Below are positions 1 to 64,000 of a stretch of DNA of 64,000 bases, in pieces. Below the pieces are notes generated by a model, which was not told where the DNA came from, did no database searches, and saw only the letters and a list, made by a program, of their open reading frames with translations. This DNA is from a virus: positions 1 through 64,000 of the IMG/VR virus record IMGVR_UViG_3300049259_000177. The stretch is one strand, 5' to 3'. Both the position numbers and the translations under genes were made by a program. Numbering within the stretch: position 1 is the first letter of the stretch; every line of letters begins with the position of its first letter.

Positions 1-44
1 GGGTTCTTGCGCCCGGTGACCGGGTTGGTCTTGGTGAGGTTCAC
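1..44 (-). CDS. hypothetical protein, 5' part only (MNLTKTNPVTGRKN...)
   Basis: GTG at 44 behind ACAGGAG RBS, hairpin B and a box-A promoter; runs off the window. Confidence 0.7.
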   Translation of the reverse strand, partial: MNLTKTNPVTGRKN

Positions 45-123
45 GTGAGGCTCCTGTCTTGGGCGGCGGGTCGCTCTCCCACCGATGCAAGCATCGTACA
101 CCCGCTTAGCGTCCTTGAGTCAA
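45..123 (-). promoter_or_regulatory. box-A promoter cassette 1 with leader hairpin B
   Basis: TTGACT-N19-TACGAT with CGCTAAGCGGGT in the spacer; hairpin ggtggg-AGAGCGA-cccgcc at 65-83; RBS 51-59. Confidence 0.85.
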
Positions 124-169
124 CCTCCCCGAAGATTCCGGCGCCAGTGCGGGTAGCCGATGCACGTCG

Positions 170-547
170 TCAGGAATCGACGAGAACGACCGGCCCGGCG
201 ACCTCGATCCGGGCGGTGATCGCAGGGAAGCGCTCGCGGGCGGCAGCGAGCGCAGCGTCGAAGTCGAGGTCCGCGTCGAAGATGAAGTTGGCGTTGGAGT
301 TGCCACGCTTGTCCTGGCTGTAGTCGTGCATCGCAAGCGCCGTCCAGCCGTCGCGGTGGTGCAGCAGGGCAGCCGACTGCGCGGTTGTGGACTTCGGGGG
401 CAACTGTCCGTCGATGCGCTCGAACGGCCCCGCCCGGTTGTAGCCGAAGGTGCCCGAGTCGTCCCGGTAGTCGGGCTGCTTGCCGTTGGGCAGCCACAGG
501 AAGTGGCCGAGGTGGGCGTCCCAGCACCCGAAGAACACGGCGATCAT
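170..547 (-). CDS. hypothetical protein
   Basis: MIAVFFGCWD start overlaps upstream stop (ATGA); protein-like composition. Confidence 0.75.
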   Translation of the reverse strand: MIAVFFGCWDAHLGHFLWLPNGKQPDYRDDSGTFGYNRAGPFERIDGQLPPKSTTAQSAALLHHRDGWTALAMHDYSQDKRGNSNANFIFDADLDFDAALAAARERFPAITARIEVAGPVVLVDS

Positions 548-1281
548 GTTGCGCCCCCCGGGCGCGGGTGATCGACTACCCACGCGACGCGCGCCATCTC
601 GGCTCGGACGTGCGGCTCCGTGCACGCCTCCGGGCACTTGTCGCCGCCGTACTCGCCCTGACAACGGCAGCCGCACCCGTGGCACGAGCCGTGGTCGTCG
701 GCCCGGCAGCGGAAGCAGCCGATGCAGCCGTAGAGCCCCGGCAGGCCCTCGTCCATCGCGACCAGCGCCGTCGTGTAGTCGTAGTCGGCGACGACATGCT
801 CGCCTTCCCAGCGCCACTGCGGCGGCTGGATCTGCGGCTTGCCGTCGGCGTCGCGGTGGGTATCGTGCTCGACCTCGTTCCGCGCCCGGATGCGGCTCTC
901 CTCCCGGCCGACGCGGTCGGCGAGCGCGGCGAGATCGGCGTCGGCGTCGCGGTCTTCGTCGACCGTCTCCCACAGCCTGCCGGTCTGGATCTTGATGAGC
1001 ACGTCGAGGAACGCCGCGAGCAGGTGCACCGGGCAGTAATCCCATGTCTCGGTCGGCTCGGGGCCACCCTGCACGTGTAGGCGCCACGGCGCGGAGGCCC
1101 GACAGTGCTCGGCGGTTTCGCACGTCGTCGGCTCGACGATGGCCTCGACCATGACGGTGATGTCGTCGAAATGGTCCGAGATCAGGTGCACGCGCGGATC
1201 GTCGGGGTCGTTGAGGTCTGATGCCGACGGGCACGCCGCCGCATGCTGTTCGTCGAGCGACGTGCCCGTCGGCGGGGTCAC
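544..1281 (-). CDS. hypothetical Cys-rich protein
   Basis: GTGA overlap with upstream stop; CxxC clusters near C-terminus. Confidence 0.7.
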   Translation of the reverse strand: MTPPTGTSLDEQHAAACPSASDLNDPDDPRVHLISDHFDDITVMVEAIVEPTTCETAEHCRASAPWRLHVQGGPEPTETWDYCPVHLLAAFLDVLIKIQTGRLWETVDEDRDADADLAALADRVGREESRIRARNEVEHDTHRDADGKPQIQPPQWRWEGEHVVADYDYTTALVAMDEGLPGLYGCIGCFRCRADDHGSCHGCGCRCQGEYGGDKCPEACTEPHVRAEMARVAWVVDHPRPGGAT

Positions 1282-1637
1282 GGCTGCTTCGCGGACGTCG
1301 GCGGGTGCACCTTGCCGACCTCGGTGTAGCCGAGCGGTTGCACGTTGTTGAACGCTGGGCCCGGCTCGGAGTAGATGAGCATCTGCTGGCCTTGGCCGGT
1401 CGTCCATTCGAGGTACTTGCCGGTGTTCGCGTCCTGGGCGTAGTAACGCTGGCAGTCACCGCCGGAGTAGAACGCCGCATCGACCGACGGGTCCTGGATG
1501 AGCAGGTTGCCATCACTGTCGTCGCGCACGTGCTGTGTAGGCGTGAGCGAGACGCAGTACGACACGGGCAGGCCGCGCGTCACGTAGTAGCCGACCGGAT
1601 CCCCATTGACGTTGCGCAGGTAGCTCTTGCGGCTCAT
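1278..1637 (-). CDS. hypothetical protein
   Basis: ORF track; translationally coupled. Confidence 0.7.
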   Translation of the reverse strand: MSRKSYLRNVNGDPVGYYVTRGLPVSYCVSLTPTQHVRDDSDGNLLIQDPSVDAAFYSGGDCQRYYAQDANTGKYLEWTTGQGQQMLIYSEPGPAFNNVQPLGYTEVGKVHPPTSAKQP

Positions 1638-1680
1638 CGGATGCCGTCCTCTCGTACCTTGCTCTCGGCATTCTCGACCA

Positions 1681-1893
1681 TCACATCTCCCGGTGACGCT
1701 GGCCGCGAAGGTACTGCGCGATGACCTCGCCAGTGCTCTCGTTGACGACGCGCTGAACCTGCCGAGAGGTGTGCGACATCGCCATGCCTCTACGTCGGGC
1801 GGCGTTCTTGCTCAGCCCACGCGGAGCCAAGTCGTCGTTGCGGAAACCGCCCCACGTCGGGTCGTAGCGCTCGACGCGAAACGTGTCAGCCAC
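1681..1893 (-). CDS. hypothetical protein
   Basis: ORF track; fits gene tiling. Confidence 0.6.
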   Translation of the reverse strand: MADTFRVERYDPTWGGFRNDDLAPRGLSKNAARRRGMAMSHTSRQVQRVVNESTGEVIAQYLRGQRHREM

Positions 1894-2218
1894 GGCCGGG
1901 GCTCAACTCGCGGATACGAGCGACCCCGTGCGTGCCGCCCGGCCCGAGCCGGGCATGGTTGGCGCGCAACTTCGCCGTGCACGGGGTACACGCACGTAGG
2001 GTGATCCACTCGTGGGTACCGGCCTGATAGATGACTACCTCGTAGACCTGCTGCCGTTCGCAGCCGACAAAGATCCGAGAGTGGCAGTCGCCCTCGCGGC
2101 CCTCATCACGAACTGGGCGCGGGCTCTCCGGCGTAGTGTGCGGCGGCAGTTGGTAGTCGTGGTCGAACAAGCCCGGGCCGCACGAGCCGGTGCCTTGCTG
2201 TTCGAGAACGTCTCTCAT
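1886..2218 (-). CDS. hypothetical Cys/His protein
   Basis: MRDVLEQQG start with ATGA overlap. Confidence 0.6.
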   Translation of the reverse strand: MRDVLEQQGTGSCGPGLFDHDYQLPPHTTPESPRPVRDEGREGDCHSRIFVGCERQQVYEVVIYQAGTHEWITLRACTPCTAKLRANHARLGPGGTHGVARIRELSPGRG

Positions 2219-2388
2219 CGCCCCACGACCATGCGTGCGGACTCTGGGTGCGTCTCGTACGGGGGCCACGGCAGCCGCGCCACCGCGTCGAGGCGGAGCG
2301 ACGGTGACATCACCTCGCCGTAGACCTCCACCTCCATCCGGGCGGACCGGAGCAGGCAGCGCACCCAGTCCTGGGTCGTCCGCCTCAT
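2215..2388 (-). CDS. small hypothetical protein (57 aa, MRRTTQDW)
   Basis: read by eye; ATGA overlaps at both ends. Confidence 0.55.
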   Translation of the reverse strand: MRRTTQDWVRCLLRSARMEVEVYGEVMSPSLRLDAVARLPWPPYETHPESARMVVGR

Positions 2389-2894
2389 GACTGCTCGGTC
2401 TCAGCGGGCGGTGGCTGTCCGGTGCGCTCCTGTTTGGTGACGAGGCGCCGAACCGCGCGCCCGAGGATCTCGTCGTCGACGTTGAGCGGCTCGCCGTCAC
2501 TGCGGGCTTTGGTTCGGGCTTCGGCTTCACGCAGATGGTCGTAATCGTTCATGACGAACGGCCCGTCGGCGTAGCCGAGCGCGGCGAGCAGTGGTCGCAA
2601 GGCCCGCCACCCACCGACCGGCACGTGCTGCATCCGACAGAAGTCGTGGACGCCGAACATCCGATCGAGTGGAAGCACGCAGTGCCCGAGGTTCGGGAAG
2701 ATCAGCCACCGGCGCCCCCGGTGCTCGGCGATGACAGTCACGTAGCGGGTGCCGTCCCCGGGTGCGTAGACGACTTCGCGGTTGCCCTCGCGCAGTCCGT
2801 ACGCGGCGAGTACCGGGTCGGCGACCTCATGCGCCCAGTCGGTCAGCCACGCACGTTCGGCAAGAGAGCCTGGCGGGAACGGCGTCGGAGTCAT
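2385..2894 (-). CDS. hypothetical protein
   Basis: coupled ORF. Confidence 0.75.
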   Translation of the reverse strand: MTPTPFPPGSLAERAWLTDWAHEVADPVLAAYGLREGNREVVYAPGDGTRYVTVIAEHRGRRWLIFPNLGHCVLPLDRMFGVHDFCRMQHVPVGGWRALRPLLAALGYADGPFVMNDYDHLREAEARTKARSDGEPLNVDDEILGRAVRRLVTKQERTGQPPPAETEQS

Positions 2895-3274
2895 GCGGGC
2901 GGTCCTTGCTCGCCGCCTGGCACGGAGCGCACACCAGACGCCTTCCGGGCGGGCTCAGAAGGCTCCGTTGACTGCCCGGCGAGTTCTTCGGCCACGGTCG
3001 CCGCGCCGATCGGCACGACACCGTCCGGGGTGATCTCGTGGCTGGCGCGGTCCTCGACCGGCAGGCCGAGGGAGAGTCTCTGCATGGCGGCTTCGGCGTC
3101 GAACATGAGCGCCCGCAGGACGCTCGCTTCCTCGGCGGTGGTGAACGACGCGTCGACGGTCACCCGGTGGCGGCTTGCCGTGACGGCGGCGGCGCGGTTC
3201 TTCGCGGCACGCTCGCTCGTGTACCAGCGCACGACGGTGCCGTCGGAGATGGTCGGGGTGACAGTGACGATCAT
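2891..3274 (-). CDS. hypothetical protein
   Basis: coupled ORF with AAAGGA RBS. Confidence 0.75.
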   Translation of the reverse strand: MIVTVTPTISDGTVVRWYTSERAAKNRAAAVTASRHRVTVDASFTTAEEASVLRALMFDAEAAMQRLSLGLPVEDRASHEITPDGVVPIGAATVAEELAGQSTEPSEPARKASGVRSVPGGEQGPPA

Positions 3275-3456
3275 CCTTTGATGACCTCCCAGCCTCCGCA
3301 GCGATTGCCGTTGACGTCCATGAGCACCGCGCGGGTGCCGACGACCGCGCCAGCGGCGTCGACCTGCTCGGCGGCTTCGCGGAGCAGGCGCGCGGTTTCG
3401 GCGGCCGGGTCGTCGAACGCGGCACCGGACATCTTGAGAGACAGGACGAACTGCAT
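3271..3456 (-). CDS. small hypothetical protein
   Basis: coupled ORF ending in a DxNGNxxG motif. Confidence 0.75.
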   Translation of the reverse strand: MQFVLSLKMSGAAFDDPAAETARLLREAAEQVDAAGAVVGTRAVLMDVNGNRCGGWEVIKG

Positions 3457-3480
3457 GATGGCTCCGAAGCGTAGGGCCGG

Positions 3481-4158
3481 TCAGCGACCGCTTGGCGCGT
3501 CAGCCGTCGACGAGTCGCGGATCTCTAGCAGGCGGTGCAGGGCGACAATCGGCGCCGTGTCCAGTGGCAGGTCGATCGCGTGCATGGTGAACCCGTCCTC
3601 GCCGGGCTCCCAGGAGATCTCGTGCCCGCACGGGGCGAACCGGGCGGTGGTGCGGACCGGCTCCTGCTTGGCGATCGTGCCGGGCACTTCGAGGATCGGG
3701 CCGCCCGGCCAGGCAGGCGCGGTCTCGACGACGTCGCGGTACTCGGTGTCGATCTGCCAGGACTCGACGAGTCGCTCGCAGTCGTCGGCCGGGCACAGCG
3801 CGTAGGTACGGGTGAGGCCAAGCGCCCTGCTCGCGCGCTCAACCGCTGCCTTCGCGGCCGGGTCCTCGGCAATGACGCGGTCGGCGATCCGGTTGACGCC
3901 GTGCCAGACCGACGTGTGGTGCATCCCGAACACACGGCCCAACGCGGGCAGTGACAGGTTCGTGCGGACTCGGCACAGGTACATCGCGACGTGCCGAGCC
4001 CATACGAGGCCAGCCATCCGTCGGTCGCCGGTGATGTCGGCCGGGGTGAAGCCGAAGGTCTCGGCGGTCACTTGGATGATGCGCTCGGCCTGGATCTCCC
4101 CGGCGGTGGCCTCGGGCTCGGCGGGTGTGCAGCAGCCGTCGCCGGTGTGCTCATGCAC
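3481..4158 (-). CDS. DnaA C-terminal (domain IV) HTH protein with extra C-terminal domain
   Basis: IIQVTAETFGFTPADITGDRR-x4-VWARHVAMYL-x5-LSLPALGRVFG-x-HHTSVWHGVNRI matches the DnaA domain IV pattern; no AAA+ domain. Confidence 0.85.
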   Translation of the reverse strand: MHEHTGDGCCTPAEPEATAGEIQAERIIQVTAETFGFTPADITGDRRMAGLVWARHVAMYLCRVRTNLSLPALGRVFGMHHTSVWHGVNRIADRVIAEDPAAKAAVERASRALGLTRTYALCPADDCERLVESWQIDTEYRDVVETAPAWPGGPILEVPGTIAKQEPVRTTARFAPCGHEISWEPGEDGFTMHAIDLPLDTAPIVALHRLLEIRDSSTADAPSGR

Positions 4159-4435
4159 CGGATTGCTCGCGTTCCTGCCACTCACGCATCCTGCCTTCCG
4201 GTCCGAGTTCGTAGAGCCGCTTGCACTCGGGACAGACCGGGAACTGCTTGGGATCACGGGTCGGCACCCACACTTTGCCGCAGAGCGCGACGACGGGCTC
4301 GCCGGTCAGCGCGGACTCGGTGGCTTTGCTCTTGTCGACGTAGTGCGCGAACCGTTCGTGGTCGCCGTCGTCGAGTCGGTAGTCGGGCTTGCCGGTGGTG
4401 GTCGTGCCGTGCTCGGTCAGGGTCTCCGTTGTCAT
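4151..4435 (-). CDS. DUF3039-family protein
   Basis: GDHERFAHYV...ESALTGEPVVALCGKVWVP.RDP..FPVCPECK, a conserved actinobacterial family. Confidence 0.85.
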   Translation of the reverse strand: MTTETLTEHGTTTTGKPDYRLDDGDHERFAHYVDKSKATESALTGEPVVALCGKVWVPTRDPKQFPVCPECKRLYELGPEGRMREWQEREQSGA

Positions 4436-4893
4436 GGGCGCATCACGTCCAGTGCCATGAGGCGGGCCGTAAGGCCCTCCCACTCGTCGAGGGTGGCGGC
4501 CAGCAGTCCCAGTCCGCCGGACACGTGCTGGAACCCGGCCTCGTGCAACTTCGCGCGCACAGTCTCCCATCGTTGCTCCCGCGCCGCCTGCTCATCGCGC
4601 TTCTCCTGCGCGGCTACACATGCCTGCGCATAGGTCGCCGGGGTGTAGAGCCGCGACGGGCTCCCGACCCTGACGATCTCGCCATCGGTGACGAGCCGCT
4701 GGATCGCGCGGGTCACCCGACCTTGGAAGGTGCGGCCGGGATGGTAGGGGCCGGTGTATCCCAGTTGCGCCATGACGCGGCGTTCGACGTCGGCCGAGTG
4801 GACATGACCGCGCTCGGCGATCGTGTCGGTCAGGCACAGCCGGGCAGCGTCGAGCACGTTCTCCCACGGCTCGTCATAGAGCGGGTGCGTCAC
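4432..4893 (-). CDS. hypothetical protein, possible winged helix
   Basis: VTRAIQRLVTDGEIVRVG resembles a wHTH wing. Confidence 0.65.
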   Translation of the reverse strand: MTHPLYDEPWENVLDAARLCLTDTIAERGHVHSADVERRVMAQLGYTGPYHPGRTFQGRVTRAIQRLVTDGEIVRVGSPSRLYTPATYAQACVAAQEKRDEQAAREQRWETVRAKLHEAGFQHVSGGLGLLAATLDEWEGLTARLMALDVMRP

Positions 4894-5252
4894 GACTCGT
4901 CCATCCCTCGCACCCAGCCGATCACGTCGGGCCAGCGCTTCGACGGGATCGCGTTGTCGATCCCTGCGATGCGACCAGCCTCGTGCATGTTGTGCCGCTT
5001 GGCACTGAGGTTGCGCTGGGCAGCCCGAAGCGCCTCGATGGCCTCGGCGACACCTGCCTCGGCCTCACGGAAGTCACGCACGGCGGTGACGAGCGGGCCC
5101 GTCGTGGCGACCGTCGGTTTGTCACCAACCGTCCAGCCCTTCGGGTAGGTCGCCCCGCAGTTGTTGACCGCGCAGTAGCGCTCGGGGATCGAGCCGTCGG
5201 CGATCGGCGCGTCGAACCACCGGTGAATGTGCCGGTCCGTGGTGGCGGTCAT
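4890..5252 (-). CDS. hypothetical protein
   Basis: coupled ORF; N-terminal H-H-C-C motif. Confidence 0.7.
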   Translation of the reverse strand: MTATTDRHIHRWFDAPIADGSIPERYCAVNNCGATYPKGWTVGDKPTVATTGPLVTAVRDFREAEAGVAEAIEALRAAQRNLSAKRHNMHEAGRIAGIDNAIPSKRWPDVIGWVRGMDES

Positions 5253-5458
5253 GTCGTTGCTCCTGCTCGCTCCTGCTCCCGCCGAGTGGCGAGGTCGTCG
5301 TAGAAGTCGGCGCGGTTGTGCTCTTGCGCCGCTATCTCCTCGTGCCGCCGTGCATCCTCGCGCGCACTCTTCGCCATCTTGCGCAGGACAGCGGGCGGAG
5401 CCGGGTGCGGGAATCTCGCCTCGGCGCGAAAGTAGGGCGGTGCCGGGTCGTACGTCAC
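5249..5458 (-). CDS. hypothetical protein
   Basis: GTGA overlap start. Confidence 0.6.
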   Translation of the reverse strand: MTYDPAPPYFRAEARFPHPAPPAVLRKMAKSAREDARRHEEIAAQEHNRADFYDDLATRREQERAGATT

Positions 5459-5673
5459 AGCCACATCACAGCCAATAGTTGGTCGACCTCGGCTCCGAGC
5501 CGGTGGACGATGCCCATGACGTCCTCGCCGGTGCGAGCGGCAAGCCAGATCGCCATGCCGTACGCGACGTCGAAGCCGGCGCGCTCGACGCGGGTCGTTG
5601 CGTGCTTGCGGTCGGTGACGAGTTGGCGCATGAGCCGCGCCTCGACGTCGGGCACTTGCAGGGCGTGGCTCAC
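5455..5673 (-). CDS. hypothetical protein
   Basis: coupled ORF. Confidence 0.65.
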   Translation of the reverse strand: MSHALQVPDVEARLMRQLVTDRKHATTRVERAGFDVAYGMAIWLAARTGEDVMGIVHRLGAEVDQLLAVMWL

Positions 5674-5895
5674 TTCGGTTCCCCCGTCGTCCAGTCGCGG
5701 CCGGTACGGGCCTCGTAGCGCTCCTCAACCTCGTCGAGTACCTGCCAGGCGATCCAGGCGAGCACGGACCCGGCGGTCAGGATGCCCAGCGCGGCGATCA
5801 TGTCTCCTCACAGTCATGGCCGTAGGCCCACTCGTTCGGGTCGTCGTCGGTCGTCCATTCGCGCTTGCACTCCGGGCAGCGGTAAGCAACGGTCG

Positions 5896-6219
5896 TCATG
5901 CGGGACTCCTGTCCCTGACTGGGTCAGCGCGGTGACCACAGTCCTCCGCCGGACCGTTGCAGGTTGCGCAGGTCGACTGTCGCAGGTAGACCCCGTTGAC
6001 CTCGATGAGTTCCACCCAGCGTTCGGTCGCCAGTCCCGCGTCATGCACCATCGGCCAGCGATCGCTGTCCAGCGTCACCGAGCCGGGCAGGTGGCCGCTG
6101 GCGAAGATCGCCGGGATCTCCCCGGCGCGCAGCAAGTGCAGCGGCTCGCTGATCGTCGTGTAGGACGTCCAGCGACGACTGCCGCGACGGCGGACCTCGA
6201 AGGGGCGGCGCGTGCTCAT
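5896..6219 (-). CDS. hypothetical protein
   Basis: MSTRRPFEV start with ATGA overlap. Confidence 0.65.
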   Translation of the reverse strand: MSTRRPFEVRRRGSRRWTSYTTISEPLHLLRAGEIPAIFASGHLPGSVTLDSDRWPMVHDAGLATERWVELIEVNGVYLRQSTCATCNGPAEDCGHRADPVRDRSPA

Positions 6220-6617
6220 CGCCCCATCGCCTCCGTCACGGTCTTCGCCGTCCAGAAACAGTCGCGTTCGACGACCCACTGCAATGTTCCGGTGCCGACG
6301 AGGCCCTGGGTGTTACCGGTCGGCGTGTACGAGCCGGACGGCCGGACCTCCTCCAACTCGGGCAGGAAGATCGAGCCCCACTCGCCGTCCGGGCACATCG
6401 GCGAGCGGACGATACCGAACGCCATGCCGGTCTCCCAGTCGGCTTCGGTGATCCACCAGTCGAAGCCGCCGACGAAGTAGTGCACGTGCACCGCCTGGCC
6501 GAATGGATCGTCGCTGTCGGCGGTCGAGTGCAGCGCTGGCACCTTCGTGCGGACGTCTTTCGGCGGGTAGAAGTTGTGGCCGCGCGTGCGGCGCTGGGTC
6601 TCGGCTGGCAGCGTCAT
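6216..6617 (-). CDS. DUF2958-like protein
   Basis: YF...DWWITE......AFG.V.....EWGSI.L.ELE...VERD.FW pattern. Confidence 0.75.
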   Translation of the reverse strand: MTLPAETQRRTRGHNFYPPKDVRTKVPALHSTADSDDPFGQAVHVHYFVGGFDWWITEADWETGMAFGIVRSPMCPDGEWGSIFLPELEEVRPSGSYTPTGNTQGLVGTGTLQWVVERDCFWTAKTVTEAMGR

Positions 6618-6850
6618 GACGCGCGCTCCACCTTGGCGCGTAGCGTGCTGCCGTCGGTGCCGTGCCACACGCGGGTGTAGACGTCGCCTTCGCGATGTGG
6701 CTGGGCGCCGTGGAAGATGATGCCAGCGGTGCGGGCGGCTTCGCGGACGACGGCTTCGCTCGCTCGGATACCGGCGTTGAACACGCGCCGGGTCTCCTCG
6801 TGGACGGGCATGGGCTCATCATCGGCGGTGACGGTGACAAGAATGCTCAT
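6614..6850 (-). CDS. hypothetical protein, first gene of box-A operon 2
   Basis: ATG 6850 after ACAGGAG. Confidence 0.75.
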   Translation of the reverse strand: MSILVTVTADDEPMPVHEETRRVFNAGIRASEAVVREAARTAGIIFHGAQPHREGDVYTRVWHGTDGSTLRAKVERAS

Positions 6851-6926
6851 GGTCAGTGCTCCTGTCTGCGCGGGTCGCTCTCCCGCGTCCGGCTCATCGT
6901 ACACCCGCTTAGCATGGTCCCGTCAA
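6851..6926 (-). promoter_or_regulatory. box-A promoter cassette 2 with hairpin B
   Basis: TTGACG-N19-TACGAT, GCTAAGCGGGT; hairpin cgcggg-AGAGCGA-cccgcg at 6869-6887. Confidence 0.85.
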
Positions 6927-7285
6927 GGAAGCGCCCAAACAGCCGGGCCGCGCGTCGCGACCAGCCAGACGCCCCGCTTGTAGATCCGGTCATAGACCCG
7001 CCACTCGTAGTAACGGCAGCCGTCTAGTGGCCCCCAGGGGCGCTGGCGGTGGATCTTGTGACCTTCGCCCAGGCTGACCTGCCATAGATCCCAGGCGGGC
7101 ACGTCCGGGTGCAGTGCGCCGGACAACTGCCACGCCCAGTGCGGGTTCTCCGCCAGGCAAACGTAGGGCGCCCGCCAGCCAGGCGAGGAGACCGTCGGCG
7201 CCCGGCCGGGGACGAGCCCGAGGCGCTCGATCGAGGCGCGACGCGACGTCGGCGACCAGTGGTAGAGCGGCGGGTGTGGTCTCAC
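6923..7285 (-). CDS. putative ADP-ribosyltransferase-fold protein (Tpt1/KptA-like)
   Basis: LYHWS...SIERLGLVP...YVCLA...YEW spacing. Confidence 0.55.
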   Translation of the reverse strand: MRPHPPLYHWSPTSRRASIERLGLVPGRAPTVSSPGWRAPYVCLAENPHWAWQLSGALHPDVPAWDLWQVSLGEGHKIHRQRPWGPLDGCRYYEWRVYDRIYKRGVWLVATRGPAVWALP

Positions 7286-7491
7286 CGAGGCGCCGCCAGG
7301 CAGACGAGGACCCGACCGGTGCCCTTGCACGGCGTGCACTGCCGCCGCTTGAGCGCCACGAGAGCGTCGGCGGGCCAGCGCCACCACGGCGCGCGCATCC
7401 GGCGCAGGTGGCGCACTCCGACGATCTGGAACCAGCCTTTGCCCTGGCAGTCCTCGCATGACAACGTCCAGTAGCCGTCGACGACCTTCAC
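7282..7491 (-). CDS. small zinc-finger protein (CxxCxGxG x2)
   Basis: CEDCQGKG and CTPCKGTG. Confidence 0.6.
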   Translation of the reverse strand: MKVVDGYWTLSCEDCQGKGWFQIVGVRHLRRMRAPWWRWPADALVALKRRQCTPCKGTGRVLVCLAAPR

Positions 7492-7649
7492 CGCAGCAGT
7501 GTCAGCACGACGGCCGTCGCGGCGGTCAGCGCGAGAACCTGCACCGATTGCCGGTTGTCCCGGGTGACCCACGCGACGCGGGCGAGCACGAGCAGGAGGA
7601 TCGTGCACGCGAGCCATGCCCTCACGACGTCATCGCCTGGTCACGTTGC

Positions 7650-7937
7650 TCAGCCGCCGCCTTCCCGGCACAGTTTCAGCACGGCGAGGACCTGCTCGCG
7701 GCGGACACGCACGTGGCAGGTCCGCCACCGACCGGACGCCGGGTCGACGATCTCGCCCTCGATCCAGACCTCGCCGCGCATCCCAACGTCGAACATGAGG
7801 GTCTCGCGCACCTCGTCGGGGACGCGGCCGGTGCCGAAGATCGCCTTGATCCACTCCGGCGCGGTCTCGCGCTCGGCCTGGTCGACCTCGATCCGGGTGA
7901 TCGAGCGGCCCATGCTCGTGCGGGGCTCGACGATCAT
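7650..7937 (-). CDS. hypothetical protein
   Basis: MIVEPRTS start with overlap. Confidence 0.65.
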   Translation of the reverse strand: MIVEPRTSMGRSITRIEVDQAERETAPEWIKAIFGTGRVPDEVRETLMFDVGMRGEVWIEGEIVDPASGRWRTCHVRVRREQVLAVLKLCREGGG

Positions 7938-8443
7938 CGGGTGCCCGCCTCCCCGGCTGCGAACCGGCCGATCGCAGCGCGCTGGCTGTAGCGCGGGTCG
8001 GCCTCGGCGATCGCGCAGCGCTTCGCGTGCTCGGCGAGCGAGCGGCGGTCCCACGGGCCGTAGGAGTCGTTGCGGGCGGCCACCTCGAACGCGATGTCGG
8101 AGCGGTAGCGCTTGAACGTCTCAGCGGCGTAGAGCCGCTCGAACTCGCGCCGCTCCCAGGCCTGGCGGATGACCGGGTCGCAGCAGATGACGCCGTCACT
8201 GCCCTCGATCTCGACCCACGCGTGCGGGTTGACCGGCGGCAGCGGGAGCCCGTGCATCTCCGGCCAGTGGCGCATGCCCTCGGCCCGATCCGGGTGCAAC
8301 AGGCCGTGCACGAGGAACATGCGGCGGCCGAACCGGTCGAGGTTGTACAGCACGAACTCCATCGCGAGGGTGTAGCACTGCCCGGCGCGCTCGGCGAGAT
8401 CCTCCGAGCCCGGCCACATCGCGAGCACCGTCGGCGGCGTCAC
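7934..8443 (-). CDS. transglutaminase-like (papain fold) protein
   Basis: GQCY...LVHG...HAWVE...DP gives a Cys-His-Asp triad. Confidence 0.6.
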   Translation of the reverse strand: MTPPTVLAMWPGSEDLAERAGQCYTLAMEFVLYNLDRFGRRMFLVHGLLHPDRAEGMRHWPEMHGLPLPPVNPHAWVEIEGSDGVICCDPVIRQAWERREFERLYAAETFKRYRSDIAFEVAARNDSYGPWDRRSLAEHAKRCAIAEADPRYSQRAAIGRFAAGEAGTR

Positions 8444-8643
8444 AGTGGGACCAACTCGGAGACGACGACGGTTGTTGTGATGCGGTGATCGAGCAATGGA
8501 GCGTAGACGGCGACGTCCTCGCTGACGGCGAACGTGCGCGCCTTGTCTTCGACAGTGAACCGGCGCGAGCGCTCGGGCGCGTCCGGCGGGAACCACACAA
8601 CGACCCATTCCTCGACGGTCGTCACGGCCTCGTCGGGGGTCAT
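8440..8643 (-). CDS. hypothetical protein
   Basis: coupled ORF. Confidence 0.65.
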   Translation of the reverse strand: MTPDEAVTTVEEWVVVWFPPDAPERSRRFTVEDKARTFAVSEDVAVYAPLLDHRITTTVVVSELVPL

Positions 8644-8915
8644 TGCGCTACCTCGACAAGCACTGGTGTCTCACAGGCGCCATCGGTGCCGACCTTGACG
8701 GTGAAGGCGCGCAGCGCTGCCCACCCGAGCGGCTCGTGGCGGGTCAGTCGCTTGTGCATGCGAAGCGCGCAGTTCGCGGCGGTCGCCTGACTGCGATGCG
8801 TATGTCCGCAGATCTCGCCGGGGAGCGCAACGACGGTCGTCGGGGTCACGGCGGCGGCAAAGTAGGCGCGACCCATGCCGGTGACGGTCGGCTTCTCGAT
8901 CATGACGACGGCCAC
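8640..8915 (-). CDS. hypothetical protein (CGHxHRS..A..C motif)
   Basis: coupled ORF. Confidence 0.65.
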   Translation of the reverse strand: MAVVMIEKPTVTGMGRAYFAAAVTPTTVVALPGEICGHTHRSQATAANCALRMHKRLTRHEPLGWAALRAFTVKVGTDGACETPVLVEVAQ

Positions 8916-9163
8916 CCCTTCCAGCCGTCGGCGGCGCCCTTATCTAGCGCTTCCTGGGGCGTGAGGCCCTGCCGCGTGAGCCAGCCACCTTCGCCTTTGC
9001 TGCGCATGACGATGGCCCTCACGCCGACAGCGCGCGCAACGCGGACGGCCTCGATGGTGACGTCGTCGCTGGTCGTGATGTCCGGCGTCGGGATGACAAG
9101 CCCGGGGATCGCTGTCTCGGTAGCGTGACTCAGCAGGATCGCGTACTCGTAGCGGGTGGTCAT
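8900..9163 (-). CDS. hypothetical protein
   Basis: MTTRYEY start with ATGA overlap. Confidence 0.65.
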   Translation of the reverse strand: MTTRYEYAILLSHATETAIPGLVIPTPDITTSDDVTIEAVRVARAVGVRAIVMRSKGEGGWLTRQGLTPQEALDKGAADGWKGWPSS

Positions 9164-9474
9164 CGGCGTGCCTTCCGCCACAGCCAGCGCAGCAGGGTGA
9201 ACAGCCCGGGGACTTCGGGCTTCGTCGGTATCGGCTCCCAGTCGGATGCCCTCTCGTTGCGCATCTCCCACCGCGACTTGTCGCAGGTCCGCTGCCGACT
9301 CTTTACGTGCTCTGCGGCAACGAGTAGCGCGGCACGGACCTTGTTGTCCGGCGTACCCACGGAGGCGCAGGTGAGCCAGCCGTGCATCTCGTGGAAGGCG
9401 TCAGCGTTGCCGTCCATGTACGCCTCACCAAGTGAGAGGTAGAACGGCTTGTCGTCAAGTTCGGCTGTCATCAT
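9160..9474 (-). CDS. hypothetical protein
   Basis: coupled ORF. Confidence 0.6.
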   Translation of the reverse strand: MMTAELDDKPFYLSLGEAYMDGNADAFHEMHGWLTCASVGTPDNKVRAALLVAAEHVKSRQRTCDKSRWEMRNERASDWEPIPTKPEVPGLFTLLRWLWRKARR

Positions 9475-9710
9475 GTGCGGGCTCCAAATCGGTCGCGCAG
9501 GAACGTGACCACGAGCGTCCACGTCTCCTCGCTGGCGGTGACGCGCTTACCACGGCGGCGGGACAGTTCGGCGAGGGCGCAGCGGCGCACCTCGTCACAG
9601 ACGGCGCCGTCTCGCAGGGTGACGTGGTGGTTTCCCGCGTTGACGATGATCTGCTCAAGGTCGGTCGCCTTCGCCTCGCGGGCGGCCTGGTCGGCCCAGC
9701 GGTTAGCCAT
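9471..9710 (-). CDS. hypothetical protein
   Basis: coupled ORF. Confidence 0.6.
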   Translation of the reverse strand: MANRWADQAAREAKATDLEQIIVNAGNHHVTLRDGAVCDEVRRCALAELSRRRGKRVTASEETWTLVVTFLRDRFGART

Positions 9711-9933
9711 TCGACGGTCCCACATTGAACTCGAACGAGAACGGCGCAGCCATGTCGCCAGGGAGTGGCTTCATGCGTGATCCGGGCGGCGCGCCGACGT
9801 CGCCCGTGTGGCTGTGGCCGACTGCGCGTGCGCCCTGCCGGTCCCGGCACTCGTCGCAGTAGCCGTCTTCCTGTGTGGCTCGGTTCGAGCAGGCGATGTG
9901 GCAGCGGCACAGCAGCCGCTCGTCGACGATCAC
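9703..9933 (-). CDS. small Cys-rich protein
   Basis: C-x3-C...C-x2-C. Confidence 0.55.
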   Translation of the reverse strand: MIVDERLLCRCHIACSNRATQEDGYCDECRDRQGARAVGHSHTGDVGAPPGSRMKPLPGDMAAPFSFEFNVGPSNG

Positions 9934-10118
9934 GGTGTGCTCGCGTCGCGGGCTGCGTCGTATGCGCGACCTCTTGTGCCGAGGGCACGTTCGACCGCCG
10001 ACCGTGCTTGGTCGTAGGAGAACTCGATCTCCTGCCACGCGGCGCGCTGTTTGATCGCCGCTTCGAGGGCGTCGAGTCGTCGCAGGATGACTGCGGTCTG
10101 ACCGTCCACGTCAGTCAC
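9930..10118 (-). CDS. hypothetical protein
   Basis: fits gene tiling. Confidence 0.55.
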   Translation of the reverse strand: MTDVDGQTAVILRRLDALEAAIKQRAAWQEIEFSYDQARSAVERALGTRGRAYDAARDASTP

Positions 10119-10422
10119 CCACCGAATAGGCGCGGACCTCGTAGACCTCGCGCTGCGTCTCATCCTCGACGCGCTCGTTCTCGACGGACACGACCGTCAG
10201 GTCGTCGAATGAGATCTCGTCTTCCTGCAAGGCTTCCCGGGCCTCGTCCATGAACTCGGCAGCGCCGAGGGTGTCGAGCGCATCCTCGGCGGTCAGCACT
10301 TCGCCATGCTCGGCGTGCAGAACGCCGCTTGCGCAGCGCATTGCCCACGCCTTCCGTGGCTGCCAATCCGGGTCCACGTTGTCAAACGTCGACCCCCAGG
10401 CTCCGTCCGGCATGTTGCTCAT
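10111..10422 (-). CDS. acidic hypothetical protein
   Basis: MSNMPDGAW start. Confidence 0.65.
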   Translation of the reverse strand: MSNMPDGAWGSTFDNVDPDWQPRKAWAMRCASGVLHAEHGEVLTAEDALDTLGAAEFMDEAREALQEDEISFDDLTVVSVENERVEDETQREVYEVRAYSVGD

Positions 10423-10510
10423 CGGCGGCTCATGCAGCGCATATCGGCTGCCATTTCGGCCAGCGTGATTCGCTCGACGGCCACACTGCTCTGGGCATCT
10501 CCGGTTGCCG

Positions 10511-10894
10511 TCATGACTCCCTCCCGTGGGCCTGCTCGTGCAGTCGGTCCAGGTCCCACGGTCCAGTCTGGCGACCGTCGACGGTGACCCAGGTGAAGCC
10601 GTACTTGCGGACGACCTCGGCGTGAATGTCATGGTGGGCTATCAGGTGCCAGGCGAGGCGGGGTGTGAACCGGTCGAACGCCTGCCGCGTGGCGCGGGCG
10701 TTGTTGGTGATGCGCTGGTCTGAGCCGAGCGCACGGAGGACCGACTTGCGCAGCCGCTCGATCTCGCGCTCGGCGAACTTCACGCGCACGTCGGCGCCGG
10801 GCATGTCGGGGATCTCGCGGGCGGTCTGCTCGCGGAACCATGCCGTGTCCTTGCCCCGTGTCGGACCGGAGCGGCGGGCGCGGGCGGTTCTCAC
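10511..10894 (-). CDS. hypothetical protein
   Basis: coupled ORF. Confidence 0.7.
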   Translation of the reverse strand: MRTARARRSGPTRGKDTAWFREQTAREIPDMPGADVRVKFAEREIERLRKSVLRALGSDQRITNNARATRQAFDRFTPRLAWHLIAHHDIHAEVVRKYGFTWVTVDGRQTGPWDLDRLHEQAHGRES

Positions 10895-11175
10895 TCCGCA
10901 CCGCCGATCAGCAGGGCCCGGATAGCGGCCTCGCCGCGCGCGGACAGGCCGTCATCGGCAGTTCTGCCCGTACCGACGAGGTCTCCGATACGGGAGCCGT
11001 CCTGGTTGACGACGATCGACGCGAACACGGCGCGCGGGGCATTCGCAGACAGTCTCCCCGCTTGGCCTTCGACGATGACCTCGTATCGGCCGCGCCAGCC
11101 GGACTTCCAGGCGCGGTAGCCAGCGGCGCGCAGGTCGGCGATCAGTTGTCCGACGGGCGTGAGTGCGGTGGTCAT
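10891..11175 (-). CDS. hypothetical protein, first gene of box-A operon 3
   Basis: ATG 11175 after AGGAGG. Confidence 0.75.
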   Translation of the reverse strand: MTTALTPVGQLIADLRAAGYRAWKSGWRGRYEVIVEGQAGRLSANAPRAVFASIVVNQDGSRIGDLVGTGRTADDGLSARGEAAIRALLIGGAE

Positions 11176-11246
11176 CCTGTCCTCCTGTGGTGGCCGGTCG
11201 CTCTCCGGTCCCACGTAGCGTATACCCGCTTAGCGTCGGCGTGCAA
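11176..11246 (-). promoter_or_regulatory. box-A promoter cassette 3 with hairpin B
   Basis: TTGCAC-N18-TACGCT; hairpin ccgg-AGAGCGA-ccgg at 11194-11208. Confidence 0.85.
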
Positions 11247-11318
11247 GCCGAACGCCCGGGTTGCCGATATCCGCGCCCCGGCGGGTCCGCAATCAGCAGA
11301 TCTGAACGCGCGGGTAGG

Positions 11319-11528
11319 TCACCGGTTCTGCTGCCGCGACTTGCGCGCCGCCTTGTTCGCGGCGCGGCGCTTCTCGATGCTGCGCATCTGCTGGACGGTT
11401 CGTGACAGCGCCTCGATCGTCTCCCGATCACCGATGACCTCGACGACGTCGGAGGGCTTCTCGTGCGGCTTGAGGTCTGCCAGGGCTTCCGCCATCGTCG
11501 GGTAGACCTGACCGGTGTTGATGTTCAT
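11319..11528 (-). CDS. hypothetical basic protein
   Basis: MNINTG start with TGATG overlap. Confidence 0.65.
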   Translation of the reverse strand: MNINTGQVYPTMAEALADLKPHEKPSDVVEVIGDRETIEALSRTVQQMRSIEKRRAANKAARKSRQQNR

Positions 11529-11830
11529 CACTTCTCCGTCTCTTTGTAGCCGCGCCACTCGCGGACCTCGTTGGGCTTCATCGGTTGGCCGGGCTTCATC
11601 GCGACGGCCAACTCGTCGGGCAGCACGCCTTCGGCGTACAACTGCCGAGTGATCGCGCCCTCGTCGGAGCCGGTGATGATGTAGACGACGGTGCCCGCGA
11701 GCGCCGGGTCGAGGTCGCCGAGATCCACCCGGATCGGGTCGCCCGCGCGCATCCGCTCGATGTTGTGGTCGGTGATGCCGAGCAAGATGCCGGTCTTGCC
11801 GGACTTCATCGTCATCCGCGCCTTGATCAT
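11528..11830 (-). CDS. hypothetical protein
   Basis: coupled ORF. Confidence 0.75.
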   Translation of the reverse strand: MIKARMTMKSGKTGILLGITDHNIERMRAGDPIRVDLGDLDPALAGTVVYIITGSDEGAITRQLYAEGVLPDELAVAMKPGQPMKPNEVREWRGYKETEK

Positions 11831-12456
11831 GGCACCACGTACTCGGCTGGCAGAAGATCGTCGATGCGGCCGACGATCTCGGCGGCTTCGGCGACGAGCC
11901 CGGCGACCGCCGACGGGACCTCGTGCGGCTCATCCGATACATCAGCGAGTTCGGGTCGCTGTAGCCGGACGCTCTCGTACAGGACGAAGTGGCGGCGCTG
12001 GGTGACGAGCAGGGCACCGCGCGACTGCGGCAACGGCGCATAGCGTGCCTCGCATTCGCCGGGCTCGTCGACGTTCTCGGCGGCGCAGCAGTTCGGGCGC
12101 TGGCAGTGCCGCCACCGCGACGTCGTGCCGTTGTCGTGCCGGTCCGACGTGCCGCCGCACATGCACGTGCGCCACTCGCCCCAGTCGTGCCCCTGGGCCG
12201 TGCAGAACCGCGTGGCGGTGCATGTCTTGCACAGCAGGATCTCGGCGCCGTCGGGTTCGGTGAGGGTCCAGCCCCAGTTGTCTTCGTTCGCGTCCTCATC
12301 GGTGTCGCCGTCGCCGGTCGGCGGCAGCCCGATCAGGTACATCAGCGCTTCGGTGCGGTCCTTGAAGTGCGGCATGCCGTCGAAATCGCCGTCCTGCCAG
12401 CCGTCGCCGCAGTCGTCGCACTTCGCGGTACAGCAGGCCACCTCGGTGATTGGCAC
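11827..12456 (-). CDS. Cys-rich (zinc-binding) hypothetical protein
   Basis: multiple CxxC and GHDW motifs. Confidence 0.7.
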   Translation of the reverse strand: MPITEVACCTAKCDDCGDGWQDGDFDGMPHFKDRTEALMYLIGLPPTGDGDTDEDANEDNWGWTLTEPDGAEILLCKTCTATRFCTAQGHDWGEWRTCMCGGTSDRHDNGTTSRWRHCQRPNCCAAENVDEPGECEARYAPLPQSRGALLVTQRRHFVLYESVRLQRPELADVSDEPHEVPSAVAGLVAEAAEIVGRIDDLLPAEYVVP

Positions 12457-12484
12457 TACTCGGCCCTCCTTGACTGTCTGGTCT

Positions 12485-12724
12485 TCATCGGTGACCCCCG
12501 ATCACGATGCGCGGCTTGAGTGGCGGCCGGATGGCGTCGCGGATCTGTCCGCGCAATGTTGGCGGGACGTCGAGCATGCCCAGTCGGATGAGACTGCTGC
12601 TCGCGTCGAAGGCCATCCACTGACCGGTCAGCGGCATGTAGTCGATACGGGTGACGACCCGCTGGCACCACACGAAGAACTCGCTCGGTTCGAGCACCGC
12701 GACGACGCGCGCCTGAACCTTCAC
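12485..12724 (-). CDS. hypothetical protein
   Basis: GTGA overlap start. Confidence 0.55.
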   Translation of the reverse strand: MKVQARVVAVLEPSEFFVWCQRVVTRIDYMPLTGQWMAFDASSSLIRLGMLDVPPTLRGQIRDAIRPPLKPRIVIGGHR

Positions 12725-12879
12725 GAGTCGTCGCGGTGATGGCTCACGACCTCGGCGATCGAGGAACAGAGGACGAACCCGAAGCCGGTGCCGACAATCA
12801 CGGCGCCGCCGAGTGTGTGGCCGACGAGCATCCCGACGGACATGACGCCGATGCCGAGCAGTATTCCGATCGTGGTCAT
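12721..12879 (-). CDS. small two-TM membrane protein
   Basis: MTTIGILLGIGVMSVG... hydrophobic. Confidence 0.6.
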   Translation of the reverse strand: MTTIGILLGIGVMSVGMLVGHTLGGAVIVGTGFGFVLCSSIAEVVSHHRDDS

Positions 12880-13033
12880 CGGCGGTCCCAGGGCAGCGGT
12901 CGGAAGCGGTGCAGGGCGGCGCGCTCGTTGAGTCGAGTGACCGCCTCGTCGCATTCGCGCGCGGCTTTCGCAACAACAGGGTCCTCTTCCTCCAACCGGC
13001 GCAGCGACTCGGTGAGCGTCACCCACTCGCCGG

Positions 13034-13332
13034 TCACGGGAACCTCGCGACGAGGTCGGACATGAGCGGGGAACGGAACACGTGCCAGGCGCCGTCGCCG
13101 CCCGCACAGACGGCCGAGCCGGCGAACACCCAGCCGGACGGGCCGTTGATCGGCTGGCCGGTGCCGAACAGACGCAGGCGCATCTTCTCCCCGGGCACCG
13201 GCATGCGGTGCTCGATCCAGACGGTCGGCGCCACGTCGTCCGGCCGCTGCGCGGCGACGAGGCGCACCGTGCCGACCGCACGTCGATCTCGGCTTCCACG
13301 CCGAACGCGTACTTGTAGATGATCGTCGTCAT
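13034..13332 (-). pseudogene. conserved phage small protein split by a 1-bp frameshift near 13278
   Basis: MTTIIYKY...EIDV in one frame continues as VGTVRLV..Q..VW..GTG..WHVF in another. Confidence 0.65.
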
Positions 13333-13334
13333 CG

Positions 13335-13604
13335 TCACAGCCCGAACAGGTTGCGGATGAAGTCGCCGTCGTCGGGCGGGACGAACAAGAACGCGCTCGG
13401 GTCGTGCGCCCACGTGCTCTTGCGGCGCTCGCCGGAGTAGTCGACGAGGTTCGCGGTCAGGTTCTCCGGGTCGTGATCCGGGCAGGGCGACTCGTCGACG
13501 TGATGCGGGCACAGGTCAAGCCACACGCCGTCGCTGTCGCGTAGCACCGTCATCGGCGCGCTGCACAGCACGACGTGCTCCTCGGCCTTGACGAGCGCGG
13601 TCAC
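13335..13604 (-). CDS. hypothetical protein
   Basis: GTGA overlap start. Confidence 0.6.
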   Translation of the reverse strand: MTALVKAEEHVVLCSAPMTVLRDSDGVWLDLCPHHVDESPCPDHDPENLTANLVDYSGERRKSTWAHDPSAFLFVPPDDGDFIRNLFGL

Positions 13605-13912
13605 GACTGCGTCACCGGCCCCATGATGACGACCGGGAACTTGAGGTGCTCCATATCGTCGGGCTCCATTCCACTGCACTCATCGCAGCGGTACGGTCCG
13701 TCTCTGGCGACCTCGCCTTGCCACGGACTGTCGAAGAACACGTCCTCGTGCTCGGCGTACGGACCGGTCAGGGTGATGAGGAACGGTTGGCCGCCGTTAT
13801 CGACGCCGACCGCGACCGGGTGTACGCCGGACTCGTTGAGCCCGTCAAGATGTGCGCGCAACGCATCCTCGTCTTCGAGGATCATCCGGTGCGGCAGGAC
13901 GACGTCAGGCAT
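13601..13912 (-). CDS. hypothetical protein
   Basis: MPDVVLP start. Confidence 0.65.
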   Translation of the reverse strand: MPDVVLPHRMILEDEDALRAHLDGLNESGVHPVAVGVDNGGQPFLITLTGPYAEHEDVFFDSPWQGEVARDGPYRCDECSGMEPDDMEHLKFPVVIMGPVTQS

Positions 13913-14591
13913 CCCAGCCCCACGACGTGCTGCCGTCGAACTTGTCCGGCCCGGCCTGCTGGTCGATGTAGACCATGTGCGTCGCGAACCGCGCGAACGC
14001 GATGCCGAGCAACGCACCGACGATGCCGAAGAACACCCGCTGCCATACCGCGTAGGTGTGGTCGGCGTAGACCGCGATGCCGACATGGACGAGCGCGAGC
14101 CCGGCGAGTAACAGCGCGGTAAGCGCGTCGATCATCATGCCCCAGTGCGAGTAGCGCGGCGAGCGGAAACGCGGGCGCTGCAAGGCGGTGATCCACTCGA
14201 CGCGGTTGCCCTGCTCGTCGTAGCCGAGGTGCATGTGGTCGTCGACGAGTTTGCCGAACTCGTCGCGCTGGATCCCGTGCAGGCAGCGCACACCTTCGAG
14301 GGTGCGCGGGCAATCGTAGGCACCCTTCGATGCGCCGACCGGTTCGAGCAGCGCACGCAGCCGTTTCGGCACGGTCGACGAGGCGGGCGGGAGCGGCGGG
14401 GTGTCCTCGACGGGCATGGGTCCAGTGTCCGCGTAGTCGGCCTGTTCGTGGAGCATCACGGCCAGTTCGCGCGCCGCGTCCGGGGAAAGCACCACGGCGC
14501 CGGGTCGGTTGCCGGTGAGGGTGAGCGACACGCACGCGTTGCCGTGGGCAACGCTGGCCCGGCCGCCGAACAGCGCGTCGACGTCTAGCAC
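13905..14591 (-). CDS. hypothetical protein with C-terminal two-TM segment (may be two genes; internal ATG at 14138)
   Basis: single open frame from GTG 14591. Confidence 0.55.
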   Translation of the reverse strand: MLDVDALFGGRASVAHGNACVSLTLTGNRPGAVVLSPDAARELAVMLHEQADYADTGPMPVEDTPPLPPASSTVPKRLRALLEPVGASKGAYDCPRTLEGVRCLHGIQRDEFGKLVDDHMHLGYDEQGNRVEWITALQRPRFRSPRYSHWGMMIDALTALLLAGLALVHVGIAVYADHTYAVWQRVFFGIVGALLGIAFARFATHMVYIDQQAGPDKFDGSTSWGWDA

Positions 14592-15133
14592 GCCGCCCGC
14601 TCGGCCTCGGTGAGCGACGCCCAGCACTTGCCCTTGACACCGCCGACCGGCGTGCCGGGTTCGAGCGGCGCGGCCATCCGGCGCACGTGCAGCGCCTTCG
14701 CGCGCTTGACGGCTCCGTCGGCGGTGAGCGCCCGGCGCGCGTTGCACGAGCAGCCGGGCACTGCCATCTCCGCCTGCCACGGCCGGTGCGGGCGACGGAT
14801 AAGCCTTACGCGGCGCCATAAGGCTTGCCGGTAAGCCTTACGGGACGAGCGGACCGTGACCGGATGGATCGTGTCGACGGTCACTCGGCCGGTAAGCGCC
14901 CGCCACAGCAGTTCCCGCGTCGGCCACCACTTGTGGGTCCACCACCCGATCCGGTAGGCGGTGGTCGGCGGGTTCAGTGAGCCCCGTTCGACGCCGAGCA
15001 CCACGAGGCCGTCGTCGCGTCGGCGTTGCAGGGTGTTCTCGATCGCGACGCGCTGGCCGAGGTTCCTCGGCTCCATCTCCTCGACGTAGCGCTGAATGTC
15101 CGGGTCGATCCGGCCGTGCGTCGGGTCCCTCAA
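14585..15133 (-). CDS. hypothetical basic protein
   Basis: TTGA overlap start. Confidence 0.6.
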   Translation of the reverse strand: MRDPTHGRIDPDIQRYVEEMEPRNLGQRVAIENTLQRRRDDGLVVLGVERGSLNPPTTAYRIGWWTHKWWPTRELLWRALTGRVTVDTIHPVTVRSSRKAYRQALWRRVRLIRRPHRPWQAEMAVPGCSCNARRALTADGAVKRAKALHVRRMAAPLEPGTPVGGVKGKCWASLTEAERAAC

Positions 15134-15366
15134 TCGACGGCCCTCCCACCCTGGCCGGGCCTGCCGCGCGCCACGCCGGAGCCGGAAGCCGCCGCCCGCT
15201 CGCGGGCCCGACGTCTTGCGTCCTGCCAGTCGGTGTAGCCGTCGTAGAGCCGTTCCTTCTCCCACGCCCGGCGCCGGTAGTCGGCGTTGCGCAGCGGTGC
15301 GAGCAGGCACACCCACAGCGCGCCGTTCGCGCCGCACAGCAGACCGGCGATCGCGGCGGCGGTCAT
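15130..15366 (-). CDS. small membrane protein
   Basis: N-terminal TM segment. Confidence 0.6.
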   Translation of the reverse strand: MTAAAIAGLLCGANGALWVCLLAPLRNADYRRRAWEKERLYDGYTDWQDARRRARERAAASGSGVARGRPGQGGRAVD

Positions 15367-15683
15367 GCCGTCTGCTCGCGGGCCTTCGCCGTAACCTCGT
15401 CGTCGTGCCACGGGTCCAGGCAGAGGTTGACCTCGCCGCCGTCGGCTTGCATGGCCGGATGCAGGTTCGGCGCCTTCGAGTCGCAGCGTGGACAGCGCGG
15501 CGGTTTCGACAGGAGCCCGGCGAGCGGCACGTCCGGTAGGGAGCCGACCCGGTAGATCGTCGCGGGCATGTCGGTCGACTCGTTGCCGTAGTGGTCGACG
15601 GCGACGACGCGGCACGAGTCGGAGGCACGCAGCACGTCAGCGTCGTCTTCCTCCATCCGCAGGAGCACGGTGACCTCAGCCAT
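15363..15683 (-). CDS. hypothetical protein with CPRC...C...H motif
   Basis: coupled ORF. Confidence 0.65.
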   Translation of the reverse strand: MAEVTVLLRMEEDDADVLRASDSCRVVAVDHYGNESTDMPATIYRVGSLPDVPLAGLLSKPPRCPRCDSKAPNLHPAMQADGGEVNLCLDPWHDDEVTAKAREQTA

Positions 15684-16842
15684 CGGAGCGCTCCCCGACA
15701 CCGAGCCCGTGCGTGTCGACGAGTTCGACCTTGACCTCGCCGTGCTCGATCTCAGGATGCTCGGCGTTGAGGTGTTCGTGCAGGGCGGCGCCGAGTTCCC
15801 GGCTGGCCGGAGCGGCGATGCGCCGCTCCGGGTGGTGGCCGACCTCGACAACGAACGACTCGCCGCAGGTCGGGCAGGAAGTGACGACCGCGAGATCGAG
15901 CGGACCGTCGGCGAACTCGACCGGCTCGACCGGTGGTGGCGGCGGGACGCGCTGCCAGCCCGCTTCGCGCATCTCTTGCTCGTCGAGGGTCTCGATCGTG
16001 ATGCCCAGGTTGTCGGGCAGCGCGAGCATCAGCGCCGCACCGGCTTCGGCGCGCAGCAGGTTGCCGAGACCGTCGAACTCCGAGGCGTCGACGGCGGCGG
16101 CTTCGCTGATGTGCAGCACGACGACCCGGCCCTGCATGTCGAGGGAACCGAGGACCTGGCGCGCGGTCTCGGTCATCAGCGCCCGCCAGTTGTCCGGCAG
16201 AGCCTCCCACAACGTCTGCGTCTCTTCCGGCACGCGCAGGTCGAAATCGGGCGCGAGGCGCTGGTAGGTGTCGTGGAACAGCCGCGCGACGGTAACGGCG
16301 GCGCGGTCCACCCGGGTCGGCTCGACGATGCGCAGCCCGTCGTCGAGGATGGCGTCGACCGCGAGGCGCGCGACGTGGGCGGCATACGTCGCGCACTTGC
16401 CGACGTGCCCGCACTCATCCGGAGCCGGGTGCCCGCCGACGACAGGCCCGAGCGCGGTCGCGACGGTCTTCCAGGCGATCCAGCGCGGCTGCTGCGACTG
16501 GCGCGGGTCGGCGGGCACCCATTCGCGCTCCGGCTCGCCTTCGGTTTGCTCGCGGATGATCGCGGGCTCACGGAACGCGGCGGTCGCATGGTCGGTGTCG
16601 ATGAGGTACTCGACGGCGACGATCTGTTCGCGGACCTGCGGCGGCCAGGTCTGCGGTGGCTCACCTTCGGCGATGGCGAAGCCGTGCGAGTTCGCCCACG
16701 TGCGCGGGTCGACCCACTTGCCGTCGGCGGCCTTGATCGCGAGCGCGTTGAGCGCCCGCACGCCAGGGGTGACGTCGAAGGTGGTGCCGTCGAGCGGGCC
16801 GCCTTCGCACGTGACCGTGACAGTGTCCGTCGTCTCCGTCAT
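15676..16842 (-). CDS. multidomain hypothetical protein (probably leaderless)
   Basis: GGPLDG motif, C-terminal CPTC...H..H; ATG 7 nt after a -10 element. Confidence 0.75.
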   Translation of the reverse strand: MTETTDTVTVTCEGGPLDGTTFDVTPGVRALNALAIKAADGKWVDPRTWANSHGFAIAEGEPPQTWPPQVREQIVAVEYLIDTDHATAAFREPAIIREQTEGEPEREWVPADPRQSQQPRWIAWKTVATALGPVVGGHPAPDECGHVGKCATYAAHVARLAVDAILDDGLRIVEPTRVDRAAVTVARLFHDTYQRLAPDFDLRVPEETQTLWEALPDNWRALMTETARQVLGSLDMQGRVVVLHISEAAAVDASEFDGLGNLLRAEAGAALMLALPDNLGITIETLDEQEMREAGWQRVPPPPPVEPVEFADGPLDLAVVTSCPTCGESFVVEVGHHPERRIAAPASRELGAALHEHLNAEHPEIEHGEVKVELVDTHGLGVGERSDG

Positions 16843-16849
16843 GGCGAGC

Positions 16850-16884
16850 AGACTAGAGCCCACGGAGCCGCTAGTGGCGCGTCA
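16850..16884 (-). promoter_or_regulatory. class-C promoter
   Basis: TGACGCG-N22-TAGTCT-N7-ATG. Confidence 0.7.
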
Positions 16885-17602
16885 CTCCGCGACGTCGGTT
16901 GATCGTCGGCTGCGGGCTCGACGGGTCGATTCCCCGCTGCTTGCACTCCTGCTCCCAGGTGCGCAACAAGGCCGCGTACCGGCGTGCGTGGACGAACACG
17001 CGGGTCATCGGTGGACGGCGCCCGTTCTCGATCTTGCTCAGTGCGGTGTGGCCGATGCCGAGATGCTGCTCGACAGCGGTGGTGGTGATGCGCAGGGCTC
17101 GGCGCATGTTCTTCGCCTTACCGGAGGAGACCATCTCGGCGACGTAGCAGCGGTCATCCTCGGTCTCGCGACGGTACTGCTCGGCCTTCTCTCGCATCGC
17201 AGCGCGGGCGGCACGGCGTGCGACTATCGCCCGGCCGGTGTCACTCGCCAGGTAGCGGGCTCGGCGCCGCGCCGACTGGTCGGCGCGGCGCTGCGTGCAG
17301 CCGGGGCAGTCGGGGTCTGTCGTCACCCCGGGATGCAGGCGGTGTCGGTAGCGCCACAGACGGTTGTGCCCGGGCCACCAGTCCTCGTGGCCGTAGAGGC
17401 GGCGCAACGTCGACGGTGACGTGGTGAGCCTCCGCGCGGCCTCGACGACGCCGTACTCGCGGACGAGGCGGCGAACTTCGGTCCTGCTGATCTGGACACC
17501 GCCGCCGGTGCACCATGTGGTGCTGTGCGGGCGGTGGTGCGGGCGGAGCGCGCCGGTCGCGAAGGTGCCGACCTCGCGGTGACAAGTCGGACACGAACGC
17601 AT
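16871..17602 (-). CDS. zinc-ribbon plus XRE-type HTH regulator
   Basis: N-terminal CPTC..H..C; C-terminal LRITTTAVEQHLGIGHTALSKIENGRR. Confidence 0.75.
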   Translation of the reverse strand: MRSCPTCHREVGTFATGALRPHHRPHSTTWCTGGGVQISRTEVRRLVREYGVVEAARRLTTSPSTLRRLYGHEDWWPGHNRLWRYRHRLHPGVTTDPDCPGCTQRRADQSARRRARYLASDTGRAIVARRAARAAMREKAEQYRRETEDDRCYVAEMVSSGKAKNMRRALRITTTAVEQHLGIGHTALSKIENGRRPPMTRVFVHARRYAALLRTWEQECKQRGIDPSSPQPTINRRRGVTRH

Positions 17603-17608
17603 GCCGAG

Positions 17609-17654
17609 ACGTTACGCCGTGACGCGCCTTCGGTGCCGCGTCATGTGGGACGGT
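17609..17654. promoter_or_regulatory. overlapping divergent class-C promoter pair
   Basis: inverted TGACGCG/CGCGTCA, each N22 from a -10 (TAACGT, GACGGT) lying 6 nt before an ATG. Confidence 0.75.
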
Positions 17655-17660
17655 GACGTC

Positions 17661-18044
17661 ATGTGCACAGCAACAACCACCGTCAGCCCATACACCGGGC
17701 ACGGCCATCTCGTCTCCGGGCTCAGCGACAAAGGCTGGGACAAGCCGGACGCCGTCGCCCGGTGCGGCGGGGTCGGGATCTGCCCCTCGTGCTCGACGGA
17801 TGCCGCGCGCATCAAGATGGCGACCCGGGAGAGCCCCGAGCCGGGCCAGCCGCATTCGATCGACTCGGACCCGGAGTTCTACTCCGGGCTCACCATGTGG
17901 GGGACAGCGGTCTCTGCGCAGGTCAGCGACACGACGGTCGTCCTGCATCCGACGAACAGCCTCCTCGACGTCGAGATGCCACACACCGACGCCCGACGCT
18001 TGCGCGACCTGCTCAACGTCGCGACCGCACGCGGGTACCTGTAG
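17661..18044 (+). CDS. hypothetical protein
   Basis: GHGH...ARCGG..IC..C motif; leaderless start. Confidence 0.7.
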   Translation: MCTATTTVSPYTGHGHLVSGLSDKGWDKPDAVARCGGVGICPSCSTDAARIKMATRESPEPGQPHSIDSDPEFYSGLTMWGTAVSAQVSDTTVVLHPTNSLLDVEMPHTDARRLRDLLNVATARGYL

Positions 18045-18046
18045 CC

Positions 18047-18256
18047 GTGGAGGTCCCCTACACCGGCACCCGGATCGACCCGCAGGACGGCGGCTTGGTC
18101 CACGTCTACGCCGATCCGGAGACAGGTGTGGTCGTGCTGGACGTGAACGACGCCTCCGGCGACGCCACGACGGTCCGGCTCGCGCCGGAAGAGGCGGCGA
18201 TCCTCGCGGTGAACCTGCTGCGTGACCGCTCGATGCTCGTAAACGGTTCGGGATGA
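18047..18256 (+). CDS. hypothetical protein
   Basis: fits gene tiling. Confidence 0.6.
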   Translation: MEVPYTGTRIDPQDGGLVHVYADPETGVVVLDVNDASGDATTVRLAPEEAAILAVNLLRDRSMLVNGSG

Positions 18257-18858
18257 AGCAGCGCGTAGTGCTCGCGGCGACCGTTGCGATTGGCGGCGTC
18301 GCGATTGGTGTCGGTGTCGCCGCCTCGCAAGGTGGACCGGCGGTACGCACGACGGTTGCGGCCAGCGCCCCGCCGTCGAGCCTGCCGTCGAGCCTCGTGC
18401 TGCCACCGCGCTGGACCGCGACGCTGGACTACGTGATCGACGGTGATACGCAGCGGGTGATCGTCGACCTCGGTGGCGTCACCGGCTACAACGACCGGGC
18501 GTTGTGGAGTCATCTCGACGTCGTCGGCCACCGGTTGCTCGTCGACGTCGACGTCCGTGACGAAGGGATCAATGCCGCCGAGCACGACACCGCTGCCGGG
18601 AAGGCGGCGATCTCCTGGTCCAAGGCGTGGTTCCTGGTCAACCCTGGCCCGTACACGCTGACGACGACCGAGACCGATGCCGGGGCGTTCGACAAGTACG
18701 GCCGGTTCCTCGGCGTCATCACCGCGAAAGACGGCCGGACCTACAACGTCGACGCGGTGCATGCGGGCTACGCGTCCCCGTACGCCGGTACCGGGACGAA
18801 GCCGGTGCCGGGATATCCGCCGACACTGGCGCCAAATGTCAGCCCGGCATACGGCTGA
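18253..18858 (+). CDS. secreted or membrane-anchored thermonuclease (SNase-like)
   Basis: N-terminal signal/TM; VIDGDT, R.EGINAAE, DKYGRFLG, GYA motifs. Confidence 0.8.
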   Translation: MKQRVVLAATVAIGGVAIGVGVAASQGGPAVRTTVAASAPPSSLPSSLVLPPRWTATLDYVIDGDTQRVIVDLGGVTGYNDRALWSHLDVVGHRLLVDVDVRDEGINAAEHDTAAGKAAISWSKAWFLVNPGPYTLTTTETDAGAFDKYGRFLGVITAKDGRTYNVDAVHAGYASPYAGTGTKPVPGYPPTLAPNVSPAYG

Positions 18859-18887
18859 GGTTGAGACATCAAGCAGATGGAGGGGCA

Positions 18888-19139
18888 GTGGCACTGACCT
18901 GGAACATGAAGTTCACCCGCGACAGCCAGGGCCGGGCGACGAAGGTCGTCGGCACCACGAAGGTGAACAGCCGACCGGCAAGCATGGAGATCACCCGCAA
19001 GCGGGTGCGCCTCTCGATCGAGGGCACGATCAGCGCTGCGACACCGGAGCGCCTCGCCGAGTTCGCGCAGGTCGCCGCCAACATGCAGAACGACATGGAG
19101 GCGCAGTTCGCCCGGGGCGGCGCCCCGCTGCCCGGGTGA
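18888..19139 (+). CDS. hypothetical protein
   Basis: GGAGG RBS and GTG. Confidence 0.7.
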   Translation: MALTWNMKFTRDSQGRATKVVGTTKVNSRPASMEITRKRVRLSIEGTISAATPERLAEFAQVAANMQNDMEAQFARGGAPLPG

Positions 19140-19441
19140 GTCACGCCACCCTGTACGTGCGCTTCGCTGACGGCGCGGTCCGCTACGGCTGGTACGACGG
19201 CTCGAACGACGTCGTGCTCGCGCCGTTGTTCGACACGCCACAGGAGGTGTGGGCTCGCCGCCCGCAGACCGGCGCTCACGGTCACGGCGGCGAGCCGGTG
19301 CGGTTGGCAACCGACTACGGCGGTGGGTCGTCCTGGGACGGCCGGGCGACCCACGAGCACGTCATCGACGGCGGCGCGCAGGACTGGCCGGGCTACGAGG
19401 CGGGGCTGCCGACCTGGGCGCGTTACCCGGACAGCCGGTGA
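19136..19441 (+). CDS. hypothetical protein
   Basis: GTGA overlap. Confidence 0.7.
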   Translation: MSHATLYVRFADGAVRYGWYDGSNDVVLAPLFDTPQEVWARRPQTGAHGHGGEPVRLATDYGGGSSWDGRATHEHVIDGGAQDWPGYEAGLPTWARYPDSR

Positions 19442-19830
19442 GGTGGTACTGGAAGTACCGCCGCTGGTTGCACCGCGATTGGAACTGGGGGAAGCGCCGC
19501 CCGCTCACGGGCTCCCATGACGTCGGCCGCTGGTCGGCGAGCGTCGACGTGACCGGATTGAACGTCCCGCAGGTCAAGGTCTACGGCGAAGGCGAGGACT
19601 ACGCCTACGTCATGATCGGCTACGGCTCGCCGGGCAGCGATCCGGTGCTGCGCCTCGAAGTCGACCTTGAAGGCACCGCGCTCGGGCGGGCGATCGCATG
19701 GACGTGGTGGCGGGCCCGGCAGGCCCGGCACTGGGACTGGCGTCGTGAAGCGCCGCAGACTACTGCGGCGGCGGCAGAATCGACGGGTGAAGACGAGCCT
19801 GACGAACGAGGAACTCCGGTCGCTGAGTAA
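19438..19830 (+). CDS. hypothetical protein
   Basis: GTGA overlap. Confidence 0.65.
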   Translation: MRWYWKYRRWLHRDWNWGKRRPLTGSHDVGRWSASVDVTGLNVPQVKVYGEGEDYAYVMIGYGSPGSDPVLRLEVDLEGTALGRAIAWTWWRARQARHWDWRREAPQTTAAAAESTGEDEPDERGTPVAE

Positions 19831-20116
19831 GCGACTGGAAGACACGTACGGCGACGACTCGATCCCGACGATCGAGACGCACTACCTGCGCGGCGAGCAC
19901 GACGAGCCCGGCGCCCCGTTCCTGTGCGCGTACTCACGACCGTTGACGATGGGCCAGCATGACTGCCGGTACCGACGCCGGGACCCGGTCGTGATGTGGC
20001 TGCACGTGCACTTCACCGGCCACGGCTTGTCATTCGTCGGCGGCACGACCCCGGAGCGGGTGCTCGCCATGCTCGATGCCGGGACGTTGGAGCGCACGCC
20101 GGTGGGGGCGCGCTGA
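19787..20116 (+). CDS. hypothetical protein
   Basis: fits gene tiling. Confidence 0.6.
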   Translation: MKTSLTNEELRSLSKRLEDTYGDDSIPTIETHYLRGEHDEPGAPFLCAYSRPLTMGQHDCRYRRRDPVVMWLHVHFTGHGLSFVGGTTPERVLAMLDAGTLERTPVGAR

Positions 20117-20298
20117 TGAGCATCAGCCCCAAGCAGCGCGACGTGCTCGATCAACTGACGATCGCCGGTGCGTTGACTCTCGACGAGTTGAAGGCGCGGC
20201 TCGGCGCCGGTCACGGTGTGACCCAGGCGCTCGTTGCGCTCGTCCGCCGCCGGATGGTCGCAGTGACCGACGACGGCAAGTACCGGCGCACCCTGTGA
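20116..20298 (+). CDS. small winged-helix DNA-binding protein
   Basis: QRDVLDQL..AGALTLDELKARL...VTQALVALVRRRMV. Confidence 0.65.
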   Translation: MSISPKQRDVLDQLTIAGALTLDELKARLGAGHGVTQALVALVRRRMVAVTDDGKYRRTL

Positions 20299-20771
20299 GG
20301 TGTCCTGAAGTCCTCGGGCTCCCGTTCGACTCGGGTCCACTGCCGGAGCCGCGCTGCCCGGTGTGCGGCGGCTGGATCGTCCGGCCGGTGCCGCCGCCGG
20401 ACAAGCGGATCACCTACGTGGTGAAGCGTGAGCGCTGGGTGAAGATCGGCATGACCGGCAACCCACCTGCCACGCCAGCGGCGGAGTCGCTCGCGGACGT
20501 GCTGCGCGACGTGCGCGCGTGGGCGCGGCAGGGCCCGTCGGCGGTCAACTGGTCGAACCCGGGTGGCGCGCCGCCGTGGGGCACGCTCGTCGAGTCCGGC
20601 AACCCGATCTGCCGTGGCTGCGGCGTGCGACTGCTCACTCTCGGCTTCAACTGGGTGGACGAGGTAACCGGTAGCCGGATCTGCGGCGGCGACCCGGGCA
20701 CTGTGGATCAGTCCCACCAGTCCGGACCACCGCCGCCGTCCGCGCTGTCAGCGATCGACGCGACGCCTTAG
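20295..20771 (+). CDS. mosaic protein containing a truncated GIY-YIG/T5orf172-like motif
   Basis: TYVVK..RWVKIGMTGNP followed by unrelated sequence. Confidence 0.55.
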   Translation: MRCPEVLGLPFDSGPLPEPRCPVCGGWIVRPVPPPDKRITYVVKRERWVKIGMTGNPPATPAAESLADVLRDVRAWARQGPSAVNWSNPGGAPPWGTLVESGNPICRGCGVRLLTLGFNWVDEVTGSRICGGDPGTVDQSHQSGPPPPSALSAIDATP

Positions 20772-21880
20772 TCGTCGAGCACGGCGTCGTCTACGGGCAG
20801 GCCGGTGAGACTGCGCAGCGTGCATGCGACGGCCTGCACGATCTCGCGCTTCGCATGGGCGCTCAGGTCGACACGGGTAGCGCTCGGCGCGGGCATGTAG
20901 TGCATCACGTCCCACTGACCCGGCATGTCCGGCACCGGGACGCCGTCGACGGTGAGACCGCCGTCCTTCCAGCGGACGAAGAACTTGCCGCGCGGGTGCA
21001 CCGGCCGGAGGTAGCCCTGCCGGATGAGATGGCCGATCGTTGTTGACAGTGGTGCCTTCGTCACCTCATGGAGCGCAGCGACGGCGTCGTAGTACGCCTC
21101 CGCGCCGGAGCGCTGTGCGCCGGTCACGACCGCTTCGCCTTTGCCTTGTTCGGCGAGCCACGTGACGCCTTGGTGGATCGGCACCTCGCTCTTGTCGGCG
21201 TCGGGCCAGCCCAGTTGACGCAGCGTCTCGCGGGCGGACACGCACTCGTTCCAGAACCATGAGCGTTCGCGCAGCGCCCACTGTAGGTAGTCCTCGCCGG
21301 GCTCTGGTTTGATCTCGTCGCCGCCGGTGCCGACCTCGTAGTCCTCGGGGAACGGCGTCGAGGTGTCGTCGATCGTGAAGATCGTGCCGCCGTCGTCGAA
21401 GCCGATGCCAGGTGCGACGACCGCGCCGGACTCCTCGCGGCGCAGCCACATCGACGCGGGGCGGCCCTGAGCATCGGTCCACAGGGCCCACGTCCGATCG
21501 GCGTCCTCGACCATGACGCCCTGCCCACCGGCGACGCGTTCGAGCCGCAGTGCGTCCAGTTCGACGTGGCTGGGCGCCGAGCCGATGACCATCGAGCCGA
21601 TCGTGAGATCAAGGCGGCCGATCGCGTCGAGCGCGGCCGGGTCTTCGGTGCCGTGCGAGGTGTGGACGTGGCCGGTCTTGCTGTCGTGCCCGGGGATCGC
21701 CACGTGCTCGTGAATGACGGTGACGACCCAGTCTCGGCCGCCCATGTAGTGAGCGTCGACCTTGCCGACGACCCGGCTCGGGTCGCGCACGCCGTCGAGC
21801 ATCTCGGGGCCGGTGTCGACCCACTCGTCCATGCAGGCGGCGAGGTTCTTGGTCTCGGTGCGGATAACATGGCTGTGCAT
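20768..21880 (-). CDS. hypothetical protein (370 aa)
   Basis: long ORF with GGAGG RBS. Confidence 0.8.
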   Translation of the reverse strand: MHSHVIRTETKNLAACMDEWVDTGPEMLDGVRDPSRVVGKVDAHYMGGRDWVVTVIHEHVAIPGHDSKTGHVHTSHGTEDPAALDAIGRLDLTIGSMVIGSAPSHVELDALRLERVAGGQGVMVEDADRTWALWTDAQGRPASMWLRREESGAVVAPGIGFDDGGTIFTIDDTSTPFPEDYEVGTGGDEIKPEPGEDYLQWALRERSWFWNECVSARETLRQLGWPDADKSEVPIHQGVTWLAEQGKGEAVVTGAQRSGAEAYYDAVAALHEVTKAPLSTTIGHLIRQGYLRPVHPRGKFFVRWKDGGLTVDGVPVPDMPGQWDVMHYMPAPSATRVDLSAHAKREIVQAVACTLRSLTGLPVDDAVLDD

Positions 21881-21899
21881 AGGGGCCTCCCTGGCTCCT

Positions 21900-22098
21900 C
21901 CGGCCTCGAAGTCACTTATCGAGGGCTCCGGTGAAGGTGCCAGCGTCGCACAGGTGTCCCCGGATCTCGGGCAGACTGTCCGGCTTTTGCGGACAGATCC
22001 GGCCGGTGCGGCGAGGCCCAGCGGGAGCAGAGTGTCGTCGCCACGCGGGCTCGCTCTGGCGGCACAGCCGCCTCGTCATCCGTCGCCGGGCCTCGCCG
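21900..22098 (-). ncRNA. structured intergenic RNA or long leader (candidate)
   Basis: 15-bp stem 22084-22098/22009-22023 with a G-U valid only on minus; nested hairpins. Confidence 0.45.
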
Positions 22099-22132
22099 GA
22101 CAGAATGTCACGGTCAGGCGTCTTAGGTGGGT

Positions 22133-22441
22133 GTGGACACACACGACGCCATCACCAGACTCGCCACCCTGCTCGCCGAGATCACCGCTTGCTCGCATGA
22201 CACGCTCGGGACCAGTCGAGCCCAGCGGATCAACGCCTGCTGCTTCGAGATCGTGAGGGCGATGGACTTTCACCCGGACCCGCCACCGCGACAAGGGGGC
22301 ATGACGACCGAACCTTGTCCACATGTGGACAACCTCTGTGGAGATCTCTGTCCAACCGACACGACCGAGCGGTGTGTCCGGCCTACCGAACACTCAGGGC
22401 CGTGGCACGAAGGCGAGCGGCTGCGCTGGCGGCGCGCCTGA
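22133..22441 (+). CDS. hypothetical protein with C-C-H-H motif
   Basis: ORF fills the gap between convergent and divergent genes. Confidence 0.55.
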   Translation: MDTHDAITRLATLLAEITACSHDTLGTSRAQRINACCFEIVRAMDFHPDPPPRQGGMTTEPCPHVDNLCGDLCPTDTTERCVRPTEHSGPWHEGERLRWRRA

Positions 22442-22450
22442 CGCCGTCGC

Positions 22451-23191
22451 TCAGGTACACGTGCCAGCGGGCCCGTGGACGAACGCCTCCGGGTTGGCGG
22501 GCCACGGGTTGGCGTCTTTGGCGGGCACGATGTGCGCCGGGCTCGTGCACCGGATGTGCTCCCCGGCGAGGTGGGCACTGCCGGTGCAGGCGAAGCCCTC
22601 GGTGACGCGCGGCAGGCCGGTGAGGGCGCGCAGGTCGTTGAGCCTGTCGAGGTAGGTGAGCACCCGGTCGGTGGGCTCGGCGCTGACCATGCCGCCGTCG
22701 TCGCAGAGTCGCTGCTCGCTCGTGTACGGGTCCGGCCGGAAACGGCCGTCGACAGGCCCGGCATCCTCGATCTTGTCGGGCCCCGGGGCGGTCCGGGCGA
22801 GGCGGCGCATGTCGTTCTCGAACCACGTGAGCACCCCGCCCCGGCGCCAGACGCCGACCTCGACGATGTTCTGTCCGAGCAGGCCGAAGAACACCGGCCG
22901 GGTGTTGAGCACGATCCAGCGCGACGTCGCCCGGCCGTCTGTGATCGCCTGGCGGGCCACGTCCGGCATCGTGTCCGGGTCGCGCACCCAGGTGGCAGTG
23001 AGGAACGAGCCGAGCGGCGGCGGGAGCAGCAGGTCGACCATCGGCTGCTTGCCGAAGTTCACGGCGATCTCGACCGGGCCGACCGCAAGCCGGTGCTGCC
23101 CGCTCTTGCGCCGGGCCCGCTCGAAGCGGATGAAGCCGTCCGGCATGAGCGCGAGCCCGGTCAGGACGACGGTGCCAACGAGACGCTTCAC
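22451..23191 (-). CDS. hypothetical protein
   Basis: GGAGGAG RBS, GTGA overlap. Confidence 0.7.
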   Translation of the reverse strand: MKRLVGTVVLTGLALMPDGFIRFERARRKSGQHRLAVGPVEIAVNFGKQPMVDLLLPPPLGSFLTATWVRDPDTMPDVARQAITDGRATSRWIVLNTRPVFFGLLGQNIVEVGVWRRGGVLTWFENDMRRLARTAPGPDKIEDAGPVDGRFRPDPYTSEQRLCDDGGMVSAEPTDRVLTYLDRLNDLRALTGLPRVTEGFACTGSAHLAGEHIRCTSPAHIVPAKDANPWPANPEAFVHGPAGTCT

Positions 23192-23448
23192 GCGCTCCTC
23201 CGGGTGTAGTCCGCCGAGCCGTGCCGCTCGGACGCTAAGCGGGTAATCTCTGCGGGCCGTGGCCGGGTCCACCGATGACTGACCACGAAGCCGACGACGA
23301 CCGCGCCGACCCCGGCGAGCAGGGCCGTCGCGCCGGTGACGACGGCCAGCGTCGCCGTCAGGGCACCGGCTCCCGTCAGGGCGACCCCGGCGGCGCGCCG
23401 GGCTGGATGAATGGTCCGTTCGAGGCGGCGGGGCGCCGTGGCGGTCAC
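23188..23448 (-). CDS. two-TM membrane protein
   Basis: hydrophobic core; coupled to upstream gene. Confidence 0.7.
   Translation of the reverse strand: MTATAPRRLERTIHPARRAAGVALTGAGALTATLAVVTGATALLAGVGAVVVGFVVSHRWTRPRPAEITRLASERHGSADYTRRSA
23221..23249 (+). promoter_or_regulatory. intragenic box-A promoter facing antisense into the terminase-small-subunit-like gene
   Basis: GTGCCG-N17-TAATCT with perfect CGCTAAGCGGGT. Confidence 0.55.
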
Positions 23449-24149
23449 GAGGACTCACTATCGCTCTCGACGATCTCTGTGTCCACCGGGGCCGCGTCGC
23501 CTTCGCCTGCCGGTAGCGCGGCCTGCTCGCGCTGCCACGCGAAGGACTCGGCGAGTCGGTCCGCGAGCGACGCCAGCGCCGTCCGGTCCGTCACCTCGAT
23601 CGGGCCGCCACCCGGACCCGACACCTCAAGGTGATGTTGCTGCACCTGACGGCCGAACTGGCTCGGGAACGCCCGCTCGATCCACCACTGCGCCGCCTTC
23701 CAGTCCGGCCCGGCGTACGTCCGCGTCTCGACGAAGCCACCCTCGGCCGTGTGACTTCGCGTATGGGACAGCAACGTCCCGCCACGCGCCACCTTGTCGA
23801 CGATCTCAAGCATCTCGCCCAGCCGCTTCGCCCGCACACGCGAGACGGCGTCCAGTAAGTCCACATAGGGCCACTGTTCGGGCCTGGGTGTGGGGTTGGG
23901 GTTCTCGGGGGTCGCGAGCGCGGAGAGCCGGTCGAGTTCGGTGGCGGCTCGGTTGGCCCAGTTGTAGAACGTGGACCGGGAGATCCCTGCCGCGTCGCAG
24001 GCTGTCTCGACGGAGTACCCGGCGGCGAAGGCTTTGATGAGCCGGTCGCGGACGCCTTTCTCGACGAGGCGTGAGGGCCGCGCCTGGGGTTGGCGTGCCG
24101 AGTGGCCGGACCGCTCGGAGTGACGGCGGGCCTTGGTCGCGCGGGACAC
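23445..24149 (-). CDS. terminase small subunit-like HTH protein
   Basis: AGYSVETACDAAGISRSTFYNW, DWKAAQWWIER.FP..FGR, EVSGPGGGPIEV. Confidence 0.7.
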   Translation of the reverse strand: MSRATKARRHSERSGHSARQPQARPSRLVEKGVRDRLIKAFAAGYSVETACDAAGISRSTFYNWANRAATELDRLSALATPENPNPTPRPEQWPYVDLLDAVSRVRAKRLGEMLEIVDKVARGGTLLSHTRSHTAEGGFVETRTYAGPDWKAAQWWIERAFPSQFGRQVQQHHLEVSGPGGGPIEVTDRTALASLADRLAESFAWQREQAALPAGEGDAAPVDTEIVESDSESS

Positions 24150-24192
24150 GGGCGGGATCTCCTCGGTGGGGCTGTGGCGGCGTGCTCGGACG

Positions 24193-24227
24193 AGTCTGCC
24201 CCGAATGATGCCCGGTGGGGCGCGTCA
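24193..24227 (-). promoter_or_regulatory. class-C promoter of the terS-like gene
   Basis: TGACGCG-N22-CAGACT. Confidence 0.65.
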
Positions 24228-24311
24228 CCGCACCTTCTACGGCTTGGACGCGCAGGGCCCGACGTGCCACGGGATCCGTGGTGCTGCCGGGGGAGGTCCG
24301 GCCGTCCCGTT

Positions 24312-24698
24312 CTAACTCAACGGGCGCCGGATGGTGAGAGCGAGGTGCTCGTCGGGCCGGAAGTCGGTGACGTCGAACGGGCCGGGCTCGTCGCGCTCCC
24401 ACTCGACGGTGCGGACGCCGAGAGCCGGGTCGGCGCCGACCATCACGAACGGGCACGAGGTGCAGTGGACGACGGTGAGCACGGTGCCGCCAGTGGTCGG
24501 CGGTTCGGACGGGGAGCAGGTCATCGGGGCCGAGCAGTGCGGGCAGGTCACCTGCGCACCTCCGATCCGATAGAGCGGCCCGGACGCGCTGGTCATAGGG
24601 GTGTCGTCACCGGTATGAGCGGCGGCGTCTTCCTGGCCGATGCGGCGCGCCGGGCCGAGAGCATCGTAACCCGCCGGGTGGCAGGTGTGGCGCTTCAC
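24312..24698 (-). CDS. zinc-ribbon hypothetical protein (alternative start 24596)
   Basis: CPHC...CTSC. Confidence 0.6.
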   Translation of the reverse strand: MKRHTCHPAGYDALGPARRIGQEDAAAHTGDDTPMTSASGPLYRIGGAQVTCPHCSAPMTCSPSEPPTTGGTVLTVVHCTSCPFVMVGADPALGVRTVEWERDEPGPFDVTDFRPDEHLALTIRRPLS

Positions 24699-25051
24699 GA
24701 CGAAGCCGCGTCGACCCAGCGGCCGGAGCGGACATGACCGTGGCAGCCGGGCAGCGGTGAGCAGCGGGAGCCGTTGGCGTGCAGGGGCAACGAGGTGTCG
24801 GACTGGTCGCGGGCCCGGTGCCACAGACTCGGGGAGATCGTGAGGTGCTCGACGTCATCCGGACCGCCGGAGACGAGAACGTGCCGGGCGACGATCGGCG
24901 GCGAGGCGTCCGGCACGCTCACCCAGGCGACGTAGCCACCACCGGCACAGACCTCGAAATCCTCCGGGTGCTCATGGCGCTCGATCAGCCCGACGATCGC
25001 GCCGTTGTGGGAGAACCACATGCCTACGTGGCCGCCGCCGAGGTCGATCAC
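24695..25051 (-). CDS. DUF6527-like protein
   Basis: LTISPSL...CHGHVRSGRW motif. Confidence 0.55.
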   Translation of the reverse strand: MIDLGGGHVGMWFSHNGAIVGLIERHEHPEDFEVCAGGGYVAWVSVPDASPPIVARHVLVSGGPDDVEHLTISPSLWHRARDQSDTSLPLHANGSRCSPLPGCHGHVRSGRWVDAASS

Positions 25052-25254
25052 GACTTGTCGCGGTTGACAACGGCGGTCAGCAGGGTGTTGGCGGCGCCGA
25101 GGATCAGCGCCAGCCAGGACAACCCGAGAATCCCTTGGGGCTCGTGCTTGAAGACCGTGAGCGAGGTCAGCGGCCAGCCGACGAGCGACACGGCGAGAGT
25201 CACCCAGGCGAGCCAGACGATCCAGGCGTTGCGACGGTCCTGCTTGCCGGGCAT
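25048..25254 (-). CDS. two-TM membrane protein (leaderless, class-C promoter 25261-25294)
   Basis: two hydrophobic segments; TCGACTCGCCACTA-N14-GACACT-N6-ATG. Confidence 0.7.
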   Translation of the reverse strand: MPGKQDRRNAWIVWLAWVTLAVSLVGWPLTSLTVFKHEPQGILGLSWLALILGAANTLLTAVVNRDKS

Positions 25255-25279
25255 ACAGACAGTGTCCGGGCGGCGACCG

Positions 25280-25480
25280 CTAGTGGCGAGTCGAGGCGCT
25301 GGCAACCTTTCTTGACGTAGTCTCGGCCGGAACGGCGGTGGCATCCGGGTCCGGTTCGTGGCCGGTCATCAGGTGGCCGCGCTCCAGGACACAGGTACGC
25401 CAGACCAGCCCGTCGACGTCCTCGTCGACGCGGGGGGCCTCACGCCAGCGGAAGCCGCAGCGTTTGCCGTGCTCGTGCAT
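25280..25480 (-). CDS. small C-C-H-H protein
   Basis: ACAGGAG RBS; downstream of box-A promoter 4. Confidence 0.65.
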   Translation of the reverse strand: MHEHGKRCGFRWREAPRVDEDVDGLVWRTCVLERGHLMTGHEPDPDATAVPAETTSRKVASASTRH

Positions 25481-25525
25481 GATGTGCTCCTGTTCGCCTG
25501 GGCACGCTCGTCCCAGGTCAAGCGG

Positions 25526-25555
25526 AGCGTACACCCGCTTAGCGTGTAGTGGCAA
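25526..25555 (-). promoter_or_regulatory. box-A promoter 4 (no hairpin B)
   Basis: TTGCCA-N18-TACGCT; the box supplies the TAA stop of the upstream gene. Confidence 0.8.
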
Positions 25556-25748
25556 GCCCGCGCGCGGCGTCGGAGGCGATCAGGGCCCGGGCGGCACGAG
25601 CGAGGCACTCGTCGCAGTCGGCGCGGCCGTGCGAGCAGGCAGCGGACAGCCCGGCGCGGCGGGCTGCCTCGCGGATGGCGATGTCGAGCGGGTCCGGCCG
25701 GAACGACTCCGGCAGGTCGGCCGTGGTCCACGTGCGCGCAGGGGCCAT
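25539..25748 (-). CDS. hypothetical protein
   Basis: ACAGGAGG RBS. Confidence 0.7.
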   Translation of the reverse strand: MAPARTWTTADLPESFRPDPLDIAIREAARRAGLSAACSHGRADCDECLARAARALIASDAARGLATTR

Positions 25749-25801
25749 CGTGGGGGCCTCCTGTCTATCGGGCGAGCCCGGGGTGAGGTTCGCTGACACA
25801 C

Positions 25802-25855
25802 AGGATGGTGCCCATCCGCTTAGCAGTCAATGCGTTACGGATTACGGATTACGGG
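25802..25855 (-). promoter_or_regulatory. variant box-A promoter with upstream 7-bp tandem repeat x3
   Basis: TTGACT-N17-CATCCT containing GCTAAGCGGAT; TTACGG(A/G) x3 at 25835-25855. Confidence 0.6.
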
Positions 25856-25875
25856 TTCGACCGAAAGGTCGAGGA

Positions 25876-26106
25876 TCAGTTGGTCAGGCGGATGCCCGGC
25901 CATGCCGGTCCGGTGTGCCGGTGCTGGCGTAGCAACAGCGCTCGGGCCTTGGCGTCGACCTCGGGCGGCGGAATGACGGGCCGGAGCCGTTTGAGCGCCG
26001 CGACCACCTCGCGGACCAGCCGGGCGAACACCTGAGCCATTCGGCGCCCGGCATCGGCGATCGCAGCCATGAGAGCACGCACGCGTTCGCGCTCCTCGTC
26101 GGTCAT
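25876..26106 (-). CDS. hypothetical protein
   Basis: GAGGAGG RBS. Confidence 0.7.
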   Translation of the reverse strand: MTDEERERVRALMAAIADAGRRMAQVFARLVREVVAALKRLRPVIPPPEVDAKARALLLRQHRHTGPAWPGIRLTN

Positions 26107-26127
26107 CCAAGGCCTCCTCGTGGGTGG

Positions 26128-26315
26128 GGCGGGGAGCCCGGTGCCACCAGTGCGAGCGAAGCGACCCGCTCACAGCCCGGCCCGGCGAGCCGGACGACCT
26201 TACCAACCCCTCCGGGGCGCCTGATCTTGCAAGCCGGGTTCCCCGCCGACGGCACCGGCCCCTGGCCTGGGCCCGGCTCGCCGTCTGGCCGTCACCGTGT
26301 GCACCGGCGACGGCC
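26128..26315 (-). ncRNA. pseudoknotted structured RNA or leader (candidate)
   Basis: 11-, 11- and 14-bp helices, two of them crossing; starts just after class-C promoter 26323-26357. Confidence 0.5.
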
Positions 26316-26404
26316 CGCCTTGAATCTAGGGCCGAGTGTCCTCGACGTGGCGCATCAACGAAGCACGAGCCAGGACTTGCGCGGGATTAACGCGCGAATT
26401 TTCG

Positions 26405-26498
26405 GCCGACTGTCGGCACCCTTTGTAAGTAAGCAACCGGTTGCTTACTTACAAAAGCGCCCCGGCCGGGGGTTGCTTGTGGCAAGCAACTTACTTAC
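26405..26498. repeat. AT-rich palindrome cluster including a perfect 34-bp palindrome
   Basis: TTTGTAAGTAAGCAACCGGTTGCTTACTTACAAA at 26422-26455; further inverted repeats at 26405-26417, 26460-26471, 26472-26490. Confidence 0.9.
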
Positions 26499-26721
26499 GT
26501 GGCACGTCGGGCGTCGGGCGTGGTTTCGACAGGGTGAACCGCACGAGTGACACGCTCACGCCCAATCGGCGGGCGATCTCCGGCGGGCGCAGCGAAGCGT
26601 CCTCGACGCGCATGTCGTGGATGGCGGCATCGCGGCGGGCTCGGGCACAGGCGGCAGCCGACTCGTGGCGCTGCTCGTCGGCGATTGCCTGCTTCGCGCG
26701 AACCTCCGGGGTGGCGCTCAC
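26491..26721 (-). CDS. small HTH DNA-binding protein
   Basis: RDAAIHDM.....PPEIARRLGVSVSLVR. Confidence 0.75.
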   Translation of the reverse strand: MSATPEVRAKQAIADEQRHESAAACARARRDAAIHDMRVEDASLRPPEIARRLGVSVSLVRFTLSKPRPTPDVPRK

Positions 26722-27296
26722 GGGGTGATCACGGGCAGTGGGCCCAGGTGATAGGGGTCGCCGGGTGCGGGCAGGTACGCGCCGACGCACGGCAACAACA
26801 GGACCCGGCGCCCACCGTAGAGCACGACCGGCACGTCGTCGGGTTCGAGGTTGTTCTCCCGGTCGATCAGCCAGCCGAGCGCGCGGGCGGTGTTGCGGTT
26901 GCTCTCGATCCATCCGTGCACGCCGGTGGTGCCGTCGCCGGTGACCGCGAGCAGGTTCGCCAGCGAGTTCGTGTTCGGCCGGTCGGTGCCGCCCATCCCG
27001 CGCGCTCGCCGGTGGTGCGCGCTCCATCGCCCGGCCCGCAGTGGCGCACCGGTGACCTCGCACCGGCCGCCGCAGCGCAGGATCAGCATGTTGCGCACAG
27101 CCGACCATTCGGCCCGGTCGAGGTGCGCCTTCGGGAACGGCGCCGAGTTGCCCCAGTCCAGCCCGCATGAGCAGACGTAGGACAGGTCACCGTCGGCGTC
27201 CCAGGGCAGGGCTCCACCGCAGTGTGGGCAGCGCGACTCGGTGACGATCGGCCGATTGCCGGTGTCACGGAACGCCGGTGATTTCACCCGACCCAT
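26718..27296 (-). CDS. HNH endonuclease
   Basis: RCGGRCE...HHRRARGMGG...NLLAV.G.GTTG.HGWIE. Confidence 0.8.
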   Translation of the reverse strand: MGRVKSPAFRDTGNRPIVTESRCPHCGGALPWDADGDLSYVCSCGLDWGNSAPFPKAHLDRAEWSAVRNMLILRCGGRCEVTGAPLRAGRWSAHHRRARGMGGTDRPNTNSLANLLAVTGDGTTGVHGWIESNRNTARALGWLIDRENNLEPDDVPVVLYGGRRVLLLPCVGAYLPAPGDPYHLGPLPVITP

Positions 27297-27520
27297 CGGA
27301 CCCGGCCTCGCAGGTCGACGTGCTGGCGCGCGCCGCAGCGTTGGCAGACGACGTGACTGGCGTCGACGTGCACGGCCGCGCCGGTACCGCCGGTGACGAA
27401 CGCCACCGAGTCGACCGTCGCCTTGTCGATGATCTTGAGCGGCCGGTGGTGCGCGATGCGGCAGGCGGTGCGGCGGATGGCTTGCTTGATGTCCTGCCAC
27501 AGTGGCCCCGGGTTCACCAC
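27284..27520 (-). CDS. small zinc-ribbon protein
   Basis: C...H...CQRCG. Confidence 0.6.
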   Translation of the reverse strand: MVNPGPLWQDIKQAIRRTACRIAHHRPLKIIDKATVDSVAFVTGGTGAAVHVDASHVVCQRCGARQHVDLRGRVRWVG

Positions 27521-28242
27521 GTCATCTCACCGCCGTCGATGCGCTCGCCGGACACCTTGAGCACGGTGCAGTCGTCGAGGAGGCGTTGAACGATCGGGTC
27601 GCCGTAGCGCTCGACAAGCCCGTCGTAGCCGAGGTTGGTCGTCGATGCGGTCCGTAGCCCCTCCCGGTTGCGATGGTCGAGGACCCGCTGCAACTGCTCC
27701 AACGTCCACGCGGACACCTGCTCCCGGCCGATGTCGTCGAGCACGAGTAGTCCGACACCGGTCGCCCGGTGGTAGGCGGTGTCATCACCATCGGGACGCA
27801 GTGCCGCGTTGAGGTCCGCGAGCGACCACGCGGCTGCGTAGCCGCCCTCGGCGACATAGGTGTTGCCCAGGGCATAGACCCCGAAGGTCTTGCCGTGGCG
27901 ACTGGGACCGGCGAGCAGCAGGTTCAGCGCCTTCGGGTCCTCGCCGACGGCGAGCGCGAGCCAGTCGCGCAGCAGAGCGGGTCGTTGCTGCGGCCGTAGC
28001 GCGTCCAGGCTGGCGTTCACGTACCGGCGTGGCAACCGGCCCCGCCAGACCCATTCGCGCGCTTCCTGCTGGCGGCGCTGGCGCTCAGCCGCGTCCTCGG
28101 CGGGCTCGACGGTCTCGGCCGGAGCGGGCTCGACGTCACCGAACCGGTCCCGCACCTCCGCCATGATCTTGCCGAACGGCATCGGACCGGCATCTTCGAG
28201 CGCGGCACGCACCGGCTCGGGTGCGTGGCGGTGCATTCTCAC
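27514..28242 (-). CDS. DnaC/IstB-like ATPase (helicase loader)
   Basis: Walker A GPSRHGKT, Walker B LLVLDDIG, TTN motif; LPRRY..ASL. Confidence 0.9.
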   Translation of the reverse strand: MRMHRHAPEPVRAALEDAGPMPFGKIMAEVRDRFGDVEPAPAETVEPAEDAAERQRRQQEAREWVWRGRLPRRYVNASLDALRPQQRPALLRDWLALAVGEDPKALNLLLAGPSRHGKTFGVYALGNTYVAEGGYAAAWSLADLNAALRPDGDDTAYHRATGVGLLVLDDIGREQVSAWTLEQLQRVLDHRNREGLRTASTTNLGYDGLVERYGDPIVQRLLDDCTVLKVSGERIDGGEMTW

Positions 28243-29162
28243 CCGGTCTCCTCGAACATCGCCCGCTGCTCCTGGCGCAACGTGTCCTGTCCAGTGTCGA
28301 CGTGCTTGGTCGCAACCTGCCGCGTCACCCCGCCCAACGACGACTTGCCTTCACGCATCGCCCGGCAGGCGCGATCGAGTTGGGCAGTCGACGGCCAGAC
28401 CGTGTCGTCGCGGGTCTTTATCGCCCGCAATGCGTCAGCGATTTCTCGCTGAGTGAACCCTGAGCGTCGGGCCCCACGGATGAGGTTGCGGAAGCCCGGG
28501 AACCCTGAGCCCCTCCCGGCAGTCACCGGCTTCGGATCGAGGCCCTCCCACCACCACGTCGCGACCTCGTCAGCCTCTTGCTCGGGCGTCTTCTCCCCGG
28601 CCGCCTGCGTCGCAGGCGGATCTTTGGTTCCCTCGGTAGTTGCTACCTCGGTAGTGGTTCCTTCTGTACTTACTCCACCCGGGTTTCCCGCATCCGGGTC
28701 GCCCGCATCCGGGTCGCCCGGTTCCTGAGAATCCGTGTCTGGAACGCTCGAAGGGCTCGGATTCTCCGGTTCCTGAGAATCCGTGTCTGGCGATGACCTG
28801 GGCGTTTGCTTGTCCTCGGCGCCCTCCTGTTTGTTGTCCGCGCCACCCTTGCCGTCAGCGTTGAGTGCGTAGCGGGTGCGGCGCAGGTTGCCCTCGTAGT
28901 AAGGCTCGCGCTCCATGAGGTCGGCGACGGCTAACTCCCTCAGCGCGGTATAGATGGCATCACGACCCTCTTTGAACACCGTCGCGAGGTGGTTCGCGCG
29001 GCACGTCCAGCCATCAGGGCGCCCGATCAAGTAGACGAAGATGCCCCAGGCGCGGGCGCTGAGTTTGCCGTCGGCGGGGAGCAGGTCGTTGTAGACCACG
29101 GTGTAGCCGCGCCGCCGTCGCACGACGATGCCGGGACCACCCTGTTCGACTTCCTCCGTCAT
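28239..29162 (-). CDS. replication initiator (replisome organiser, N-terminal wHTH)
   Basis: YTVVYN...LSARAWGIFVYL..RPDGW...EGRDAIYTALREL; upstream of DnaC; internal repeats. Confidence 0.85.
   Translation of the reverse strand: MTEEVEQGGPGIVVRRRRGYTVVYNDLLPADGKLSARAWGIFVYLIGRPDGWTCRANHLATVFKEGRDAIYTALRELAVADLMEREPYYEGNLRRTRYALNADGKGGADNKQEGAEDKQTPRSSPDTDSQEPENPSPSSVPDTDSQEPGDPDAGDPDAGNPGGVSTEGTTTEVATTEGTKDPPATQAAGEKTPEQEADEVATWWWEGLDPKPVTAGRGSGFPGFRNLIRGARRSGFTQREIADALRAIKTRDDTVWPSTAQLDRACRAMREGKSSLGGVTRQVATKHVDTGQDTLRQEQRAMFEETG
28621..28790. repeat. iteron-like repeats, putative replication origin
   Basis: 25-bp repeat at 28718-28742/28766-28790, tandem 15-mer at 28687-28716, adjacent AT-richer tract. 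Confidence 0.7.
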
Positions 29163-29602
29163 GCGGCTCGCCATTCTTCGAGTAGGCGTCGGCCCTTCGA
29201 GGAGTTGCAGGGTTGGCACGCCAGCACGAGGTTGTCTGCTCCATTGCCGCCGCCTCGGCTGCGCGGCACGACGTGATCGACGGTGTGCGCCCAGATCGGT
29301 AGCGGGGCGGCACAGTAAGCGCATCCAAAGCCGTCCCGCAAGCCAAGAGTCACGTACCGGCGCACCTTGACCGGGAGGTTCTTCGGTCCCGGCCACTCCG
29401 AGCCCTTGGCGATCTGCTTCAACGTGAAGGTGAGGCCGACACCCTCAGCAAGCGCCAGCATCTCCCGCACGTACTCCACGTCCAGTGCGGCGGAGCAGTA
29501 CCCACACGACCGACAACAGCCATGTGGATCAGCCTCGCTCCGAGGCCGCGTCAAGTCGACGGCGACCCACTCATCGGGCGGGGCTGACAGCGCGATGCTC
29601 AC
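29159..29602 (-). CDS. HNH endonuclease (McrA-like)
   Basis: RDG..CAYC...TVDHVVPRSRGG....DNLVLACQPCNSSKG. Confidence 0.9.
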   Translation of the reverse strand: MSIALSAPPDEWVAVDLTRPRSEADPHGCCRSCGYCSAALDVEYVREMLALAEGVGLTFTLKQIAKGSEWPGPKNLPVKVRRYVTLGLRDGFGCAYCAAPLPIWAHTVDHVVPRSRGGGNGADNLVLACQPCNSSKGRRLLEEWRAA

Positions 29603-30090
29603 CGGGGCTCCGCCTCCTCCTGGGCCGCCTTGGCGATGCGGTGCAGTAGATCGCGGGCGGCGCGCAGTTCGTCGGCCTGCTGGGCGACACGGAACCCCGG
29701 TCCGTCCCCGAGCCGCTTGGTGGCAGCAGTGAACGCGACGTCGACATCGGTCGGCGAACTGAGCAGCGATCGCCAGCCTTCCGTGACCTGGGTGTAGCGC
29801 GGATGGTCAGACTGCTCCGCGAGCCACTGGGCGGTCTGCTCGGCCGACTCCTCCTGCTTGACGTGCTGGTCGCGGGTGAGCGCTCGGGCCTGGTCGACGG
29901 CCGCGACGAGGGCGACGTCGGCCCGCGCCAGAGCAACGTCGTACTCCCCGCCGAGTTCCCCGCCGAGCACATCGACCACGAGCCCCTTCGGGCAACCGGT
30001 CACCGCCTCGATCACCGCCTCGGTGATGCCGATGCAGCCAAGCAGCCGGACGACCCGGGCAACATCGGCAGAGACCGGGCCGTCGTTCAC
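29599..30090 (-). CDS. hypothetical protein
   Basis: coupled ORF. Confidence 0.7.
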   Translation of the reverse strand: MNDGPVSADVARVVRLLGCIGITEAVIEAVTGCPKGLVVDVLGGELGGEYDVALARADVALVAAVDQARALTRDQHVKQEESAEQTAQWLAEQSDHPRYTQVTEGWRSLLSSPTDVDVAFTAATKRLGDGPGFRVAQQADELRAARDLLHRIAKAAQEEAEPR

Positions 30091-30449
30091 AACGCGACGC
30101 CGACGTCACCGGCTTCGACGGCGCGTTCGAGATCCCCTCGCATCTTGCGGCGCTGCCGCGCGGACGCGGCCCCCCACACGCCTTCCGGGGTGCGGGTCGT
30201 CTGCGAGTAGGCGAGACACTCGTCGGCGACCGAGCAGCGCTGGCACAGCCGTTTGGCGGCAGTGGCCTTGCGGTGCTTCGGCGGGAAGAACGCGTCTGGG
30301 TCGATGCCATCGACACACAGGGCGTCGTCCATCCAGTCGGTGTTTCCGGCGTCGGCTGGGAACAGTAGCGACCAGTCGAAATCGTCCGGCAACTGTAGTG
30401 GCGTGCTCGCCACCTCCGGTACGAACTCGGTCTCGGCTTCGATCGTCAC
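30087..30449 (-). CDS. whiB: WhiB-family transcription factor
   Basis: W..DALC....PDAFFP....AKRLC.RC.V..ECL.Y......GVWG....QRR. Confidence 0.92.
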   Translation of the reverse strand: MTIEAETEFVPEVASTPLQLPDDFDWSLLFPADAGNTDWMDDALCVDGIDPDAFFPPKHRKATAAKRLCQRCSVADECLAYSQTTRTPEGVWGAASARQRRKMRGDLERAVEAGDVGVAL

Positions 30450-31840
30450 GCGGTCACCGCCTGCTGGTCGTCGGGGGTTGCTAGCGGCACCACGGCGTCA
30501 GGGGCGCTGGCGAGCACTTCCTCGGGGGTCGGGGGCTTGGGCTTGCCGGGCCGCTTCGCGGCGCGGACCGGCTTGACCGAGGTCCACTTGTCTCGGCGCT
30601 TCGGCGGGTCCGGCAAGGCGGCAAGTCGTGGCCGCGCGTCGTCGGGCTCGTCGAACAAGCCCTCCAATTGGGCAACGCGTTTCTTCGGGTCCGGCATCCA
30701 CCGTCCGCTCTCGCCGACCTCGAACGCGCCGTAGGTGTCCGGCGGCACGCCATCGAGCAGCGCGAGCCCCTCTTTCTCCTGCCTCTCGGCGGCGGACTTG
30801 CGCTGCTTGGCGTCGTACGTCGCGGCGGCGAAGTATTCGACCTCGACCGGGTCGACGTCTTCACCGAGCACCGTCAACGACTCCGGTGAGCGGCCGAGCG
30901 CCTTCGCTTTCGGAATGTTCCAGCAGTGACTACGAGCAAAACAGCCCCGGCAGATGCCGTCGGTGCTCGGCCCGGAGCGGGTGCGCGGCAGGTGACCACC
31001 GGCGTCGAGTGTCGCGGCATAGCCGAGCAGCCGATCGAGGGCCTGCTGTGCACGCTCCTCGTCGTAGGGCCGGGCGAAGACCTCGTCGTGGCCGTTCTCG
31101 CGCTTGATGTAGACGAGCCGCACGGTGTGCACCGGGAAGCCCATGCGGATCATCGCCAGCGCGTAGATGTAGACCTGCTCCCACGTCTCCTCGTCGGGCC
31201 CCTCGTCGCCGAGATGGTCCCACTTCCAGTTGCCTGCCGTCTTCCCGTCATCGAGGGTCATCGTGACCGGGTCGTAGCGGTCGAGCCGGGTGTTCTTCGA
31301 GTCCAGTCCCGGCACTTGCACGACGTACTCGTGCAGACGCCACGGGTAGAGCACCTCGGAGACGTTCACCCAGTCGCGGTGGACCATCGCGCCGATGCGC
31401 GCGGGTCGCTTGTCTTCCGGGTCCGGCTTGAAACCCTCCGGTGGTCGCTCGCGGTACTCGATCGCCTTGGGGCAGTTCGCTGTGTCCGACGGCCCGATGC
31501 CGAGAGTGCCTTCGGCGCGCGGGGTGCGCTTGGCGCGCTCGCGCCGCTCGAACTCCCGCAGTTCGTCGCCGAAGGTCATCTCCGATGCGTTGAGGGCTTT
31601 CTCGACGAGCACGTCGACGACGTCGCGCCGGTAGCGAGCACAGCCGGTGCGGGGGCACTTGCCGGATCGACTGGTACCGGTGTGCTCCCAGCGTGGCGCA
31701 CTACAGACACACGGTTCGGGCGCCGGGCCCATCGGAGTGTCCGAGTCGGTGAGCCGGGCGAGCACGCGCTCGCGCGCCTGCTCGATCGGTAGTCGGCGTA
31801 GCCTTGGTGGCAACACCGGTTGCTCGACAATGGTGGTCAC
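30446..31840 (-). CDS. Cas4/RecE-like PD-(D/E)xK exonuclease
   Basis: PS....CPK..Y, G..VH, LD...DGKT, Q..IY, C..C.....C; N-terminal zinc motif. Confidence 0.8.
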   Translation of the reverse strand: MTTIVEQPVLPPRLRRLPIEQARERVLARLTDSDTPMGPAPEPCVCSAPRWEHTGTSRSGKCPRTGCARYRRDVVDVLVEKALNASEMTFGDELREFERRERAKRTPRAEGTLGIGPSDTANCPKAIEYRERPPEGFKPDPEDKRPARIGAMVHRDWVNVSEVLYPWRLHEYVVQVPGLDSKNTRLDRYDPVTMTLDDGKTAGNWKWDHLGDEGPDEETWEQVYIYALAMIRMGFPVHTVRLVYIKRENGHDEVFARPYDEERAQQALDRLLGYAATLDAGGHLPRTRSGPSTDGICRGCFARSHCWNIPKAKALGRSPESLTVLGEDVDPVEVEYFAAATYDAKQRKSAAERQEKEGLALLDGVPPDTYGAFEVGESGRWMPDPKKRVAQLEGLFDEPDDARPRLAALPDPPKRRDKWTSVKPVRAAKRPGKPKPPTPEEVLASAPDAVVPLATPDDQQAVTA

Positions 31841-31857
31841 GTCGATCCTCCTGACTT

Positions 31858-32049
31858 GCCGGGGTTCGCTCTCCCCGGCGGGGGTGGCGGCTGAGGTCGA
31901 GACGCGGGACGCTACGCCTCGGCCTCACTAACGTCGCGTCGAGCGGCGCTAAGTGGGTGTGCTTTCACAGTAGGGGAACCTAGCGCACCCCGCCGACAGA
32001 AACCGACAACCCGTTACGGGTTGTCGGTTCGGCGTGTCGGGTGTACGGT
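31858..32049. promoter_or_regulatory. divergent control region
   Basis: hairpin B 31858-31879, class-C promoter 31909-31942, box-A variant 31947-31959, 29-bp palindrome 32001-32029, TTGTCG-N17-TACGGT 32021-32049. Confidence 0.75.
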
Positions 32050-32103
32050 CTCAGCACCTTGTCGGGCACCGGCCCGGCCACCACGAGCAAGAGGAGTGTC
32101 GTC

Positions 32104-32706
32104 ATGCACACCGTCAAGGCACGCCCGATCACCGTCGCCGACGTCGAGGTCGGCCGCAAGATCCTCCACGCACACGGCGTCGGCTACGTCGACGCGGAGG
32201 TTGTCAACGTCCGTACCAAAGAGCGCGTCCGCCGTGAGGGTGGCGACCGGGGCCCTGTCGTCGAGACCGGAACCGAGACCCACTTCGGCATCCGCAGCGC
32301 CACCGGCTACGAGACGGGCGGTGCGTTCTATCCGGCGTTCCTGCCGCCGCAGTCCCGTGGCTCGGACCCTGGTCTGTCCTTCCTTGTTCCCGACGAGGAC
32401 GGCGAGATCGAGGCGCCGGTGCTCGACTACATCGGCTGCGTCACCCGAGGCATCGGACTCAACGTGTTCATCCGTGACGAGACCGACCCGGAGGTCGCCG
32501 CTAAGCGGGTGCGCGAAGCGCTCGGCGATGCCGGACTGGAAGTCATCGGCGACGCCGTGACCTGCGTACCCGTCACCGAGCAACGTGTCGTTATCTACGA
32601 CATCGGCAACGACAGCCCTCGGGGCGTCTGCTTCGAGCACGAGTCGTCGACGATCTCCAAGCGCAGTGCGTACCGCACCGACTACCTGCCCGTCGGGGCT
32701 CAGTGA
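32104..32706 (+). CDS. hypothetical protein
   Basis: AGAGGAG RBS; contains a box-A copy at 32499-32511. Confidence 0.75.
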   Translation: MHTVKARPITVADVEVGRKILHAHGVGYVDAEVVNVRTKERVRREGGDRGPVVETGTETHFGIRSATGYETGGAFYPAFLPPQSRGSDPGLSFLVPDEDGEIEAPVLDYIGCVTRGIGLNVFIRDETDPEVAAKRVREALGDAGLEVIGDAVTCVPVTEQRVVIYDIGNDSPRGVCFEHESSTISKRSAYRTDYLPVGAQ

Positions 32707-33086
32707 CCGAGGGCGAACGCGAGGGCTGGCCGAAAGGCTGGCCCTCGCCGGTGCTGGACCCGACGATGCACCCCCGAGTCATGGAGATCTGCGACCCGGA
32801 CACCTCGGAGGTGCTCGGCGGCGCGGTTTTCGGTGAGGACGACGAGTACGTCATCGTGAACCCGGCGACGCTTGCGACGCTGCGTGACTTCCCCACCTGC
32901 CATGTCGCCAGCGGGCCGCCACAGATGCCGCCCTGGCGGGTCGAAACGCCGGTCTACGCGGCGCTGGTCGACACGCTCGGCATCGAGCCCGTCGGCGTAG
33001 CCGCACGGCAGTGGACCGACGTGATCGCGAACGCGGTCTGGCACGACACCGGCGTGTCCTGGGATCGGCTTGCACTCTCACGCTAA
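32703..33086 (+). CDS. hypothetical protein
   Basis: GTGA overlap; stop lies inside box A. Confidence 0.7.
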   Translation: MTEGEREGWPKGWPSPVLDPTMHPRVMEICDPDTSEVLGGAVFGEDDEYVIVNPATLATLRDFPTCHVASGPPQMPPWRVETPVYAALVDTLGIEPVGVAARQWTDVIANAVWHDTGVSWDRLALSR

Positions 33087-33134
33087 GCGGGTGTACGATG
33101 AGCCGACGCGGGAGAGCGACCCGCCGGACAGGAG
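33070..33134 (+). promoter_or_regulatory. box-A promoter cassette with hairpin B
   Basis: TTGCAC-N18-TACGAT; gcggg-AGAGCGA-cccgc at 33108-33124; ACAGGAG. Confidence 0.88.
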
Positions 33135-33142
33135 ACAGGGCA

Positions 33143-34111
33143 ATGATCGAGAACCTCGCCACCGCAACACCTTCCGAGATCGACACCGTGCTTGCCGACC
33201 TCTACGACAAGGCGTGGGCGCTGGGCATGGAGTGCTCGCGCCGTGTCGACGCCGTGTTCTACGAGGCCGGTGCAAAGCGGGTCAGCCGCAGCGCCCGCCA
33301 CCGCGACTGGAACATGACGCTCGACGAGGCGACGGCCGTCGTCGAGGCCAGGGCCAGCGAGGGCAACGAGAAGTCCTGGGAGCGCGCAGGCGCACAGCAC
33401 GTGCTCGACGCTCTCGCCGACGCCCGCAAGGCCTCCGCTGCCAACCGTGACGAGCAGGCCCCCCTGCACGCCGAGTTCACCCGGCGTGGCGGCTGGACCC
33501 GCGCGTTCCTCGTCGTCACTCAGGGCACCGGCCATGTTCATTCGTCGATGCACTGCTCGACCTGCTTCGACACGACCCAGTTCGCCTGGCTCCCCGAGTT
33601 GTCCGGCAGCGACGAGACCGCCATCGTGGCCGCCGCCGGTCAGGACGCCTGCACCGTCTGCTACCCGAGTGCGCCGGTCGACACCGCAGGCCCGCGCAGC
33701 ATCTACTCGAAGGGCGAGCGCAAGACGGCCGAGGAGCGCGCGACCTGGCAGGCCGAACTCGCCGAGAAGCGCGCCGTGCGGGAAGCCAAGGCGATCTATG
33801 ACGTGGACGGCTCGACGCTCCGCGACGGCCACGGCTTCGAGATCAAGACCGAGCGCACCGCGCAGACCGTCTATGTCAACGCCGCCGCCGATGCCATCCG
33901 CTACGCAGCCGAGGCCGAGGGGCCGATCGCCTCGTGGGTTACCCGGGGCCACGACGAGTACCGGGCGCACCTGCGCACGCTGGCAGTCGAGTACGCCGCA
34001 CAGGCCGAGCGCGTCCTGGCCGCCCTTGCCGCCAAGCGGGCCACGACGGTCGAGGAGCAGCGCGAGGCGCTGGCCCGCAAGGTTTCCGCCAAGGTCAAGC
34101 AGAACGCCTGA
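33143..34111 (+). CDS. hypothetical protein with H-x-H..C..C / C..C metal motif
   Basis: GWTRAFLV...GHVHSSMHCSTC...CTVCYPSAP. Confidence 0.85.
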   Translation: MIENLATATPSEIDTVLADLYDKAWALGMECSRRVDAVFYEAGAKRVSRSARHRDWNMTLDEATAVVEARASEGNEKSWERAGAQHVLDALADARKASAANRDEQAPLHAEFTRRGGWTRAFLVVTQGTGHVHSSMHCSTCFDTTQFAWLPELSGSDETAIVAAAGQDACTVCYPSAPVDTAGPRSIYSKGERKTAEERATWQAELAEKRAVREAKAIYDVDGSTLRDGHGFEIKTERTAQTVYVNAAADAIRYAAEAEGPIASWVTRGHDEYRAHLRTLAVEYAAQAERVLAALAAKRATTVEEQREALARKVSAKVKQNA

Positions 34112-34123
34112 GCGCAAACCACT

Positions 34124-34158
34124 AAGGGCCCTGGGCAAGTCGCCCGGGGCCCTTTCTT
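34124..34158. terminator. hairpin terminator between convergent genes
   Basis: AAGGGCCCTGGGC-aagtc-GCCCGGGGCCCTT followed by TCTT. Confidence 0.8.
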
Positions 34159-34426
34159 ACTGTCCGGGCTCGTTGAGAGCCTCGATGTGCGCCTTGAACT
34201 CGGCGTCACTGCGTTTCTTGATCGCGGCAGGACCCTTGCTCTTGTTCTTGACGTCGATGAAATTCCGGCCCATCTGCATCGGGGTGTCGGCGTCGATAAG
34301 CATGACGGGGTCCCCCTTACCTGCCCGAGCGCTGACCTGCCCGATGGCGTCCTGCTCGGTCTCGCCGTACACCTCGCAGATGTGGATGATCTCGCCGCTG
34401 CCCGGGTCGTACTCGATGTACTTCAT
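34157..34426 (-). CDS. small tail-fibre-associated protein
   Basis: last gene of the fibre operon, ATGA overlap. Confidence 0.65.
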   Translation of the reverse strand: MKYIEYDPGSGEIIHICEVYGETEQDAIGQVSARAGKGDPVMLIDADTPMQMGRNFIDVKNKSKGPAAIKKRSDAEFKAHIEALNEPGQ

Positions 34427-34764
34427 ACGTACTCCACCACTTCGTAGGAGATGGCGACGCCGCCCGAGTTGTTGACGTTGTTGAACCACGACAACGTGTT
34501 AGCGCTCGCGAGTTGCAGGTATCCCGCCACGGCGCCGCTCGCGCTGCTGTTGATCGCCGCGATGTTGATGAACGCCGACAGTAGGTTCACCTCCGCCTTT
34601 GCGGGGTTCACACTGGTCGGCAGGATGATCGTGGAGGTCAGGCCCGCCGACGTGGACTGGGGCTGGGCGACGCCCCGGATAACCTGCCTGATGACGGAGG
34701 TGCCCGCCGCGCTCGCGGCGCTACCGGCCGACAGTTTCGTGCTGCCAATCGTTTGCAGCGGCAT
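34423..34764 (-). CDS. minor tail / fibre-tip protein
   Basis: beta-rich, S/A/G/N composition, ends YEVVEYV. Confidence 0.7.
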   Translation of the reverse strand: MPLQTIGSTKLSAGSAASAAGTSVIRQVIRGVAQPQSTSAGLTSTIILPTSVNPAKAEVNLLSAFINIAAINSSASGAVAGYLQLASANTLSWFNNVNNSGGVAISYEVVEYV

Positions 34765-35738
34765 CAGGTCGTCACCACTCCCGATGCGTTCAGCGTGCAG
34801 CCCGGTCCGTTCGCCGACGCGGCGAGCACCTCGTTTGCGGCCATCGGCTGGCGCAGTTGGTACTGGCTGGTCGACTTGGCCGGAACGACCAGTCCGGGCA
34901 CGAGGATCGAGCCGCCGTCCTTGACGCGGAACGTGTGCTCGTACAGGTCGTCGTTGACCATCTCGATCTCGGTGATGGTGGTCGACACTCCGGCGCCACC
35001 GGAGGTATAGAGCGCCGTCGGCGGCGCCGCTTGCGGCGCCGCCGGGACAAGGAAGTTGGCGTACACGTAACCGGTGCCGACGTTGTTGTAGACCTGTGAC
35101 GCGAGGCTCTGTGTTCCCGCCGTCACCATGCTCCGATAGAAGAGGTACAGGTAGGCGCCAGCCGCCGCCGGGCCGCCGCCGACAAGGGTCCAGCCCGTCG
35201 GCGTGGTCACGGTGGCGGAGTTGCTGACGTGCACCTGCACGGCGGTGCCGAAACTCTTGGCGAACAGGTTGGGCGAGGAGGCAACACTCGTGCCTCCTGT
35301 CACCGTAACCCGGCTGAGCGCATACCAGCCGAGCACCGGGTCGCCGCCGGAGTAGACGGCGTAGACGAGTTGCGCTGAGTTGGTATTCGCGAAGCCGGGG
35401 GTCCACACGAACATCGTCGCCTCGTTGCCGTCGGCGACTTTGTAGTAGATCCACACGCTGCCGACAGCGGCGCTCTGTCCCCCGGGATAGAGCGGCCCAA
35501 TGCGGGTGTAACTCGCGAGCGCGCTGTCATCCTGTGTCGCCCCGGGGATAGATGATGACGAAGCGACGGTGAAGGCCAGGATGACGAAGTCGCCCGGCAG
35601 GATCGTCCCGAGTGTCACACCGTAGGACTGCGCGGAGCCGAGATTGCTGAGCCCGCTGGTACGTAGCGCGGGAGCGACCGGGGCGCTGTCGACGACGGCA
35701 GCGGCGCACAGCCGGGTCGGCGCAGCGGAGGCGACCAT
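34764..35738 (-). CDS. minor tail protein
   Basis: repeated P.GWT../VWIYYKVA beta-domains. Confidence 0.75.
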   Translation of the reverse strand: MVASAAPTRLCAAAVVDSAPVAPALRTSGLSNLGSAQSYGVTLGTILPGDFVILAFTVASSSSIPGATQDDSALASYTRIGPLYPGGQSAAVGSVWIYYKVADGNEATMFVWTPGFANTNSAQLVYAVYSGGDPVLGWYALSRVTVTGGTSVASSPNLFAKSFGTAVQVHVSNSATVTTPTGWTLVGGGPAAAGAYLYLFYRSMVTAGTQSLASQVYNNVGTGYVYANFLVPAAPQAAPPTALYTSGGAGVSTTITEIEMVNDDLYEHTFRVKDGGSILVPGLVVPAKSTSQYQLRQPMAANEVLAASANGPGCTLNASGVVTT

Positions 35739-36806
35739 CTACCACGCTCCCATGAACGTCATGGTCGCCTCGGCGTAGTACTCGACGTCGGTGACGAAGC
35801 GCTGCCACACACCGCCAGGCACCCCCGCGTCAGTACCGTCGCCACCCTCGAAGTGCCGGTACCACAGGGTGCCGGGGTTGGTGCCGGTCATGTGCTCGGC
35901 GATTTGGAACCCGTAGTTGTTGTTCTTGTTCTGATGACGCACTTGAAGCACGAGCCACCAGTCCGGCTGGTTATCGCCGAGCGGCGTGTGCTGCACGTTG
36001 CCCGACCCGTTGTAGAACCCGCTCATCCGATTCTGCAACGTGTTCATGTCGGGGTTGCCGCCAGCGTTCGACGGAAGCGAGGCGGTCAGGTTTGGCTGAT
36101 TGATGAAGTCCAGCGGGCCGAAGTACTTGTCGTTGGCTCCCCCGACCCGCGACGACATGTCAAGGGCTCCGGCGAGACTGAGCCCGGCACGGGCGAGGCC
36201 GCCCGCGACGCGCGTCTGGCCGGGCGTGAGCGCATCGCCGTTGCAGGTGAACACCGGGGAGTTCGCGATGTCGCCGTTGCGGACCGCGAGGAGCAGCCAG
36301 TTGGACGGCGGCGGCTCCCACGTGCCGGTGTAGGCCGCGATGTAGAAGTTACCGGGGACCGAGTTCTGGACGTCGCCGACGGGCAGCGCGTAGTAGAGCG
36401 CCTCCCACAAGTTGAGTACCACACCCTGCGCGGTCCAGTTCCGGGCGGGGGCGCCGCCGACCACGTTCAGAGGTGTCCCGGCGGCGGGCACCGTGATGTC
36501 GAAGTAGCCGCTCGTAGCCGCGTCGGTGGCGTGCCCGGCGGAGATGACGATGAAGCGCTGCGTCCAACTGAGGCTGTAGTTGACGTCGAGGGAGACGACG
36601 CCACCGCCGGTCACGTTGAACCCGGCCCGCAGTCCGTAGAGCGCGGACGGCGGGGGGGTGCCGAGGACCACCGGGGTGCCGCCAGGCGCGAGGGTGTAGA
36701 CCTGGCCGCCTTTGACGTAGAGCAGGGTGCCCTGACCTGCGGCCGGGGCGGCCGGGTCGGCGGCGTTCTCACCGAGGAGCAGGGCTCCCGAGACGGGTAG
36801 GGCCAC
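35739..36806 (-). CDS. tail fibre / receptor-binding protein
   Basis: C-terminal knob-like SGFY...QIA...LWYR...W motif. Confidence 0.75.
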   Translation of the reverse strand: MALPVSGALLLGENAADPAAPAAGQGTLLYVKGGQVYTLAPGGTPVVLGTPPPSALYGLRAGFNVTGGGVVSLDVNYSLSWTQRFIVISAGHATDAATSGYFDITVPAAGTPLNVVGGAPARNWTAQGVVLNLWEALYYALPVGDVQNSVPGNFYIAAYTGTWEPPPSNWLLLAVRNGDIANSPVFTCNGDALTPGQTRVAGGLARAGLSLAGALDMSSRVGGANDKYFGPLDFINQPNLTASLPSNAGGNPDMNTLQNRMSGFYNGSGNVQHTPLGDNQPDWWLVLQVRHQNKNNNYGFQIAEHMTGTNPGTLWYRHFEGGDGTDAGVPGGVWQRFVTDVEYYAEATMTFMGAW

Positions 36807-36811
36807 CCTGA

Positions 36812-38227
36812 CTAGACCTTGCCGCTCACGACGACGTGGTAGGCGTTGAGCGCCGGAGGCGTACCGAAACGCAGCGTGATGGTGTTCGCGTCGGTGACGT
36901 CCCACTCGGTCAACGTGTTCTTGCCGTCGGAGTTGCGCCGCACCGACACGGCGGCGACCTGCGTGCTGCCGAGGTTGTGCGGGATCGCGTACACAGTCGC
37001 AGCCCCGTCGCCGACATCCTGCTCGTAGGCGCGGACCGCCCCGGAGATCTTCGAGACGGCGATCGCGGCGGCGGCCGCAACGTCCGCATTGACGATGGTT
37101 CCGTCGGCGATCTTCGCTGACGTGACGGCACCGTCGGCGATGTTGGTCGTGCCGATCGCCAGTGCTGCGATGTCAGTGCCGACGATGGTTCCGTCGGCGA
37201 TCTTCGCTGACGTGACGGCACCGTCGGCGATCTTCGCGTTGGTGATCGCAAGGTCGGCGACGTTGGTAGTGGCGATCGTCAGGTTGGCGATCTTCGCGCC
37301 AGTGATCGTCGCGTCCTGCATGTCACCGGCGACGATCGTCCCGTCGGCGATGTGTGCGCTCGTCACACCACCGGCGGCGAGACCGATCTGCGGGTTGACG
37401 CCGCCGGTCGAGGTGATCGGCCCAGCGCCGGTGACGGATTGCACGCCGTCGACGGGGCTCTGAAGTTCCTGCCAGTTGGCGAGGACCGTCGGGTCGGCGC
37501 CTTGCAGGATGAACGAGTCGTGGATGTCGGTTCGGATCGCGACGTCGCCGGGCTCGGCAGCGAGCGCGAGCATCGCGGCCTGGCTGGCGACGACAAACGT
37601 GTTGGTGATCGCGAGCGCCGGAAGCAGGCCGGTCGGCAGTAGTCCGTTCGCGTCGAGCCCGGCGAAGCCGTTGGCGACGTTGCGGCCACCGACGATGTTG
37701 GTGACGCGTGCATCGGTGGCGAAAGCGAAGTCGGAGATCGTCGCGGCGGTCTGCGTGCCCGTGTGGTTGGCGCGGGCGAGCGGGTCGACCGCCAGTTTGC
37801 TCAGCAGGATCGCGGCACCGGCCGCAATGTCGGCGTCGACGATGTTGAGCGCGGCCAGTTTCGCTTTCGCGATTGCGGCACCGGCCGCAATGTCGGCGTC
37901 GACGATGGTTCCGTCGGCGATCTTCGCTGACGTGACGGCACCGTCGGCGATCTTGCCGGTGGTCACGGCGAGCGGAGCGACCGTCGGGTTCGGGTAGTTG
38001 CCCGCCAGGTCGCCTCCGGCCGGGCCGGACGGAGCGGTCGAGCCGAACACGACGGACTGTACCTGCGCGCCGTCCCAGTAGCGGATCTGGTCGGTCGAGG
38101 TGTTGTACCAGACCCGGCCCTCGTCGGCGGCTATCAGCCCGGACGGGTCGGCGGCGAGCGCCTGCAACTTGAGGTTGAAGATCTGGAACCCCGCCATGTC
38201 GAGGTTGTTGGTTGCCGGGATAGCCAC
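36812..38227 (-). CDS. tail fibre protein with VTSAKIADGT repeats
   Basis: 10-aa repeats, NGFAGLDANG, ASQAAMLALAAEPGDVAIRTD, C-terminal HNLG domain. Confidence 0.85.
   Translation of the reverse strand: MAIPATNNLDMAGFQIFNLKLQALAADPSGLIAADEGRVWYNTSTDQIRYWDGAQVQSVVFGSTAPSGPAGGDLAGNYPNPTVAPLAVTTGKIADGAVTSAKIADGTIVDADIAAGAAIAKAKLAALNIVDADIAAGAAILLSKLAVDPLARANHTGTQTAATISDFAFATDARVTNIVGGRNVANGFAGLDANGLLPTGLLPALAITNTFVVASQAAMLALAAEPGDVAIRTDIHDSFILQGADPTVLANWQELQSPVDGVQSVTGAGPITSTGGVNPQIGLAAGGVTSAHIADGTIVAGDMQDATITGAKIANLTIATTNVADLAITNAKIADGAVTSAKIADGTIVGTDIAALAIGTTNIADGAVTSAKIADGTIVNADVAAAAAIAVSKISGAVRAYEQDVGDGAATVYAIPHNLGSTQVAAVSVRRNSDGKNTLTEWDVTDANTITLRFGTPPALNAYHVVVSGKV
37091..37951. repeat. three identical 51-bp direct repeats
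   Basis: 37091-37141, 37181-37231, 37901-37951. Confidence 0.9.
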
Positions 38228-38235
38228 CGTTGCTC

Positions 38236-38904
38236 CTAGATCTCGACGCTGCCGGACATCGGTGCACCGAAACGGACCTGCACAGTGTCCGCGTCGACGT
38301 ATTCCAGGTCGACCATTCGCAGTTCGCGGCCGGTCGAGTCGCGGACGGTCACCGGGAGGATCGCGTGCTTGTTGTGCTGGATCGTCCAGACTGCGCTCGG
38401 CATCGGCACGTCGTAGTGGTCGCGCTGGTAGGCGCCGAACGGACCGGGCTCGCCCTGGATGCCCTGCTCTCCCCGCTCTCCCTGGTCGCCTTTGGAGGAC
38501 CACAGCCGCCAGTACACCGAGTCGAAGGCGGCCATCGGCGGCAGGTCGATCGGCGTGCCCCACGTCGCGCCGTCGAAGTGCACGAGGGACTGCGCCACGT
38601 ACGCCGTGCCGGGCTGCCACTCGCCGGTGTCGACCCACGGGGGACCCGGCGGGCCCGTGCGACCCGGCGGGCCCGGCTGGCCGGTATCGAGCACAGTGAC
38701 GTCGGTTTCGACGTCGGCGCTGCCGTCAACAGGGATCGTCGAGCCCGCTGGCTGGTCGCCGACCACGACAAGGCTCGGGGCGCCCGGCGCAGGCTCCTCG
38801 GTGACGACGCCGGGCTCTGGGTCGGCGTCCTCGACGACGACAGTCGTCGGCGGCGGCTCCGGGTCGCCGACGACGACGATCGAGCCGTCGGAACCGGCCG
38901 TCAC
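38236..38904 (-). CDS. collagen-like minor tail protein with CBM5/12-like module
   Basis: GXY runs; GEWQPGTAY...VHFDGATW; WTIQHN C-terminal domain. Confidence 0.75.
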   Translation of the reverse strand: MTAGSDGSIVVVGDPEPPPTTVVVEDADPEPGVVTEEPAPGAPSLVVVGDQPAGSTIPVDGSADVETDVTVLDTGQPGPPGRTGPPGPPWVDTGEWQPGTAYVAQSLVHFDGATWGTPIDLPPMAAFDSVYWRLWSSKGDQGERGEQGIQGEPGPFGAYQRDHYDVPMPSAVWTIQHNKHAILPVTVRDSTGRELRMVDLEYVDADTVQVRFGAPMSGSVEI

Positions 38905-39284
38905 ACCGTCACCCTCGGGCGAGTGACGCTCGTGTCGATGGACTGCGCCCCGGCGGCGAACTTCACCGGCACGCCGCCGTCCGGCGGATAGAGGAACAGG
39001 TCGTAGACACCGGCACGCCGCACGGTCCAGCCCTGCTCCTCGGCGAGCGTGAGCGTGATCGTCCCGGCCGGGCCACCCAGTTCGATCAGGCCCTCGCCGT
39101 CACCCGGAGCCGTGTCGAAGGCGACGATCAGGTGACTGTCACCGGCCGCCGGGCGAGACTCGGCCCGGGCGGTGTAATCGGAGATGTCGACCGGGCTACC
39201 GTCGGCGTGCTCCCAGGTGAACGGCAGCCGGAACGGCAGGCCCCACGTGATCGTGAAGTCGTGCACGACGATCGGCTTGGTCAC
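38901..39284 (-). CDS. BppU-N-like fibre/baseplate adaptor
   Basis: PVDISDYTA...GTITLTL...GVYDL; leaderless after class-C promoter 39291-39325. Confidence 0.65.
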   Translation of the reverse strand: MTKPIVVHDFTITWGLPFRLPFTWEHADGSPVDISDYTARAESRPAAGDSHLIVAFDTAPGDGEGLIELGGPAGTITLTLAEEQGWTVRRAGVYDLFLYPPDGGVPVKFAAGAQSIDTSVTRPRVTV

Positions 39285-39331
39285 GAGAGCAGGCTCCCCG
39301 ATCGAGGGGGTTAGTGTCGCCCCGACCCCGC

Positions 39332-39399
39332 TTGCGCTCTCACGCTAAGCGGGTGTACGGTCTTGGTTGTGCGGGAGAGCGACCCGCCGGACAGGAGAC
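39332..39399 (+). promoter_or_regulatory. box-A promoter cassette with hairpin B
   Basis: TTGCGC-N18-TACGGT; hairpin 39371-39387; 29 nt identical to the 33108 cassette. Confidence 0.88.
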
Positions 39400-39403
39400 G
39401 ATC

Positions 39404-39757
39404 ATGGCGAAAGGCAACTGGCGCCGCCGGGACTTCGGCTGGCTGCGCGCCGACGGCGAGGCGTTCCTAGAGCGAGGCGCCCCAATGAGCGACACCGGCA
39501 AGCCCGCGTGGCTGGTCTGGATTCGCGCGCTCGACAGCGAGATCGAGATCGGCGAGGGCGGCACCGTGCTTACCCGCGATGGCTGCGACCCGGTCCGCGC
39601 GCTCGGCGAACTGTGCGGCAACGAGCCGTCGCAGGTCCGCCCCGACGGCCCGTGGTTCATTCACCGTGGCGACGAGGGCTGGCTGGCCGACGCGAAGGCC
39701 GCCGCCGAATACCACCTCGCGCGTCGTGACGAGAAGGCCGACGCGGTGACGCGCTAG
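39404..39757 (+). CDS. hypothetical protein
   Basis: ATG after ACAGGAG. Confidence 0.8.
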   Translation: MAKGNWRRRDFGWLRADGEAFLERGAPMSDTGKPAWLVWIRALDSEIEIGEGGTVLTRDGCDPVRALGELCGNEPSQVRPDGPWFIHRGDEGWLADAKAAAEYHLARRDEKADAVTR

Positions 39758-39809
39758 ACCAGCGCCGACGTGACCTACGGTGGCCGGGAGATCTCGACGA
39801 GAGGACGCC

Positions 39810-40205
39810 ATGACCACCGACGCCGCACCGCTCACCCGGGCCAAGGCCGTCATTCGCAAGCAGCCCGCAGCAGACGGCAGGGGCCAGCCGTGGGAAGCGC
39901 ACGGCTGGCAGTGCCCGTGCGGCAGCGACAACGGCAAGACCGTGATAGCGACGAAGCAGGACGCGGAGAACGCCGCCGACCAGCACACTCGCGAGTACCA
40001 CCTGTCGACGGTGCTTGCCGACCTCGGGTCGCTGCACAGCCGCGACCAACTCAAGGTGGGCGCCACGTTCGTCGGCGACATCGTGCGCTTCGTCAAGGAA
40101 ACCGAGAAGGGCACCTACGTCGAGACTGCCGCGCACGGCCGCTACGTCATCGACGATTCGAGTCAGGCGAAGCCGTACACCGATGGCCCAGCGCGGCCGG
40201 AGTAG
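39810..40205 (+). CDS. hypothetical protein (class-C promoter 39748-39781)
   Basis: GAGAGGA RBS; C-x-C..H motif. Confidence 0.7.
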   Translation: MTTDAAPLTRAKAVIRKQPAADGRGQPWEAHGWQCPCGSDNGKTVIATKQDAENAADQHTREYHLSTVLADLGSLHSRDQLKVGATFVGDIVRFVKETEKGTYVETAAHGRYVIDDSSQAKPYTDGPARPE

Positions 40206-40527
40206 CCGCCGGGCCGAGGAACTGCAACGCGAGGCGCTCGACGAGAAGGCGAAGCCTGTCCGGCTCGAATGCGTGCCGTGCGGGCACCGGTGGCGGATGC
40301 AGCGGCACGACACGTGGAACGAGACCTGCCACGCGGCCGTGAGGTTCCTCGACCAGCACCAACAGACTTGCGAGGCGTATCAGCGTCTCGCCGAACGGAT
40401 GGCAGCGGAGGCCGCAGGTGATCCCAGCACTGGGCAAGGCGACGTACCCGGACGAGAGCAAGGCGACGCCAGTGCCGATCCTGTTCCTCGACACCGAAAC
40501 TACGTCCCTGCGCCCGCCGTGGCGTAG
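40183..40527 (+). CDS. zinc-finger hypothetical protein
   Basis: CVPC...H...C. Confidence 0.55.
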   Translation: MAQRGRSSRRAEELQREALDEKAKPVRLECVPCGHRWRMQRHDTWNETCHAAVRFLDQHQQTCEAYQRLAERMAAEAAGDPSTGQGDVPGREQGDASADPVPRHRNYVPAPAVA

Positions 40528-41092
40528 CGCACCTCGGCGGCCGTGGGAGATCGGCGCGATCCGACGCGAGACGAACGGCTCCGAGCAGGAGTGGCAGTGC
40601 TTCGTCGAGGACGTCGACCTGACCGACGCTGACCCGATGTCACTGTCGTTCGGCCGGTTCTATGACCGACACCCGCAGTACGCGGGTCATATTGTCCACG
40701 ACCCGGACGCGCGAGTGCGTCGTGACGGCGCGGGCTGGCGGATGGACTCAGAGGCCGAAGTCGCGCTGCTCGTCGAGTGGCTCGCGCGCGGCGCCCATAT
40801 CGTGGGCACCGTGCCCGACTTCGACGTGACGACGGGCGACCAGATGCTTGAGCGTTGGGGGCTCGCGTGGCCCGCGCACTACCACCTGATCTGCGCCGAA
40901 GTGTACGCAGCCGGAGCGATCGGCTGGGTGCCGCCGTACGATTCGAAGGAACTCTCGCTGGCGTTGGGCGTCGACCCGTCGGCGTACACCGCACACGAAG
41001 CGCTGGAAGACGCTCGCTGGGCGAGGGATCTTTTCGACGCCACCCGGACGCATACCGGCACTCGCGTCGCTCAGCCGTCGACGCGACACTAA
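40472..41092 (+). CDS. DnaQ-like (DEDDh) 3'-5' exonuclease
   Basis: FLDTETT, P.FD, HEALEDA. Confidence 0.85.
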   Translation: MPILFLDTETTSLRPPWRSAPRRPWEIGAIRRETNGSEQEWQCFVEDVDLTDADPMSLSFGRFYDRHPQYAGHIVHDPDARVRRDGAGWRMDSEAEVALLVEWLARGAHIVGTVPDFDVTTGDQMLERWGLAWPAHYHLICAEVYAAGAIGWVPPYDSKELSLALGVDPSAYTAHEALEDARWARDLFDATRTHTGTRVAQPSTRH

Positions 41093-41170
41093 CCAGCCCC
41101 TCGGGGGACGCTACGCGCGGCACAGTAGTCGCGCCGCGACGCCTTCCGCCATGCACCGAGGAGCGCACCC

Positions 41171-41893
41171 GTGGCAGTCACCACCCACAACGGCCGTACC
41201 TTCGACCGGCGCGTGCACTTCGACGAGAAGTCGCGCGCGTTCCCGATCCGCACCGTCATCGGGCCGGTCGCACGAGTGCCGAAGCAGTGGCGTCCCGGCA
41301 TGACCCTGGACCAAGGCGAGGAAGGCACTTGCGTAGGCCACGGCTGGGAGGCTGAACTACTCGCCAGCCCGGTGCGAGTGAAGGTTGCCGATGCGGCGGC
41401 CGGTCACCAACAAGCCGTCGGGATCTACGAGCGCGCAAAGCAACTCGACGACGAGCCGGGCGAGGCGTACGAGGGCACCTCGGTGATCGCCGGTGCGAAA
41501 GTGCTCGTGGAGCGCGGCTACATGGCGGAGTACCGGTGGGCGTTCGGCATCGACGACCTGATCGACGCCGTCGTCGCGCACGGCCCGGTGGTCGTCGGCA
41601 CCGACTGGCACGACGGCATGTATCAAACGCGGCCCAGCGGGTTGATAGAGGTCGGTGGGCCGGTCGTCGGCGGCCATTGCTGGTTGATCTACGGCTACCA
41701 CCCCGCCATGCGCATCCGGGGCGAGGACTGGAAAGCGCGATACGAGGTCCTGCGTATGAGGAATTCATGGGGGCCGACCTATGGACTCGGAGGTTCCGGG
41801 CTCATCAAGGTCGAGGACATGGACGCCCTGCTGAAAGCGCAGGGTGAATGCTGCGTCCCCACTCGCCGAGCCTACGGACCAGCCGCCGCTTAA
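41171..41893 (+). CDS. papain-like (C1-type) cysteine peptidase
   Basis: DQG.EGTCVG, GGHC.LIYGY, RNSWG give Q-C-H-N catalytic set; class-C promoter 41078-41112. Confidence 0.85.
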   Translation: MAVTTHNGRTFDRRVHFDEKSRAFPIRTVIGPVARVPKQWRPGMTLDQGEEGTCVGHGWEAELLASPVRVKVADAAAGHQQAVGIYERAKQLDDEPGEAYEGTSVIAGAKVLVERGYMAEYRWAFGIDDLIDAVVAHGPVVVGTDWHDGMYQTRPSGLIEVGGPVVGGHCWLIYGYHPAMRIRGEDWKARYEVLRMRNSWGPTYGLGGSGLIKVEDMDALLKAQGECCVPTRRAYGPAAA

Positions 41894-42036
41894 GGGCCGC
41901 GCCGCCCGCCCTGCACAGCCAGTCCGATCAGCCAGATCACGAGCATGACCAGCGCGACCCACCACAGGACGTGCACGGCAAAGCCGACGCCGCCGAGGAT
42001 CAGCGCGAGCAGTAAGACCAGCAGGAGAGCGCCCAT
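41890..42036 (-). CDS. small actinobacterial hydrophobic membrane protein (48 aa)
   Basis: MGALLLVLLLALILGGVGFAVHVLWWVALVMLVIWLIG; ATG 7 nt after TAACGT. Confidence 0.75.
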   Translation of the reverse strand: MGALLLVLLLALILGGVGFAVHVLWWVALVMLVIWLIGLAVQGGRRGP

Positions 42037-42046
42037 ACTCGGCACG

Positions 42047-43633
42047 TTACCCGGCTGGGCCCTCGCCAACGCCTGCTTCGAGGTCCGCCACGGTGTGGAT
42101 GGGGTCGTCGCGGTAGAACCCGCAGCCGGGAGCCTGGCACTCCGGGTTCGACTTACGCCGCTTGTCCTGCATGAACTCGTGTGGGCCGTCGACCTCCTGC
42201 TCGGCCTCCGGGGTGTGTGCCACCTCGGGCGCCTGGGCGTCAGGAGCGGGCTCCGCCGTTGTCGGCTCGGCGGCGGCCACGGCTTCGCTGTCAGCGGCAC
42301 CGTCGACAATCTCCGCGTCCTCGACGTCGCCGGGCTCGCCCGCGTCCTCGCCGCCGGTGCCGGACAGTACGGCGTCCAGGTCGGCGATCACCGGCGCGGA
42401 CTCGTCGCTCGCCCACACGGCGTAACGTTCCGCCTCGGCCCGGCGGGATTCGTCGCCGCGCAGTTTCTCGACGATCATCGAACGAAAGCCGTGCACCATC
42501 GGCGCAAGCGCGTTCAAGGGGAAGTCCTCGATGTTCTGTCGCCGGGCACGCACGAAGCGGCTGGCGAGTCCCGCCGGGGTGTTGCCCATCTGCTCGGCCT
42601 GCCACCCAAGTTCTACGAGCCAGGCGGCCCGGGCGGCTTTCTCGTCGAGTACCTCGCCCGTCGTCCCGTCGACGGGCTCCTGCTGCTCAGCGGTGGCGTC
42701 GGCGGGCTTCCCTGGCTCCGTCGGCGGTTCCGGGGCCGCAGCGGGTTCCTGAGGGGCACCGGGGGCCGTCTGCGCCGCCTTGGCACGAGCGAACGCTTCC
42801 TTGCGCTGCGCGGCCCGCTCTCGCTCCTCCCGGGCCTTCTCCTCCATGTCGGCGCGGTGCATCTCCTCAAAGGTGACAGTCCCAGCGAACTCGTCGGGGA
42901 ACACCTTGCGCAGCACCAGTGCTTCACTGCATTTCGCAAGCATGTGGTGGAAGCCCTTCTGCCACATCTCGCCGAGTTCCATGATCTGCGTGCCGTCCTC
43001 GCCGACGACCGGCACCTTGCGACGACTACCCTGTGCGCCCTGCCACTCGAACTTCGGGTAGAGCGGCGCGTACATGCCCCAGTGGGCGACGGCGTCGGAG
43101 ACGACCATCTGGCCGAAAGCATCGTAGTGACGGATGACGGCCTTGGCTGCGCCCGGGTAGCCCCGCGATTCGGGCCACTCGTCGTACCACACGCGCTGCA
43201 TGACGCCGGTGGCCTCGTTGTAGCGCCAGCAAGCGGGGTCGTCGTCGTCGCCGGTCCACAGCCAGGTGGCGGAGCCGACGAGGAGTCTGGTGCGGGCAGC
43301 GATCGTGCGATACCCATCAATCCCGACCTGAATGGTGAACTTTGCCTTGTCGCCCTCGCCACGCTGAATGAGGTACGCCTGCCTGCGCCACGGATCTACG
43401 TTCATCCGCTGGCAGACGTGCAGGAAGACTCTGAGGTGCGGGCGGGCGCGCTCATCGTCCGGGTTGGCGTTGGTGATTGCCGACAGCGCGGCTTTCTGCT
43501 CCGGGGTGAGCCGGGTCTGGTTCGGTTCGAGGGTCAGCGAGCCAAGGGTGACTACACCTTCCGGCTCAGGAATCTCGTCGGTGGTCGGGATCTGCTGTTC
43601 CTGCGGTGGCGCCTCGGCCGTAGTGCTGGTCAC
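42047..43633 (-). CDS. bet: Bet/RecT-family single-strand annealing recombinase with long C-terminal extension
   Basis: DPWRRQAYLI.R...TIQVGIDGYRTIA.R...MW.K...MLAKCSEALVLRKVFP. Confidence 0.9.
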   Translation of the reverse strand: MTSTTAEAPPQEQQIPTTDEIPEPEGVVTLGSLTLEPNQTRLTPEQKAALSAITNANPDDERARPHLRVFLHVCQRMNVDPWRRQAYLIQRGEGDKAKFTIQVGIDGYRTIAARTRLLVGSATWLWTGDDDDPACWRYNEATGVMQRVWYDEWPESRGYPGAAKAVIRHYDAFGQMVVSDAVAHWGMYAPLYPKFEWQGAQGSRRKVPVVGEDGTQIMELGEMWQKGFHHMLAKCSEALVLRKVFPDEFAGTVTFEEMHRADMEEKAREERERAAQRKEAFARAKAAQTAPGAPQEPAAAPEPPTEPGKPADATAEQQEPVDGTTGEVLDEKAARAAWLVELGWQAEQMGNTPAGLASRFVRARRQNIEDFPLNALAPMVHGFRSMIVEKLRGDESRRAEAERYAVWASDESAPVIADLDAVLSGTGGEDAGEPGDVEDAEIVDGAADSEAVAAAEPTTAEPAPDAQAPEVAHTPEAEQEVDGPHEFMQDKRRKSNPECQAPGCGFYRDDPIHTVADLEAGVGEGPAG

Positions 43634-44013
43634 GTGCTCCTCCTGGTTGCCGGGTCGCTCTCCGGCGATCGGTCTGTCCTCGATGATGGGGTACGGGTAC
43701 GACAGTTTGGCGCGACATAGTCATTCGCAAGTTGCAGCACGACGTTGCACGCGATGGCCCACAGGTCGGGCCGGGCCTGCCGCAACCGGAGGGCGCGCGC
43801 GACCTCGCGGCGCTTGTCCTCGGGAATGCGCTGCCAGCACATCGCGCACACGACGTTGCCGTAGCGCACGGACAGGCCGCAGCCATGTGTCGGACAGTGG
43901 TGACGGCCACGGGTCTCGACGAACGGCTGGGTATAGACGCCGGGCGCCCGCCACTCGCGTGGCTGGGTCTCCGGCGGCAGTTCTTCGAGGTAGGCGATCT
44001 CGGCGGCGGTCAT
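43630..44013 (-). CDS. zinc-finger hypothetical protein
   Basis: CP..GC...C..CW..IP. Confidence 0.65.
   Translation of the reverse strand: MTAAEIAYLEELPPETQPREWRAPGVYTQPFVETRGRHHCPTHGCGLSVRYGNVVCAMCWQRIPEDKRREVARALRLRQARPDLWAIACNVVLQLANDYVAPNCRTRTPSSRTDRSPESDPATRRST
43636..43716 (-). promoter_or_regulatory. class-C promoter plus hairpin-B leader of bet
   Basis: GTCGCG-N22-CATCAT; gccgg-AGAGCGAC-ccggc at 43649-43666; AGGAGG. Confidence 0.75.
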
Positions 44014-44057
44014 GTCGGGGCGCCGGACCCGTAACGGCCTATGCGGAAGGGCGCCGC

Positions 44058-44369
44058 TCACCGCGAGCAGGCGCCGGTGTGCCCGGGCGGCTTGCGCGGC
44101 CCCGGTTCACCGGCGGGGTCGCCGATGCCGCAGAAGGGGCACAGCGCACGCTCGCGCTCGGAAGAGGCGAGCATCTCGACGACGATGCGGCGGGTCAGGT
44201 CGTGCGGCAACCGAACCCCGGCAGCCTCAGCGGCGCCGGACCACTCCTCCTCGGTGAAGTGCGCAGCCTTGTCGGCGGTGATGTCCATGCCGGACAGCCG
44301 CAGGTACAGACTGAACGCCTTGTTGCGGCGCGCGACCGTCTCGCGCTCCTCGGCGACGGTGGTGATCAC
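44058..44369 (-). CDS. hypothetical protein
   Basis: AGGAGG RBS; first gene after box-A promoter. Confidence 0.75.
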   Translation of the reverse strand: MITTVAEERETVARRNKAFSLYLRLSGMDITADKAAHFTEEEWSGAAEAAGVRLPHDLTRRIVVEMLASSERERALCPFCGIGDPAGEPGPRKPPGHTGACSR

Positions 44370-44377
44370 GGATCTCT

Positions 44378-44447
44378 CCTCCTGGCGGGCCGGTTCGCTC
44401 GCCAGCCCTCACCACGGAGTGTACCCGCTTAGCGTGACAGTCCGCAA
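44378..44447 (-). promoter_or_regulatory. box-A promoter cassette with hairpin-B variant
   Basis: TTGCGG-N18-TACACT; gggctgg-CGAGCGAA-ccggccc at 44387-44408. Confidence 0.8.
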
Positions 44448-44463
44448 CAAGGGATTGCAGCAG

Positions 44464-44607
44464 GGCCCGCCCTGGCGAGTACGTGTGCCGGGTCATCGGG
44501 GGAGCGACCCCTCGCCGACACTCGGCCACTGTCCCGGCCAGGAGGGGGACCGAAGTCCCACACTTTTCACCGGGGAGCGCCTCGTGACGTGACCGCCAGG
44601 ACGAGCC
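44464..44607 (-). ncRNA. stand-alone structured small RNA (candidate)
   Basis: 14-bp closing stem with 2 G-U, cUUCGg hairpin, own promoter TTGAGC-N18-TATCCT at 44623-44652. Confidence 0.6.
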
Positions 44608-44634
44608 ATCTGTGCAGCGATCAGGATAGGGCCG

Positions 44635-45105
44635 TTACACGCCTCCGCTCAATGATGCGCTCCGGCGTTTCGCCGTTGGTGACGCCGTGGCACCTTCGAT
44701 CTTCTGTGTCACCTTCACCTTCGACCAGAACTCACGGTAGGTGGTCTGGCTGGCGACGAGCACGGTACCGATGGTGGCGATGAGGGTCTGTCCGTGCCCG
44801 ATGGTGCCGTCGACTACGCAGGTGATGACCGCGACGGCGACCGCGACGGCAGCGCCGACGAGAGTTCGGGTGGTCGTCGACCAGTGCGGTTGCTGAATGA
44901 TCGCGACGATCGGCGGGGAAATTACGCCCACCACGAGCCCCCACAGTGCCGTGGTCGTGACGATCGAGCCTGCGCTGTCCGCTGGGGGAGCCTTGCCGGT
45001 GGTGGCATACGCGGTGTGCTGCGCAGTGACGAGCAACAGGAGGCACGTAGCGAGCAGGACGAGGAACCTGATCACCCACGAACGCTGCCATAGTCGGACG
45101 AACAT
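44635..45105 (-). CDS. holin
   Basis: several TM segments; VGVISPPIVAIIQQPHWS motif; basic C-terminus. Confidence 0.75.
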   Translation of the reverse strand: MFVRLWQRSWVIRFLVLLATCLLLLVTAQHTAYATTGKAPPADSAGSIVTTTALWGLVVGVISPPIVAIIQQPHWSTTTRTLVGAAVAVAVAVITCVVDGTIGHGQTLIATIGTVLVASQTTYREFWSKVKVTQKIEGATASPTAKRRSASLSGGV

Positions 45106-45116
45106 GCTGGACCTCC

Positions 45117-45656
45117 TCAGTAGCCGAAGCCGTAGAAGTAGAACCCGATTGGGTCGATGGCGAGGGTGTGGGGCGGCAGACGTACCAAGCATCTGCCGTC
45201 CAGGGGGCTGTAGGCCGTGCACGAAGACTGGCTGGGAGTGGGGGACGGGCTGTGCGGATGGTGGCTAGGGTGCGGCTTGGGTGAGCGATGGCTCGGGCTC
45301 GGTGACGGTGGCGGTTCAGACTGAGGTTGCGGCGTCGAAGGTCGCTGGGCCTGCTGCTCGATCTGCCGGATCATCTGCGGGCTGACCCCAGCGTTCTTGA
45401 GTGCATGACGGAACGCAGCCAACTGCCGATTCGCGCTTCCTATCCGGCCACTGAGCGCCTCGACCTGGCGGTTGGAGTGGCGCAGCGCGTCGAGCGCCCG
45501 GTCGAGACGCCGCCCATTCTGCTGGCTGCTCTCGTACGCCGAGTAGATGCCGTAGATAGCGACCGCGACGATGGCGAGTGCCGCAACTCGTCTCCATAAG
45601 GGCCCACTGCCCCGGGCGCGGGCATAGGTGGCTCGCGCTCGGTCACGTGTGGTCAC
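45117..45656 (-). CDS. TM plus coiled-coil plus Pro-rich lysis-associated protein
   Basis: architecture and position next to holin. Confidence 0.65.
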   Translation of the reverse strand: MTTRDRARATYARARGSGPLWRRVAALAIVAVAIYGIYSAYESSQQNGRRLDRALDALRHSNRQVEALSGRIGSANRQLAAFRHALKNAGVSPQMIRQIEQQAQRPSTPQPQSEPPPSPSPSHRSPKPHPSHHPHSPSPTPSQSSCTAYSPLDGRCLVRLPPHTLAIDPIGFYFYGFGY

Positions 45657-45958
45657 GAGTGACCTCCGTTCTTGCGTTTCTCGTCGGCCCCGAACACAAG
45701 CGGCAAGCCCGTGAGGGAGACGCCGACGGCAACCGCAGCCGGGTCGACTTTCTTGGACAGGAACACCTCGTGGACGATGATCGCCATACCCGCGAGGAAG
45801 GCGATCACGTCGCGGACGGTGGCGAATCCTGTCGGCAGCCGGATGGTGATGCTCCGGCCGCGCCGAGGCGGTTCCGGTTCCGGTTCCGGAGGTGCCGTGA
45901 CCTTGCGTGGCGCACGCTTAGCCGGTGTGCGCTTCACGGGCTGCTTACGCTCGGTCAC
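45653..45958 (-). CDS. two-TM membrane protein (leaderless, class-C promoter 45966-46000)
   Basis: hydrophobic segments; TAACCT-N7-GTG. Confidence 0.7.
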   Translation of the reverse strand: MTERKQPVKRTPAKRAPRKVTAPPEPEPEPPRRGRSITIRLPTGFATVRDVIAFLAGMAIIVHEVFLSKKVDPAAVAVGVSLTGLPLVFGADEKRKNGGHS

Positions 45959-45985
45959 GCACCGAAGGTTAGGCGCGGAGTCTGG

Positions 45986-46438
45986 TTAGCGTCGCCCCGT
46001 CGCCTTGCGCGGCGAGGCTTTCTTGACGGCCGGTTTCTGTCCGTCCGCCGTCGGCGTAGGCCGGGGTTCGACCGGCGGTAGTTGCTCTCGCTGCCGTGTC
46101 TTGCGCGAGCCGTGCTGGCCGTCCTGCAACCGGGCGATCTGCGCGAGCAGGCGCTCCCGCTCCTCGTCCCACTGGGCCTTCTCGCTGACGTAGCGCTGGG
46201 CCAAGGTGTTCAGTGACGCCCGCGCCTGCGCCTCGCGGTCGAGCCCTTGGAGCATCTGGTCGCGGACGACTTCGATCGACGCGTCCTTGACGGCATCGGC
46301 GCTGACGTCGAGATTCAGCGCGCCCCCTGGCGCTGGCGGCGCAGGAGCCGGTTGTTGCGCGGTCCGGTCGGCGACGCGCTCGACGGCTGTCTTCGCTGCC
46401 GCGACTGCGGCCTCGACGTCCGGGTCGGGTTCAGGCAT
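45986..46438 (-). CDS. coiled-coil hypothetical protein (class-C promoter 46446-46479)
   Basis: heptad-like C-terminal half; leaderless start. Confidence 0.7.
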   Translation of the reverse strand: MPEPDPDVEAAVAAAKTAVERVADRTAQQPAPAPPAPGGALNLDVSADAVKDASIEVVRDQMLQGLDREAQARASLNTLAQRYVSEKAQWDEERERLLAQIARLQDGQHGSRKTRQREQLPPVEPRPTPTADGQKPAVKKASPRKATGRR

Positions 46439-46477
46439 GCACGGCATGCTTGCACACGCTGTCCCGAGCCTGGCGCA

Positions 46478-49400
46478 TCACGCGGCGGCGAGAGCGTCGA
46501 CCTGCTTGCGTAGCGTTGCGATCTCCGCCTTGAGCGCAGCGAGGTCGGCGTCGTGCTCCTTGACGATCGGGAGCAGCGGAACCCAGCCCCGGGCGTAGTC
46601 GACGCTGTCGACGCTGTCGAGGTAGTGGATGACGAGTTCGTCGAGACCGGCCGCCCACACCTCCTCGGCGATCAGCCCCCACTGCAACTGCTCGTTGGGC
46701 TCCTCGTCGTCGAACAGGTCAGTGCGCCAGTTGTACTCGACGGCACGGGCCTTGAAGATGCGGCGCGGGTCGGACAGGTCGGCGATGTTCTGCTTGAACC
46801 GTTCAGAGGATGAGATCTTGCCGAGCCTGAATGGCGAGCCAGACCCCCAGATCGTCGACGCATTGTTGGTCGTATATCCGTTGATCGTGTCGGCGCCGTA
46901 GAACGCCACGCCGGTCAACTCGAAGTTGGCGTTACAGGAGATGGTGCCACCACCGTTGTTGATCTGGCCGACGGCGTTGATCGCGTAGCCGCCCATGCCC
47001 AGCCCGCCGGTGATCGACGGGCTGGCGAGCGTGACACCGGAGATGGTGTGGCCGTTGCCGACGACGTCGGTGCCGAGGTAGATCCCCGTACCGATGCTGC
47101 CAAGGCTGACCGACCCGTTTATGGACACCGATTGGTTGGCTGCGCCGATACTGATCAGGCCGTTGCTTTGCATGATGATCAGCGAGCCTGCGTTGACCAG
47201 CGTCAATGACGTGCCGCCGCTGTAGCCGATACCAGCCGAGCCGCCGGAAGAGTTGTAGAAGTAGATGGTGTCGGCACCACTGCTGCTGATCTCGACGCGC
47301 GCACCTGACGCGGCGGTGCGGATCAGGCCGCCGGTGATCGTCCCGCCGGTGACCGAGATGAACGGCGCACCGCCGCTGATCGCCATAGTGGCGACTTCGA
47401 TGCCACCGGAGTCGAAAACATGAAAGCCGGAGCCGTTCATCTCGGTGCGTGCGCCGGAGTCGGCGGTCTTGATGCGCGCGGACACCGTGACGTCCGCCGT
47501 CAGGAGACCGGCGATGAGCGAGCCGACGCTGACCGTCGCGATCTTCGCCGCCTGAATGGTCGCGTCGACGATCTTGGCGTTGGTGATCGTCGCGTCACCG
47601 ATCTTGGCGTTGATGATCGTGCCGTCGGCGATCTGCGCGGTGCCGATAGCGGCGTTGGCGATCTGCGCGGTGCCGACAGCGGCGTTGGCGATCTTGGCTG
47701 TGACGATCGACGCGTCAGCGATGTTCGCCGTCCCGACGGCAAGGGCGCCGATCTTCGCGTTGGTGATCGCCGCGTCCGCGATCTTCGCCGTGGTGATCGC
47801 CGCGTCCGCGATCTGTGCCGATCCGACCACTCGCCGCAACTGGATGTCGTCCACCCAGATCGAGGACCCGGCGGGGGAGGTGTTGAGCGCCCAAACCGAC
47901 AGCAGCATCTCTTGCATACCGGCAGGCACCACGAACAAGCCCTCGTACTTCGCTGTCGCGACGCCGACAGCCGTCGGGGCGATCGGCGTCGCGCTCAGTG
48001 TGGCCGCCGCGTTGAACATGGTCACTTGCAGCATCGCCCCGGCCACTGAACCGCGAGCCTGTATCGAGATGTACCACACGTCACCGGGCGTGGTGCCTAT
48101 CGTCCCTTGGGGCGCAGCGGTGACCAGGATCGCGCTGTTGCTGGTGGCGGCCGTTCCCGAAGGTGTCAGTTTCATCGACTTCGAGCCGTTGATCGGCGCG
48201 GCTACATCCAATGCGACGGCGCCCGAGTATCCCGATGCAACCCCGGACTTCCAGCCTGCCGCCATCGTCGGTGCGGCGGACGATACTTCCTCGAAGCCGG
48301 GGTTGAGCAGCACGTTGTCGGACAGTGCGCCGACGGTCAACTTCTCGGTGCTGACGGCACCGGAGGCGATCTGTGTCGCCGTAATGGCGCCCGCAGCGAT
48401 CAAGCCGGTGGTGATCGCGCCGGTGATGATCTTCGGCGTGGTGATCGCACCGTCGGCGATCTGCGCCGTCACCGTGACCTTGCGCATCTCCACGGCATCG
48501 ACGCATAGGTAGTTCCCGGTATTCGGGTGCGAGTTATAGACGACGACCTGGGCGTAACTGGCTCCGGCGGGCGCTGTCCGCTGACCCTCGTAGACTTGGT
48601 CGTTCTTCGTGCCACCGGGGCCGCCGACATTGCTCAGGTAATCGACTGAACCGATCAGGCTCTTGTTGCCGTCGTACCAATTGACGCGCAGATAGATGCC
48701 GTTGGTCACGGCAGTGGTGTTGCCGTAGAGCATGCGCAGAAAGTAAGCCGCGCCGCCTTGGACAGGAATGAAGTCCGACCAGATGGAGGTCCAACTCGCC
48801 GGATCGGCGAACAACACGGCATATTGCTGCCCCGACGTCGCCCGTGCGGCGCTGAGTTCCAAGTAGGAGTTCGCCTGATTGGAGGTGTCCGCGTTGTTGT
48901 ACCAGCGCGCAATATTCAACGTGTTACCGGTCGGTGCGTTTAGTGCGACGCCGATGTCCTCGAAAGAGGAGTTCGGCAGGAGGTTGTCGCCGATGGCCCC
49001 GATGGTCAGTTTCTCGGCAGTCACCGCCCCGGCGGCGATCTGAGTAGCCGTGACCGCCCCGGCGGCAAGGACTGCTGTGGTAACGCTGCCTGCGATGAGT
49101 TTGGGGGTGGAGATCGAGCCGTCGGCGATCTGCGTCGACGTGACTGCGTTCGCCGCAATGATTGCAGAGGTGACCGAGTTGACCGCGAGCACAGCAGTCG
49201 TGACGCTGCCAGCAGCGAGTTGGGTGGTGCCGACCGTGCCGGGCAGGATCTCATCGGGCATCGGCGAATAGGCTGTGGCGACATTACCTCGCTCGATCTG
49301 TAGCCCGTCGAAGTAAACGCCCGCGCCAGTTGTGCCGTAGAGACGCAGGTCGACAGACGTTGTCGTCGGTCCGGAGGTGAGCGGGATCTCGATGATCTGC

Positions 49401-51796
49401 CACTGGTCTGTCTTGGACCAGTCCACCGAGACGGTTGGCAACGCGACGTAGACGCCCGGGTGGGACCAGTCGATAACCCATACGGGAGAGGAGATTCCGC
49501 TCGCCGGTGCCGCTACGTTCGGCGGCGCCATCGCTGCGGTCACACCGGCCGGTATCCAGACGGCCATGCTGAACGTGTACTCGGTGCTCGGCTTTACTGC
49601 GTACGTCTTCGCGGCGTAATGGTCATGGGCTGTGTCCGGGTTCACCACGTGTAGGACGCGTACGCCGTGGAATGGACTCGGATGGTCGGTTGGGTCCGTC
49701 AGGACCGCTGAGAAACTGGTACCCCATCCAGTCAGCGAACCGGATTCGAACGACGAGTCGGGAGCGATGTTGCCGCCGCCGATCGTCACGTCCAGCGCGA
49801 CGGGTGTCACGGCCTTGGCGGCGATCTGCGCGGCAGTGACGGCGCCAGCGGCGATCTCGGCGGTGGCGACCGCATTCGCTTGAATGACGCGGGCGTCGAT
49901 CGCGTCGGTGGCAATCTTCGCGTTGGTTATCGCCGCGTCATTGATGTCGGCGGCGACCAGTGGCGGAACGACGCCCCCGGCGATGTCGGACGGCGTGCTC
50001 ATGTTGCCGGACCGGTCGACCGCGACGAAGCGGACGTAGACGGTGTCGCCCGCACCACCGACGGCGATCGAGGTGCTGGGTCCGATGAGGCTGTCGATGA
50101 TCTGCACGCCCGGGTCGGTGATGGCGAAGTTGTTGGACGCGGACGCATACACGTCGGTGTGGGAGAAGTCGGCGGACATTGGGTTGCCGCCGGAGTCCAG
50201 TCCATCCCAGGTGACGCGGAGCACGCCGAGGTAAGGCTCAGTGACGGGCGTGCTCGGCTTGTTGGGCGGCGTCGTATCTTCGGCGAGCAGGATCGCTTCG
50301 CTCTCGGTCCAGGCGCCTTCGTTGCCGCCGAAGTCGACTGCGCGCACGCGGGCGGTGAACAGATGTCCGACCGGCAGGCTCGACAGGAACATGACGGTGC
50401 CGTCGTTGAACTGCTCGGCGCCGGTCCAGCCGTTCGAGTCGATGCGGTAGGCGACGTCGTAGTGCCCGAAATCGTCGAAGGCGGAGCCGTCCGTGTTCTC
50501 GGTGACGTCGGTCCACGAGATCGTCGCCTGCGCTTCGGTCTGACCGGCGGCGTCGACGTACGCAGCGGAGGAGACGTCGACGGCGAGCGGCGCGGCCGGG
50601 AAGGTGACGTCCGGCCCCTCTTTCTTCGGCTGCGGCGCGCGTGTGTTCGACGTCGAGCCGTTGAGAATGCCGTCGATCTTGCGTTGCAGCCGCATCGAGA
50701 TCTCGACGATGAGGTCGTTGAGTTCGATCGACGTGCTCTGTAATCCGTCCTGGCTGAACACGCGCGCGATGGTGCGCACGCGCTGCGGTGCCCAGCCAGT
50801 GTCGTCGTCGGTGCGCCGCTGGTCGTAGCGGACGTAGTCGCCGAGGTAGTAGTCGACGGAGGGCGTCGGTGCGCCTTCGCCGCCAGGAATGTAGACGAGG
50901 GTGATCGCTTCACTCGTCGCCTGATAACTCGCCGCCTCGACTTCGCCTATAGCCTGCAAGGTGCCGAGGTCGGTGACGCCGCCACGACCGTCGTACGCTT
51001 CGCGGCGACGACCGGACCAGTTCGGCGTGGCTTCCTCGGCGAGCGCGCCTTCATCGCCGACGAGCAGCACCGTCGAGCGCTTGGTACGCCGCGACCGCAC
51101 GCGCGGGCCCTGGGTGACGGACTGACCGAGCCGGAAGATGACGTCGGGGCGGTCGGTGCCGCCGGGCCCGGTGTCCGGTACGAACATCTGCAACGTCATG
51201 CCGTTCATGCGGAAGTCGGCCCAGGCGTTGTCCGCGAACCCTTGCAGCACCTTGAGGTAGTCGCTGCCCGTGTCGTAGGTGATCGTGTACTGCTTCGGCC
51301 ACGGCTGCCCGGCGGAGTCGTTGACGGCGTCGAAGTCGTAGGAGACGTCCTGCAACGCGCCGCGCGCCTTCGCCTTCGAGATCAGGTCGTGCATGATCTG
51401 ACCGGGGGTGGCGTCGGCGAACCCTTGATGCGGGTCGAGGTTGATGACCGGACCGCCCGGGACGTGATCGGCCGGGAAGACGATCGGGTCTTCGAGCAGC
51501 GCAAGGACGCCACGTCCGCCGAACGTCGTCGTCATCGTCGGCTTCGGCTGCTTCGCCGGATCGTCGCTGTCGTCTTCGAGCAGGTACCAGTCGGGCTGGA
51601 TTACCCCGTCGACGACGGGGACGAGGACCGCTTCGTCGAGGTCGATCAGCGCCGAGCCGACGCCGAGCAGCGGGTACTCGGCAGACAGCGCACCGGTTCC
51701 GTTGAACTCTTCCTGGATGCTCGCGGAGGTGAACTCGGACAGGCGGCCGATGTAGGTGGTGCCGTCTATCTCGTAGATGTCGAAGTACACGCCCAT
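46478..51796 (-). CDS. large minor tail protein (Tal-type hub, FN3, three CBM-like domains, S74 chaperone)
   Basis: follows Dit; three N...N.SFE repeats; ITNAKIAD repeats; SSERFKQNI...WGLIAEEV plus coiled coil. Confidence 0.9.
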   Translation of the reverse strand: MGVYFDIYEIDGTTYIGRLSEFTSASIQEEFNGTGALSAEYPLLGVGSALIDLDEAVLVPVVDGVIQPDWYLLEDDSDDPAKQPKPTMTTTFGGRGVLALLEDPIVFPADHVPGGPVINLDPHQGFADATPGQIMHDLISKAKARGALQDVSYDFDAVNDSAGQPWPKQYTITYDTGSDYLKVLQGFADNAWADFRMNGMTLQMFVPDTGPGGTDRPDVIFRLGQSVTQGPRVRSRRTKRSTVLLVGDEGALAEEATPNWSGRRREAYDGRGGVTDLGTLQAIGEVEAASYQATSEAITLVYIPGGEGAPTPSVDYYLGDYVRYDQRRTDDDTGWAPQRVRTIARVFSQDGLQSTSIELNDLIVEISMRLQRKIDGILNGSTSNTRAPQPKKEGPDVTFPAAPLAVDVSSAAYVDAAGQTEAQATISWTDVTENTDGSAFDDFGHYDVAYRIDSNGWTGAEQFNDGTVMFLSSLPVGHLFTARVRAVDFGGNEGAWTESEAILLAEDTTPPNKPSTPVTEPYLGVLRVTWDGLDSGGNPMSADFSHTDVYASASNNFAITDPGVQIIDSLIGPSTSIAVGGAGDTVYVRFVAVDRSGNMSTPSDIAGGVVPPLVAADINDAAITNAKIATDAIDARVIQANAVATAEIAAGAVTAAQIAAKAVTPVALDVTIGGGNIAPDSSFESGSLTGWGTSFSAVLTDPTDHPSPFHGVRVLHVVNPDTAHDHYAAKTYAVKPSTEYTFSMAVWIPAGVTAAMAPPNVAAPASGISSPVWVIDWSHPGVYVALPTVSVDWSKTDQWQIIEIPLTSGPTTTSVDLRLYGTTGAGVYFDGLQIERGNVATAYSPMPDEILPGTVGTTQLAAGSVTTAVLAVNSVTSAIIAANAVTSTQIADGSISTPKLIAGSVTTAVLAAGAVTATQIAAGAVTAEKLTIGAIGDNLLPNSSFEDIGVALNAPTGNTLNIARWYNNADTSNQANSYLELSAARATSGQQYAVLFADPASWTSIWSDFIPVQGGAAYFLRMLYGNTTAVTNGIYLRVNWYDGNKSLIGSVDYLSNVGGPGGTKNDQVYEGQRTAPAGASYAQVVVYNSHPNTGNYLCVDAVEMRKVTVTAQIADGAITTPKIITGAITTGLIAAGAITATQIASGAVSTEKLTVGALSDNVLLNPGFEEVSSAAPTMAAGWKSGVASGYSGAVALDVAAPINGSKSMKLTPSGTAATSNSAILVTAAPQGTIGTTPGDVWYISIQARGSVAGAMLQVTMFNAAATLSATPIAPTAVGVATAKYEGLFVVPAGMQEMLLSVWALNTSPAGSSIWVDDIQLRRVVGSAQIADAAITTAKIADAAITNAKIGALAVGTANIADASIVTAKIANAAVGTAQIANAAIGTAQIADGTIINAKIGDATITNAKIVDATIQAAKIATVSVGSLIAGLLTADVTVSARIKTADSGARTEMNGSGFHVFDSGGIEVATMAISGGAPFISVTGGTITGGLIRTAASGARVEISSSGADTIYFYNSSGGSAGIGYSGGTSLTLVNAGSLIIMQSNGLISIGAANQSVSINGSVSLGSIGTGIYLGTDVVGNGHTISGVTLASPSITGGLGMGGYAINAVGQINNGGGTISCNANFELTGVAFYGADTINGYTTNNASTIWGSGSPFRLGKISSSERFKQNIADLSDPRRIFKARAVEYNWRTDLFDDEEPNEQLQWGLIAEEVWAAGLDELVIHYLDSVDSVDYARGWVPLLPIVKEHDADLAALKAEIATLRKQVDALAAA

Positions 51797-52630
51797 CTAC
51801 ACGAGCCAAGCAGGAGTGCCGGTGACGGTCAGTTTCGTGGTGGCACCGCCGCCGGTGCCGCGCAGTTGAAGCGACGGGGTGTTGCCCGGCCGGGCGGGTG
51901 GCACGTTGTGATAGCGGGCGCCGCTGTAGCGCAGGTGCCCGAGGTTGGGCACGAAGCCGCCGAGCCCGGTTGCACCCCATCCGTCGCTGCCACCGCCGAC
52001 GACGATCGACTCACCGGCCGGGATCGCTCCGTCATAGGTCCACCAGTCGCCGTCGCCATCGGTGGTGGCGATAACGAGAGGGTTGTTGATCGGGCCGTCG
52101 ACCTGAGTGGTGAGACGTTCCTGCGGTGCGGTGACGGCAGCGAACGAGGTGAGCGCGAGCGCCTGCGGCAGACCGGGACCTGCGACGGTTGCGTCGGTGA
52201 CGGGACCTGCGTCGTCCCACCACACGCCATCCGGCACCTGCACCTCGATGGCGGCGCGGATGCCAAGGTTGCCGATCGGCGTCGGCTCGATCGCGGCAAT
52301 GACCTCGCCGTAGCAGTAGCGCGCGCCGCCTCCGGCGAGTGTGCGCCTGTAGCGCTGCAACCTATGTCCGGGCGTGACGGCGCGCAGAAAGAGGTCCCAC
52401 CACTGCTCGACGAGAGAGCGCGTGTCATCGCCGAGCCAGATATTGAGGGTGAAGGTGCCCTGGTCGAACTGCTTGGGTGCCCACAGTTGGCCGGTGCGAT
52501 TGGCGACCTGGCCGTTTTGCCCGCGCTTGGCCGGGCTGCGGTACAAGCCGCTGCGCATCTCGACGTCGCGCAACCAGCCGTCGGTCAACAGCCAGTCATC
52601 CACCCACCAGTCTTCACGTTGATCGGTCAT
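51797..52630 (-). CDS. distal tail protein (Dit)
   Basis: directly follows tape measure; size and composition. Confidence 0.8.
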   Translation of the reverse strand: MTDQREDWWVDDWLLTDGWLRDVEMRSGLYRSPAKRGQNGQVANRTGQLWAPKQFDQGTFTLNIWLGDDTRSLVEQWWDLFLRAVTPGHRLQRYRRTLAGGGARYCYGEVIAAIEPTPIGNLGIRAAIEVQVPDGVWWDDAGPVTDATVAGPGLPQALALTSFAAVTAPQERLTTQVDGPINNPLVIATTDGDGDWWTYDGAIPAGESIVVGGGSDGWGATGLGGFVPNLGHLRYSGARYHNVPPARPGNTPSLQLRGTGGGATTKLTVTGTPAWLV

Positions 52631-55600
52631 GGGCCGAAGACCCCGATGTCCGCCATCGCTCGCAGCCGCCGGTTGATCGAGTCGCTCGCGGGCTCGGCGA
52701 CCGGATTGTTGGTGACGATCGCCCCTTCCTCGAAGACCACGCCACGATCCTGCACGACTATCGGCCTCGGTTGTGTCTCACCACGCGCCGCACCGACGAG
52801 CGTGTCCAGTGAACTCGGTGCGGCCACCGCGAGTACATCGCCACCGAGTCCGTTGAGCCGGTCGATGAGGTCATCGCCGAGGAACGCGCGGGCTTTCTCT
52901 GTGAGGACGGCTTCTCCACCGAGTGCACGGATGACCCGCTCACCCCTACCCGGGATGACACCGCCGGTGTGGTAACCGACGTAGGAGCCGCCGGACATCA
53001 TCGCGGCGATGCCGGCGATGCCGGGGATGGCGCCGATGCCGCCGTAGCGGCTGACGCCATAGTTGAGACCGGCGAAGACGTTGGCGTACGGGTCGGTCGA
53101 CACGCCGTAGGAGAACGGGCCGGTGCGCGCGTACTTGCCTGCGTACTTCGCGAACGTCGAGTCGATGACCTGCGCGAGCCCGACGGAGGGGTGCCCGGCC
53201 TGCCAGTTCGAGTCCCACTTGTTGACACTCTCCGGGTCGCCGGAGGACTCGCCGCTGATGAGCCGCAGCACGTACGGCGTCCACTTCGTCGACTGGCCGA
53301 GTTCGGTAAGTACCGAGTCGACCAACGACGACCAGCGCGTGACGTCGCCGGTGAGGCCTGACGTCGAAGGCGAGGGACCGGTCGGGTCGCCGGTGCCCTT
53401 GGCGGCAGCGTCTTTCTTGCCGAGCAGGTCGAGCACGCCGTCGATGAGTTGGTTCATCATGCCGCCGAGGGCCCCGGTGTATACCGGCGGCGCGTGCAAG
53501 TTCGCGTTGATGAGGTGCCGGACGGGGACGAATGCCGCCGTCAGCGCTTTCCTGAGCCCCCCAACGGCCAGGTTCTTCAAGGCGCCGACCGCGTCGCCGA
53601 ACACGTCCTTGACGGCGCCGGTGACGCCGGTGACGCCGTGCCACACCGAGCCAGCGGCGCCCTTGATGTCGTGCCAGATGCCACCGATGCCGAACGCCGG
53701 GGAACCGTCCGCCCCGACCGTCGGGCCCGGCGCGGGCGCGGCGGCGACGCGGGCGGAGAAGGTGGAGTTGATCGCGTGGATGGCGGGCGCTCCACCGAGC
53801 CCGCGCACCGCTTCCGGCACGAGGATGCCCTCGCCGGGAGACACAAGTGCGCGGACGGTGTCGCGGCCGGGTGCGTAGCCGGGGATGACGCCGCCGTGCG
53901 CGAACTTGCCCTCGGGTAAGGGCGGCAGGTTGACGAGGTCGGCGACCTTGTTCCAGGCCCAGCGGATGCCGTTGTTGTAGACGGTGTTGACGACGAACCG
54001 GACCGGCGCCTCGGCGACAGACTTGAGTCGCCCCCAAATCTGGCCGATCGCGCTGACCGTCGTACGGAAGGCGCCCTTGATGTCATTGAGCACATTGGAG
54101 ATCGCCGTCTTCGCCGCCCCGAACATGCTGTCGGCGGCGTTCTTGAGGCCGGTCCAGAACGTCGACCAGCCGGACGACAGTGTGTTCCAGGCGCCCGTGA
54201 ACAGGCCCTTGATCCCGCCCCATATCGTGTCGATCACCGTCTTCACGGCGCCCCACAGGTCGCGCGCGACGGTCTTGAGGCCGGTCCAGAACGCCTGCCA
54301 CCCGGCGGAGATGACCTTCCACTCGGTCAGGTACAGCGCCTTGATCCCGTCCCACACTGCCGCGATGGCGTCCCGCACGCCATGCCAGATCGCGAGACCG
54401 ACGGTCTTGAGGCCGGTCCAGAACGCCTGCCACCCGGCGGAGATGACCTTGAAGGCGTCGGCGAAGACGGCCTTCGTCTGCTCCCAGTGCTTCGCGATGA
54501 ACACGAACGCAAGACCGAGCGGGCCGGTGAGGATCGCGAACAGGTACGGCCAGTTGTCCTTGACCCAGTTCCAGACGAATTCCGCTGCTTCCTTCACTGC
54601 GTCGAAGGCACCGGTCACGATCTTGCGGAAGGTGTCGCTGCGCTGCCACAGCACGACAAAGGCGGCTCCGAGCGCGACGACGAGCCCGATGATGAGGACG
54701 ATCGGGTTCGCGTCCATCGCCGCATTCAGGAGCCATTGCGCGGCGGCTACGGCCTTCGCGGCGGCAGCCTGGGCGAGTTCGGCGGCGGTAGCAGCGATCG
54801 TGCGTGCGCGGACGATGAGGAACTGCGCAGCCGTCTTCGCCAACGCACCGGCGGACAGGGCCATGTTCTTGAGGAACGTCCCGGTCCGCTTGCCCGCGTT
54901 GAGCAGCGCGTCGCCCGCCAACTTCGCTCCGCGCGCGAGTTTGCCGCCGAGCGTCGACGCCGCATTGCTGCCGGAGGTTTCGACGTCATCGAGGGCCTTT
55001 TTCTTCGCCTGGTCCTTCGGCAGTTCCTTGTCGATCTCTTTGGTGGACAAGCCGAGCGCGCCACGGAACTTGTCCCACAACTTCGACGCGCCCGGCACCT
55101 TCGACATGATGCCGCCGAGTTTCGAACCGAGTTTGCCGATGGCGCCGACGGTCAGCCCGATGCCGGTCGCTGCACCACCGATGGCGAGCAGGCCGAGCAC
55201 GAACTGATGAATGCCGGGCACCTTCACGATCGCGTTGACCGCGCGCAGGATCAGGTCGAGGGAACGGGCGGCGGCGGTCAGCGCACCCGACCCGCCGCCG
55301 AGGTCGCCGAACAACTGGGCGACGGTCGTGAGCAGTTGCACGAAGGCCGGGCCGAACGAGGTGCTCATCGACTGCAACGCGGTGACGAGCGCGGGCACGA
55401 ACTTGGTCGTCACTTGGTCGATCAACGTCGCGGTCGACTTGTCGGCGCCGATCTTGCCGATACCAGCGACAAGGCCGTCGAACAACCGGCCGAGCGCCTT
55501 CACGCCGGGGACCGCGTTATCGAAGTAGGTCTTGAGGGCGTTGCCCCCAGTCGTGCCGGGCTCGGTGATCGCCTTGAGTTTCTCGACGGACTTGTCGAGC

Positions 55601-57687
55601 GCGGTGAACAACTGGCGTCCTGCGGGTGCCGCCGCCTGGCCGATGTTGTGCAGTGCACCGAACAGGTCCTTGAACAGATCCCACAGCATCGAGCCCGCGT
55701 CATACGCGCGCTGGAAGAACCCGGTCAGTCCGGCGCCGGGGCCTTGCATCTCGCGCTGCACGTGCACGAGGTCGGAGAGGTTCTGTGCGCCGATTGCGAT
55801 GTTCTTCGCGAACTTCTCGACGAACGGGCCTGCGGCGACGGTCAGGTCGCGGATGATCCGCAGGATCGGGTCGAGCGCGCCACCGAGGCTTTGCAGCACG
55901 CGCACGTTCGAGTCGGTGATGGTTGCGAAGTCGCGCCGCCACGGACCAGAGGAGACCATCGTGAGCGCGCGATCGGCGACGCCGCCCATTACGCCACCGG
56001 TCTTCGATAGCAACGCGTCGAAGTTCGGCAGCAGGCGCATCGCAGCGGTGAGGCCGTCCTGCAACGGCGGCAGAAACGCCTCCTGCGCACTTGAGCGCAG
56101 GCTCTTGAGTTTCGGTTCGAGGGTGTTGGTGAGGAACTTCGCGAACGACTGACCGGCGGGGCCGAGGCCCTTGAGCGCCGCCGTCGCGGCGGCGGCGGTC
56201 GTCGACTGCTTCGCCTCGGCATCGGTCTGCGCCTTCACCGCCTGCGTCAGCGCATCCTGGGCTTCCTGGATGCGCTGGGCTGCGTCTCGGTTGGCGATCG
56301 CCTGCTCGCGCTGCGCGTCGGCGACGGCACGCTCGGCGTTGGCGATGTTCTCGGATCGTTGCAGCCGCTCGCGTTCGAGTTGACGTTCCTGATCGGCGAC
56401 GGAGCGGTTCGCGTCCTGCACCTTGCGCTTTGCGTCGACGACGTTCTTCGCGCCGTTGACGCCCGCCTTCTCGGCATCAGCCGCCTCTTTCTTCAAGGCG
56501 GCGTTCTGCTCTTGGGCTTCCTTGTAGCGCTGGACCGCCTCGTCGTACTGCAACTGCGCCTCTTTGCGGTCCAGGTCGGTCGATGTCGCTGACCGGTTGA
56601 CCGCGTCGAGGTTCTGCTGCGCCTGTTCCAGTGCCAACTCGGCGGAACGTTCGCTCAGGGCCGCGTCGGCGAGTTTGTCGGCGTACGCCTCAAGGTCGGC
56701 CTTCGCCTGCACCCGGGCCGCGTTGAGGTCCTCCTGTGCGTAGGTCGCGCTGCGTTGCGCGTCAGCCAGGGACCGCTCCGCGTCGGCGACCTGCTGGTTA
56801 CCGGTACGGATCGCGTCGTCGCGGCTCTGCTCGGCTTGCTGAACCCGCTCCGCACCGGTGATCGTCGCCTGGTCGGCCTGCTCATGGGCGTCCCGCAGGG
56901 CTCGCTGCGCGGCGACGATGCGCTGCGCGGCTGCCTCCTGCGCGGCGGCGCTCGACGTCGCCGTACTGCCCGACTTGGCCTGCTCGGCGTTCATTGCCTT
57001 GACGGCCTTGCCGATGCCGAGGAACGACGCGACGACCGGCGCGAGACCCTGCACGATCGCGCCGCCGATCGCGGGCAGGGTGGCGAGCAGGTTCACCGCC
57101 GGTGCGGCGGCGGACACGAGCGAGATCAGCCCGGCGCCGAGTTGCGCGACGGCCGCGACGGCGACCTCGATCCCGGCGGCGATCGCCGGGAACTTCATCA
57201 GCGACAGGATCGCGGACGAGCCGGAGAGCAGTGCCGAGTAGTCGAAGTCGACGCTGATCTTCGAGCGGCGGTTGCGTGCCGCCCGGTCGATCTCCGCGTC
57301 GGCCTTCTCGGCGTCCGCGTCGACCTCAAGGGTCATCTTGCGGTCGCGTGCGATCCGGTCGATCTCGGCTTCGGCGGCGCTCGTGTCCGCGTCGACGTCG
57401 ACTGTGATGGTGCCCGCGCTGCGCTGCGCTTGCAGGACAGCGGCTTTGAGGTCGGCGACGAGGCGACCCTTGTCGATCGTGACCGGGATCGAGAGCGACG
57501 CGCGGGTCTCCTTGGCGGCCCGGTTGAGGTCGGCTTGCAGTCGCCGTGCGTCGATCTCCGCCTGCACTCGCGCGCGTACGCCGCGCACCTCGGCGTCGAT
57601 CTTGCGTTGCAGGTCCCGGCCGAACCCGGTCGTGTCGCTGCCGACCTCGACGTAGAGCCCGCCAGCGCGGACGTCCTGCTCGGTCAT
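52627..57687 (-). CDS. tape measure protein with C-terminal lytic transglycosylase
   Basis: 1686 aa Ala-rich coiled coil, Trp-periodic repeats, ESSGDP..VN.WDSN..AGHPSVGL.Q.I..TF. Confidence 0.95.
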   Translation of the reverse strand: MTEQDVRAGGLYVEVGSDTTGFGRDLQRKIDAEVRGVRARVQAEIDARRLQADLNRAAKETRASLSIPVTIDKGRLVADLKAAVLQAQRSAGTITVDVDADTSAAEAEIDRIARDRKMTLEVDADAEKADAEIDRAARNRRSKISVDFDYSALLSGSSAILSLMKFPAIAAGIEVAVAAVAQLGAGLISLVSAAAPAVNLLATLPAIGGAIVQGLAPVVASFLGIGKAVKAMNAEQAKSGSTATSSAAAQEAAAQRIVAAQRALRDAHEQADQATITGAERVQQAEQSRDDAIRTGNQQVADAERSLADAQRSATYAQEDLNAARVQAKADLEAYADKLADAALSERSAELALEQAQQNLDAVNRSATSTDLDRKEAQLQYDEAVQRYKEAQEQNAALKKEAADAEKAGVNGAKNVVDAKRKVQDANRSVADQERQLERERLQRSENIANAERAVADAQREQAIANRDAAQRIQEAQDALTQAVKAQTDAEAKQSTTAAAATAALKGLGPAGQSFAKFLTNTLEPKLKSLRSSAQEAFLPPLQDGLTAAMRLLPNFDALLSKTGGVMGGVADRALTMVSSGPWRRDFATITDSNVRVLQSLGGALDPILRIIRDLTVAAGPFVEKFAKNIAIGAQNLSDLVHVQREMQGPGAGLTGFFQRAYDAGSMLWDLFKDLFGALHNIGQAAAPAGRQLFTALDKSVEKLKAITEPGTTGGNALKTYFDNAVPGVKALGRLFDGLVAGIGKIGADKSTATLIDQVTTKFVPALVTALQSMSTSFGPAFVQLLTTVAQLFGDLGGGSGALTAAARSLDLILRAVNAIVKVPGIHQFVLGLLAIGGAATGIGLTVGAIGKLGSKLGGIMSKVPGASKLWDKFRGALGLSTKEIDKELPKDQAKKKALDDVETSGSNAASTLGGKLARGAKLAGDALLNAGKRTGTFLKNMALSAGALAKTAAQFLIVRARTIAATAAELAQAAAAKAVAAAQWLLNAAMDANPIVLIIGLVVALGAAFVVLWQRSDTFRKIVTGAFDAVKEAAEFVWNWVKDNWPYLFAILTGPLGLAFVFIAKHWEQTKAVFADAFKVISAGWQAFWTGLKTVGLAIWHGVRDAIAAVWDGIKALYLTEWKVISAGWQAFWTGLKTVARDLWGAVKTVIDTIWGGIKGLFTGAWNTLSSGWSTFWTGLKNAADSMFGAAKTAISNVLNDIKGAFRTTVSAIGQIWGRLKSVAEAPVRFVVNTVYNNGIRWAWNKVADLVNLPPLPEGKFAHGGVIPGYAPGRDTVRALVSPGEGILVPEAVRGLGGAPAIHAINSTFSARVAAAPAPGPTVGADGSPAFGIGGIWHDIKGAAGSVWHGVTGVTGAVKDVFGDAVGALKNLAVGGLRKALTAAFVPVRHLINANLHAPPVYTGALGGMMNQLIDGVLDLLGKKDAAAKGTGDPTGPSPSTSGLTGDVTRWSSLVDSVLTELGQSTKWTPYVLRLISGESSGDPESVNKWDSNWQAGHPSVGLAQVIDSTFAKYAGKYARTGPFSYGVSTDPYANVFAGLNYGVSRYGGIGAIPGIAGIAAMMSGGSYVGYHTGGVIPGRGERVIRALGGEAVLTEKARAFLGDDLIDRLNGLGGDVLAVAAPSSLDTLVGAARGETQPRPIVVQDRGVVFEEGAIVTNNPVAEPASDSINRRLRAMADIGVFGP

Positions 57688-58543
57688 GCCACCACCCGCA
57701 CCGAGCGCTGGGTGGCCTTGAGGACGCTCACGACCCGCTTCACGCCACTACTGCCGTCACCGGTGAGGTGTGCGGGGCGCGGCACCTTGCGAGGCTTCTT
57801 ACGCCGCATATCCGCCGCCAGCACCGACACCTCCTCGATCAGTTGCGCCAGCAGTTCCGTGTTCAGCGTCCAGCGGTCGAGGCTGCGGTCTTCGGGCTTG
57901 GTGCGGACCAAGGCATCCGCAGGCAGCCCTCGGACGTAGACGATCAGCCGTCGGACGCCGATGAAGCCTTCCTGGTCCGGGTCTTTCCAGACGCCCCGGA
58001 GGTCGACCCCGGGGTAGTGGTGAGCGAAGTCTGCTTCGAGGTCCCCTCCCCGCTCGTCGACGAGTCGGAGGACTGCAAGGCTTCCCCCAGGCCCACCCCG
58101 TACTGGCGGAACACGCCCTTCGCGAATTCGGCAACGTCTTCTCGCGTCGGTCGCGCGGCGACGAACTTGTTGTAGCCCTCCGGGTACTCCTCGGAGTTGA
58201 GCAGCCGACGGCCCGACTCGACGATGGCGTCGATCAACTCCGACGGCAGCGTCGGGCGAGCCACGAGCAGGTCGATGAGCAGCGACGTCGCGGCCATCGC
58301 CTGGTCGCGGTCGCTGGCCTGCTGCATGTCCACGGCCTTACGGATGAGCAGTGCGATGTCGAGATCGAGCAACTTGACGGGCTCGAACACGTCGAGCGGC
58401 AACTCGACCGGCAGCGCCGCGATGGTCTCGCCGCCGAGGCGGATCGGAGTCGGCGCGCCTTTCGCTTCGCGGCGTGTGGCGCGGGCGCGGTCGAGGTCGA
58501 TGACGTTCTCGTCGAACGGCGCCGGAGCGTTTGGTGCGGTCAT
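57684..58543 (-). CDS. tail assembly chaperone, -1 frameshifted long form (G-T)
   Basis: GGGGGAA at 58088-58082; -1 frame reads DLEADFAHHYPGVDL...RRLIVYVRGLP to stop at 57684. Confidence 0.85.
57944..58543 (-). CDS. tail assembly chaperone, short form (G)
   Basis: between major tail and tape measure genes; AAAGGA RBS. Confidence 0.85.
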   Translation of the reverse strand: MTAPNAPAPFDENVIDLDRARATRREAKGAPTPIRLGGETIAALPVELPLDVFEPVKLLDLDIALLIRKAVDMQQASDRDQAMAATSLLIDLLVARPTLPSELIDAIVESGRRLLNSEEYPEGYNKFVAARPTREDVAEFAKGVFRQYGVGLGEALQSSDSSTSGEGTSKQTSLTTTPGSTSGASGKTRTRKASSASDG

Positions 58544-58579
58544 CTTGTGGCGTCCTTTCGTCTACCGGGGTCAGCACGG

Positions 58580-58670
58580 AGATTACGGATGGACGGGGGT
58601 AGCGTCGCGTCGAGCGCGCTCCAAGTAGGGGCGTGATCCTGCCGCAAAGGTCTGACGCTCGTCGCGTCGA
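58580..58670 (-). promoter_or_regulatory. tandem class-C promoters
   Basis: TCGACGCGACGCTA-N14-TAATCT and TCGACGCGACGAGC-N15-CAGGAT. Confidence 0.7.
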
Positions 58671-58685
58671 GCCCGTCGGGGGCGA

Positions 58686-58960
58686 CGGCTGCGGACCCCA
58701 GCCGCGCTGCACAGCCGCCGCCACCCAGTGGATGCGCCCCGAGGCCGCCACAGCCGGGGACGCTGCTCGACCGTAAGGGGCCGCACGACACAACGTCGTG
58801 CTGGGCGCGCTGACCTCTAGTTCGAGGCGGCGGCGCCATAGCCCCGCACCCGGGACTTGCCGGTGAACGGATGACACGCTGTTGGCCCGCCAGAGCGGTC
58901 GATCAACCGCTCTAGACGGGCCAGCAGGTCAGCGCGTTGCGCCTCAGTCAGATTGCATCC
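58686..58960 (-). ncRNA. large multi-stem RNA downstream of the major tail gene (candidate)
   Basis: 11-bp long-range helix 58806-58816/58926-58936, long hairpin 58883-58923 with minus-strand G-U pairs, closing GGATGC/GCATCC. Confidence 0.55.
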
Positions 58961-59542
58961 TTATGCAGCGAGTGGGTCAAACGCAGGATCGTCCGTTACG
59001 TCATACCACGGGTCACCGACGTCGCTGCCCAAAATTGACAGCCGCAGCGGGAGGGTGGACTCCGCCGTCTTGTGCCACTGCTGGGTGACACCTTCGGACT
59101 GCATGCACTTCGGCACGATCCGGCGGTAGTGCTTGGTGCCGTCGGTGACCTCGATGATCGCGGCGACGTTGGTCCGGCCGCCGATGGCGGGTGGGCTGAA
59201 CTTGTAGTACGGGGCGCCGCCGCCGCTGGGCGTCACCGAGGTGACCGTGCCGCCACCGTAGACGGACTTGAAGTTGTCTCCCGACCACTCCTGCAAGTCG
59301 ACCTGCACCGTCGCGGCGTCGGTCGTCTGGAACCGGCGGGTCGGGTAATTCGACTGATGAGAGTTGACCTCCTGGAAGCCAGGGTTGGTCGCCCATTCCA
59401 GCGAGTCCGGCGTGAACAGACCGACGTCCTTCCATGCCGGATCGAGAGTGGCGACGGGGCCGTCCGGTGCGATGGTGCCGACGGGGGCCAGGTAGACCCG
59501 CGCCATCTGCGCGACTGTGATGCGAGTGGCGTCACCGGCCAC
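58961..59542 (-). CDS. major tail protein
   Basis: VYLAPVGT..P......W.DVG....D pattern; strong AGGAGG; class-C promoter 59585-59618. Confidence 0.9.
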   Translation of the reverse strand: MAGDATRITVAQMARVYLAPVGTIAPDGPVATLDPAWKDVGLFTPDSLEWATNPGFQEVNSHQSNYPTRRFQTTDAATVQVDLQEWSGDNFKSVYGGGTVTSVTPSGGGAPYYKFSPPAIGGRTNVAAIIEVTDGTKHYRRIVPKCMQSEGVTQQWHKTAESTLPLRLSILGSDVGDPWYDVTDDPAFDPLAA

Positions 59543-59587
59543 GGTGTACCTCCTGCGGAGATCGACGACGGGTCATCTGTGGGGAGA

Positions 59588-60142
59588 TTAGGTGGCGGCT
59601 GGCTTAGTGTCGCGTCGAGCGAAAGCACTACGCCGGTCCGCCTTCGGCGCCGTCTCCATCGCGCGAACAGCACTCGCTCCCATCTGCTCGGTCGGCAGCG
59701 GGGGGTGCAGGAACACCTGCACGCTGGACAGGTAACGGGGCTGCCCGTTGGGCAGCGGCACCCATCCGAGCGAGCCGTCCGCGCCGATGTTCGTCACGAC
59801 CGGCTCCCCTGGCATGCTCGGTGTCTCCGGCACCCCGGCGACCTCCTGCAACGCGACGAGCAGCAGGCGGCGCAGCGCGGCGGCGCCAGGACGGCCGTCG
59901 AGGTCGCCAACCGCCTCGACCTGCACGATCGGGGACATGAGCCAGCGCAGACCCCGCAGCGACCCGCCGGGGGGGTCGGAAACGATCAGTCGCGGGTAGG
60001 GGACGACGTTACGCAGCCCGATGTGATCGTCGACGTCGTCGTCGGCTGTGAATCCGAGTTCCGTTTTGACCTTGTCGCTACCGCGCAGTCTCGCGACGAC
60101 CACTGCGACGGGGTCGGCCGCCGCGAGGTCGATGTCGGGCAT
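59588..60142 (-). CDS. tail terminator
   Basis: synteny immediately upstream of major tail; P.GQPRY motif. Confidence 0.75.
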   Translation of the reverse strand: MPDIDLAAADPVAVVVARLRGSDKVKTELGFTADDDVDDHIGLRNVVPYPRLIVSDPPGGSLRGLRWLMSPIVQVEAVGDLDGRPGAAALRRLLLVALQEVAGVPETPSMPGEPVVTNIGADGSLGWVPLPNGQPRYLSSVQVFLHPPLPTEQMGASAVRAMETAPKADRRSAFARRDTKPAAT

Positions 60143-60144
60143 GC

Positions 60145-60471
60145 TCAGGCAGTCGGCTCCGGTACGGGCACGGCGTCACCGGCCATCTCGGAGACGACCT
60201 TCTCGGCCGCTTCCCGGTCGATGCCGAGTGCACCGGCAACAGCGTCCGGGTCCTCCGGGTCGACCTGTGCGTAGCCCGCGTTGATGATCGCGCGCGCCAC
60301 GTGCGGGTACACGTCGATCTCGTCGCCGACCGGATAGTCCTCGTCCCTGGCGTCGAGCCCGAGCCCGGCCTGGTACGTCGGGCCGATCGGGTGCGCCAAC
60401 GTCAGTCGGACCTTGCCCTCCTGGGGCTCGGCAGCCGACCGGCGACGACTTGTTGTCTTCGTAGGTGCCAC
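60145..60471 (-). CDS. small virion-associated protein (GDEIDV...INAGYA domain)
   Basis: AGGAGG RBS; class-C promoter 60504-60538. Confidence 0.75.
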   Translation of the reverse strand: MAPTKTTSRRRSAAEPQEGKVRLTLAHPIGPTYQAGLGLDARDEDYPVGDEIDVYPHVARAIINAGYAQVDPEDPDAVAGALGIDREAAEKVVSEMAGDAVPVPEPTA

Positions 60472-60544
60472 GGGTCCTCCTGATCACAGTGCGGTCGAGG
60501 GGCAGCGTAGGGCGGTCAGGGCACTAGCGTCACGTCGACAGTGC

Positions 60545-61297
60545 TTACGCGGCGGCCGTCCCGGCAAACAGGTCAACGACATCACGGACGTTGACCCCGT
60601 CGAAGACCGAGGAGTGGTCTCTGCCCGCGATGACACGCAGTGCCATGTGCGGGTCGTTGACCGCGTTCACGAATGCCTGCGACTGCGCCAGCGGCACGGT
60701 CGTGTCCGCGTCGCCGTGGTAGATGCGGACCGGCGGCAATCCCCGGTAGTTGGCAGGCTCGCCGATCGGGGCGTGACCGACGATCCCCGCCGCCCAACCA
60801 GCCGATCCGCCGTAGTCGGCCTCGATCTCGGGAGCATACGTCGCCTTGCCCACCGACGTGTCGTGGAAGTAGGCGAGATCGGTCGCGGGTGCGAACACAC
60901 ATGCCGCCTTGACCAGTGTCGGGTTGCGCTTCACCCAGTTCAGCGCCGCCAAGCCGCCCATCGACCAGCCGAGCACGCACACCTTCGGGCTCGCGACGTG
61001 GATCGTGTTGAGCAGGTAGTTGTAGGCGGCCGTCAGATCGGTCATCTCTGCGTCGTCAGCCCACGGCGTCGGCCCGCCAGCGTCGATCGACAGCACCGTG
61101 AATCCCGCGAGCGCCAGCGCCAGCGTGAATCCCCCGGACCCGCTACCCGCCGACTGGAACTGCAACGAGGTGCCGCCGTGGCCGTGGACGGCAATCACGC
61201 CGACGCTGCTCCCGTCCCGCTTGGCGCGTTTCGGTTCGGTCAGCACACTCGACTCGCCCGCGCTGTACGCACCGACCGCGTAGGCCGCGACGGTCAT
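60545..61297 (-). CDS. alpha/beta hydrolase (esterase)
   Basis: VHGHGG, GWSMGG, HGDAD..VP, DH give Ser-Asp-His triad. Confidence 0.9.
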   Translation of the reverse strand: MTVAAYAVGAYSAGESSVLTEPKRAKRDGSSVGVIAVHGHGGTSLQFQSAGSGSGGFTLALALAGFTVLSIDAGGPTPWADDAEMTDLTAAYNYLLNTIHVASPKVCVLGWSMGGLAALNWVKRNPTLVKAACVFAPATDLAYFHDTSVGKATYAPEIEADYGGSAGWAAGIVGHAPIGEPANYRGLPPVRIYHGDADTTVPLAQSQAFVNAVNDPHMALRVIAGRDHSSVFDGVNVRDVVDLFAGTAAA

Positions 61298-62460
61298 CGC
61301 TCGACCGCCTCGATCATGCTCTCGACGCCCGGCACATCCCGACCGTAACAGCCCATCGCCAGACCAACCTTGTTGGTGAGCATCTGCGCTCTGAAGGTGT
61401 AGTTCTGGCCTTGCACCGGCTGGAACCGCCAGGTCAGGAAGAACGAGCCGTAGTATTGCTGGCCCGACGCGATCGCCGATGCGTTGGTCTTGGTGTCACG
61501 GCTGGTGATAGATGCGTCGGCGTTGACCTCGGCCAACACCGCCGAGAATCGGCTGACCGTACCTGCTACGACCGTACCGAGGCTGATCGCCAGCACCACG
61601 CTCAACTGGATCTTGATGGGACGGACCCCACCGACGACACCGATCTGCAACCCGGGGATGTCGTGCGCGTTCCCATCCGCCGCATTCGCCTGCGACAGCG
61701 AAGTAGCAAGGAACGCGTAGGCCAGTTCCCGTCCACCGGTGTTGTTAACCGCAGTCGTGTTCGCCGCGATTGCTGCCGCGTTCGCCTGCTCCGCCGCTGT
61801 TGCCCGTGCGACTTCGGCTGTCAAGTCCGTGATCAGCGCGCGCAGGTTGATGGCGGCGGTGTTGGCAGCCTCCGCCGCCTGTGCCCGGTTCGTCTCGGCG
61901 GTCAGGTCGGTGATCAGCGCGCGCAGGTTGATGGCGGCCTGCATCGCCGCCGCGCCGGACTCGTCGCCGCGCAGTTGGGCGTCGATCTCGGCGAGCGTGT
62001 CAAGCGCGACGTCCAGGGTTCCGCCGGTCAGCGCCGAAAGTTGCGCGTTGACGTACGCCCGGTCGCCGTGCACGTCCGGTGCACTGACGTGCGCGGCGAG
62101 CACGCTGTCCCCGTGAGCCCGGTCGCCGTGTGGGTCGGCAGCGGTCTCGTGCGCGGTGATACGCGGTCCTGCGACCGGGTCGGTCTCCGCCGTGATGCCA
62201 CCGCCCGGGCCACTACCGCCGAGTGTCGCGGGGTCGACGCCTTCGGCGAGCATTGTGTCGGCGTTCCAGGTCAGCACTTCGCGGTCTTGCAGCGTCGCGT
62301 AGTCGGCGAAGATGTTGCGCGGTCCGGTGACCAGCGGCGTGTCCGCGTCGGCGTACTGCGCGTAGCCAGCGTTGACCAGCCGCCGCGCGTCCTCATCGGC
62401 GACGTCGATGACGTCGCCGACATGATGACCCTGCCACGGACTTGAGAACTTGACCCTCAC
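61294..62460 (-). CDS. head/neck fibre-like protein
   Basis: N-terminal GDVIDV...LVNAGYA; H...DPHGDRA repeats; LDTLAEI..L; AE..RA..AE coiled coil; beta C-terminus. Confidence 0.75.
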   Translation of the reverse strand: MRVKFSSPWQGHHVGDVIDVADEDARRLVNAGYAQYADADTPLVTGPRNIFADYATLQDREVLTWNADTMLAEGVDPATLGGSGPGGGITAETDPVAGPRITAHETAADPHGDRAHGDSVLAAHVSAPDVHGDRAYVNAQLSALTGGTLDVALDTLAEIDAQLRGDESGAAAMQAAINLRALITDLTAETNRAQAAEAANTAAINLRALITDLTAEVARATAAEQANAAAIAANTTAVNNTGGRELAYAFLATSLSQANAADGNAHDIPGLQIGVVGGVRPIKIQLSVVLAISLGTVVAGTVSRFSAVLAEVNADASITSRDTKTNASAIASGQQYYGSFFLTWRFQPVQGQNYTFRAQMLTNKVGLAMGCYGRDVPGVESMIEAVER

Positions 62461-62996
62461 TGGCTTACCTCCCGCTGACGTGTCTCGACGGCAACAACTT
62501 CGAGCGCGTGGTGCATGAAGTGGGTGCCGACGTCCTCGTCGGTCCCGTACTCACTCTCGGCGGCGCGTGGGAACGTGCAGCGCACGCTGGCCTTCACCGA
62601 CGTGCCCGCGACTGTCGTCGGGCTACGCTCAATGTGTCGGGCGAGTTCGTTGGGCAGCACGACGCTCTCACAGCGACAGTGAATCCGGTTTCCGATCGGC
62701 AGGTCCGGGTCGCCGGGACGGCGGGCGAGGTCGAAGCCAGCACGGATGTCGTTGGCGTCGTTGCCGGTGTTGACCTTTGGGATCTTGTAGCGAAGATTCG
62801 ACGGGACTTCCTGGCCGTCGGCGTAGACATGGCTGGGCCGCACCTTCTCGTCCCGGCGGGTGAGCCACGTCTTCGCGTCCGGGGCACCGCGCTTGGCTTC
62901 GGTCTCGACGCGGACCGTGAGATGGTCGACATAGGGCCGCACGATCTTGGCGGCGACGAGAGTGTCTAGTCCGGCGGTCATCTCGAAGCGACTCAT
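62457..62996 (-). CDS. HK97-gp10-like neck protein with inserted Mu-F-like motif
   Basis: AKRGAP...SEYGT....HFM..AL flanking KTW....D.KVRPSH...DGQ...PGDP....NRIHCRC. Confidence 0.65.
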   Translation of the reverse strand: MSRFEMTAGLDTLVAAKIVRPYVDHLTVRVETEAKRGAPDAKTWLTRRDEKVRPSHVYADGQEVPSNLRYKIPKVNTGNDANDIRAGFDLARRPGDPDLPIGNRIHCRCESVVLPNELARHIERSPTTVAGTSVKASVRCTFPRAAESEYGTDEDVGTHFMHHALEVVAVETRQREVSQ

Positions 62997-63373
62997 GGCG
63001 TCGTGCTCACCCCGACCCGGATCTGCCCTTGGATGCGCACGTAGTTGACGCTGGCGTCCTCGCTGTGCCGGATGTTGTCGGCAGTGCGGATGAACCACTC
63101 GCGGCCAGTGGCGACGTCGACGGGGTTGCCGTCGTCGTCGAGTTGGTACTCGACGACGAGGTCCTTCGGCTTCATCGGCCACAACGCCGGATCGACAGAG
63201 ATGTTGTAGATGCTCTCGCCGCCTTGCAGGTTCGCGCCGCCGCCGGTGACCCGCCCTGGGTAGGCGGGCGTTGGGTCGGCCCAGCCGCCGGGCACGAGGT
63301 CACCGTGACTGTCCGGCGTCAAGTCTTCCTGACGACGTAGCGCGAGCGCTGTGTTCGGCAGCAAAACGCTCAT
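62993..63373 (-). CDS. head-to-tail stopper
   Basis: synteny; D.HGD....W motif. Confidence 0.65.
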   Translation of the reverse strand: MSVLLPNTALALRRQEDLTPDSHGDLVPGGWADPTPAYPGRVTGGGANLQGGESIYNISVDPALWPMKPKDLVVEYQLDDDGNPVDVATGREWFIRTADNIRHSEDASVNYVRIQGQIRVGVSTTP

Positions 63374-63999
63374 AGCCGAATGACCCTGCTGCGGCCGGGG
63401 CGGATGAACACTCGCCGCCCGGCGAGGCGCCACCGGTCGAGGCTCTTGAGCGTGGGGGCGCCGTTGGTCGCCTGTGGGCCTGCTTGTGCGCGGCTACTGG
63501 CGAGGCTCTCGACACCGCCTGGGGTCAGGTACTCGTAGGAGATCGACTGGCCCTCGACGGAGACGCTGCGCACCCGCTGCGCTTTCTTGCCCTGCATCGA
63601 CTGCCACAGCCGCACCACGTCCCCACTGCGCAGCACCGTGTTCTCGATGTAACGCCGGACCGGCAGGTAGATCGGCTGGGTGGCGTCGATGCCCGCGATG
63701 TAGGTGATGGTGTAGCGCCCAGTGGGCTGGCCTGAGATCGGGTCGGCCTCCGGTTCGGCGGAGGTGATCGAGATGACCTTCGACTCGCGCAGGCGCCAAC
63801 CATCGGGATAGGCGATACGGCCGGTCTCGATGAACGTCGTCGGCGTGATCGGGCGCCCCAAGTAGCCCTCGACCTCAGCCTGTGCGTCGTAGATGGCGCC
63901 GGTGATGATTTCGGTGGAAGTGTCGTCAAGCGGCTGGCTAAGGCCGAGTCGGATGGCGATCTTCTCGACCGGGACGACGAGCGGGCACGGTTCCTCGAA
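63370..63999 (-). CDS. head-to-tail adaptor (5' end beyond window)
   Basis: frame open to window end; AI.DA.AEVEGYLGR, ITY.AG, SVSVEGQSISY. Confidence 0.75.
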   Translation of the reverse strand, partial: FEEPCPLVVPVEKIAIRLGLSQPLDDTSTEIITGAIYDAQAEVEGYLGRPITPTTFIETGRIAYPDGWRLRESKVISITSAEPEADPISGQPTGRYTITYIAGIDATQPIYLPVRRYIENTVLRSGDVVRLWQSMQGKKAQRVRSVSVEGQSISYEYLTPGGVESLASSRAQAGPQATNGAPTLKSLDRWRLAGRRVFIRPGRSRVIRL

Positions 64000-64000
64000 G

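Follow-up and report, generated by a model that had tools for sequence, protein, structure and literature searches.

The DNA analysed here (the window, 64,000 nucleotides) lies on a 114.6-kb contig of 68% GC, designated G000, from an uncultured phage of actinobacteria. Its nearest cultured relative is Streptomyces phage Gilgamesh, whose capsid is 42% identical, and comparison of 20 kb of the window with cultured phages (megablast) gave no match. The 12-bp box CGCTAAGCGGGT is found in the window as eight exact and two one-mismatch copies, against 0.36 expected. With at most one mismatch allowed, the matches lie at 100, 6903, 11224, 25533 and 44423 on the minus strand and at 23233, 31947, 32499, 33081 and 39343 on the plus strand. 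The initial annotation had asked whether the box might be as frequent in shuffled DNA; shuffled sequences held 0.36 matches on average and two at most, and none of 100 shuffles reached the 10 found. Genome-wide, 16 exact and three one-mismatch copies were counted and the reversed control pattern gave none. The repeated box listed in the initial annotation is thus recovered, but the copy at 6903, given there as exact, carries one mismatch (TGCTAAGCGGGT) and the copy at 25814, given as a one-mismatch variant, carries two (TGCTAAGCGGAT). The box is largely asymmetric with a 4-1-4 partial dyad, CGCT-A-AGCG, and 18 of the 19 copies are co-oriented with local transcription, the exception being 23233 (plus strand). 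The features of the window are as follows.

42..123, minus strand: full cassette; -35 TTGACT 123-118, box 111-100, -10 TACGAT 98-93, hairpin about 83-65 (loop AGAGCGA), SD 55-51, GTG about 44; cargo gene cut by the contig end
6848..6926, minus strand: full cassette; -35 TTGACG 6926-6921, box (one mismatch) 6914-6903, -10 TACGAT 6901-6896, hairpin 6887-6869, SD 6863, ATG 6850; heads a run of small ORFs ending with the DnaA-IV HTH gene 3481-4185
11173..11246, minus strand: full cassette; -35 TTGCAC 11246-11241, box 11235-11224, -10 TACGCT 11222-11217, hairpin 11208-11194, SD 11186, ATG 11175
23233..23249, plus strand: box only, directly followed by TAATCT (-10-like), without -35 or leader; antisense to the adjoining minus-strand genes (TerS-like gene 23445-24149)
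25478..25555, minus strand: full cassette; -35 TTGCCA 25555-25550, box 25544-25533, -10 TACGCT 25531-25526, hairpin 25517-25497 (loop ACGAGCGTG), SD 25491, ATG 25480; box TAA ends the upstream ORF 25757-25539
25814..25825, minus strand: degenerate box with two mismatches, abutting TTGAC, upstream of ORF 25757-25539
31838..31879, minus strand: leader without box; hairpin 31879-31858 (loop AGAGCGAA), SD, GTG 31840 starting an exonuclease-like gene of 464 aa; a GACGCG-N20-TAGCGT motif lies upstream
31947..31958, plus strand: box only, one mismatch, in a divergent intergenic region; then a perfect terminator-like hairpin, before gene 32104-32706
32499..32510, plus strand: box only, exact, within ORF 32104-32706 and read as A-K-R-V; co-oriented with transcription
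33070..33145, plus strand: full cassette; -35 TTGCAC 33070-33075, box 33081-33092, -10 TACGAT 33094-33099, hairpin 33108-33124, SD 33130, ATG 33143; box TAA ends ORF 32766-33086
39332..39406, plus strand: full cassette; -35 TTGCGC 39332-39337, box 39343-39354, -10 TACGGT 39356-39361, hairpin 39371-39387, SD 39393, ATG 39404
43631..43666, minus strand: leader without promoter; hairpin 43666-43649 (loop AGAGCGAC), SD, GTG 43633 of RecT; within the 3' end of the ORF before it (GTGA overlap)
44367..44447, minus strand: full cassette; -35 TTGCGG 44447-44442, box 44434-44423 (its last T doubles as base one of the -10), -10 TACACT 44423-44418, hairpin 44408-44387, SD 44383, GTG 44369; heads the block ending in RecT

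The box in its promoter-like context

Seven copies in the window, and 13 genome-wide, sit in the 17-19-bp spacer of TTGnnn/TACnnT promoters. Across the 13, the spacer measures 18 bp in nine, 19 bp in three and 17 bp in one. As the initial annotation stated, the seven window copies lie between TTGnnn and TAnnnT at 18 bp (11224, 25533, 33081, 39343 and 44423) or 19 bp (100 and 6903) and point at genes, the start codon following 57-70 nt downstream in every case. Of the 13 cassettes, 11 have a TTGnnn hexamer; at 96676 and 104711 the -35-like hexamer is unrecognisable, and AGCGCC/GGCGCC variants occur in the related phage G001. The cassette -35 hexamers match TTGACA at just three to five positions, and a scan of 25001-45000 for the E. 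coli consensus, with criteria too strict for such hexamers, made no call. The geometry is otherwise fixed in the 13 cassettes, with 8-9 nt from the -10 to the stem, 3-9 nt from the stem to the SD and 5-9 nt from the SD to the start codon. The box itself is invariant, whereas the 5 nt between the -35 and the box vary, as do the 8-9 nt between the -10 and the hairpin. It was also correctly noted that the box supplies the stop codon of upstream genes, its TAA being the stop of the coding-type ORFs 32766-33086 (plus strand) and 25757-25539 (minus strand); this is an expected by-product, since in a genome of 68% GC the box holds the first stop for an incoming frame.

Five copies in G000, one of them within an ORF, consist of the box only, and such copies are also present in the related phage G002. 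The extra copies cluster in three hubs, at 25.5-25.8 kb, 31.9-33.1 kb and 95.3-96.8 kb, around which all genes are ORFans against Pfam and PHROGs. Regarding the genes served, box cassettes head most of the non-structural gene blocks and a second motif, GACGCG-N20-22-TAnnnT, heads the structural and terminase genes. With regard to the proposed early promoter, this distribution is compatible with an early or a middle class. The suggestion of MerR-type activation through a long spacer is not supported, because the spacer is 18 bp in nine of the 13 cassettes and no PF13411 match was obtained in G000, G001, G002 or G006. MerR-type promoters have a 19-20-bp spacer, a dyad operator and a MerR-family activator, which the cassettes do not fit, and an 18-bp spacer is ordinary for actinobacterial sigma-A promoters.

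The leader hairpin

The cassette has a second part, which the initial annotation did not describe, any more than the copies beyond the window or the relatives. An RNA hairpin begins 8-9 nt after the -10 and is followed by ACAGGAG and then by the start codon. Its loop, (A)GAGCGA(C), is invariant, and its stem of 4-7 bp covaries. When each arm was compared with its own and with swapped partners, the pairing seen was reached in none of 5000 permutations, for G000, G001 and G002 alike. Likewise, 81% of the stem cells are paired as against 52%, and double-sided changes number 56 as against 20.8, values reached by none of 500 shuffles; the pairing score collapses when the register is slid. The folding energies of single leaders are no better than those of shuffled sequences (z from +0.35 to -2.85), and Rfam at gathering thresholds gave no match in the window. 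The hairpin has no U-tract.

The box promoter and the leader are separable modules. Leaders without a box or without a promoter precede the exonuclease-like gene and RecT (see list), a further promoterless leader precedes a gene at 65.4 kb and, conversely, a box promoter without leader directly precedes tRNA-Val in G002. The leader is kept upstream of orthologues in the relatives for three of three testable genes, compared to three of 48 leaderless genes. It should also be noted that hairpins whose loops are complementary to the leader loop lie in the non-coding gaps at 44.4-45.3 kb; a search for such anti-loop hairpins was overwhelmed by the leaders read on their reverse strands.

Lineage-specific boxes and probable in-place evolution

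The cassette architecture is common to four related uncultured phage lineages, whose shared proteins are 27-65% identical; the contigs examined are 62-95% complete, that of G001 being 95% complete. The relatives carry their own spacers in the same architecture: CGCTAAATGnnTG in G002, cTTAAATACCGG in G001, TAAnnnnnGC in G006 and TTAGCCTGTG in L075, which has one box of the G000 type and three of another type. By contrast, the hexamers are alike between lineages, TAA or TTAG is kept 7 nt before TACnnT, and the hairpin loop is family-wide, as is a skeleton of T-22, A-20, G-13 and TAC. The spacer holds 17.6 bits of information in G000, 21.5 in G002 and 18.3 in G001, more than either hexamer in these three lineages (3.7-5.2 bits for the -35 window and 7.5-9.1 for the -10). 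The spacer of G006 is much less constrained (6.9 bits) and the architecture is nonetheless kept, so that the family does not depend on a box reader throughout. The exact G000 box is also present in G005, whose proteins are 40-63% identical to those of G000.

Outside this group, the leader motif is absent from Gilgamesh. Cassettes of the G000 and G001 types gave no match in reference bacterial genomes, so that no host or prophage copy was found. Among nine metagenome contigs matched by a scan for box plus leader, L075 alone is a true cassette; six others share one identical context of ~100 nt on contigs of ~60% GC and two more are without the cassette architecture. A general leader scan of viral contigs yielded 38 loci, mostly single chance matches, with G006 alone genuine beyond the relatives already found.

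Copies of the cassette can be nearly identical before unrelated cargo genes, as previously noticed: 33081 and 6903 share 97.7% identity over 44 nt, and 33081 and 39343 share two blocks of 29-30 nt. The copy at 39343 is moreover 100% identical over 72 nt to that at 77808 (minus strand, outside the window), itself a mosaic of two other copies, and identity ends at the cassette edges. These data bear on the earlier idea of a portable element or recombination joint. Identity blocks of 39-72 nt fit gene conversion, which gives the idea weak support, but the leader is retained at orthologues, and any box found there is of the type proper to the relative. A cassette that is primarily a mobile or recombinogenic joint of the PeSL kind for shuffling accessory genes, with regulation secondary, seems to us very unlikely. 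The perfect identity between copies with unrelated cargo, the mosaic at 77808, the mixture of box types in L075, which could reflect exchange between phages, and the exact box in G005 despite its distant proteins are what such a joint would leave. However, leaders stay with orthologous genes across lineages, g68 (the sole orthologue boxed in G000) carries the box type of G002 in G002, which fits in-place evolution and not transfer, and G002, G003 and G004 are collinear in position for every leader motif listed, so that no rearrangement was seen. Because orthologues keep the leader and any box present is the relative's own, these results point to stable gene-linked elements that evolve in concert rather than to hopping cassettes.

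A proposed gated promoter and its alternatives

About 80 of the ~150 ORFs were screened against family libraries, part of them against both Pfam and PHROGs, and among these ~80 no reader protein could be assigned. The initial annotation had named several candidates. For 16871-17602, which encodes an HTH protein of the Xre type, searches of the relatives and of cultured phages gave no homologue. The WhiB (30087-30332) and DnaA-IV (3481-4185, a true DnaA domain IV) proteins exist in G000 and were rejected as family-wide readers, since they are present in just two and one of four lineages, respectively; WhiB is encoded in G000 and G006 and is missing from the 95% complete G001. The TerS-like HTH protein g53 (23445-24149) was also rejected as box reader, its homologues being annotated as terminase small subunit or HTH DNA-binding protein and abutting TerL in Arthrobacter phages. 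No integrase was found by PF00589 (tyrosine) or PF07508 (serine), so that a classical lysogenic immunity repressor would be without its usual context, and sigma-70 region 4 was found neither in G000 nor in G001. Neither integrase-based lysogeny nor a phage sigma factor thus has support in these contigs.

The cassette is a real, although not unprecedented, kind of phage-wide switch, in which each relative has its own box. With a probability of roughly 0.6, we interpret it as a host sigma-A promoter gated by a putative lineage-specific DNA-binding factor and coupled to a family-wide RNA leader. TTGnnn, the mostly 18-bp spacer and TACnnT would form a promoter for RNA polymerase carrying the host housekeeping sigma. 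The 12-bp box, at about -25 to -14, would dock one lineage-specific factor that switches the ~13 promoters together; the invariant box, the box-only copies and the relatives' own boxes all suggest a repeated promoter module, as initially proposed, with a site for one dedicated factor. A repressor that occludes polymerase is slightly favoured over an activator, by odds of about three to two, because the -35 and -10 seem sufficient by themselves and flank the box. Transcription is predicted to start 1-3 nt before the 4-7-bp hairpin, with the ribosome-binding site 3-9 nt later. The leader may then act at the RNA level, either by protecting the 5' end or through a loop read by a family-wide factor, a protein or a nearby RNA with a complementary loop, that sets translation or stability. 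A bolder version, possible but doubtful at present, is a two-tier genome-wide control in which the lineage-private DNA box would be an immunity-like specificity determinant and the GAGCGAC loop an RNA operator read by a trans-acting phage RNA or protein, the hairpins at 44.4-45.3 kb being candidate trans RNAs. If true, this would be a type of regulon not known so far, global, post-transcriptional and encoded by a phage.

The host holoenzyme might also read the box with no dedicated regulator, as part of an extended and very strong promoter whose uniformity results from selection for strength and gene conversion. The skeleton common to all lineages, the loosely constrained spacer of G006, the homogenisation seen in the 39-72-nt identity blocks, the RecT and exonuclease-like genes of the phage and the outcome of the search for a reader among the ~80 ORFs are in agreement with this view, which we nevertheless judge rather unlikely. 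Under gene conversion the adjoining bases should have become uniform as well, yet variation is seen in the box flanks and not in the 12 bases; these 12 bases are retained in the box-only copies that have no -35, -10 or leader, the one in an ORF among them; and the lineages differ in the box, not in the hexamers. To our knowledge, recognition by polymerase only, at promoters whose spacer is more informative than both hexamers, is without precedent. It is also unlikely, to a slightly greater degree, that the box is an activator site at which a phage factor bound in the spacer would adapt the host sigma or take it over, the cassettes being silent until the factor is made. Appropriation of sigma is known from T4 MotA/AsiA. 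In actinobacteria, the activator PafBC, inserted between sigma-A and DNA, reads a -26 element just upstream of the -10 (PMC8635444), a precedent that resembles the cassettes in placing a defined element, read together with sigma-A, between the -10 and the place where a -35 normally lies. The copies in which no -35 can be recognised (those of G000 at 96676 and 104711 and the G001 variants) and the presence of WhiB, of a sigma-A-binding factor family, would suit such an activator. However, PafBC-type promoters are without -35 whereas most copies here have TTGnnn at the right distance, the motif tGTCgg-N10-tAnnnT is not in the cassettes, no PafBC-like, MerR-like or sigma-like protein was detected, and WhiB is missing from G001. 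That box and -10 form a promoter of the T7 type, read by the phage's own RNA polymerase or sigma factor, is highly improbable. TTGnnn and TAnnnT at 17-19 bp in all lineages fit sigma-A. The ~19 conserved bases, of which a few differ between relatives, do resemble the pattern of T7, T3 and SP6, where lineage-specific phage promoters differ at few positions, and several very large ORFs (943 and 2703 aa) are functionally unassigned; the one of 943 aa gave no match in Pfam and hence no detected T7-like polymerase domain, and sigma-70 region 4 is missing as described above.

The family provides a natural experiment, hexamers and RNA loop being constant although every lineage has a different box in the spacer. 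This is the pattern expected from co-evolution of site and reader, and with more complete genomes the reader should thus be identifiable from a correlation between protein phylogeny and box type. In uncultured phages, where the regulated genes are nearly all ORFans, regulation is approached mainly through repeated control modules of this sort. As a compact element whose loop is invariant and whose stem is free to change, the leader hairpin is a candidate RNA operator, and for actinobacteria of high GC the cassettes would probably serve as strong, switchable expression parts.

Mycobacteriophages of Clusters A, K and O and T4-type phages already provide examples of the general design. In phage P1, which does not integrate, the single repressor C1 acts at scattered asymmetric operators overlapping the promoters of unrelated operons; the many scattered asymmetric sites are similar here, but no protein resembling C1 was identified. 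Short asymmetric operators or stoperators of 12-13 bp occur in many copies in Cluster A mycobacteriophages (L5 gp71), co-oriented with transcription, in promoters and at non-promoter sites, and their specificity differs between related phages (PMC9283540). The G000 box is likewise a short, repeated site co-oriented with transcription (18 of 19), a largely asymmetric 12-mer with a partial dyad in 16 exact and three one-mismatch copies, where Cluster A is defined by more than 20 copies of a 13-bp asymmetric site. It differs in that most copies lie in the -35/-10 spacer and ~5 elsewhere, in its unrelated sequence and in its coupling to a conserved RNA leader, and no gp71-type repressor (N-terminal HTH plus stoperator domain) was found among the ~80 ORFs screened; in Cluster A it goes with a temperate life cycle, and no integrase was found here. 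The leader recalls the SAS/ESAS elements of Cluster K, a repeated motif at the translation starts of a gene subset that is kept before the same gene families in relatives and has a suspected role in translation. However, SAS is a 13-mer, GGGATAGGAGCCC, that includes the SD and lies 3-8 bp before start codons, as opposed to stem-(A)GAGCGA(C)-stem-N3-9-ACAGGAG here. ESAS is a pair of imperfect 17-bp inverted repeats, conserved in sequence and set apart by a variable spacer, the opposite of covarying 4-7-bp arms around an invariant loop, and the module described here is usually fused to a promoter. In the T4-type PeSL of Arbiol et al. 2010, a terminator stem-loop reportedly precedes an early promoter, and the units flank small accessory genes and recombine. 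The cassettes are likewise repeated units of promoter plus stem-loop with enough identity to recombine, but their hairpin lies downstream of the promoter, without U-tract and before the SD.

Architecture of the cassette

The box (CGCTAAGCGGGT, up to one mismatch) was matched 10 times in the window against 0.36 expected, and 16 exact copies were found in the whole genome of this contig (G000), compared with none for the reversed control pattern. The coordinates listed in the initial annotation were correct; the copy at 6903 carries one mismatch and that at 25814 two. Thirteen copies (7 in the window and 6 beyond) share one fixed context, which runs from TTGnnn across 5-6 variable nt to the box, separated by a single purine from TACnnT. 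After a further 8-9 variable nt comes the hairpin, with a stem of 4-7 bp and the loop (A)GAGCGA(C); ACAGGAG follows 3-9 nt after the complementary stem arm, and the start codon 5-9 nt after ACAGGAG. The -35/-10 spacer is of 18 bp in nine cases, 19 bp in three and 17 bp in one. The promoter part had been recognised in the initial annotation, whereas the hairpin and leader were overlooked; the composite promoter-operator-leader cassette is real. Five copies in G000 are box-only, one of them within an ORF, and the boxes are concentrated in three hubs whose genes are ORFans. A perfect hairpin, CCGACAACCCGTTACGGGTTGTCGG, lies at window 31975-32010 in a divergent intergenic region, between a one-mismatch box and gene 32104-32706, and is a candidate bidirectional terminator.

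The leader hairpin and its separability from the box

Pairing was assessed on every SD-associated GAGCGA motif, the stem filter not being applied. In G000, own flanks paired far better than flanks swapped among copies (mean stem 5.9 versus 3.2 bp), and the observed pairing was reached by 0/5000 flank-swap permutations in each of three genomes. When 36 distinct hairpins of three genomes were aligned, pairing was seen in 81% of cells compared to 52% for shuffles, and 56 double-sided changes were counted against 20.8 expected, a value reached by 0/500 shuffles; the alignment score collapsed on register sliding. Single-sequence folding energies of the leaders were unremarkable, and Rfam searches of the window returned nothing resembling the hairpin. 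At the sequence level, the leader hairpin is a real RNA-type structure, and the covariation of its arms around an invariant loop argues for a single-stranded hairpin rather than a protein-bound DNA dyad. A terminator function was rejected because the hairpin has no U-tract.

Box and leader also occur apart. In the related contig G002, a box promoter without leader lies directly 5' of tRNA-Val, and the protein-coding gene downstream of this tRNA has a leader without promoter. In G000, leaders without box precede a gene at 65.4 kb, an exonuclease-like gene and RecT, the RecT leader being embedded in the 3' end of the ORF before it. By this distribution, the box is therefore assigned to transcription initiation and the hairpin to protein-coding starts. 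In G002 (L060:7000-12000), 13 tRNA genes form an array in which GAGCGAC leaders are interspersed. Other parts of G002 have GC-rich elements whose core resembles a tRNA T-arm (GGTTCGnnACC); they stand immediately 5' of promoter-less leaders, a hint that the 5' ends of these leaders may arise by tRNA-type processing.

Three hairpins in non-coding DNA may, given their loops, be partners that act in trans on the leaders:

Hairpins with loops complementary to the leader loop
G000 window 44464-44652, minus strand: GGGG-UCGCU-CCCC, non-coding gap 44370-44634
G000 window 45274-45299, minus strand: 9-bp stem, loop CAUCGCUC, non-coding gap 45106-45652
G001 79423: 9-bp stem, loop UCGCUCG, non-coding DNA

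Two isolated hairpins were observed on the minus strand. One, at genome 67050-67079 (L011:3050-3079), has a GAGCGA loop on a perfect 12-bp AT-rich stem (CGTGATAACATT / AATGTTGTCACG), odd in a genome of 68% GC, and lies within the major head gene, in its 3' part. The other, at genome 96143-96162 (L012:12143-12162), is an orphan leader-type hairpin, CCGCC-AGAGCGAC-GGCGG, within an ORF and with no start codon downstream.

Cassettes in related lineages

Pattern scans identified the cassette design in four further lineages of uncultured viral contigs.

Lineages and spacer types
G000: CGCTAAGCGGGTG
G001 (127 kb, flagged provirus): cTTAAATACCGG
G002, G003, G004 (fragments of one phage): CGCTAAATGnnTG in G002
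G006 (87 kb): TAAnnnnnGC
L075 (Ga0233375_1003016, 6-kb fragment): TTAGCCTGTG

Proteins common to G000 and G001, G002 or G006 are 27-65% identical, short tail-fibre segments excepted, and L075 has no protein in common with G000. Each of the contigs G001-G004 holds 26-41 matches to GAGCGA-N5-16-AGGAG, versus 0-3 for the reversed control. The promoter skeleton is constant across lineages and the spacer particular to each, with TAA (or TTAG) 7 nt upstream of TACnnT in all five. Spacers of G000, G002 and G001 hold 17.6-21.5 bits of information, the -35 window 3.7-5.2 bits and the -10 hexamer 7.5-9.1 bits; the G006 spacer is less constrained (6.9 bits). As judged from these contigs, the whole family shares the cassette design but not the box. 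The exact G000 box was found twice in G005 (6 kb; proteins 40-63% identical), one copy being in syntenic position before the terminase block. Four cassettes lie within 6 kb of L075 (925-4908), three with the TTAGCCTGTG-type spacer and one with the exact G000 box; these mixed boxes suggest that one phage has two regulons or that a cassette was exchanged between phages.

The cassette had been proposed to be a portable module. In favour of this, cassette copies have perfect identity blocks of 39-72 nt in common that end at cassette edges, and the 77808 copy is mosaic, composed of 39343 and 33081, which shows that the copies were homogenised among themselves. However, orthologues of three leader-headed genes keep the leader in relatives (3/48 for other genes), and their box, where present, is of the relative's own type, arguing against cassette hopping.

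Regulatory setting in the phage genome

G000 is a linear IMG/VR viral contig of 114,594 bp (completeness 88% by CheckV), of which the window covers the first 64 kb. From its genes encoding major head protein, portal, intein-bearing large terminase, tail proteins, RecT, WhiB and an Rpf-like transglycosylase, it is judged to be a large tailed phage of an actinobacterial host. No DNA-level match to cultured phages was found by megablast of 20 kb of the window; among capsids, that of Streptomyces phage Gilgamesh is closest (42% identity). The minus strand carries nearly all genes, the others forming three plus-strand islands.

The motif GACGCG-N20-22-TAnnnT defines a second promoter-like class; 12 strict copies were counted, 11 of them intergenic (reversed control, 0).

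Positions of the GACGCG class
Window: 3468-3501, 16850-16883, 17609-17642, 31901-31940, 39748-39781, 58580-58611, 59585-59616
Genome: 64891-66363, 94309-94342

This motif lies upstream of head, tail and terminase genes and also of three leaderless genes (3271-3456, 15676-16842 and the Xre-type HTH gene 16871-17602). Box cassettes head non-structural gene blocks, which fits, without proving, an early or middle class. Two GACGCG-class spacers contain ACACTAAGCC, similar to the box core.

Among about 80 ORFs screened for box readers, the only DNA-binding candidates were the Xre-HTH protein (no homologue in the relatives or cultured phages searched), a true DnaA domain-IV protein (3481-4185, G000 only), WhiB (30087-30332, G000 and G006 only) and a TerS-like protein (window 23445-24149), the last being rejected as reader. 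Searches for MerR-family proteins and integrases were negative in every genome covered, as were those for sigma-70 region 4 in G000 and G001.

Like Cluster A mycobacteriophage operators and stoperators (PMC9283540), the G000 box is short, largely asymmetric, dispersed, co-oriented and lineage-specific; it differs in site sequence, and neither a Cluster A-type repressor (about 80 ORFs) nor any sign of integration was found. The leader resembles the start-associated SAS/ESAS elements of Cluster K (PMC3203893) in being tied to gene starts and gene families, but it is conserved in the opposite pattern to ESAS. PafBC-type sigma adaptation (PMC8635444) offers a precedent for interpreting the box as an activator site; its promoter motif differs and, unlike the cassettes, lacks a -35.

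The large terminase gene (genome 91723-94203; L012:7723-10203) carries an intein-like insert with DnaB-helicase-type PHROG matches, and the TerS-like gene is distant from TerL in G000, G001, G002 and Gilgamesh.

Follow-up and report, generated by a model that had tools for sequence, protein, structure and literature searches.

What is known of post-transcriptional control in phages comes from a few model systems. The boxB hairpin of phage lambda, with a 5-bp stem and a GNRA-like pentaloop (GAAAA or GAAGA), is bound by the arginine-rich protein N, and in the nut site boxA (CGCUCUUA-type) lies a few nucleotides 5' of this hairpin; nut sites number one or two per genome and head long operons that contain internal terminators. 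The 5'-terminal stabilisers of bacterial messages, such as those in the E. coli ompA and B. subtilis aprE and ermC leaders, place a hairpin a few nucleotides from the 5' end of the RNA, followed by a strong ribosome-binding site (RBS), and are single-gene elements without a common loop sequence. The closest analogues of the element described here are the SAS and ESAS of Cluster K mycobacteriophages and the PeSL cassettes of T4-type phages. Studies have shown that SAS is present in 11-19 copies per genome, in one orientation, before the starts of some non-structural genes of unrelated families (PMC3203893, Pope et al. 2011). It is a fixed 13-mer, GGGATAGGAGCCC, which contains the RBS and is shared between subclusters, with no reader or function assigned to it, whereas in ESAS a variable spacer is flanked by conserved 17-bp inverted repeats (PMC3203893). 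The promoter-early stem-loops (PeSLs) of phages RB49 and phi1 combine a sigma-70-type promoter, a G/C stem-loop and a Shine-Dalgarno (SD) sequence before small orphan genes, and their near-identical copies could recombine; these stem-loops serve as terminators and are mostly found before or across the promoter boxes, and their loops were not reported to be conserved (PMC2839356, Arbiol et al. 2010).

In this study, we found a hairpin with a GAGCGA loop before the RBS of at least 17 genes in an uncultured soil phage (~115 kb) of high-GC bacteria. The window, the 64,000-nt stretch of DNA that was analysed, is part of a 114.6-kb phage record. An earlier note on the window had listed eight hairpins with a fixed loop before the RBS, and all eight were found where it had placed them, with the stems it gave and in the sense of the downstream gene (Table 1). 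Every entry of that list is real, but the list was incomplete: a ninth window copy with the variant loop ACGAGCGUG lies behind a box-A promoter on the minus strand at 25497-25517, a leader-type hairpin is present at 44498, and 8 of the 17 copies in the whole record lie outside the window. The noted copies have the loop (A/C)GAGCGA(A/C) on stems of 4-7 bp; AGGAG, which had been said to follow within about 10 nt, was seen 4-10 nt past the 3' arm, with ATG or GTG another 5-9 nt on. The full arrangement, scored as a GAGCGA loop, a stem of at least 4 bp, an SD and a start codon, occurred 8 times in the window compared with 0.19 ± 0.44 expected (maximum 2) in 200 dinucleotide-preserving shuffles, and it had no match in the reversed window sequence. 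The bare hexamer GAGCGA was not enriched (64 matches vs 83 expected). The copies are paralogues that spread via duplication, so the counts do not represent independent events.

Table 1. Leader hairpins of the window with their promoters and downstream genes.
Feature	Position	Strand	Structure or sequence	Covariance model score (bits)	Upstream	Downstream
Leader hairpin 1	64..84	-	stem CGGUGGG/CCCGCCG, loop AGAGCGA	44.8 (model R1)	box-A promoter 86-125	SD ~52-56, GTG at 44; gene runs past contig end
Box-A promoter example (hairpin 1)	86..125	-	TTGAC-type -35, spacer containing GCTAAGCGGGT, -10 TACGAT			
Leader hairpin 2	6869..6887	-	stem CGCGGG/CCCGCG, loop AGAGCGA	51.7	box A 6903-6913	gene 6614-6850, 78 aa, no family
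Leader hairpin 3	11194..11208	-	stem CCGG/CCGG, loop AGAGCGA	46.8	box A 11224-11234	gene 10891-11175, 94 aa
Additional leader hairpin	25497..25517	-	stem CCUGGG/CCCAGG, variant loop ACGAGCGUG	43.7	box A 25533-25543	gene 25280-25480, 66 aa
Leader hairpin 4	31858..31879	-	stem GCCGGGG/CCCCGGC, loop AGAGCGAA		no box A, C-rich tract	gene 30446-31840, 464 aa, exonuclease-like
Leader hairpin 5	33108..33124	+	stem GCGGG/CCCGC, loop AGAGCGA		box A 33082-33092	gene 33143-34111, 322 aa, phrog_15500
Leader hairpin 6	39371..39387	+	stem GCGGG/CCCGC, loop AGAGCGA	52.4 (best score)	box A 39344-39354	gene 39404-39757, 117 aa
Leader hairpin 7	43649..43666	-	stem GCCGG/CCGGC, loop AGAGCGAC		no box A	gene 42047-43633, 528 aa, RecT-like
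Leader hairpin 8	44387..44408	-	stem GGGCUGG/CCGGCCC, loop CGAGCGAA		box A 44423-44433	gene 44058-44369, 103 aa
Leader-type hairpin	44498..44511	read on +	GGGG-GAGCGA-CCCC			

Three further IMG/VR phage lineages carried 23 to 42 copies each, and they have few proteins in common with this phage. Because these three lineages carry the same arrangement, we believe that the GAGCGA hairpin is a real mRNA leader signal, apparently undescribed. The proteins common to all four lineages were limited to a TerS-like HTH protein and a fibre repeat; other widely shared proteins were SSB, DnaB, an amidase and a ParB-like nuclease. Searches of ~50,700 phage records by megablast and blastn with window pieces and promoter-leader units found no cultured relatives. 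By capsid protein, the closest cultured phages were Streptomyces phage Gilgamesh (42%) and Gordonia phage GMA6, and the covariance model had no match in either. Rfam 15 gave no match in the window at gathering scores, and the best weak match of a single leader (E = 0.09) was to an unrelated family. The box-A 16-mer had only isolated, probably chance matches in IMG/VR. Among the matches listed in bacterial genome contigs, all were single copies and a few were leader-like (among them a Mycobacteriales MAG contig and Actinoallomurus soli); since each of the latter was single-copy, they were not used to infer the host or its use of the hairpin. Among the sequencing runs with this sequence, no RNA run was listed, and the DNA runs were soil metagenomes of one study.

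The stems of these hairpins differ, and their arms change together. When the arms were swapped among the 17 copies of this genome, pairing fell from 96 bp to 67.3 ± 5.3 bp and none of 20,000 permutations reached 96, so the 5' and 3' arms co-vary. An alignment of 85 copies over the four lineages was then modelled with six stem pairs, in which pairing cells made up 93.5% compared with 67.3% in shuffles, and two-sided changes were found in 107 cells compared with 27.8. The covariation score was 0.575, against 0.148 for shuffled alignments (0 of 500 shuffles reached it) and 0.04-0.10 for slid partners. Compensatory, two-sided changes occurred at all six modelled pairs, whereas GAGCG(A) was constant. 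This covariation is strong enough to exclude chance, and the co-varying stems and conserved loop reported by the earlier note are thus borne out both in this genome and across the four lineages. The note had also described pairing as kept by G-U; such pairs do occur, but in this genome they were no commoner than A-C mismatches (6 vs 6), the ratios of G-U to A-C in the lineages G001 and G004 being 33:5 and 10:1, respectively. Across the lineages, loops of 6-9 nt with the invariant GAGCG(A) were carried on stems of 4-13 bp. In computed folds, isolated leaders refolded as predicted with the loop ~0.8 unpaired, and the same structure may be formed in vivo.

Orientation and spacing were read directly from the four genomes. 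The hairpin always had the sense of its downstream gene, the distance from 3' arm to SD was 2-10 nt, occasionally up to 18, and the loop lay 20-30 nt 5' of the start codon. Like SAS, it is oriented with, and located just 5' of, the starts of non-structural genes; unlike in ESAS, its arms vary with compensation and the loop, in the place of the spacer, is conserved. The SAS 13-mer itself was absent here (one match with two mismatches, 1.3 expected). A box-A promoter preceded six of the eight noted sites, the exceptions being 31858 and 43649, and box-A or -10-type promoter sequences were found upstream of about 14 of the 17 copies in this genome. The hairpin was always downstream of the -10. Nine of the 12 promoter-linked copies here had 15-16 nt between the last -10 base and GAGCGA (range 13-17), with 8-10 nt between the -10 end and the stem base, and the spacing of -10 to loop was near-constant within each lineage (15-16, 14, 12 and ~17 nt). 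If transcription starts ~7 nt after the -10, a spacing of 8-10 nt would put the stem at about +2 to +4, and by the same spacing at most a few transcribed nucleotides would lie 5' of the hairpin. The longest stems in G001 and G004 begin 3-4 nt past the -10, and their outer pairs may lie before the transcript start. At 31858, the nearest promoter-like sequence would place the hairpin ~20 nt inside the RNA.

Other upstream elements were also seen. One hairpin of G004 follows the end of a tRNA-Glu gene by 3 nt, and others in this lineage are preceded, at a distance of 2-4 nt, by the ends of six mini tRNA-like elements. The tracts upstream of promoterless copies contain 46% C and 20% G. Studies have shown that mycobacterial RNase E cuts 5' of C in this context (PMC10641625). 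Judged by the -10 boxes and tRNA ends, the hairpin is located where the 5' end of the RNA would be expected. In this respect it may resemble the ompA-type stabilisers, which begin within about 4 nt of the RNA 5' end and lengthen mRNA half-life, as its spacing to the -10, to tRNA ends and to tRNA-like ends fits a putative start near the 5' end. The earlier view of an independent RNA-type element was supported: the hairpin occurs with and without box A, and in relatives it also follows tRNAs, stop codons and promoter boxes of a quite different type.

The earlier note had compared the hairpin with boxB/nut signals. As in the lambda nut site, it is a small promoter-proximal RNA hairpin with its information in the loop and not in the stem; unlike nut, it is present in tens of copies tied to ribosome-binding sites, has another loop type and size, and has at most a candidate N-like partner. 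If a nascent hairpin, with or without a factor, made host RNA polymerase pass terminators, in the manner of nut or put sites, then the position just 3' of promoters and the boxB-like shape seen by the note would be accounted for, and the polymerase would be a possible common reader for unrelated phages. However, the boxA sequence YGCTCTT(W)A was found in none of 110 leader contexts, the loop of 6-9 nt is not GNRA-like, and copies also follow tRNAs and stop codons. In addition, there are 17-42 copies per genome, one per gene and often a few hundred nucleotides apart, where one per operon would suffice. They are tightly coupled to the SD and not to terminators, of which the canonical type gave one site in 20 kb, in a scan that is uninformative because the DNA is GC-rich. 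The comparison with lambda nut/boxB is not supported, and we consider processive antitermination quite unlikely.

Like the PeSLs, about 14 of the 17 copies join promoter, stem-loop and SD within a single intergenic unit. A mobile cassette of this kind, kept alike mainly as a homology patch for shuffling small genes, with a hairpin that at most insulates against transcription from further upstream, would agree with the many small orphan genes headed by cassettes, with the precedent of promoter, stem-loop and SD units in T4-type phages (PMC2839356) and with the 39371 (+) cassette, which matches a cassette on the opposite strand at genome position 77785 without a difference for at least 73 nt. 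In contrast to PeSL, the hairpin here has an invariant loop, is always downstream of the -10, is not followed by a U tract, and also occurs without any promoter. As a terminator in this position it would end its own transcript, and the U tract is missing after almost every copy, although one G001 copy (70440) is followed by a terminator-like T run. Homology for recombination also leaves the compensatory stem changes under a fixed loop unexplained, and the loop is retained where both promoter box and stem have been replaced. We therefore regard a mainly recombinational role as improbable.

The leaders mostly precede non-virion genes, including RecT, exonuclease and helicase genes, genes next to the clamp and many small ORFs, and 13-23% of roughly called genes carry the signal in at least four actinobacterial phage lineages. 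The G001 orthologues of the RecT gene and of the exonuclease-like gene and the G004 homologue of the gene for the 322-aa protein also carry the leader hairpin, which is retained there with different stems. The preference for non-virion genes would suit an operator for a phage regulator, in which a RegA-like repressor or a RegB-like endoribonuclease binds the loop and silences or destroys non-virion messages at the late switch. Hairpins that bind proteins usually show just such a constant loop on a changing stem, and here the SD is so close that a protein bound to the hairpin could obstruct the ribosome. However, no candidate binder, and no common phage RNA-binding protein, was found in the four lineages. 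The TerS-like HTH protein was rejected as common phage reader, as its family is also present in 11 other phage contigs without the hairpin. The ORF 19745-20116 has an arginine-rich N-terminus as such a regulator might, but it has no family and no homologue in the relatives, and such stretches are common in high-GC ORFs; it was rejected as a common reader and may at most be a putative N-like partner. We believe that an operator of this type is unlikely, if less so than the two explanations above.

A phage RNA acting in trans was also considered. Transcribed from 44464-44652 (minus), it would show UCGCUC and kiss the leader loops. This region is highly structured (-96.7 kcal/mol over 200 nt), and its minus-strand reading contains GGGG-UCGCUC-CCCC. 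Its plus reading, however, is an ordinary leader-type hairpin, the one at 44498, after the promoter-like sequence TTGCAG-N19-TACGTG, and the syntenic sites of G001 (79438) and G005 (38799) are leaders on the plus strand, each followed by an SD and a start codon of its own. No other conserved sense-strand UCGCUC hairpin was found in the four genomes, which makes such an RNA highly improbable. The 44498 hairpin itself has AGGAGG ~28 nt downstream and no start codon at the usual distance.

In this study, we propose a 5'-terminal leader module, which would shield the 5' end and offer the loop to a conserved, probably host, factor for stability or translation; we give this reading a probability of about 0.5. 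The cis-acting hairpin would stand at the very start of many phage messages, for the most part those of non-virion genes, in the order of a GC stem of any sequence, a displayed GAGCGA loop, a short spacer, a strong SD and a start codon. Such a module would act after transcription by two routes. The stem may seal the 5' end and so deny a starting point to RNases that depend on this end (RNase J, RNase E), and the invariant loop may serve as a docking site for the conserved factor. At 20-30 nt 5' of the start codon, the loop would be placed beside the initiating 30S subunit. The loop is constant across four lineages that differ in promoter boxes, stems and proteomes, and this points to a common host reader, so the putative factor would more probably come from the host than from the phage; it would set stability or translation for the whole gene set jointly. 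The anatomy of the leader is compatible with a role in translation or in the stability of the message. Protection of the 5' end by itself requires no fixed loop, which speaks against the module. The loop complement UCGCUC was not found in Micromonospora or Streptomyces 16S rRNA, and it was not enriched in the first 90 nt of the downstream message.

More tentatively, and with rather low confidence, we speculated that the GAGCGA hairpin is a 5'-end identity tag of phage messages, functionally cap-like, which a host component reads. Three interchangeable devices would then place the hairpin at the very 5' end, namely a promoter at a fixed distance, punctuation by tRNAs or mini tRNA-like elements cut by tRNA-processing enzymes, and C-rich cleavage tracts of the RNase E type. 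The reader might be the ribosome, an RNase or an RNA-binding protein of the host, and tagged mRNAs would be spared decay or preferentially translated. A tag read by a conserved host part would explain why the same loop is present in distant phages with few common proteins.

These results indicate that one short RNA signal is common to at least four distantly related phage lineages with few proteins in common. The 40-nt leader, which consists of the hairpin and the SD, is a portable candidate expression part for Streptomyces, Micromonospora and mycobacteria. If the tRNA-like punctuation of G004 works as speculated, it would be a rare case of a bacterial virus whose 5' ends are made by tRNA-processing enzymes. 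If a host factor reads the loop, this would be an unrecognised way for phages to mark and privilege their own messages in high-GC Gram-positive bacteria.

All eight hairpins that the earlier note had placed in the window were found in place, each in the same sense as its downstream gene. They have a G/C stem of 4-7 bp and an (A/C)GAGCGA(A/C) loop, and are followed by a spacer of 4-10 nt, then by (AC)AGGAG and, after a further 5-9 nt, by ATG or GTG. The bare hexamer GAGCGA was not enriched in the window; the complete arrangement of hairpin, Shine-Dalgarno (SD) sequence and start codon occurred 8 times, compared with 0.19 ± 0.44 expected from 200 dinucleotide-preserving shuffles. A ninth, previously unlisted window copy has a variant loop, and the entire record contains 17 copies with 15 distinct stems under one shared loop. 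The GAGCGA-loop hairpin in the major capsid gene has no start site near it.

The full virus record is linear (114,594 bp, GC about 0.68, CheckV completeness 88%; the window is its first 64 kb) and is represented in soil metagenomes of a single study. It is a tailed phage, with genes for a tape measure protein of 1,686 aa, for tail fibres, major capsid protein and portal, and for RecT, an exonuclease, a helicase and a sliding clamp. Its proteins are only distantly similar to those of actinobacterial phages, and a DNA-level search with the window found no close cultured phage. Relatives were found by a pattern scan of IMG/VR for contigs with many copies, followed by model and script scans. G001 (126.9 kb, classed as provirus) has promoter box TTAAATACCGGTACATT and typical stem GUUGGG/CCCGAC; the mutually near-identical G002-G004 (78-89 kb) have box GCTAAATGACTGTAC and stem GUGUUGG/CCAACAC; G005 (87 kb, GC 0.72) has a box ending GCTACACTT, loop UGAGCGA and SD GGAGACCCC. 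The curated copy numbers of G001, G004 and G005 were 42, 27 and 23, respectively. Few proteins are common to the window's phage and these relatives, or among the relatives; nonetheless, GAGCG(A) is invariant in all. The window's phage and G005 have no tRNA genes; G001 and G004 carry dense arrays. One G001 copy has the look of a leader hairpin that doubles as an intrinsic terminator.

Features of the window's phage (window or genome coordinates) and of its relatives (L-numbers are sequence pieces)
Feature	Position	Strand	Remark
Ninth window hairpin	25497-25517		loop ACGAGCGUG
Hairpins beyond the window (GAGCG start)	65418, 74077, 77785, 95286, 96640, 102782, 104688, 110966	minus	
GAGCGA-loop hairpin, major capsid gene 3' end	67050-67079 (L027:3050-3079)	minus	12-bp, unusually AT-rich stem
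Box A without hairpin	25814-25824	minus	SD and ATG still downstream, leader different
Box A without hairpin	23234-23244, 31948-31958, 32500-32510	plus	may sit inside genes or drive other RNAs
TerS-like HTH protein	23445-24149	minus	far from large terminase gene; could bind related promoter boxes
123-aa ORF	19745-20116	plus	arginine-rich N-terminus (KRRRLLRRRQNRR)
Cassette	39332-39400	plus	
Cassette	L027:13740-13830	minus	identical to 39332-39400 over at least 73 nt, inverted, about 38 kb apart
Cassette	33070-33140		close variant of 39332-39400
ORF-poor segment	44440-44640		highly stable, -96.7 kcal/mol over 200 nt
GGGG-GAGCGA-CCCC hairpin	in 44440-44640	plus	after TTGCAG-N19-TACGTG, before AGGAGG, no start codon
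Mini tRNA-like elements, G004	L070:8540-8610, 8791-8861, 9754-9824, 15348-15418, 16399-16469, 17698-17768	minus	upstream of GAGCGA hairpins
tRNA array, G004	L067:7272-19957		36 genes
tRNA array, G001	L060:932-6667		33 genes
Hairpin, G001	about 70415-70455 (L063:10415-10455)	minus	13-bp stem, AGAGCGA loop, T run, then SD

When the 5' and 3' arms of the 17 copies were exchanged, total pairing fell from 96 bp to 67.3 ± 5.3 bp, and none of 20,000 permutations attained 96 bp. The covariance model R1, trained on these 17 copies, was used to collect 85 matches (E < 1e-4) over the four lineages. In their alignment, which was fitted to the model and whose copies are paralogues, 93.5% of cells were paired (67.3% when shuffled), 107 cells were changed on both sides (27.8 when shuffled), and such changes were present in all six stem pairs. 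The covariation score was 0.575, compared with 0.148 for shuffles (0/500 reached 0.575) and 0.04-0.10 when the partners were slid. Orthologous genes for RecT, exonuclease and a 322-aa protein retained the hairpin with unlike stems between lineages. G-U pairs, which the earlier note had included in the stem pairing, exceeded A-C mismatches in G001 and G004 but not in this genome or in G005; the ratios of G-U pairs to A-C mismatches in this genome, G005, G001 and G004 were 6:6, 5:4, 33:5 and 10:1, respectively. In isolated leaders the hairpin folds with high probability and the SD lies outside it. In every lineage the SD follows the 3' arm after 2-10 nt, in occasional copies after as many as 18, and the loop is 20-30 nt upstream of the start codon. 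The claim of an independent RNA element was upheld; gene-sense orientation, SD link and covariation favour RNA over a protein site on duplex DNA.

A box-A promoter or variant (TTGAC/TTGCxC, spacer containing GCTAAGCGGGT, -10 TACGAT) lies upstream of about 14 of the 17 copies; copies 31858, 43649 and 65418 have no box-A-type promoter. In this genome the last base of the -10 is 8-10 nt from the stem and mostly 15-16 nt from GAGCGA, and the distance to the loop hardly varies inside any one lineage (15-16, 14, 12 and about 17 nt). Transcription from sigma-A promoters generally starts about 7 nt past the -10, and on this assumption the stem base of this genome's copies would lie at about +2 to +4. 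In G004 (IMGVR_UViG_3300015371_000008), one promoterless copy begins 3 nt after a tRNA-Glu gene, and six others lie 2-4 nt downstream of a conserved mini tRNA-like element of roughly 50 nt (acceptor-like stem, small hairpin, GGTTC T-arm, GGGGCAC). ARAGORN and Rfam made no call on these elements, which may punctuate messages via tRNA-processing enzymes. The tracts upstream of the remaining promoterless copies contain 46% C and 20% G, compared with 18% C for promoter-linked copies. Mycobacterial RNase E cleaves single-stranded RNA 5' of C within C-rich regions (PMC10641625). Three unlike devices (promoter, tRNA or tRNA-like element, C-rich tract) therefore lead us to expect an RNA 5' end at the hairpin base.

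Two described systems come closest: the SAS/ESAS repeats found in Cluster K mycobacteriophages, which have no known function, and PeSL cassettes in T4-type phages, which have shown promoter and terminator action and a proposed role in recombination. Both are repeated start-associated units like the hairpin here, but neither has a fixed loop over a co-varying stem. The Cluster K SAS 13-mer was absent here, and no Rfam family matched. The element is real and forms a family spanning several lineages, and it appears to be undescribed so far. A PeSL-like recombination cassette would explain why units such as those at 39371 (+) and 77785 (-) are nearly identical. It leaves the invariant loop above compensating stems unexplained, and we consider it improbable. 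Recombination between the inverted cassettes would flip the intervening segment. Nut/put-like antitermination, the analogy drawn in the earlier note, is equally improbable, as the boxA, loop-type and copy-number tests all contradicted it. An antisense RNA from 44464-44652 is very improbable, since the plus strand there reads as an ordinary leader hairpin and since, at the syntenic sites of G001 and G005, a plus-strand leader is followed by SD and start codon; either strand of 44440-44640 may be the expressed one.

Targeting of the loop by a phage-encoded repressor or nuclease is compatible with the leader anatomy, but a candidate protein is wanting, and we regard it as unlikely. The 123-aa ORF, with no Pfam family and no homologue among related phages, is a speculative RNA-binding candidate, a lead only. 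No phage protein tracks the element, and the TerS-like HTH protein (72% identity between G001 and G004), which alone is shared by the four lineages, belongs to a family also present in 11 further phage contigs without hairpins; we therefore favour a host reader. Base pairing of the loop with 16S rRNA found no support, as Micromonospora and Streptomyces 16S rRNA contain no UCGCUC, and neither did pairing with the message downstream, whose first 90 nt show no enrichment of the loop complement. As to function, we infer, with a probability of about 0.5, that the hairpin is a 5'-terminal leader module whose stem acts against decay and whose loop is read by a conserved factor. The stem would hinder 5'-end-dependent decay, the loop would be recognised beside the initiating ribosome, and the factor would set the stability or translation of non-virion genes jointly.

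Follow-up and report, generated by a model that had tools for sequence, protein, structure and literature searches.

In the window, which is the whole 64,000-nt stretch of viral DNA analysed here, the RecT operon is encoded on the minus strand. It starts behind a box-A promoter, and a leader hairpin (hairpin B) stands in front of its first gene and again directly in front of RecT (Table 1). We define the hairpin-B leader cassette as a promoter, a hairpin with a GAGCGA loop 16-23 nt before the start codon, an RBS, and a gene on the strand of the hairpin. In these cassettes, hairpin B sits between the -10 and the RBS. The GAGCGA loop is invariant across about 16 hairpin-B leaders of this genome.

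Upstream of the operon, the minus strand is predicted to fold into a multi-branch element. Its parts are a closing helix, a hairpin with a UUCG tetraloop and an anti-Shine-Dalgarno (anti-SD) strand, and a hairpin with a UCGCU loop. A second structured stretch lies at 26 kb. The two RNAs are homologous neither to each other nor to other parts of the genome. The sequence is present in four soil DNA runs of one study, whose contigs carry no variants in either element; all runs listed with it are soil DNA, and no RNA run is among them.

Table 1. Positions of the structured stretches, the RecT-operon signals and the hairpin-B copies in the window
Feature	Position	Strand	Remarks
Further hairpin-B copies	64-84; 11194-11208; 31858-31879; 33108-33124; 39371-39387	-; -; -; +; +	
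Hairpin B, loop AGAGCGA (canonical example of a proposed target)	6869-6887	-	19 nt before start codon
Structured 5′ leader, 188 nt, of a 76-aa gene (25876-26106)	26128-26315	-	MFE -124.4 kcal/mol, z -4.4
Hairpin with second site, GGGUCGCU	26149-26172	-	8-mer match only; 4 mismatches to 13-mer consensus
Leader hairpin B directly 5′ of RecT (42047-43633)	43649-43666	-	
Leader hairpin B, loop CGAGCGAA	44387-44408	-	18 nt before the GTG at 44369, start of the first RecT-operon gene
Box-A promoter of the RecT operon	44419-44449	-	-35 TTGCGG, box, -10 TACACT
Multi-branch structured element (candidate sRNA), 144 nt	44464-44607	-	MFE -82.2 kcal/mol, z -3.2
Hairpin arm: outer stem, asymmetric internal loop with CGAUGAC, inner hairpin	44485-44521	-	about 20/23 nt shared with G011/G012 block
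Inner hairpin GGGG-UCGCU-CCCC(C)	44498-44511	-	12/13 consensus match; loop unpaired probability ~1.0
Anti-SD strand, C-rich, CCCCCUCCUGG	44538-44548	-	complement of the CCAGGAGG RBS of both RecT-operon genes
Closing helix, 5′ arm	44593-44607	-	pairs with 44464-44478, three G-U pairs included
Promoter-like TTGAGC-N18-TATCCT	44623-44652	-	-35 at 44652-44647, -10 at 44628-44623

Two motifs complementary to hairpin B

The preliminary description placed two motifs on the minus strand, GGGUCGCUC at 44510-44502 and GGGUCGCU at 26167-26160, each centred on a hairpin loop and complementary to hairpin B. Both positions are confirmed by the sequence. The 44.5-kb motif caps one arm of the multi-branch element and is indeed centred on an unpaired loop. 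The 26-kb hairpin has a loop of only 4-6 nt, so most of that motif is located in the stem.

Read on the plus strand, the inner hairpin at 44.5 kb is a hairpin-B copy, GGGG-GAGCGA-CCCC. As an inverted copy, the site matches the 13-nt hairpin-B consensus at 12 positions, and matches at this level are expected about 0.43 times per genome, both strands counted. The stem covariation score of the inner hairpin is 0.55, compared with 0.15 in shuffles. In the window, the 8-mer motif occurs 12 times against 5.6 expected. Canonical box-A cassette hairpins make up four of these 12 occurrences, the RecT leader hairpin (43652, minus) is one more, and the rest, with the leaders removed, are at about background. 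This count would suit a reading of both sites as chance matches in GC-rich DNA, and for the 26-kb site it holds. At 44.5 kb, the comparative data already contradict it, as position, loop and architecture are kept in relatives. The 44.5-kb site is not a chance match, because it agrees with the consensus at 12/13 and relatives keep the loop core at this locus. We therefore regard chance at both sites as very improbable, and the earlier caveat of a match of just 8-9 nt in GC-rich DNA applies to 26 kb only. Other inverted GAGCGA hairpins, at 45274 and 68406 and at 51303 and 53381 of the relative G011, appear coding or weak.

At 26 kb, a -10-like TAGATT (26328-26323) lies ahead of the leader, and the fold z against shuffles is -4.4 on the minus strand and -2.9 on the plus strand. 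No terminator precedes the RBS, a search of Rfam with 26050-26520 returned noise matches only, and none of the relatives or loci compared has a homologue of this leader. With its four mismatches to the 13-mer, and lacking a homologue in the relatives and loci compared, the 26-kb site is, judged by its sequence, an unrelated chance-level match within a long structured 5′ leader. Its proposed role as a partner of hairpin B is not supported.

At 44.5 kb, too, the minus-strand fold stands out more clearly from shuffles, with z -3.2 against -1.6 for the plus strand. The promoter-like sequence before it overlaps the stop of an upstream 156-aa ORF and was missed by a strict sigma-70 scan. A terminator scan of 43600-46000 found no GC-rich hairpin with a U-tract. 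Rfam gave no match at gathering score in the window and none for 44350-44720 at E up to 10. The anti-SD strand is predicted to be mostly base-paired, with an opening cost of 3.7-7.1 kcal/mol. Its complementarity to the Shine-Dalgarno (SD) sequence had been missed in the preliminary description.

Conservation at the RecT locus

We compared the phage under study (G000) at the RecT locus with the relatives L022, L023, G011, G012, and G001. Elements of the same architecture locate just 5′ of the RecT-operon promoter in three relatives, which are a metagenome contig, an 87-kb phage, and a Micromonospora prophage. The elements measure 144 nt in G000, 143 nt in G011, 142 nt in G012, and 182 nt in L022. 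L023 and G001 have looser equivalents of differing architecture, and the full architecture is common to only three independent lineages.

All six loci have a hairpin that presents UCGCU unpaired, 130-175 nt 5′ of the RecT-operon start. This loop core is invariant, as is the target loop GAGCGA in the relatives. The stem varies from GGGG/CCCC to GCGG/CCGC and CUCCGG/CCGGAG, while the loop UCGCU(C) is kept. The preliminary description had made its proposal depend on the loop being conserved in homologous RNAs, and for the 44.5-kb RNA this proved to be so. The closing helix has another sequence altogether in L022 and G011/G012 yet stays long, and a UUCG or UUC loop tops an apical hairpin in three of the four elements. 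An unpaired CGAUGAC motif is conserved between elements. A 41-nt block is identical in G011 and G012, with variable flanks, and about 20 of 23 nt of it are common to G000, though the RecT proteins are only ~37% identical.

On the minus (RecT-sense) strand, three independent lineages have a TANNNT hexamer 7-15 nt 5′ of the closing helix, whereas the background frequency of this hexamer is 0.001 per position. At the other end of the element, on the opposite strand, no TANNNT was found in the lineages compared. G011 and G012 have GGGGUCUCC, complementary to the GGAGACCCC that serves them as RBS, and the anti-SD follows the RBS flavour of each phage. The conserved UCGCU core with changing stems, the TANNNT hexamer, and the mirrored SD indicate, on sequence comparison, that the 44.5-kb element mirrors an mRNA leader, both its hairpin B and its SD.

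The same locus may instead be an orphan leader on the plus strand, that is, a divergent unit of promoter, hairpin B and RBS or its remnant, which would still drive a gene in some relatives and would give a short non-coding or decoy RNA here, or nothing. The equivalent position of G001 has, on the opposite strand, a canonical promoter followed by hairpin B, ACAGGAG, and an ORF called at 79570-80511 (~313 aa); an ATG further upstream, near 79490, follows ACAGGAG. This divergent leader with its gene fits the possibility, raised already in the preliminary description, that the sites are plus-strand relics of hairpin B. In G011 and G012, the hairpin is followed by GGAGACCCC, TTG, and a divergent 162-aa gene. 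The opposite strand of G000 and L022 shows hairpin B, ~31 nt, a strong SD, and a hairpin followed by TTTT, and 14 nt in L023 are identical to the RecT RBS. Read on the plus strand, however, 44498-44511 has the loop and stem of the cassette but no gene and no start codon, and the SD is ~31 nt off. Box-A has no match on the plus strand near 44440-44495, where only TTGCAG-N19-TACGTG occurs.

On the plus strand, every -10-like hexamer is short of one critical base (TACGTG in G000, TACGGG in L022, TGAGAT in G011/G012), and the TANNNT hexamers are on the minus strand. G000, L022, and L023 have no ORF there, and G011 and G012 do not have the upstream reading frame in common. Moreover, a dead relic should not remain alignable at ~40-50% RecT identity. 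The fold z values (sense/antisense) are -3.2/-1.6 in G000, -1.5/-3.2 in G011, and -3.9/-3.2 in L022; the lineages disagree on the strand, and the strong antisense fold of G011 favours an orphan leader. As a strand indicator, G-U counts between lineages are mixed. We consider an orphan leader possible but rather unlikely for this phage: the relic idea finds its working unit in G001, but the TANNNT signal lies on the other strand.

Alternatively, the element could be a structured boundary at the late/lysis-RecT junction, such as a terminator, an insulator, or a protein-binding RNA or DNA site, without any antisense role. The factor that reads hairpin B would then also dock at its conserved loop. 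The position directly 3′ of the upstream ORF and 5′ of the next promoter agrees with this, as do the unpaired CGAUGAC, which antisense pairing does not explain, and the terminator-like U-tract UUUU(U) directly 3′ of the closing helix in G011 and G012. G000 and L022 have no such U-tract, and the terminator scan was empty. The gene upstream of the element runs divergently in G011 and G012, which leaves no operon to terminate. A mirror match to both the hairpin loop and the SD would also be a coincidence. We judge a pure boundary element unlikely.

The closest RecT relatives, P0002-P0004, are 64-72% identical. Megablast of 26-46 kb against phages gave no match, and the upstream ORFs of G000 and L022 share no similarity. 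In IMG/VR, a single RecT protein found nothing, a RecT profile found only relatives at ≤31% identity, and the exact box-A 15-mer gave chance matches only. The search with the 16-nt conserved block yielded one true homologue (L118) among 26 matches. Matches to a three-part pattern were rejected as new copies of the element, since L152 and L154 are plain terminators and L153 is without hairpin-B leaders; all are attributed to chance. Among 401 genomes of the family to which the Micromonospora prophage belongs, a BLAST search with the element matched that prophage only, and the G011 RecT protein matched only itself. Streptomyces phage Gilgamesh, the nearest cultured relative found, has just three exact hairpin-motif matches, and no Streptomyces record is among the RecT tblastn matches.

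Candidate pairing with hairpin-B leaders

Whole-length duplex prediction is meaningless for these RNAs because opening costs dominate, and we replaced it with an accessibility-corrected local search. UCGCUC × GAGCGA is predicted as the top accessible contact in 13 of the 16 leaders. At 44.5 kb, UCGCU is displayed in an unpaired loop and is complementary to the leader, which is the exposure expected of an antisense sRNA that starts pairing at a loop. The predicted loop-loop energy is about -6.7 kcal/mol, which is not better than the controls, as 5 of 40 shuffled RNAs equal it. The mean best interaction energy is -6.0 kcal/mol, compared with -4.8 ± 0.8 for shuffles. Past the 5-6-nt loop core, complementarity is not conserved, and the 9-nt match here reaches into GC-rich stems. 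The proposed recognition of the hairpin-B loop by structured RNAs is supported at 44.5 kb, as regards a complementary and conserved loop core, but not for the 26-kb RNA, and the predicted energy is unremarkable. For a read-through transcript of G000, the prediction pairs the anti-SD with the RBS downstream, which is not so in L022, G011, or G012.

The preliminary description went further and proposed that one or two minus-strand sRNAs, from 44.5 kb and 26 kb, kiss all hairpin-B loops and switch a whole dispersed regulon. The loop core does complement the invariant GAGCGA of the ~16 leaders, most of which have it as their top predicted contact, and the loop is kept in homologues. On the other hand, G004 possesses 26-28 hairpin-B leaders and has neither RecT nor the element, and G001, with ~40 leaders, has only a true divergent leader at the element position. 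The element co-occurs with RecT and not with the number of hairpin-B leaders, so the data do not support a switch of the whole regulon. At 26 kb the match is chance-level with no homologue found, the contact is just 5-6 bp with no conserved extension, and shuffled RNAs reach the same energy. We find such a circuit quite improbable. Equally doubtful is the broader idea that a clade of large soil actinophages makes an sRNA from an inverted copy of its own universal leader, and that this sRNA engages hairpin-B leaders across many operons simultaneously. If true, the inverted-leader RNA, with its UCGCU loop and anti-SD, would be one RNA knob for dispersed early and accessory operons.

Since the element mirrors a shared leader, is folded, and is conserved before the RecT genes in a number of related phages from soil, it may be a phage-made antisense brake. 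Our leading explanation, which we put forward tentatively, is an antisense sRNA that acts locally, at the RecT operon, as a brake on a hairpin-B leader. In this model, whose transcription, pairing and regulatory effect we infer, a small RNA would be transcribed from its own minus-strand promoter. It would display UCGCU(C) on an apical loop together with the C-rich anti-SD strand, and would pair with a leader at its hairpin-B loop and its RBS. This leader is likely to be the adjacent one of the RecT operon, or the overlapped divergent leader in relatives that have one. A master-switch role over all hairpin-B operons is less likely. Even if the RNA acts on the RecT operon only, this would be a still undescribed control of phage recombination genes. 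The element is small and clonable (~250 bp), and its loop lends itself to clear mutations.

Comparison with known systems

The c4 antisense RNA of phages P1 and P7 is a small structured RNA encoded beside its target, and its short exposed segments pair at two sites around the operon RBS. Like c4 (Rfam RF01695), the 44.5-kb element is phage-encoded, lies next to its candidate target, and is complementary to a leader loop and RBS. It differs in that Rfam scans give no sequence or structure match, and its complementary segments mirror a leader motif common to many operons.

C-rich-loop sRNAs of Gram-positives and actinobacteria (6C/B11, RsaE, and the RNAIII hairpins) pair a C-rich segment with the G-rich Shine-Dalgarno regions of several messages. 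The element also has a C-rich anti-SD segment, but without a match in Rfam; the segment here is largely paired and is coupled to a second loop motif.

In IS10, the antisense RNA-OUT acts against the 5′ leader of RNA-IN, with pairing that starts at a hairpin loop, and fold-back inhibition is also known. The predicted read-through fold resembles this fold-back, in G000 only. Likewise, art200 of IS200 is an antisense RNA that lies opposite a 5′ leader and begins to pair from a hairpin loop (PMC4513863). Unlike both, G000, L022, and L023 have no overlapping sense gene.

The proposed targets have their own parallels. PeSL (promoter-early stem-loop) cassettes of the T4-type phages RB49 and phi1 combine a strong promoter with a stem-loop and are dispersed in non-essential regions; their stem-loops terminate transcription and are substrates for recombination (Arbiol et al., 2010; PMC2839356). 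They are comparable to the box-A plus hairpin-B cassettes, whereas hairpin B, with its invariant loop, is placed after the -10 and before the RBS.

The Start-Associated Sequences (SAS) of Cluster K mycobacteriophages are a 13-nt GGG...CCC motif before many non-structural gene starts (Pope et al., 2011; PMC3203893). Whether RNA or protein binds SAS was left open by the authors, and one unexplained inverted SAS is present in the published Cluster K genomes (PMC3203893). As with hairpin B, a short GGG...CCC motif stands upstream of many starts and a single copy is inverted. SAS differs in including the SD itself and in not being a covarying hairpin, and no structured element was reported around the inverted SAS (PMC3203893). 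Dispersed actinophage leader motifs such as SAS and the GAGCGA hairpin have been known for more than 10 years with no known reader. That the leader has one conserved mirror-image copy, within a folded element with a promoter-like signal, points to RNA, and not only protein, as a possible reader, and the single inverted SAS of Cluster K is a second pointer in the same direction.

Hairpin-B leaders in this phage and its relatives

The source contig of this phage (IMG/VR virus, soil) is 114.6 kb long with 68% G+C and an estimated completeness of 88%; the window is its first 64 kb. The minus strand carries nearly all genes. The window contains 11 copies of a promoter box (GCTAAGCGGGTRTAC, preceded by a -35), whereas 0.14 copies would be expected, and the whole genome has 13. 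Approximately 10–15 nt 3' of the box lies a leader hairpin with a covarying stem and a fixed (A)GAGCGA loop, followed by ACAGGAG and, 16–23 nt on, the start codon. This hairpin is the "hairpin B" of the preliminary description. Hairpin B is also present in distant relatives, every one having its own promoter box: about 40 leaders in the 127-kb provirus G001, 26–28 in the relative G004, at least 16 in the 87-kb phage G011 and at least 17 in the Micromonospora prophage G012.

The prophage-like region in Micromonospora sp. NPDC006766 contig 21 (L133–L137), with at least 17 hairpin-B leaders, loop UGAGCGA and RBS GGAGACCCC, suggests that the hosts of this phage clade are Micromonospora-like actinobacteria. 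The nearest cultured relative found, Streptomyces phage Gilgamesh (MN234216.1, L151; 129 kb, host S. lividans), has 56% identity to a 193-aa protein of the window and only three exact hairpin-motif matches. We also notice a second repeated motif, TAGCGTCGCGTCGAGCG-like, which is probably the second promoter class of the preliminary description.

Two sites complementary to the hairpin-B loop

Both motifs, at 44.5 kb and 26 kb, were confirmed in the sequence at the coordinates first claimed. On the minus strand, the 44.5-kb site is predicted to fold as GGGG-UCGCU-CCCC on a longer arm; the structure around it is multi-branched and 144 nt long (-82.2 kcal/mol; z -3.2 on the minus strand, z -1.6 on the plus strand). 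The 26-kb stretch, 188 nt long, is structured (z -4.4), with the motif in a hairpin close to its 3' end; it continues into the RBS of a 76-aa gene without a terminator and is therefore a 5' leader.

The 8-mer is unremarkable: the window has 12 copies where 5.6 would be expected, and of the 12, four are hairpins of canonical cassettes and one more is the hairpin of the RecT leader. The 9-mer, allowing one mismatch, occurs at the background rate. Against the 13-nt hairpin-B consensus, the 44.5-kb site agrees at 12 of 13 positions; the genome has 10 matches of this quality, nine of them leaders, where 0.43 would be expected. The 26-kb site differs from this 13-mer at four positions. We found no homology of the two RNAs to each other or elsewhere in the genome. 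The original observation is thus confirmed in part: the 44.5-kb site is a real, conserved, previously undescribed element mirroring a leader, and the 26-kb site is a chance-level match.

Other features of the window were recorded. A 547-nt gap in the codon-usage gene calls reads as a proline-rich ORF; the inverted GAGCGA hairpin inside it is therefore probably coding. An AT-rich palindrome/repeat patch lies directly 3' of an HNH endonuclease gene, and the matching patch 3' of the HNH gene in G001 comprises ATCTATCT repeats and a terminator-like hairpin; the two may be a conserved site, for example a packaging site or origin. Two tail-fibre-like genes have common 30-nt periodic repeats (GATCGCCGCGTC-type units).

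Positions of the sites and other features
Feature	Record	Positions	Strand
Structured element, 44.5 kb	window	44464-44607	minus
Motif, 44.5 kb	window	44510-44502	minus
Structured stretch, 26 kb	window	26128-26315	
Motif, 26 kb	window	26167-26160	
RecT gene	window	42047-43633	minus
Gap in gene calls	window	45106-45652	
Proline-rich ORF	window	45117-45656	minus
Inverted GAGCGA hairpin	window	45274-45299	
AT-rich patch	window	26405-26498	
Matching patch	G001 (L082)	69760-69836	
Tail-fibre-like genes	window	37059-37980; 47508-49940	
Second repeated motif	window	31907-31945; 58578-58616; 59583-59621	
193-aa protein	window	58961-59542	
14 nt identical to RecT RBS region	L023	5080-5110	opposite RecT
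GC hairpin	G011 (L129)	18700-18760	
GC hairpin	G012 (L133)	18140-18190	

Conservation and strand of the 44.5-kb element

The RecT protein (Pfam RecT) served as the anchor for relatives, namely the metagenome contigs L022 (RecT 52% identical) and L023 (43% identical, with synteny spanning tail protein to RecT) and prophage G012 (L099); G011 was reached by a conserved 16-mer. In all four, a hairpin with unpaired UCGCU lies on the RecT-sense strand 130–175 nt upstream of the RecT-operon start codon, and G001 has an inverted hairpin-B copy at the equivalent place. TCGCT-CC is invariant in the MAFFT alignment of four loci. The inner stem varies among loci (GGGG/CCCC, GCGG/CCGC, CUCCGG/CCGGAG), with a covariation score of 0.55 against 0.15 in shuffles (5 of 500 as high). 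The preliminary description was open to refutation by a loop that varied among homologous RNAs; in the 44.5-kb RNA, UCGCU is kept while the stem changes. G011 and G012 share an identical 41-nt block, whose flanks differ with compensatory changes; approximately 20 of 23 nt are common to this block and this phage, with RecT only ~37% identical.

The whole element is kept in this phage (144 nt), G011 (143 nt), G012 (142 nt) and L022 (182 nt) as a long closing helix, unrelated in sequence, around two hairpins. The 3' arm of the first complements the RBS of its own phage, and in this phage, G011 and G012 this hairpin is topped by an apical UUCG or UUC loop. The second is capped by UCGCU, and its internal loop is asymmetric. 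In G011 and G012, a strong GC hairpin, preceded by a T-run and kept by compensatory changes (GCAGGGCC... vs GTCAGGCC...), stands in the interval from the element to the RecT promoter.

On the RecT-sense strand, a TANNNT hexamer stands 7–15 nt 5' of the closing helix in three of three independent lineages (TATCCT; TAGCAT/TACCAT; TAGGAT), the background in these genomes being ~1 per 1000 positions; none occurs at the equivalent place of the opposite strand in the three lineages. A U-tract lies directly 3' of the closing helix in G011 and G012. The hexamer placement and the U-tract favour a putative sense-strand small RNA. Against such an RNA, the fold z-scores of the two strands rank differently from lineage to lineage, and G-U counts are mixed.

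It also counts against a sense-strand RNA that the opposite strand has the order of a leader, with hairpin B, ~22–32 nt and a strong SD. In G001 this strand is functional, combining a canonical promoter with a gene, and in both G011 and G012 the hairpin is followed by a divergent gene of 162 aa. However, the reading frame from the hairpin to that gene is not conserved, no ORF is present on this strand at the element in this phage, L022 or L023, and every plus-strand -10-like hexamer lacks a critical base. We tentatively read a divergent leader as the ancestor and the candidate sense-strand RNA as what is now conserved. In L023, we notice 14 nt identical to the RecT RBS region (ACAGGAGGAACCAT) with ATT at the start-codon position, which has the appearance of a duplicated, disabled gene start.

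Reach of the element and known systems

The element co-travels with RecT and not with hairpin B. G004, with its 26–28 leaders, has neither RecT nor an inverted hairpin-B copy, and the sole inverted copy in G001, beside about 40 leaders, is a true divergent leader. Loop complementarity is conserved over a 5–6-nt core only; the 9-nt match in this phage extends into the GC stem. In an accessibility-corrected search, UCGCUC/GAGCGA was the top contact for 13 of 16 leaders, at a predicted energy of only -6.7 kcal/mol; on average, 5 of 40 shuffled RNAs perform equally well. The anti-SD strand matches CCAGGAGG of the two adjacent RecT-operon genes. The predicted fold of the read-through transcript brings the anti-SD onto the downstream RBS in this phage, and such a fold-back was not predicted for the relatives' read-through transcripts.

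On these grounds the element is likelier to work locally, at the RecT operon, than as a switch for the whole regulon. The idea that one or two sRNAs switch a whole dispersed regulon in trans is not supported, given that the element tracks RecT and G004 is without it. The element RNA would act as an antisense at the RecT operon, and this proposed role is the best explanation, still unproven.

No Rfam family matched the element, the 26-kb region or the window. The closest mechanisms are the P1/P7 c4 RNA and the IS10 RNA-OUT with its fold-back inhibition. The closest published observation concerns the Start-Associated Sequences of Cluster K mycobacteriophages (PMC3203893), and the promoter-plus-hairpin cassettes here resemble PeSL cassettes (PMC2839356) in layout only.
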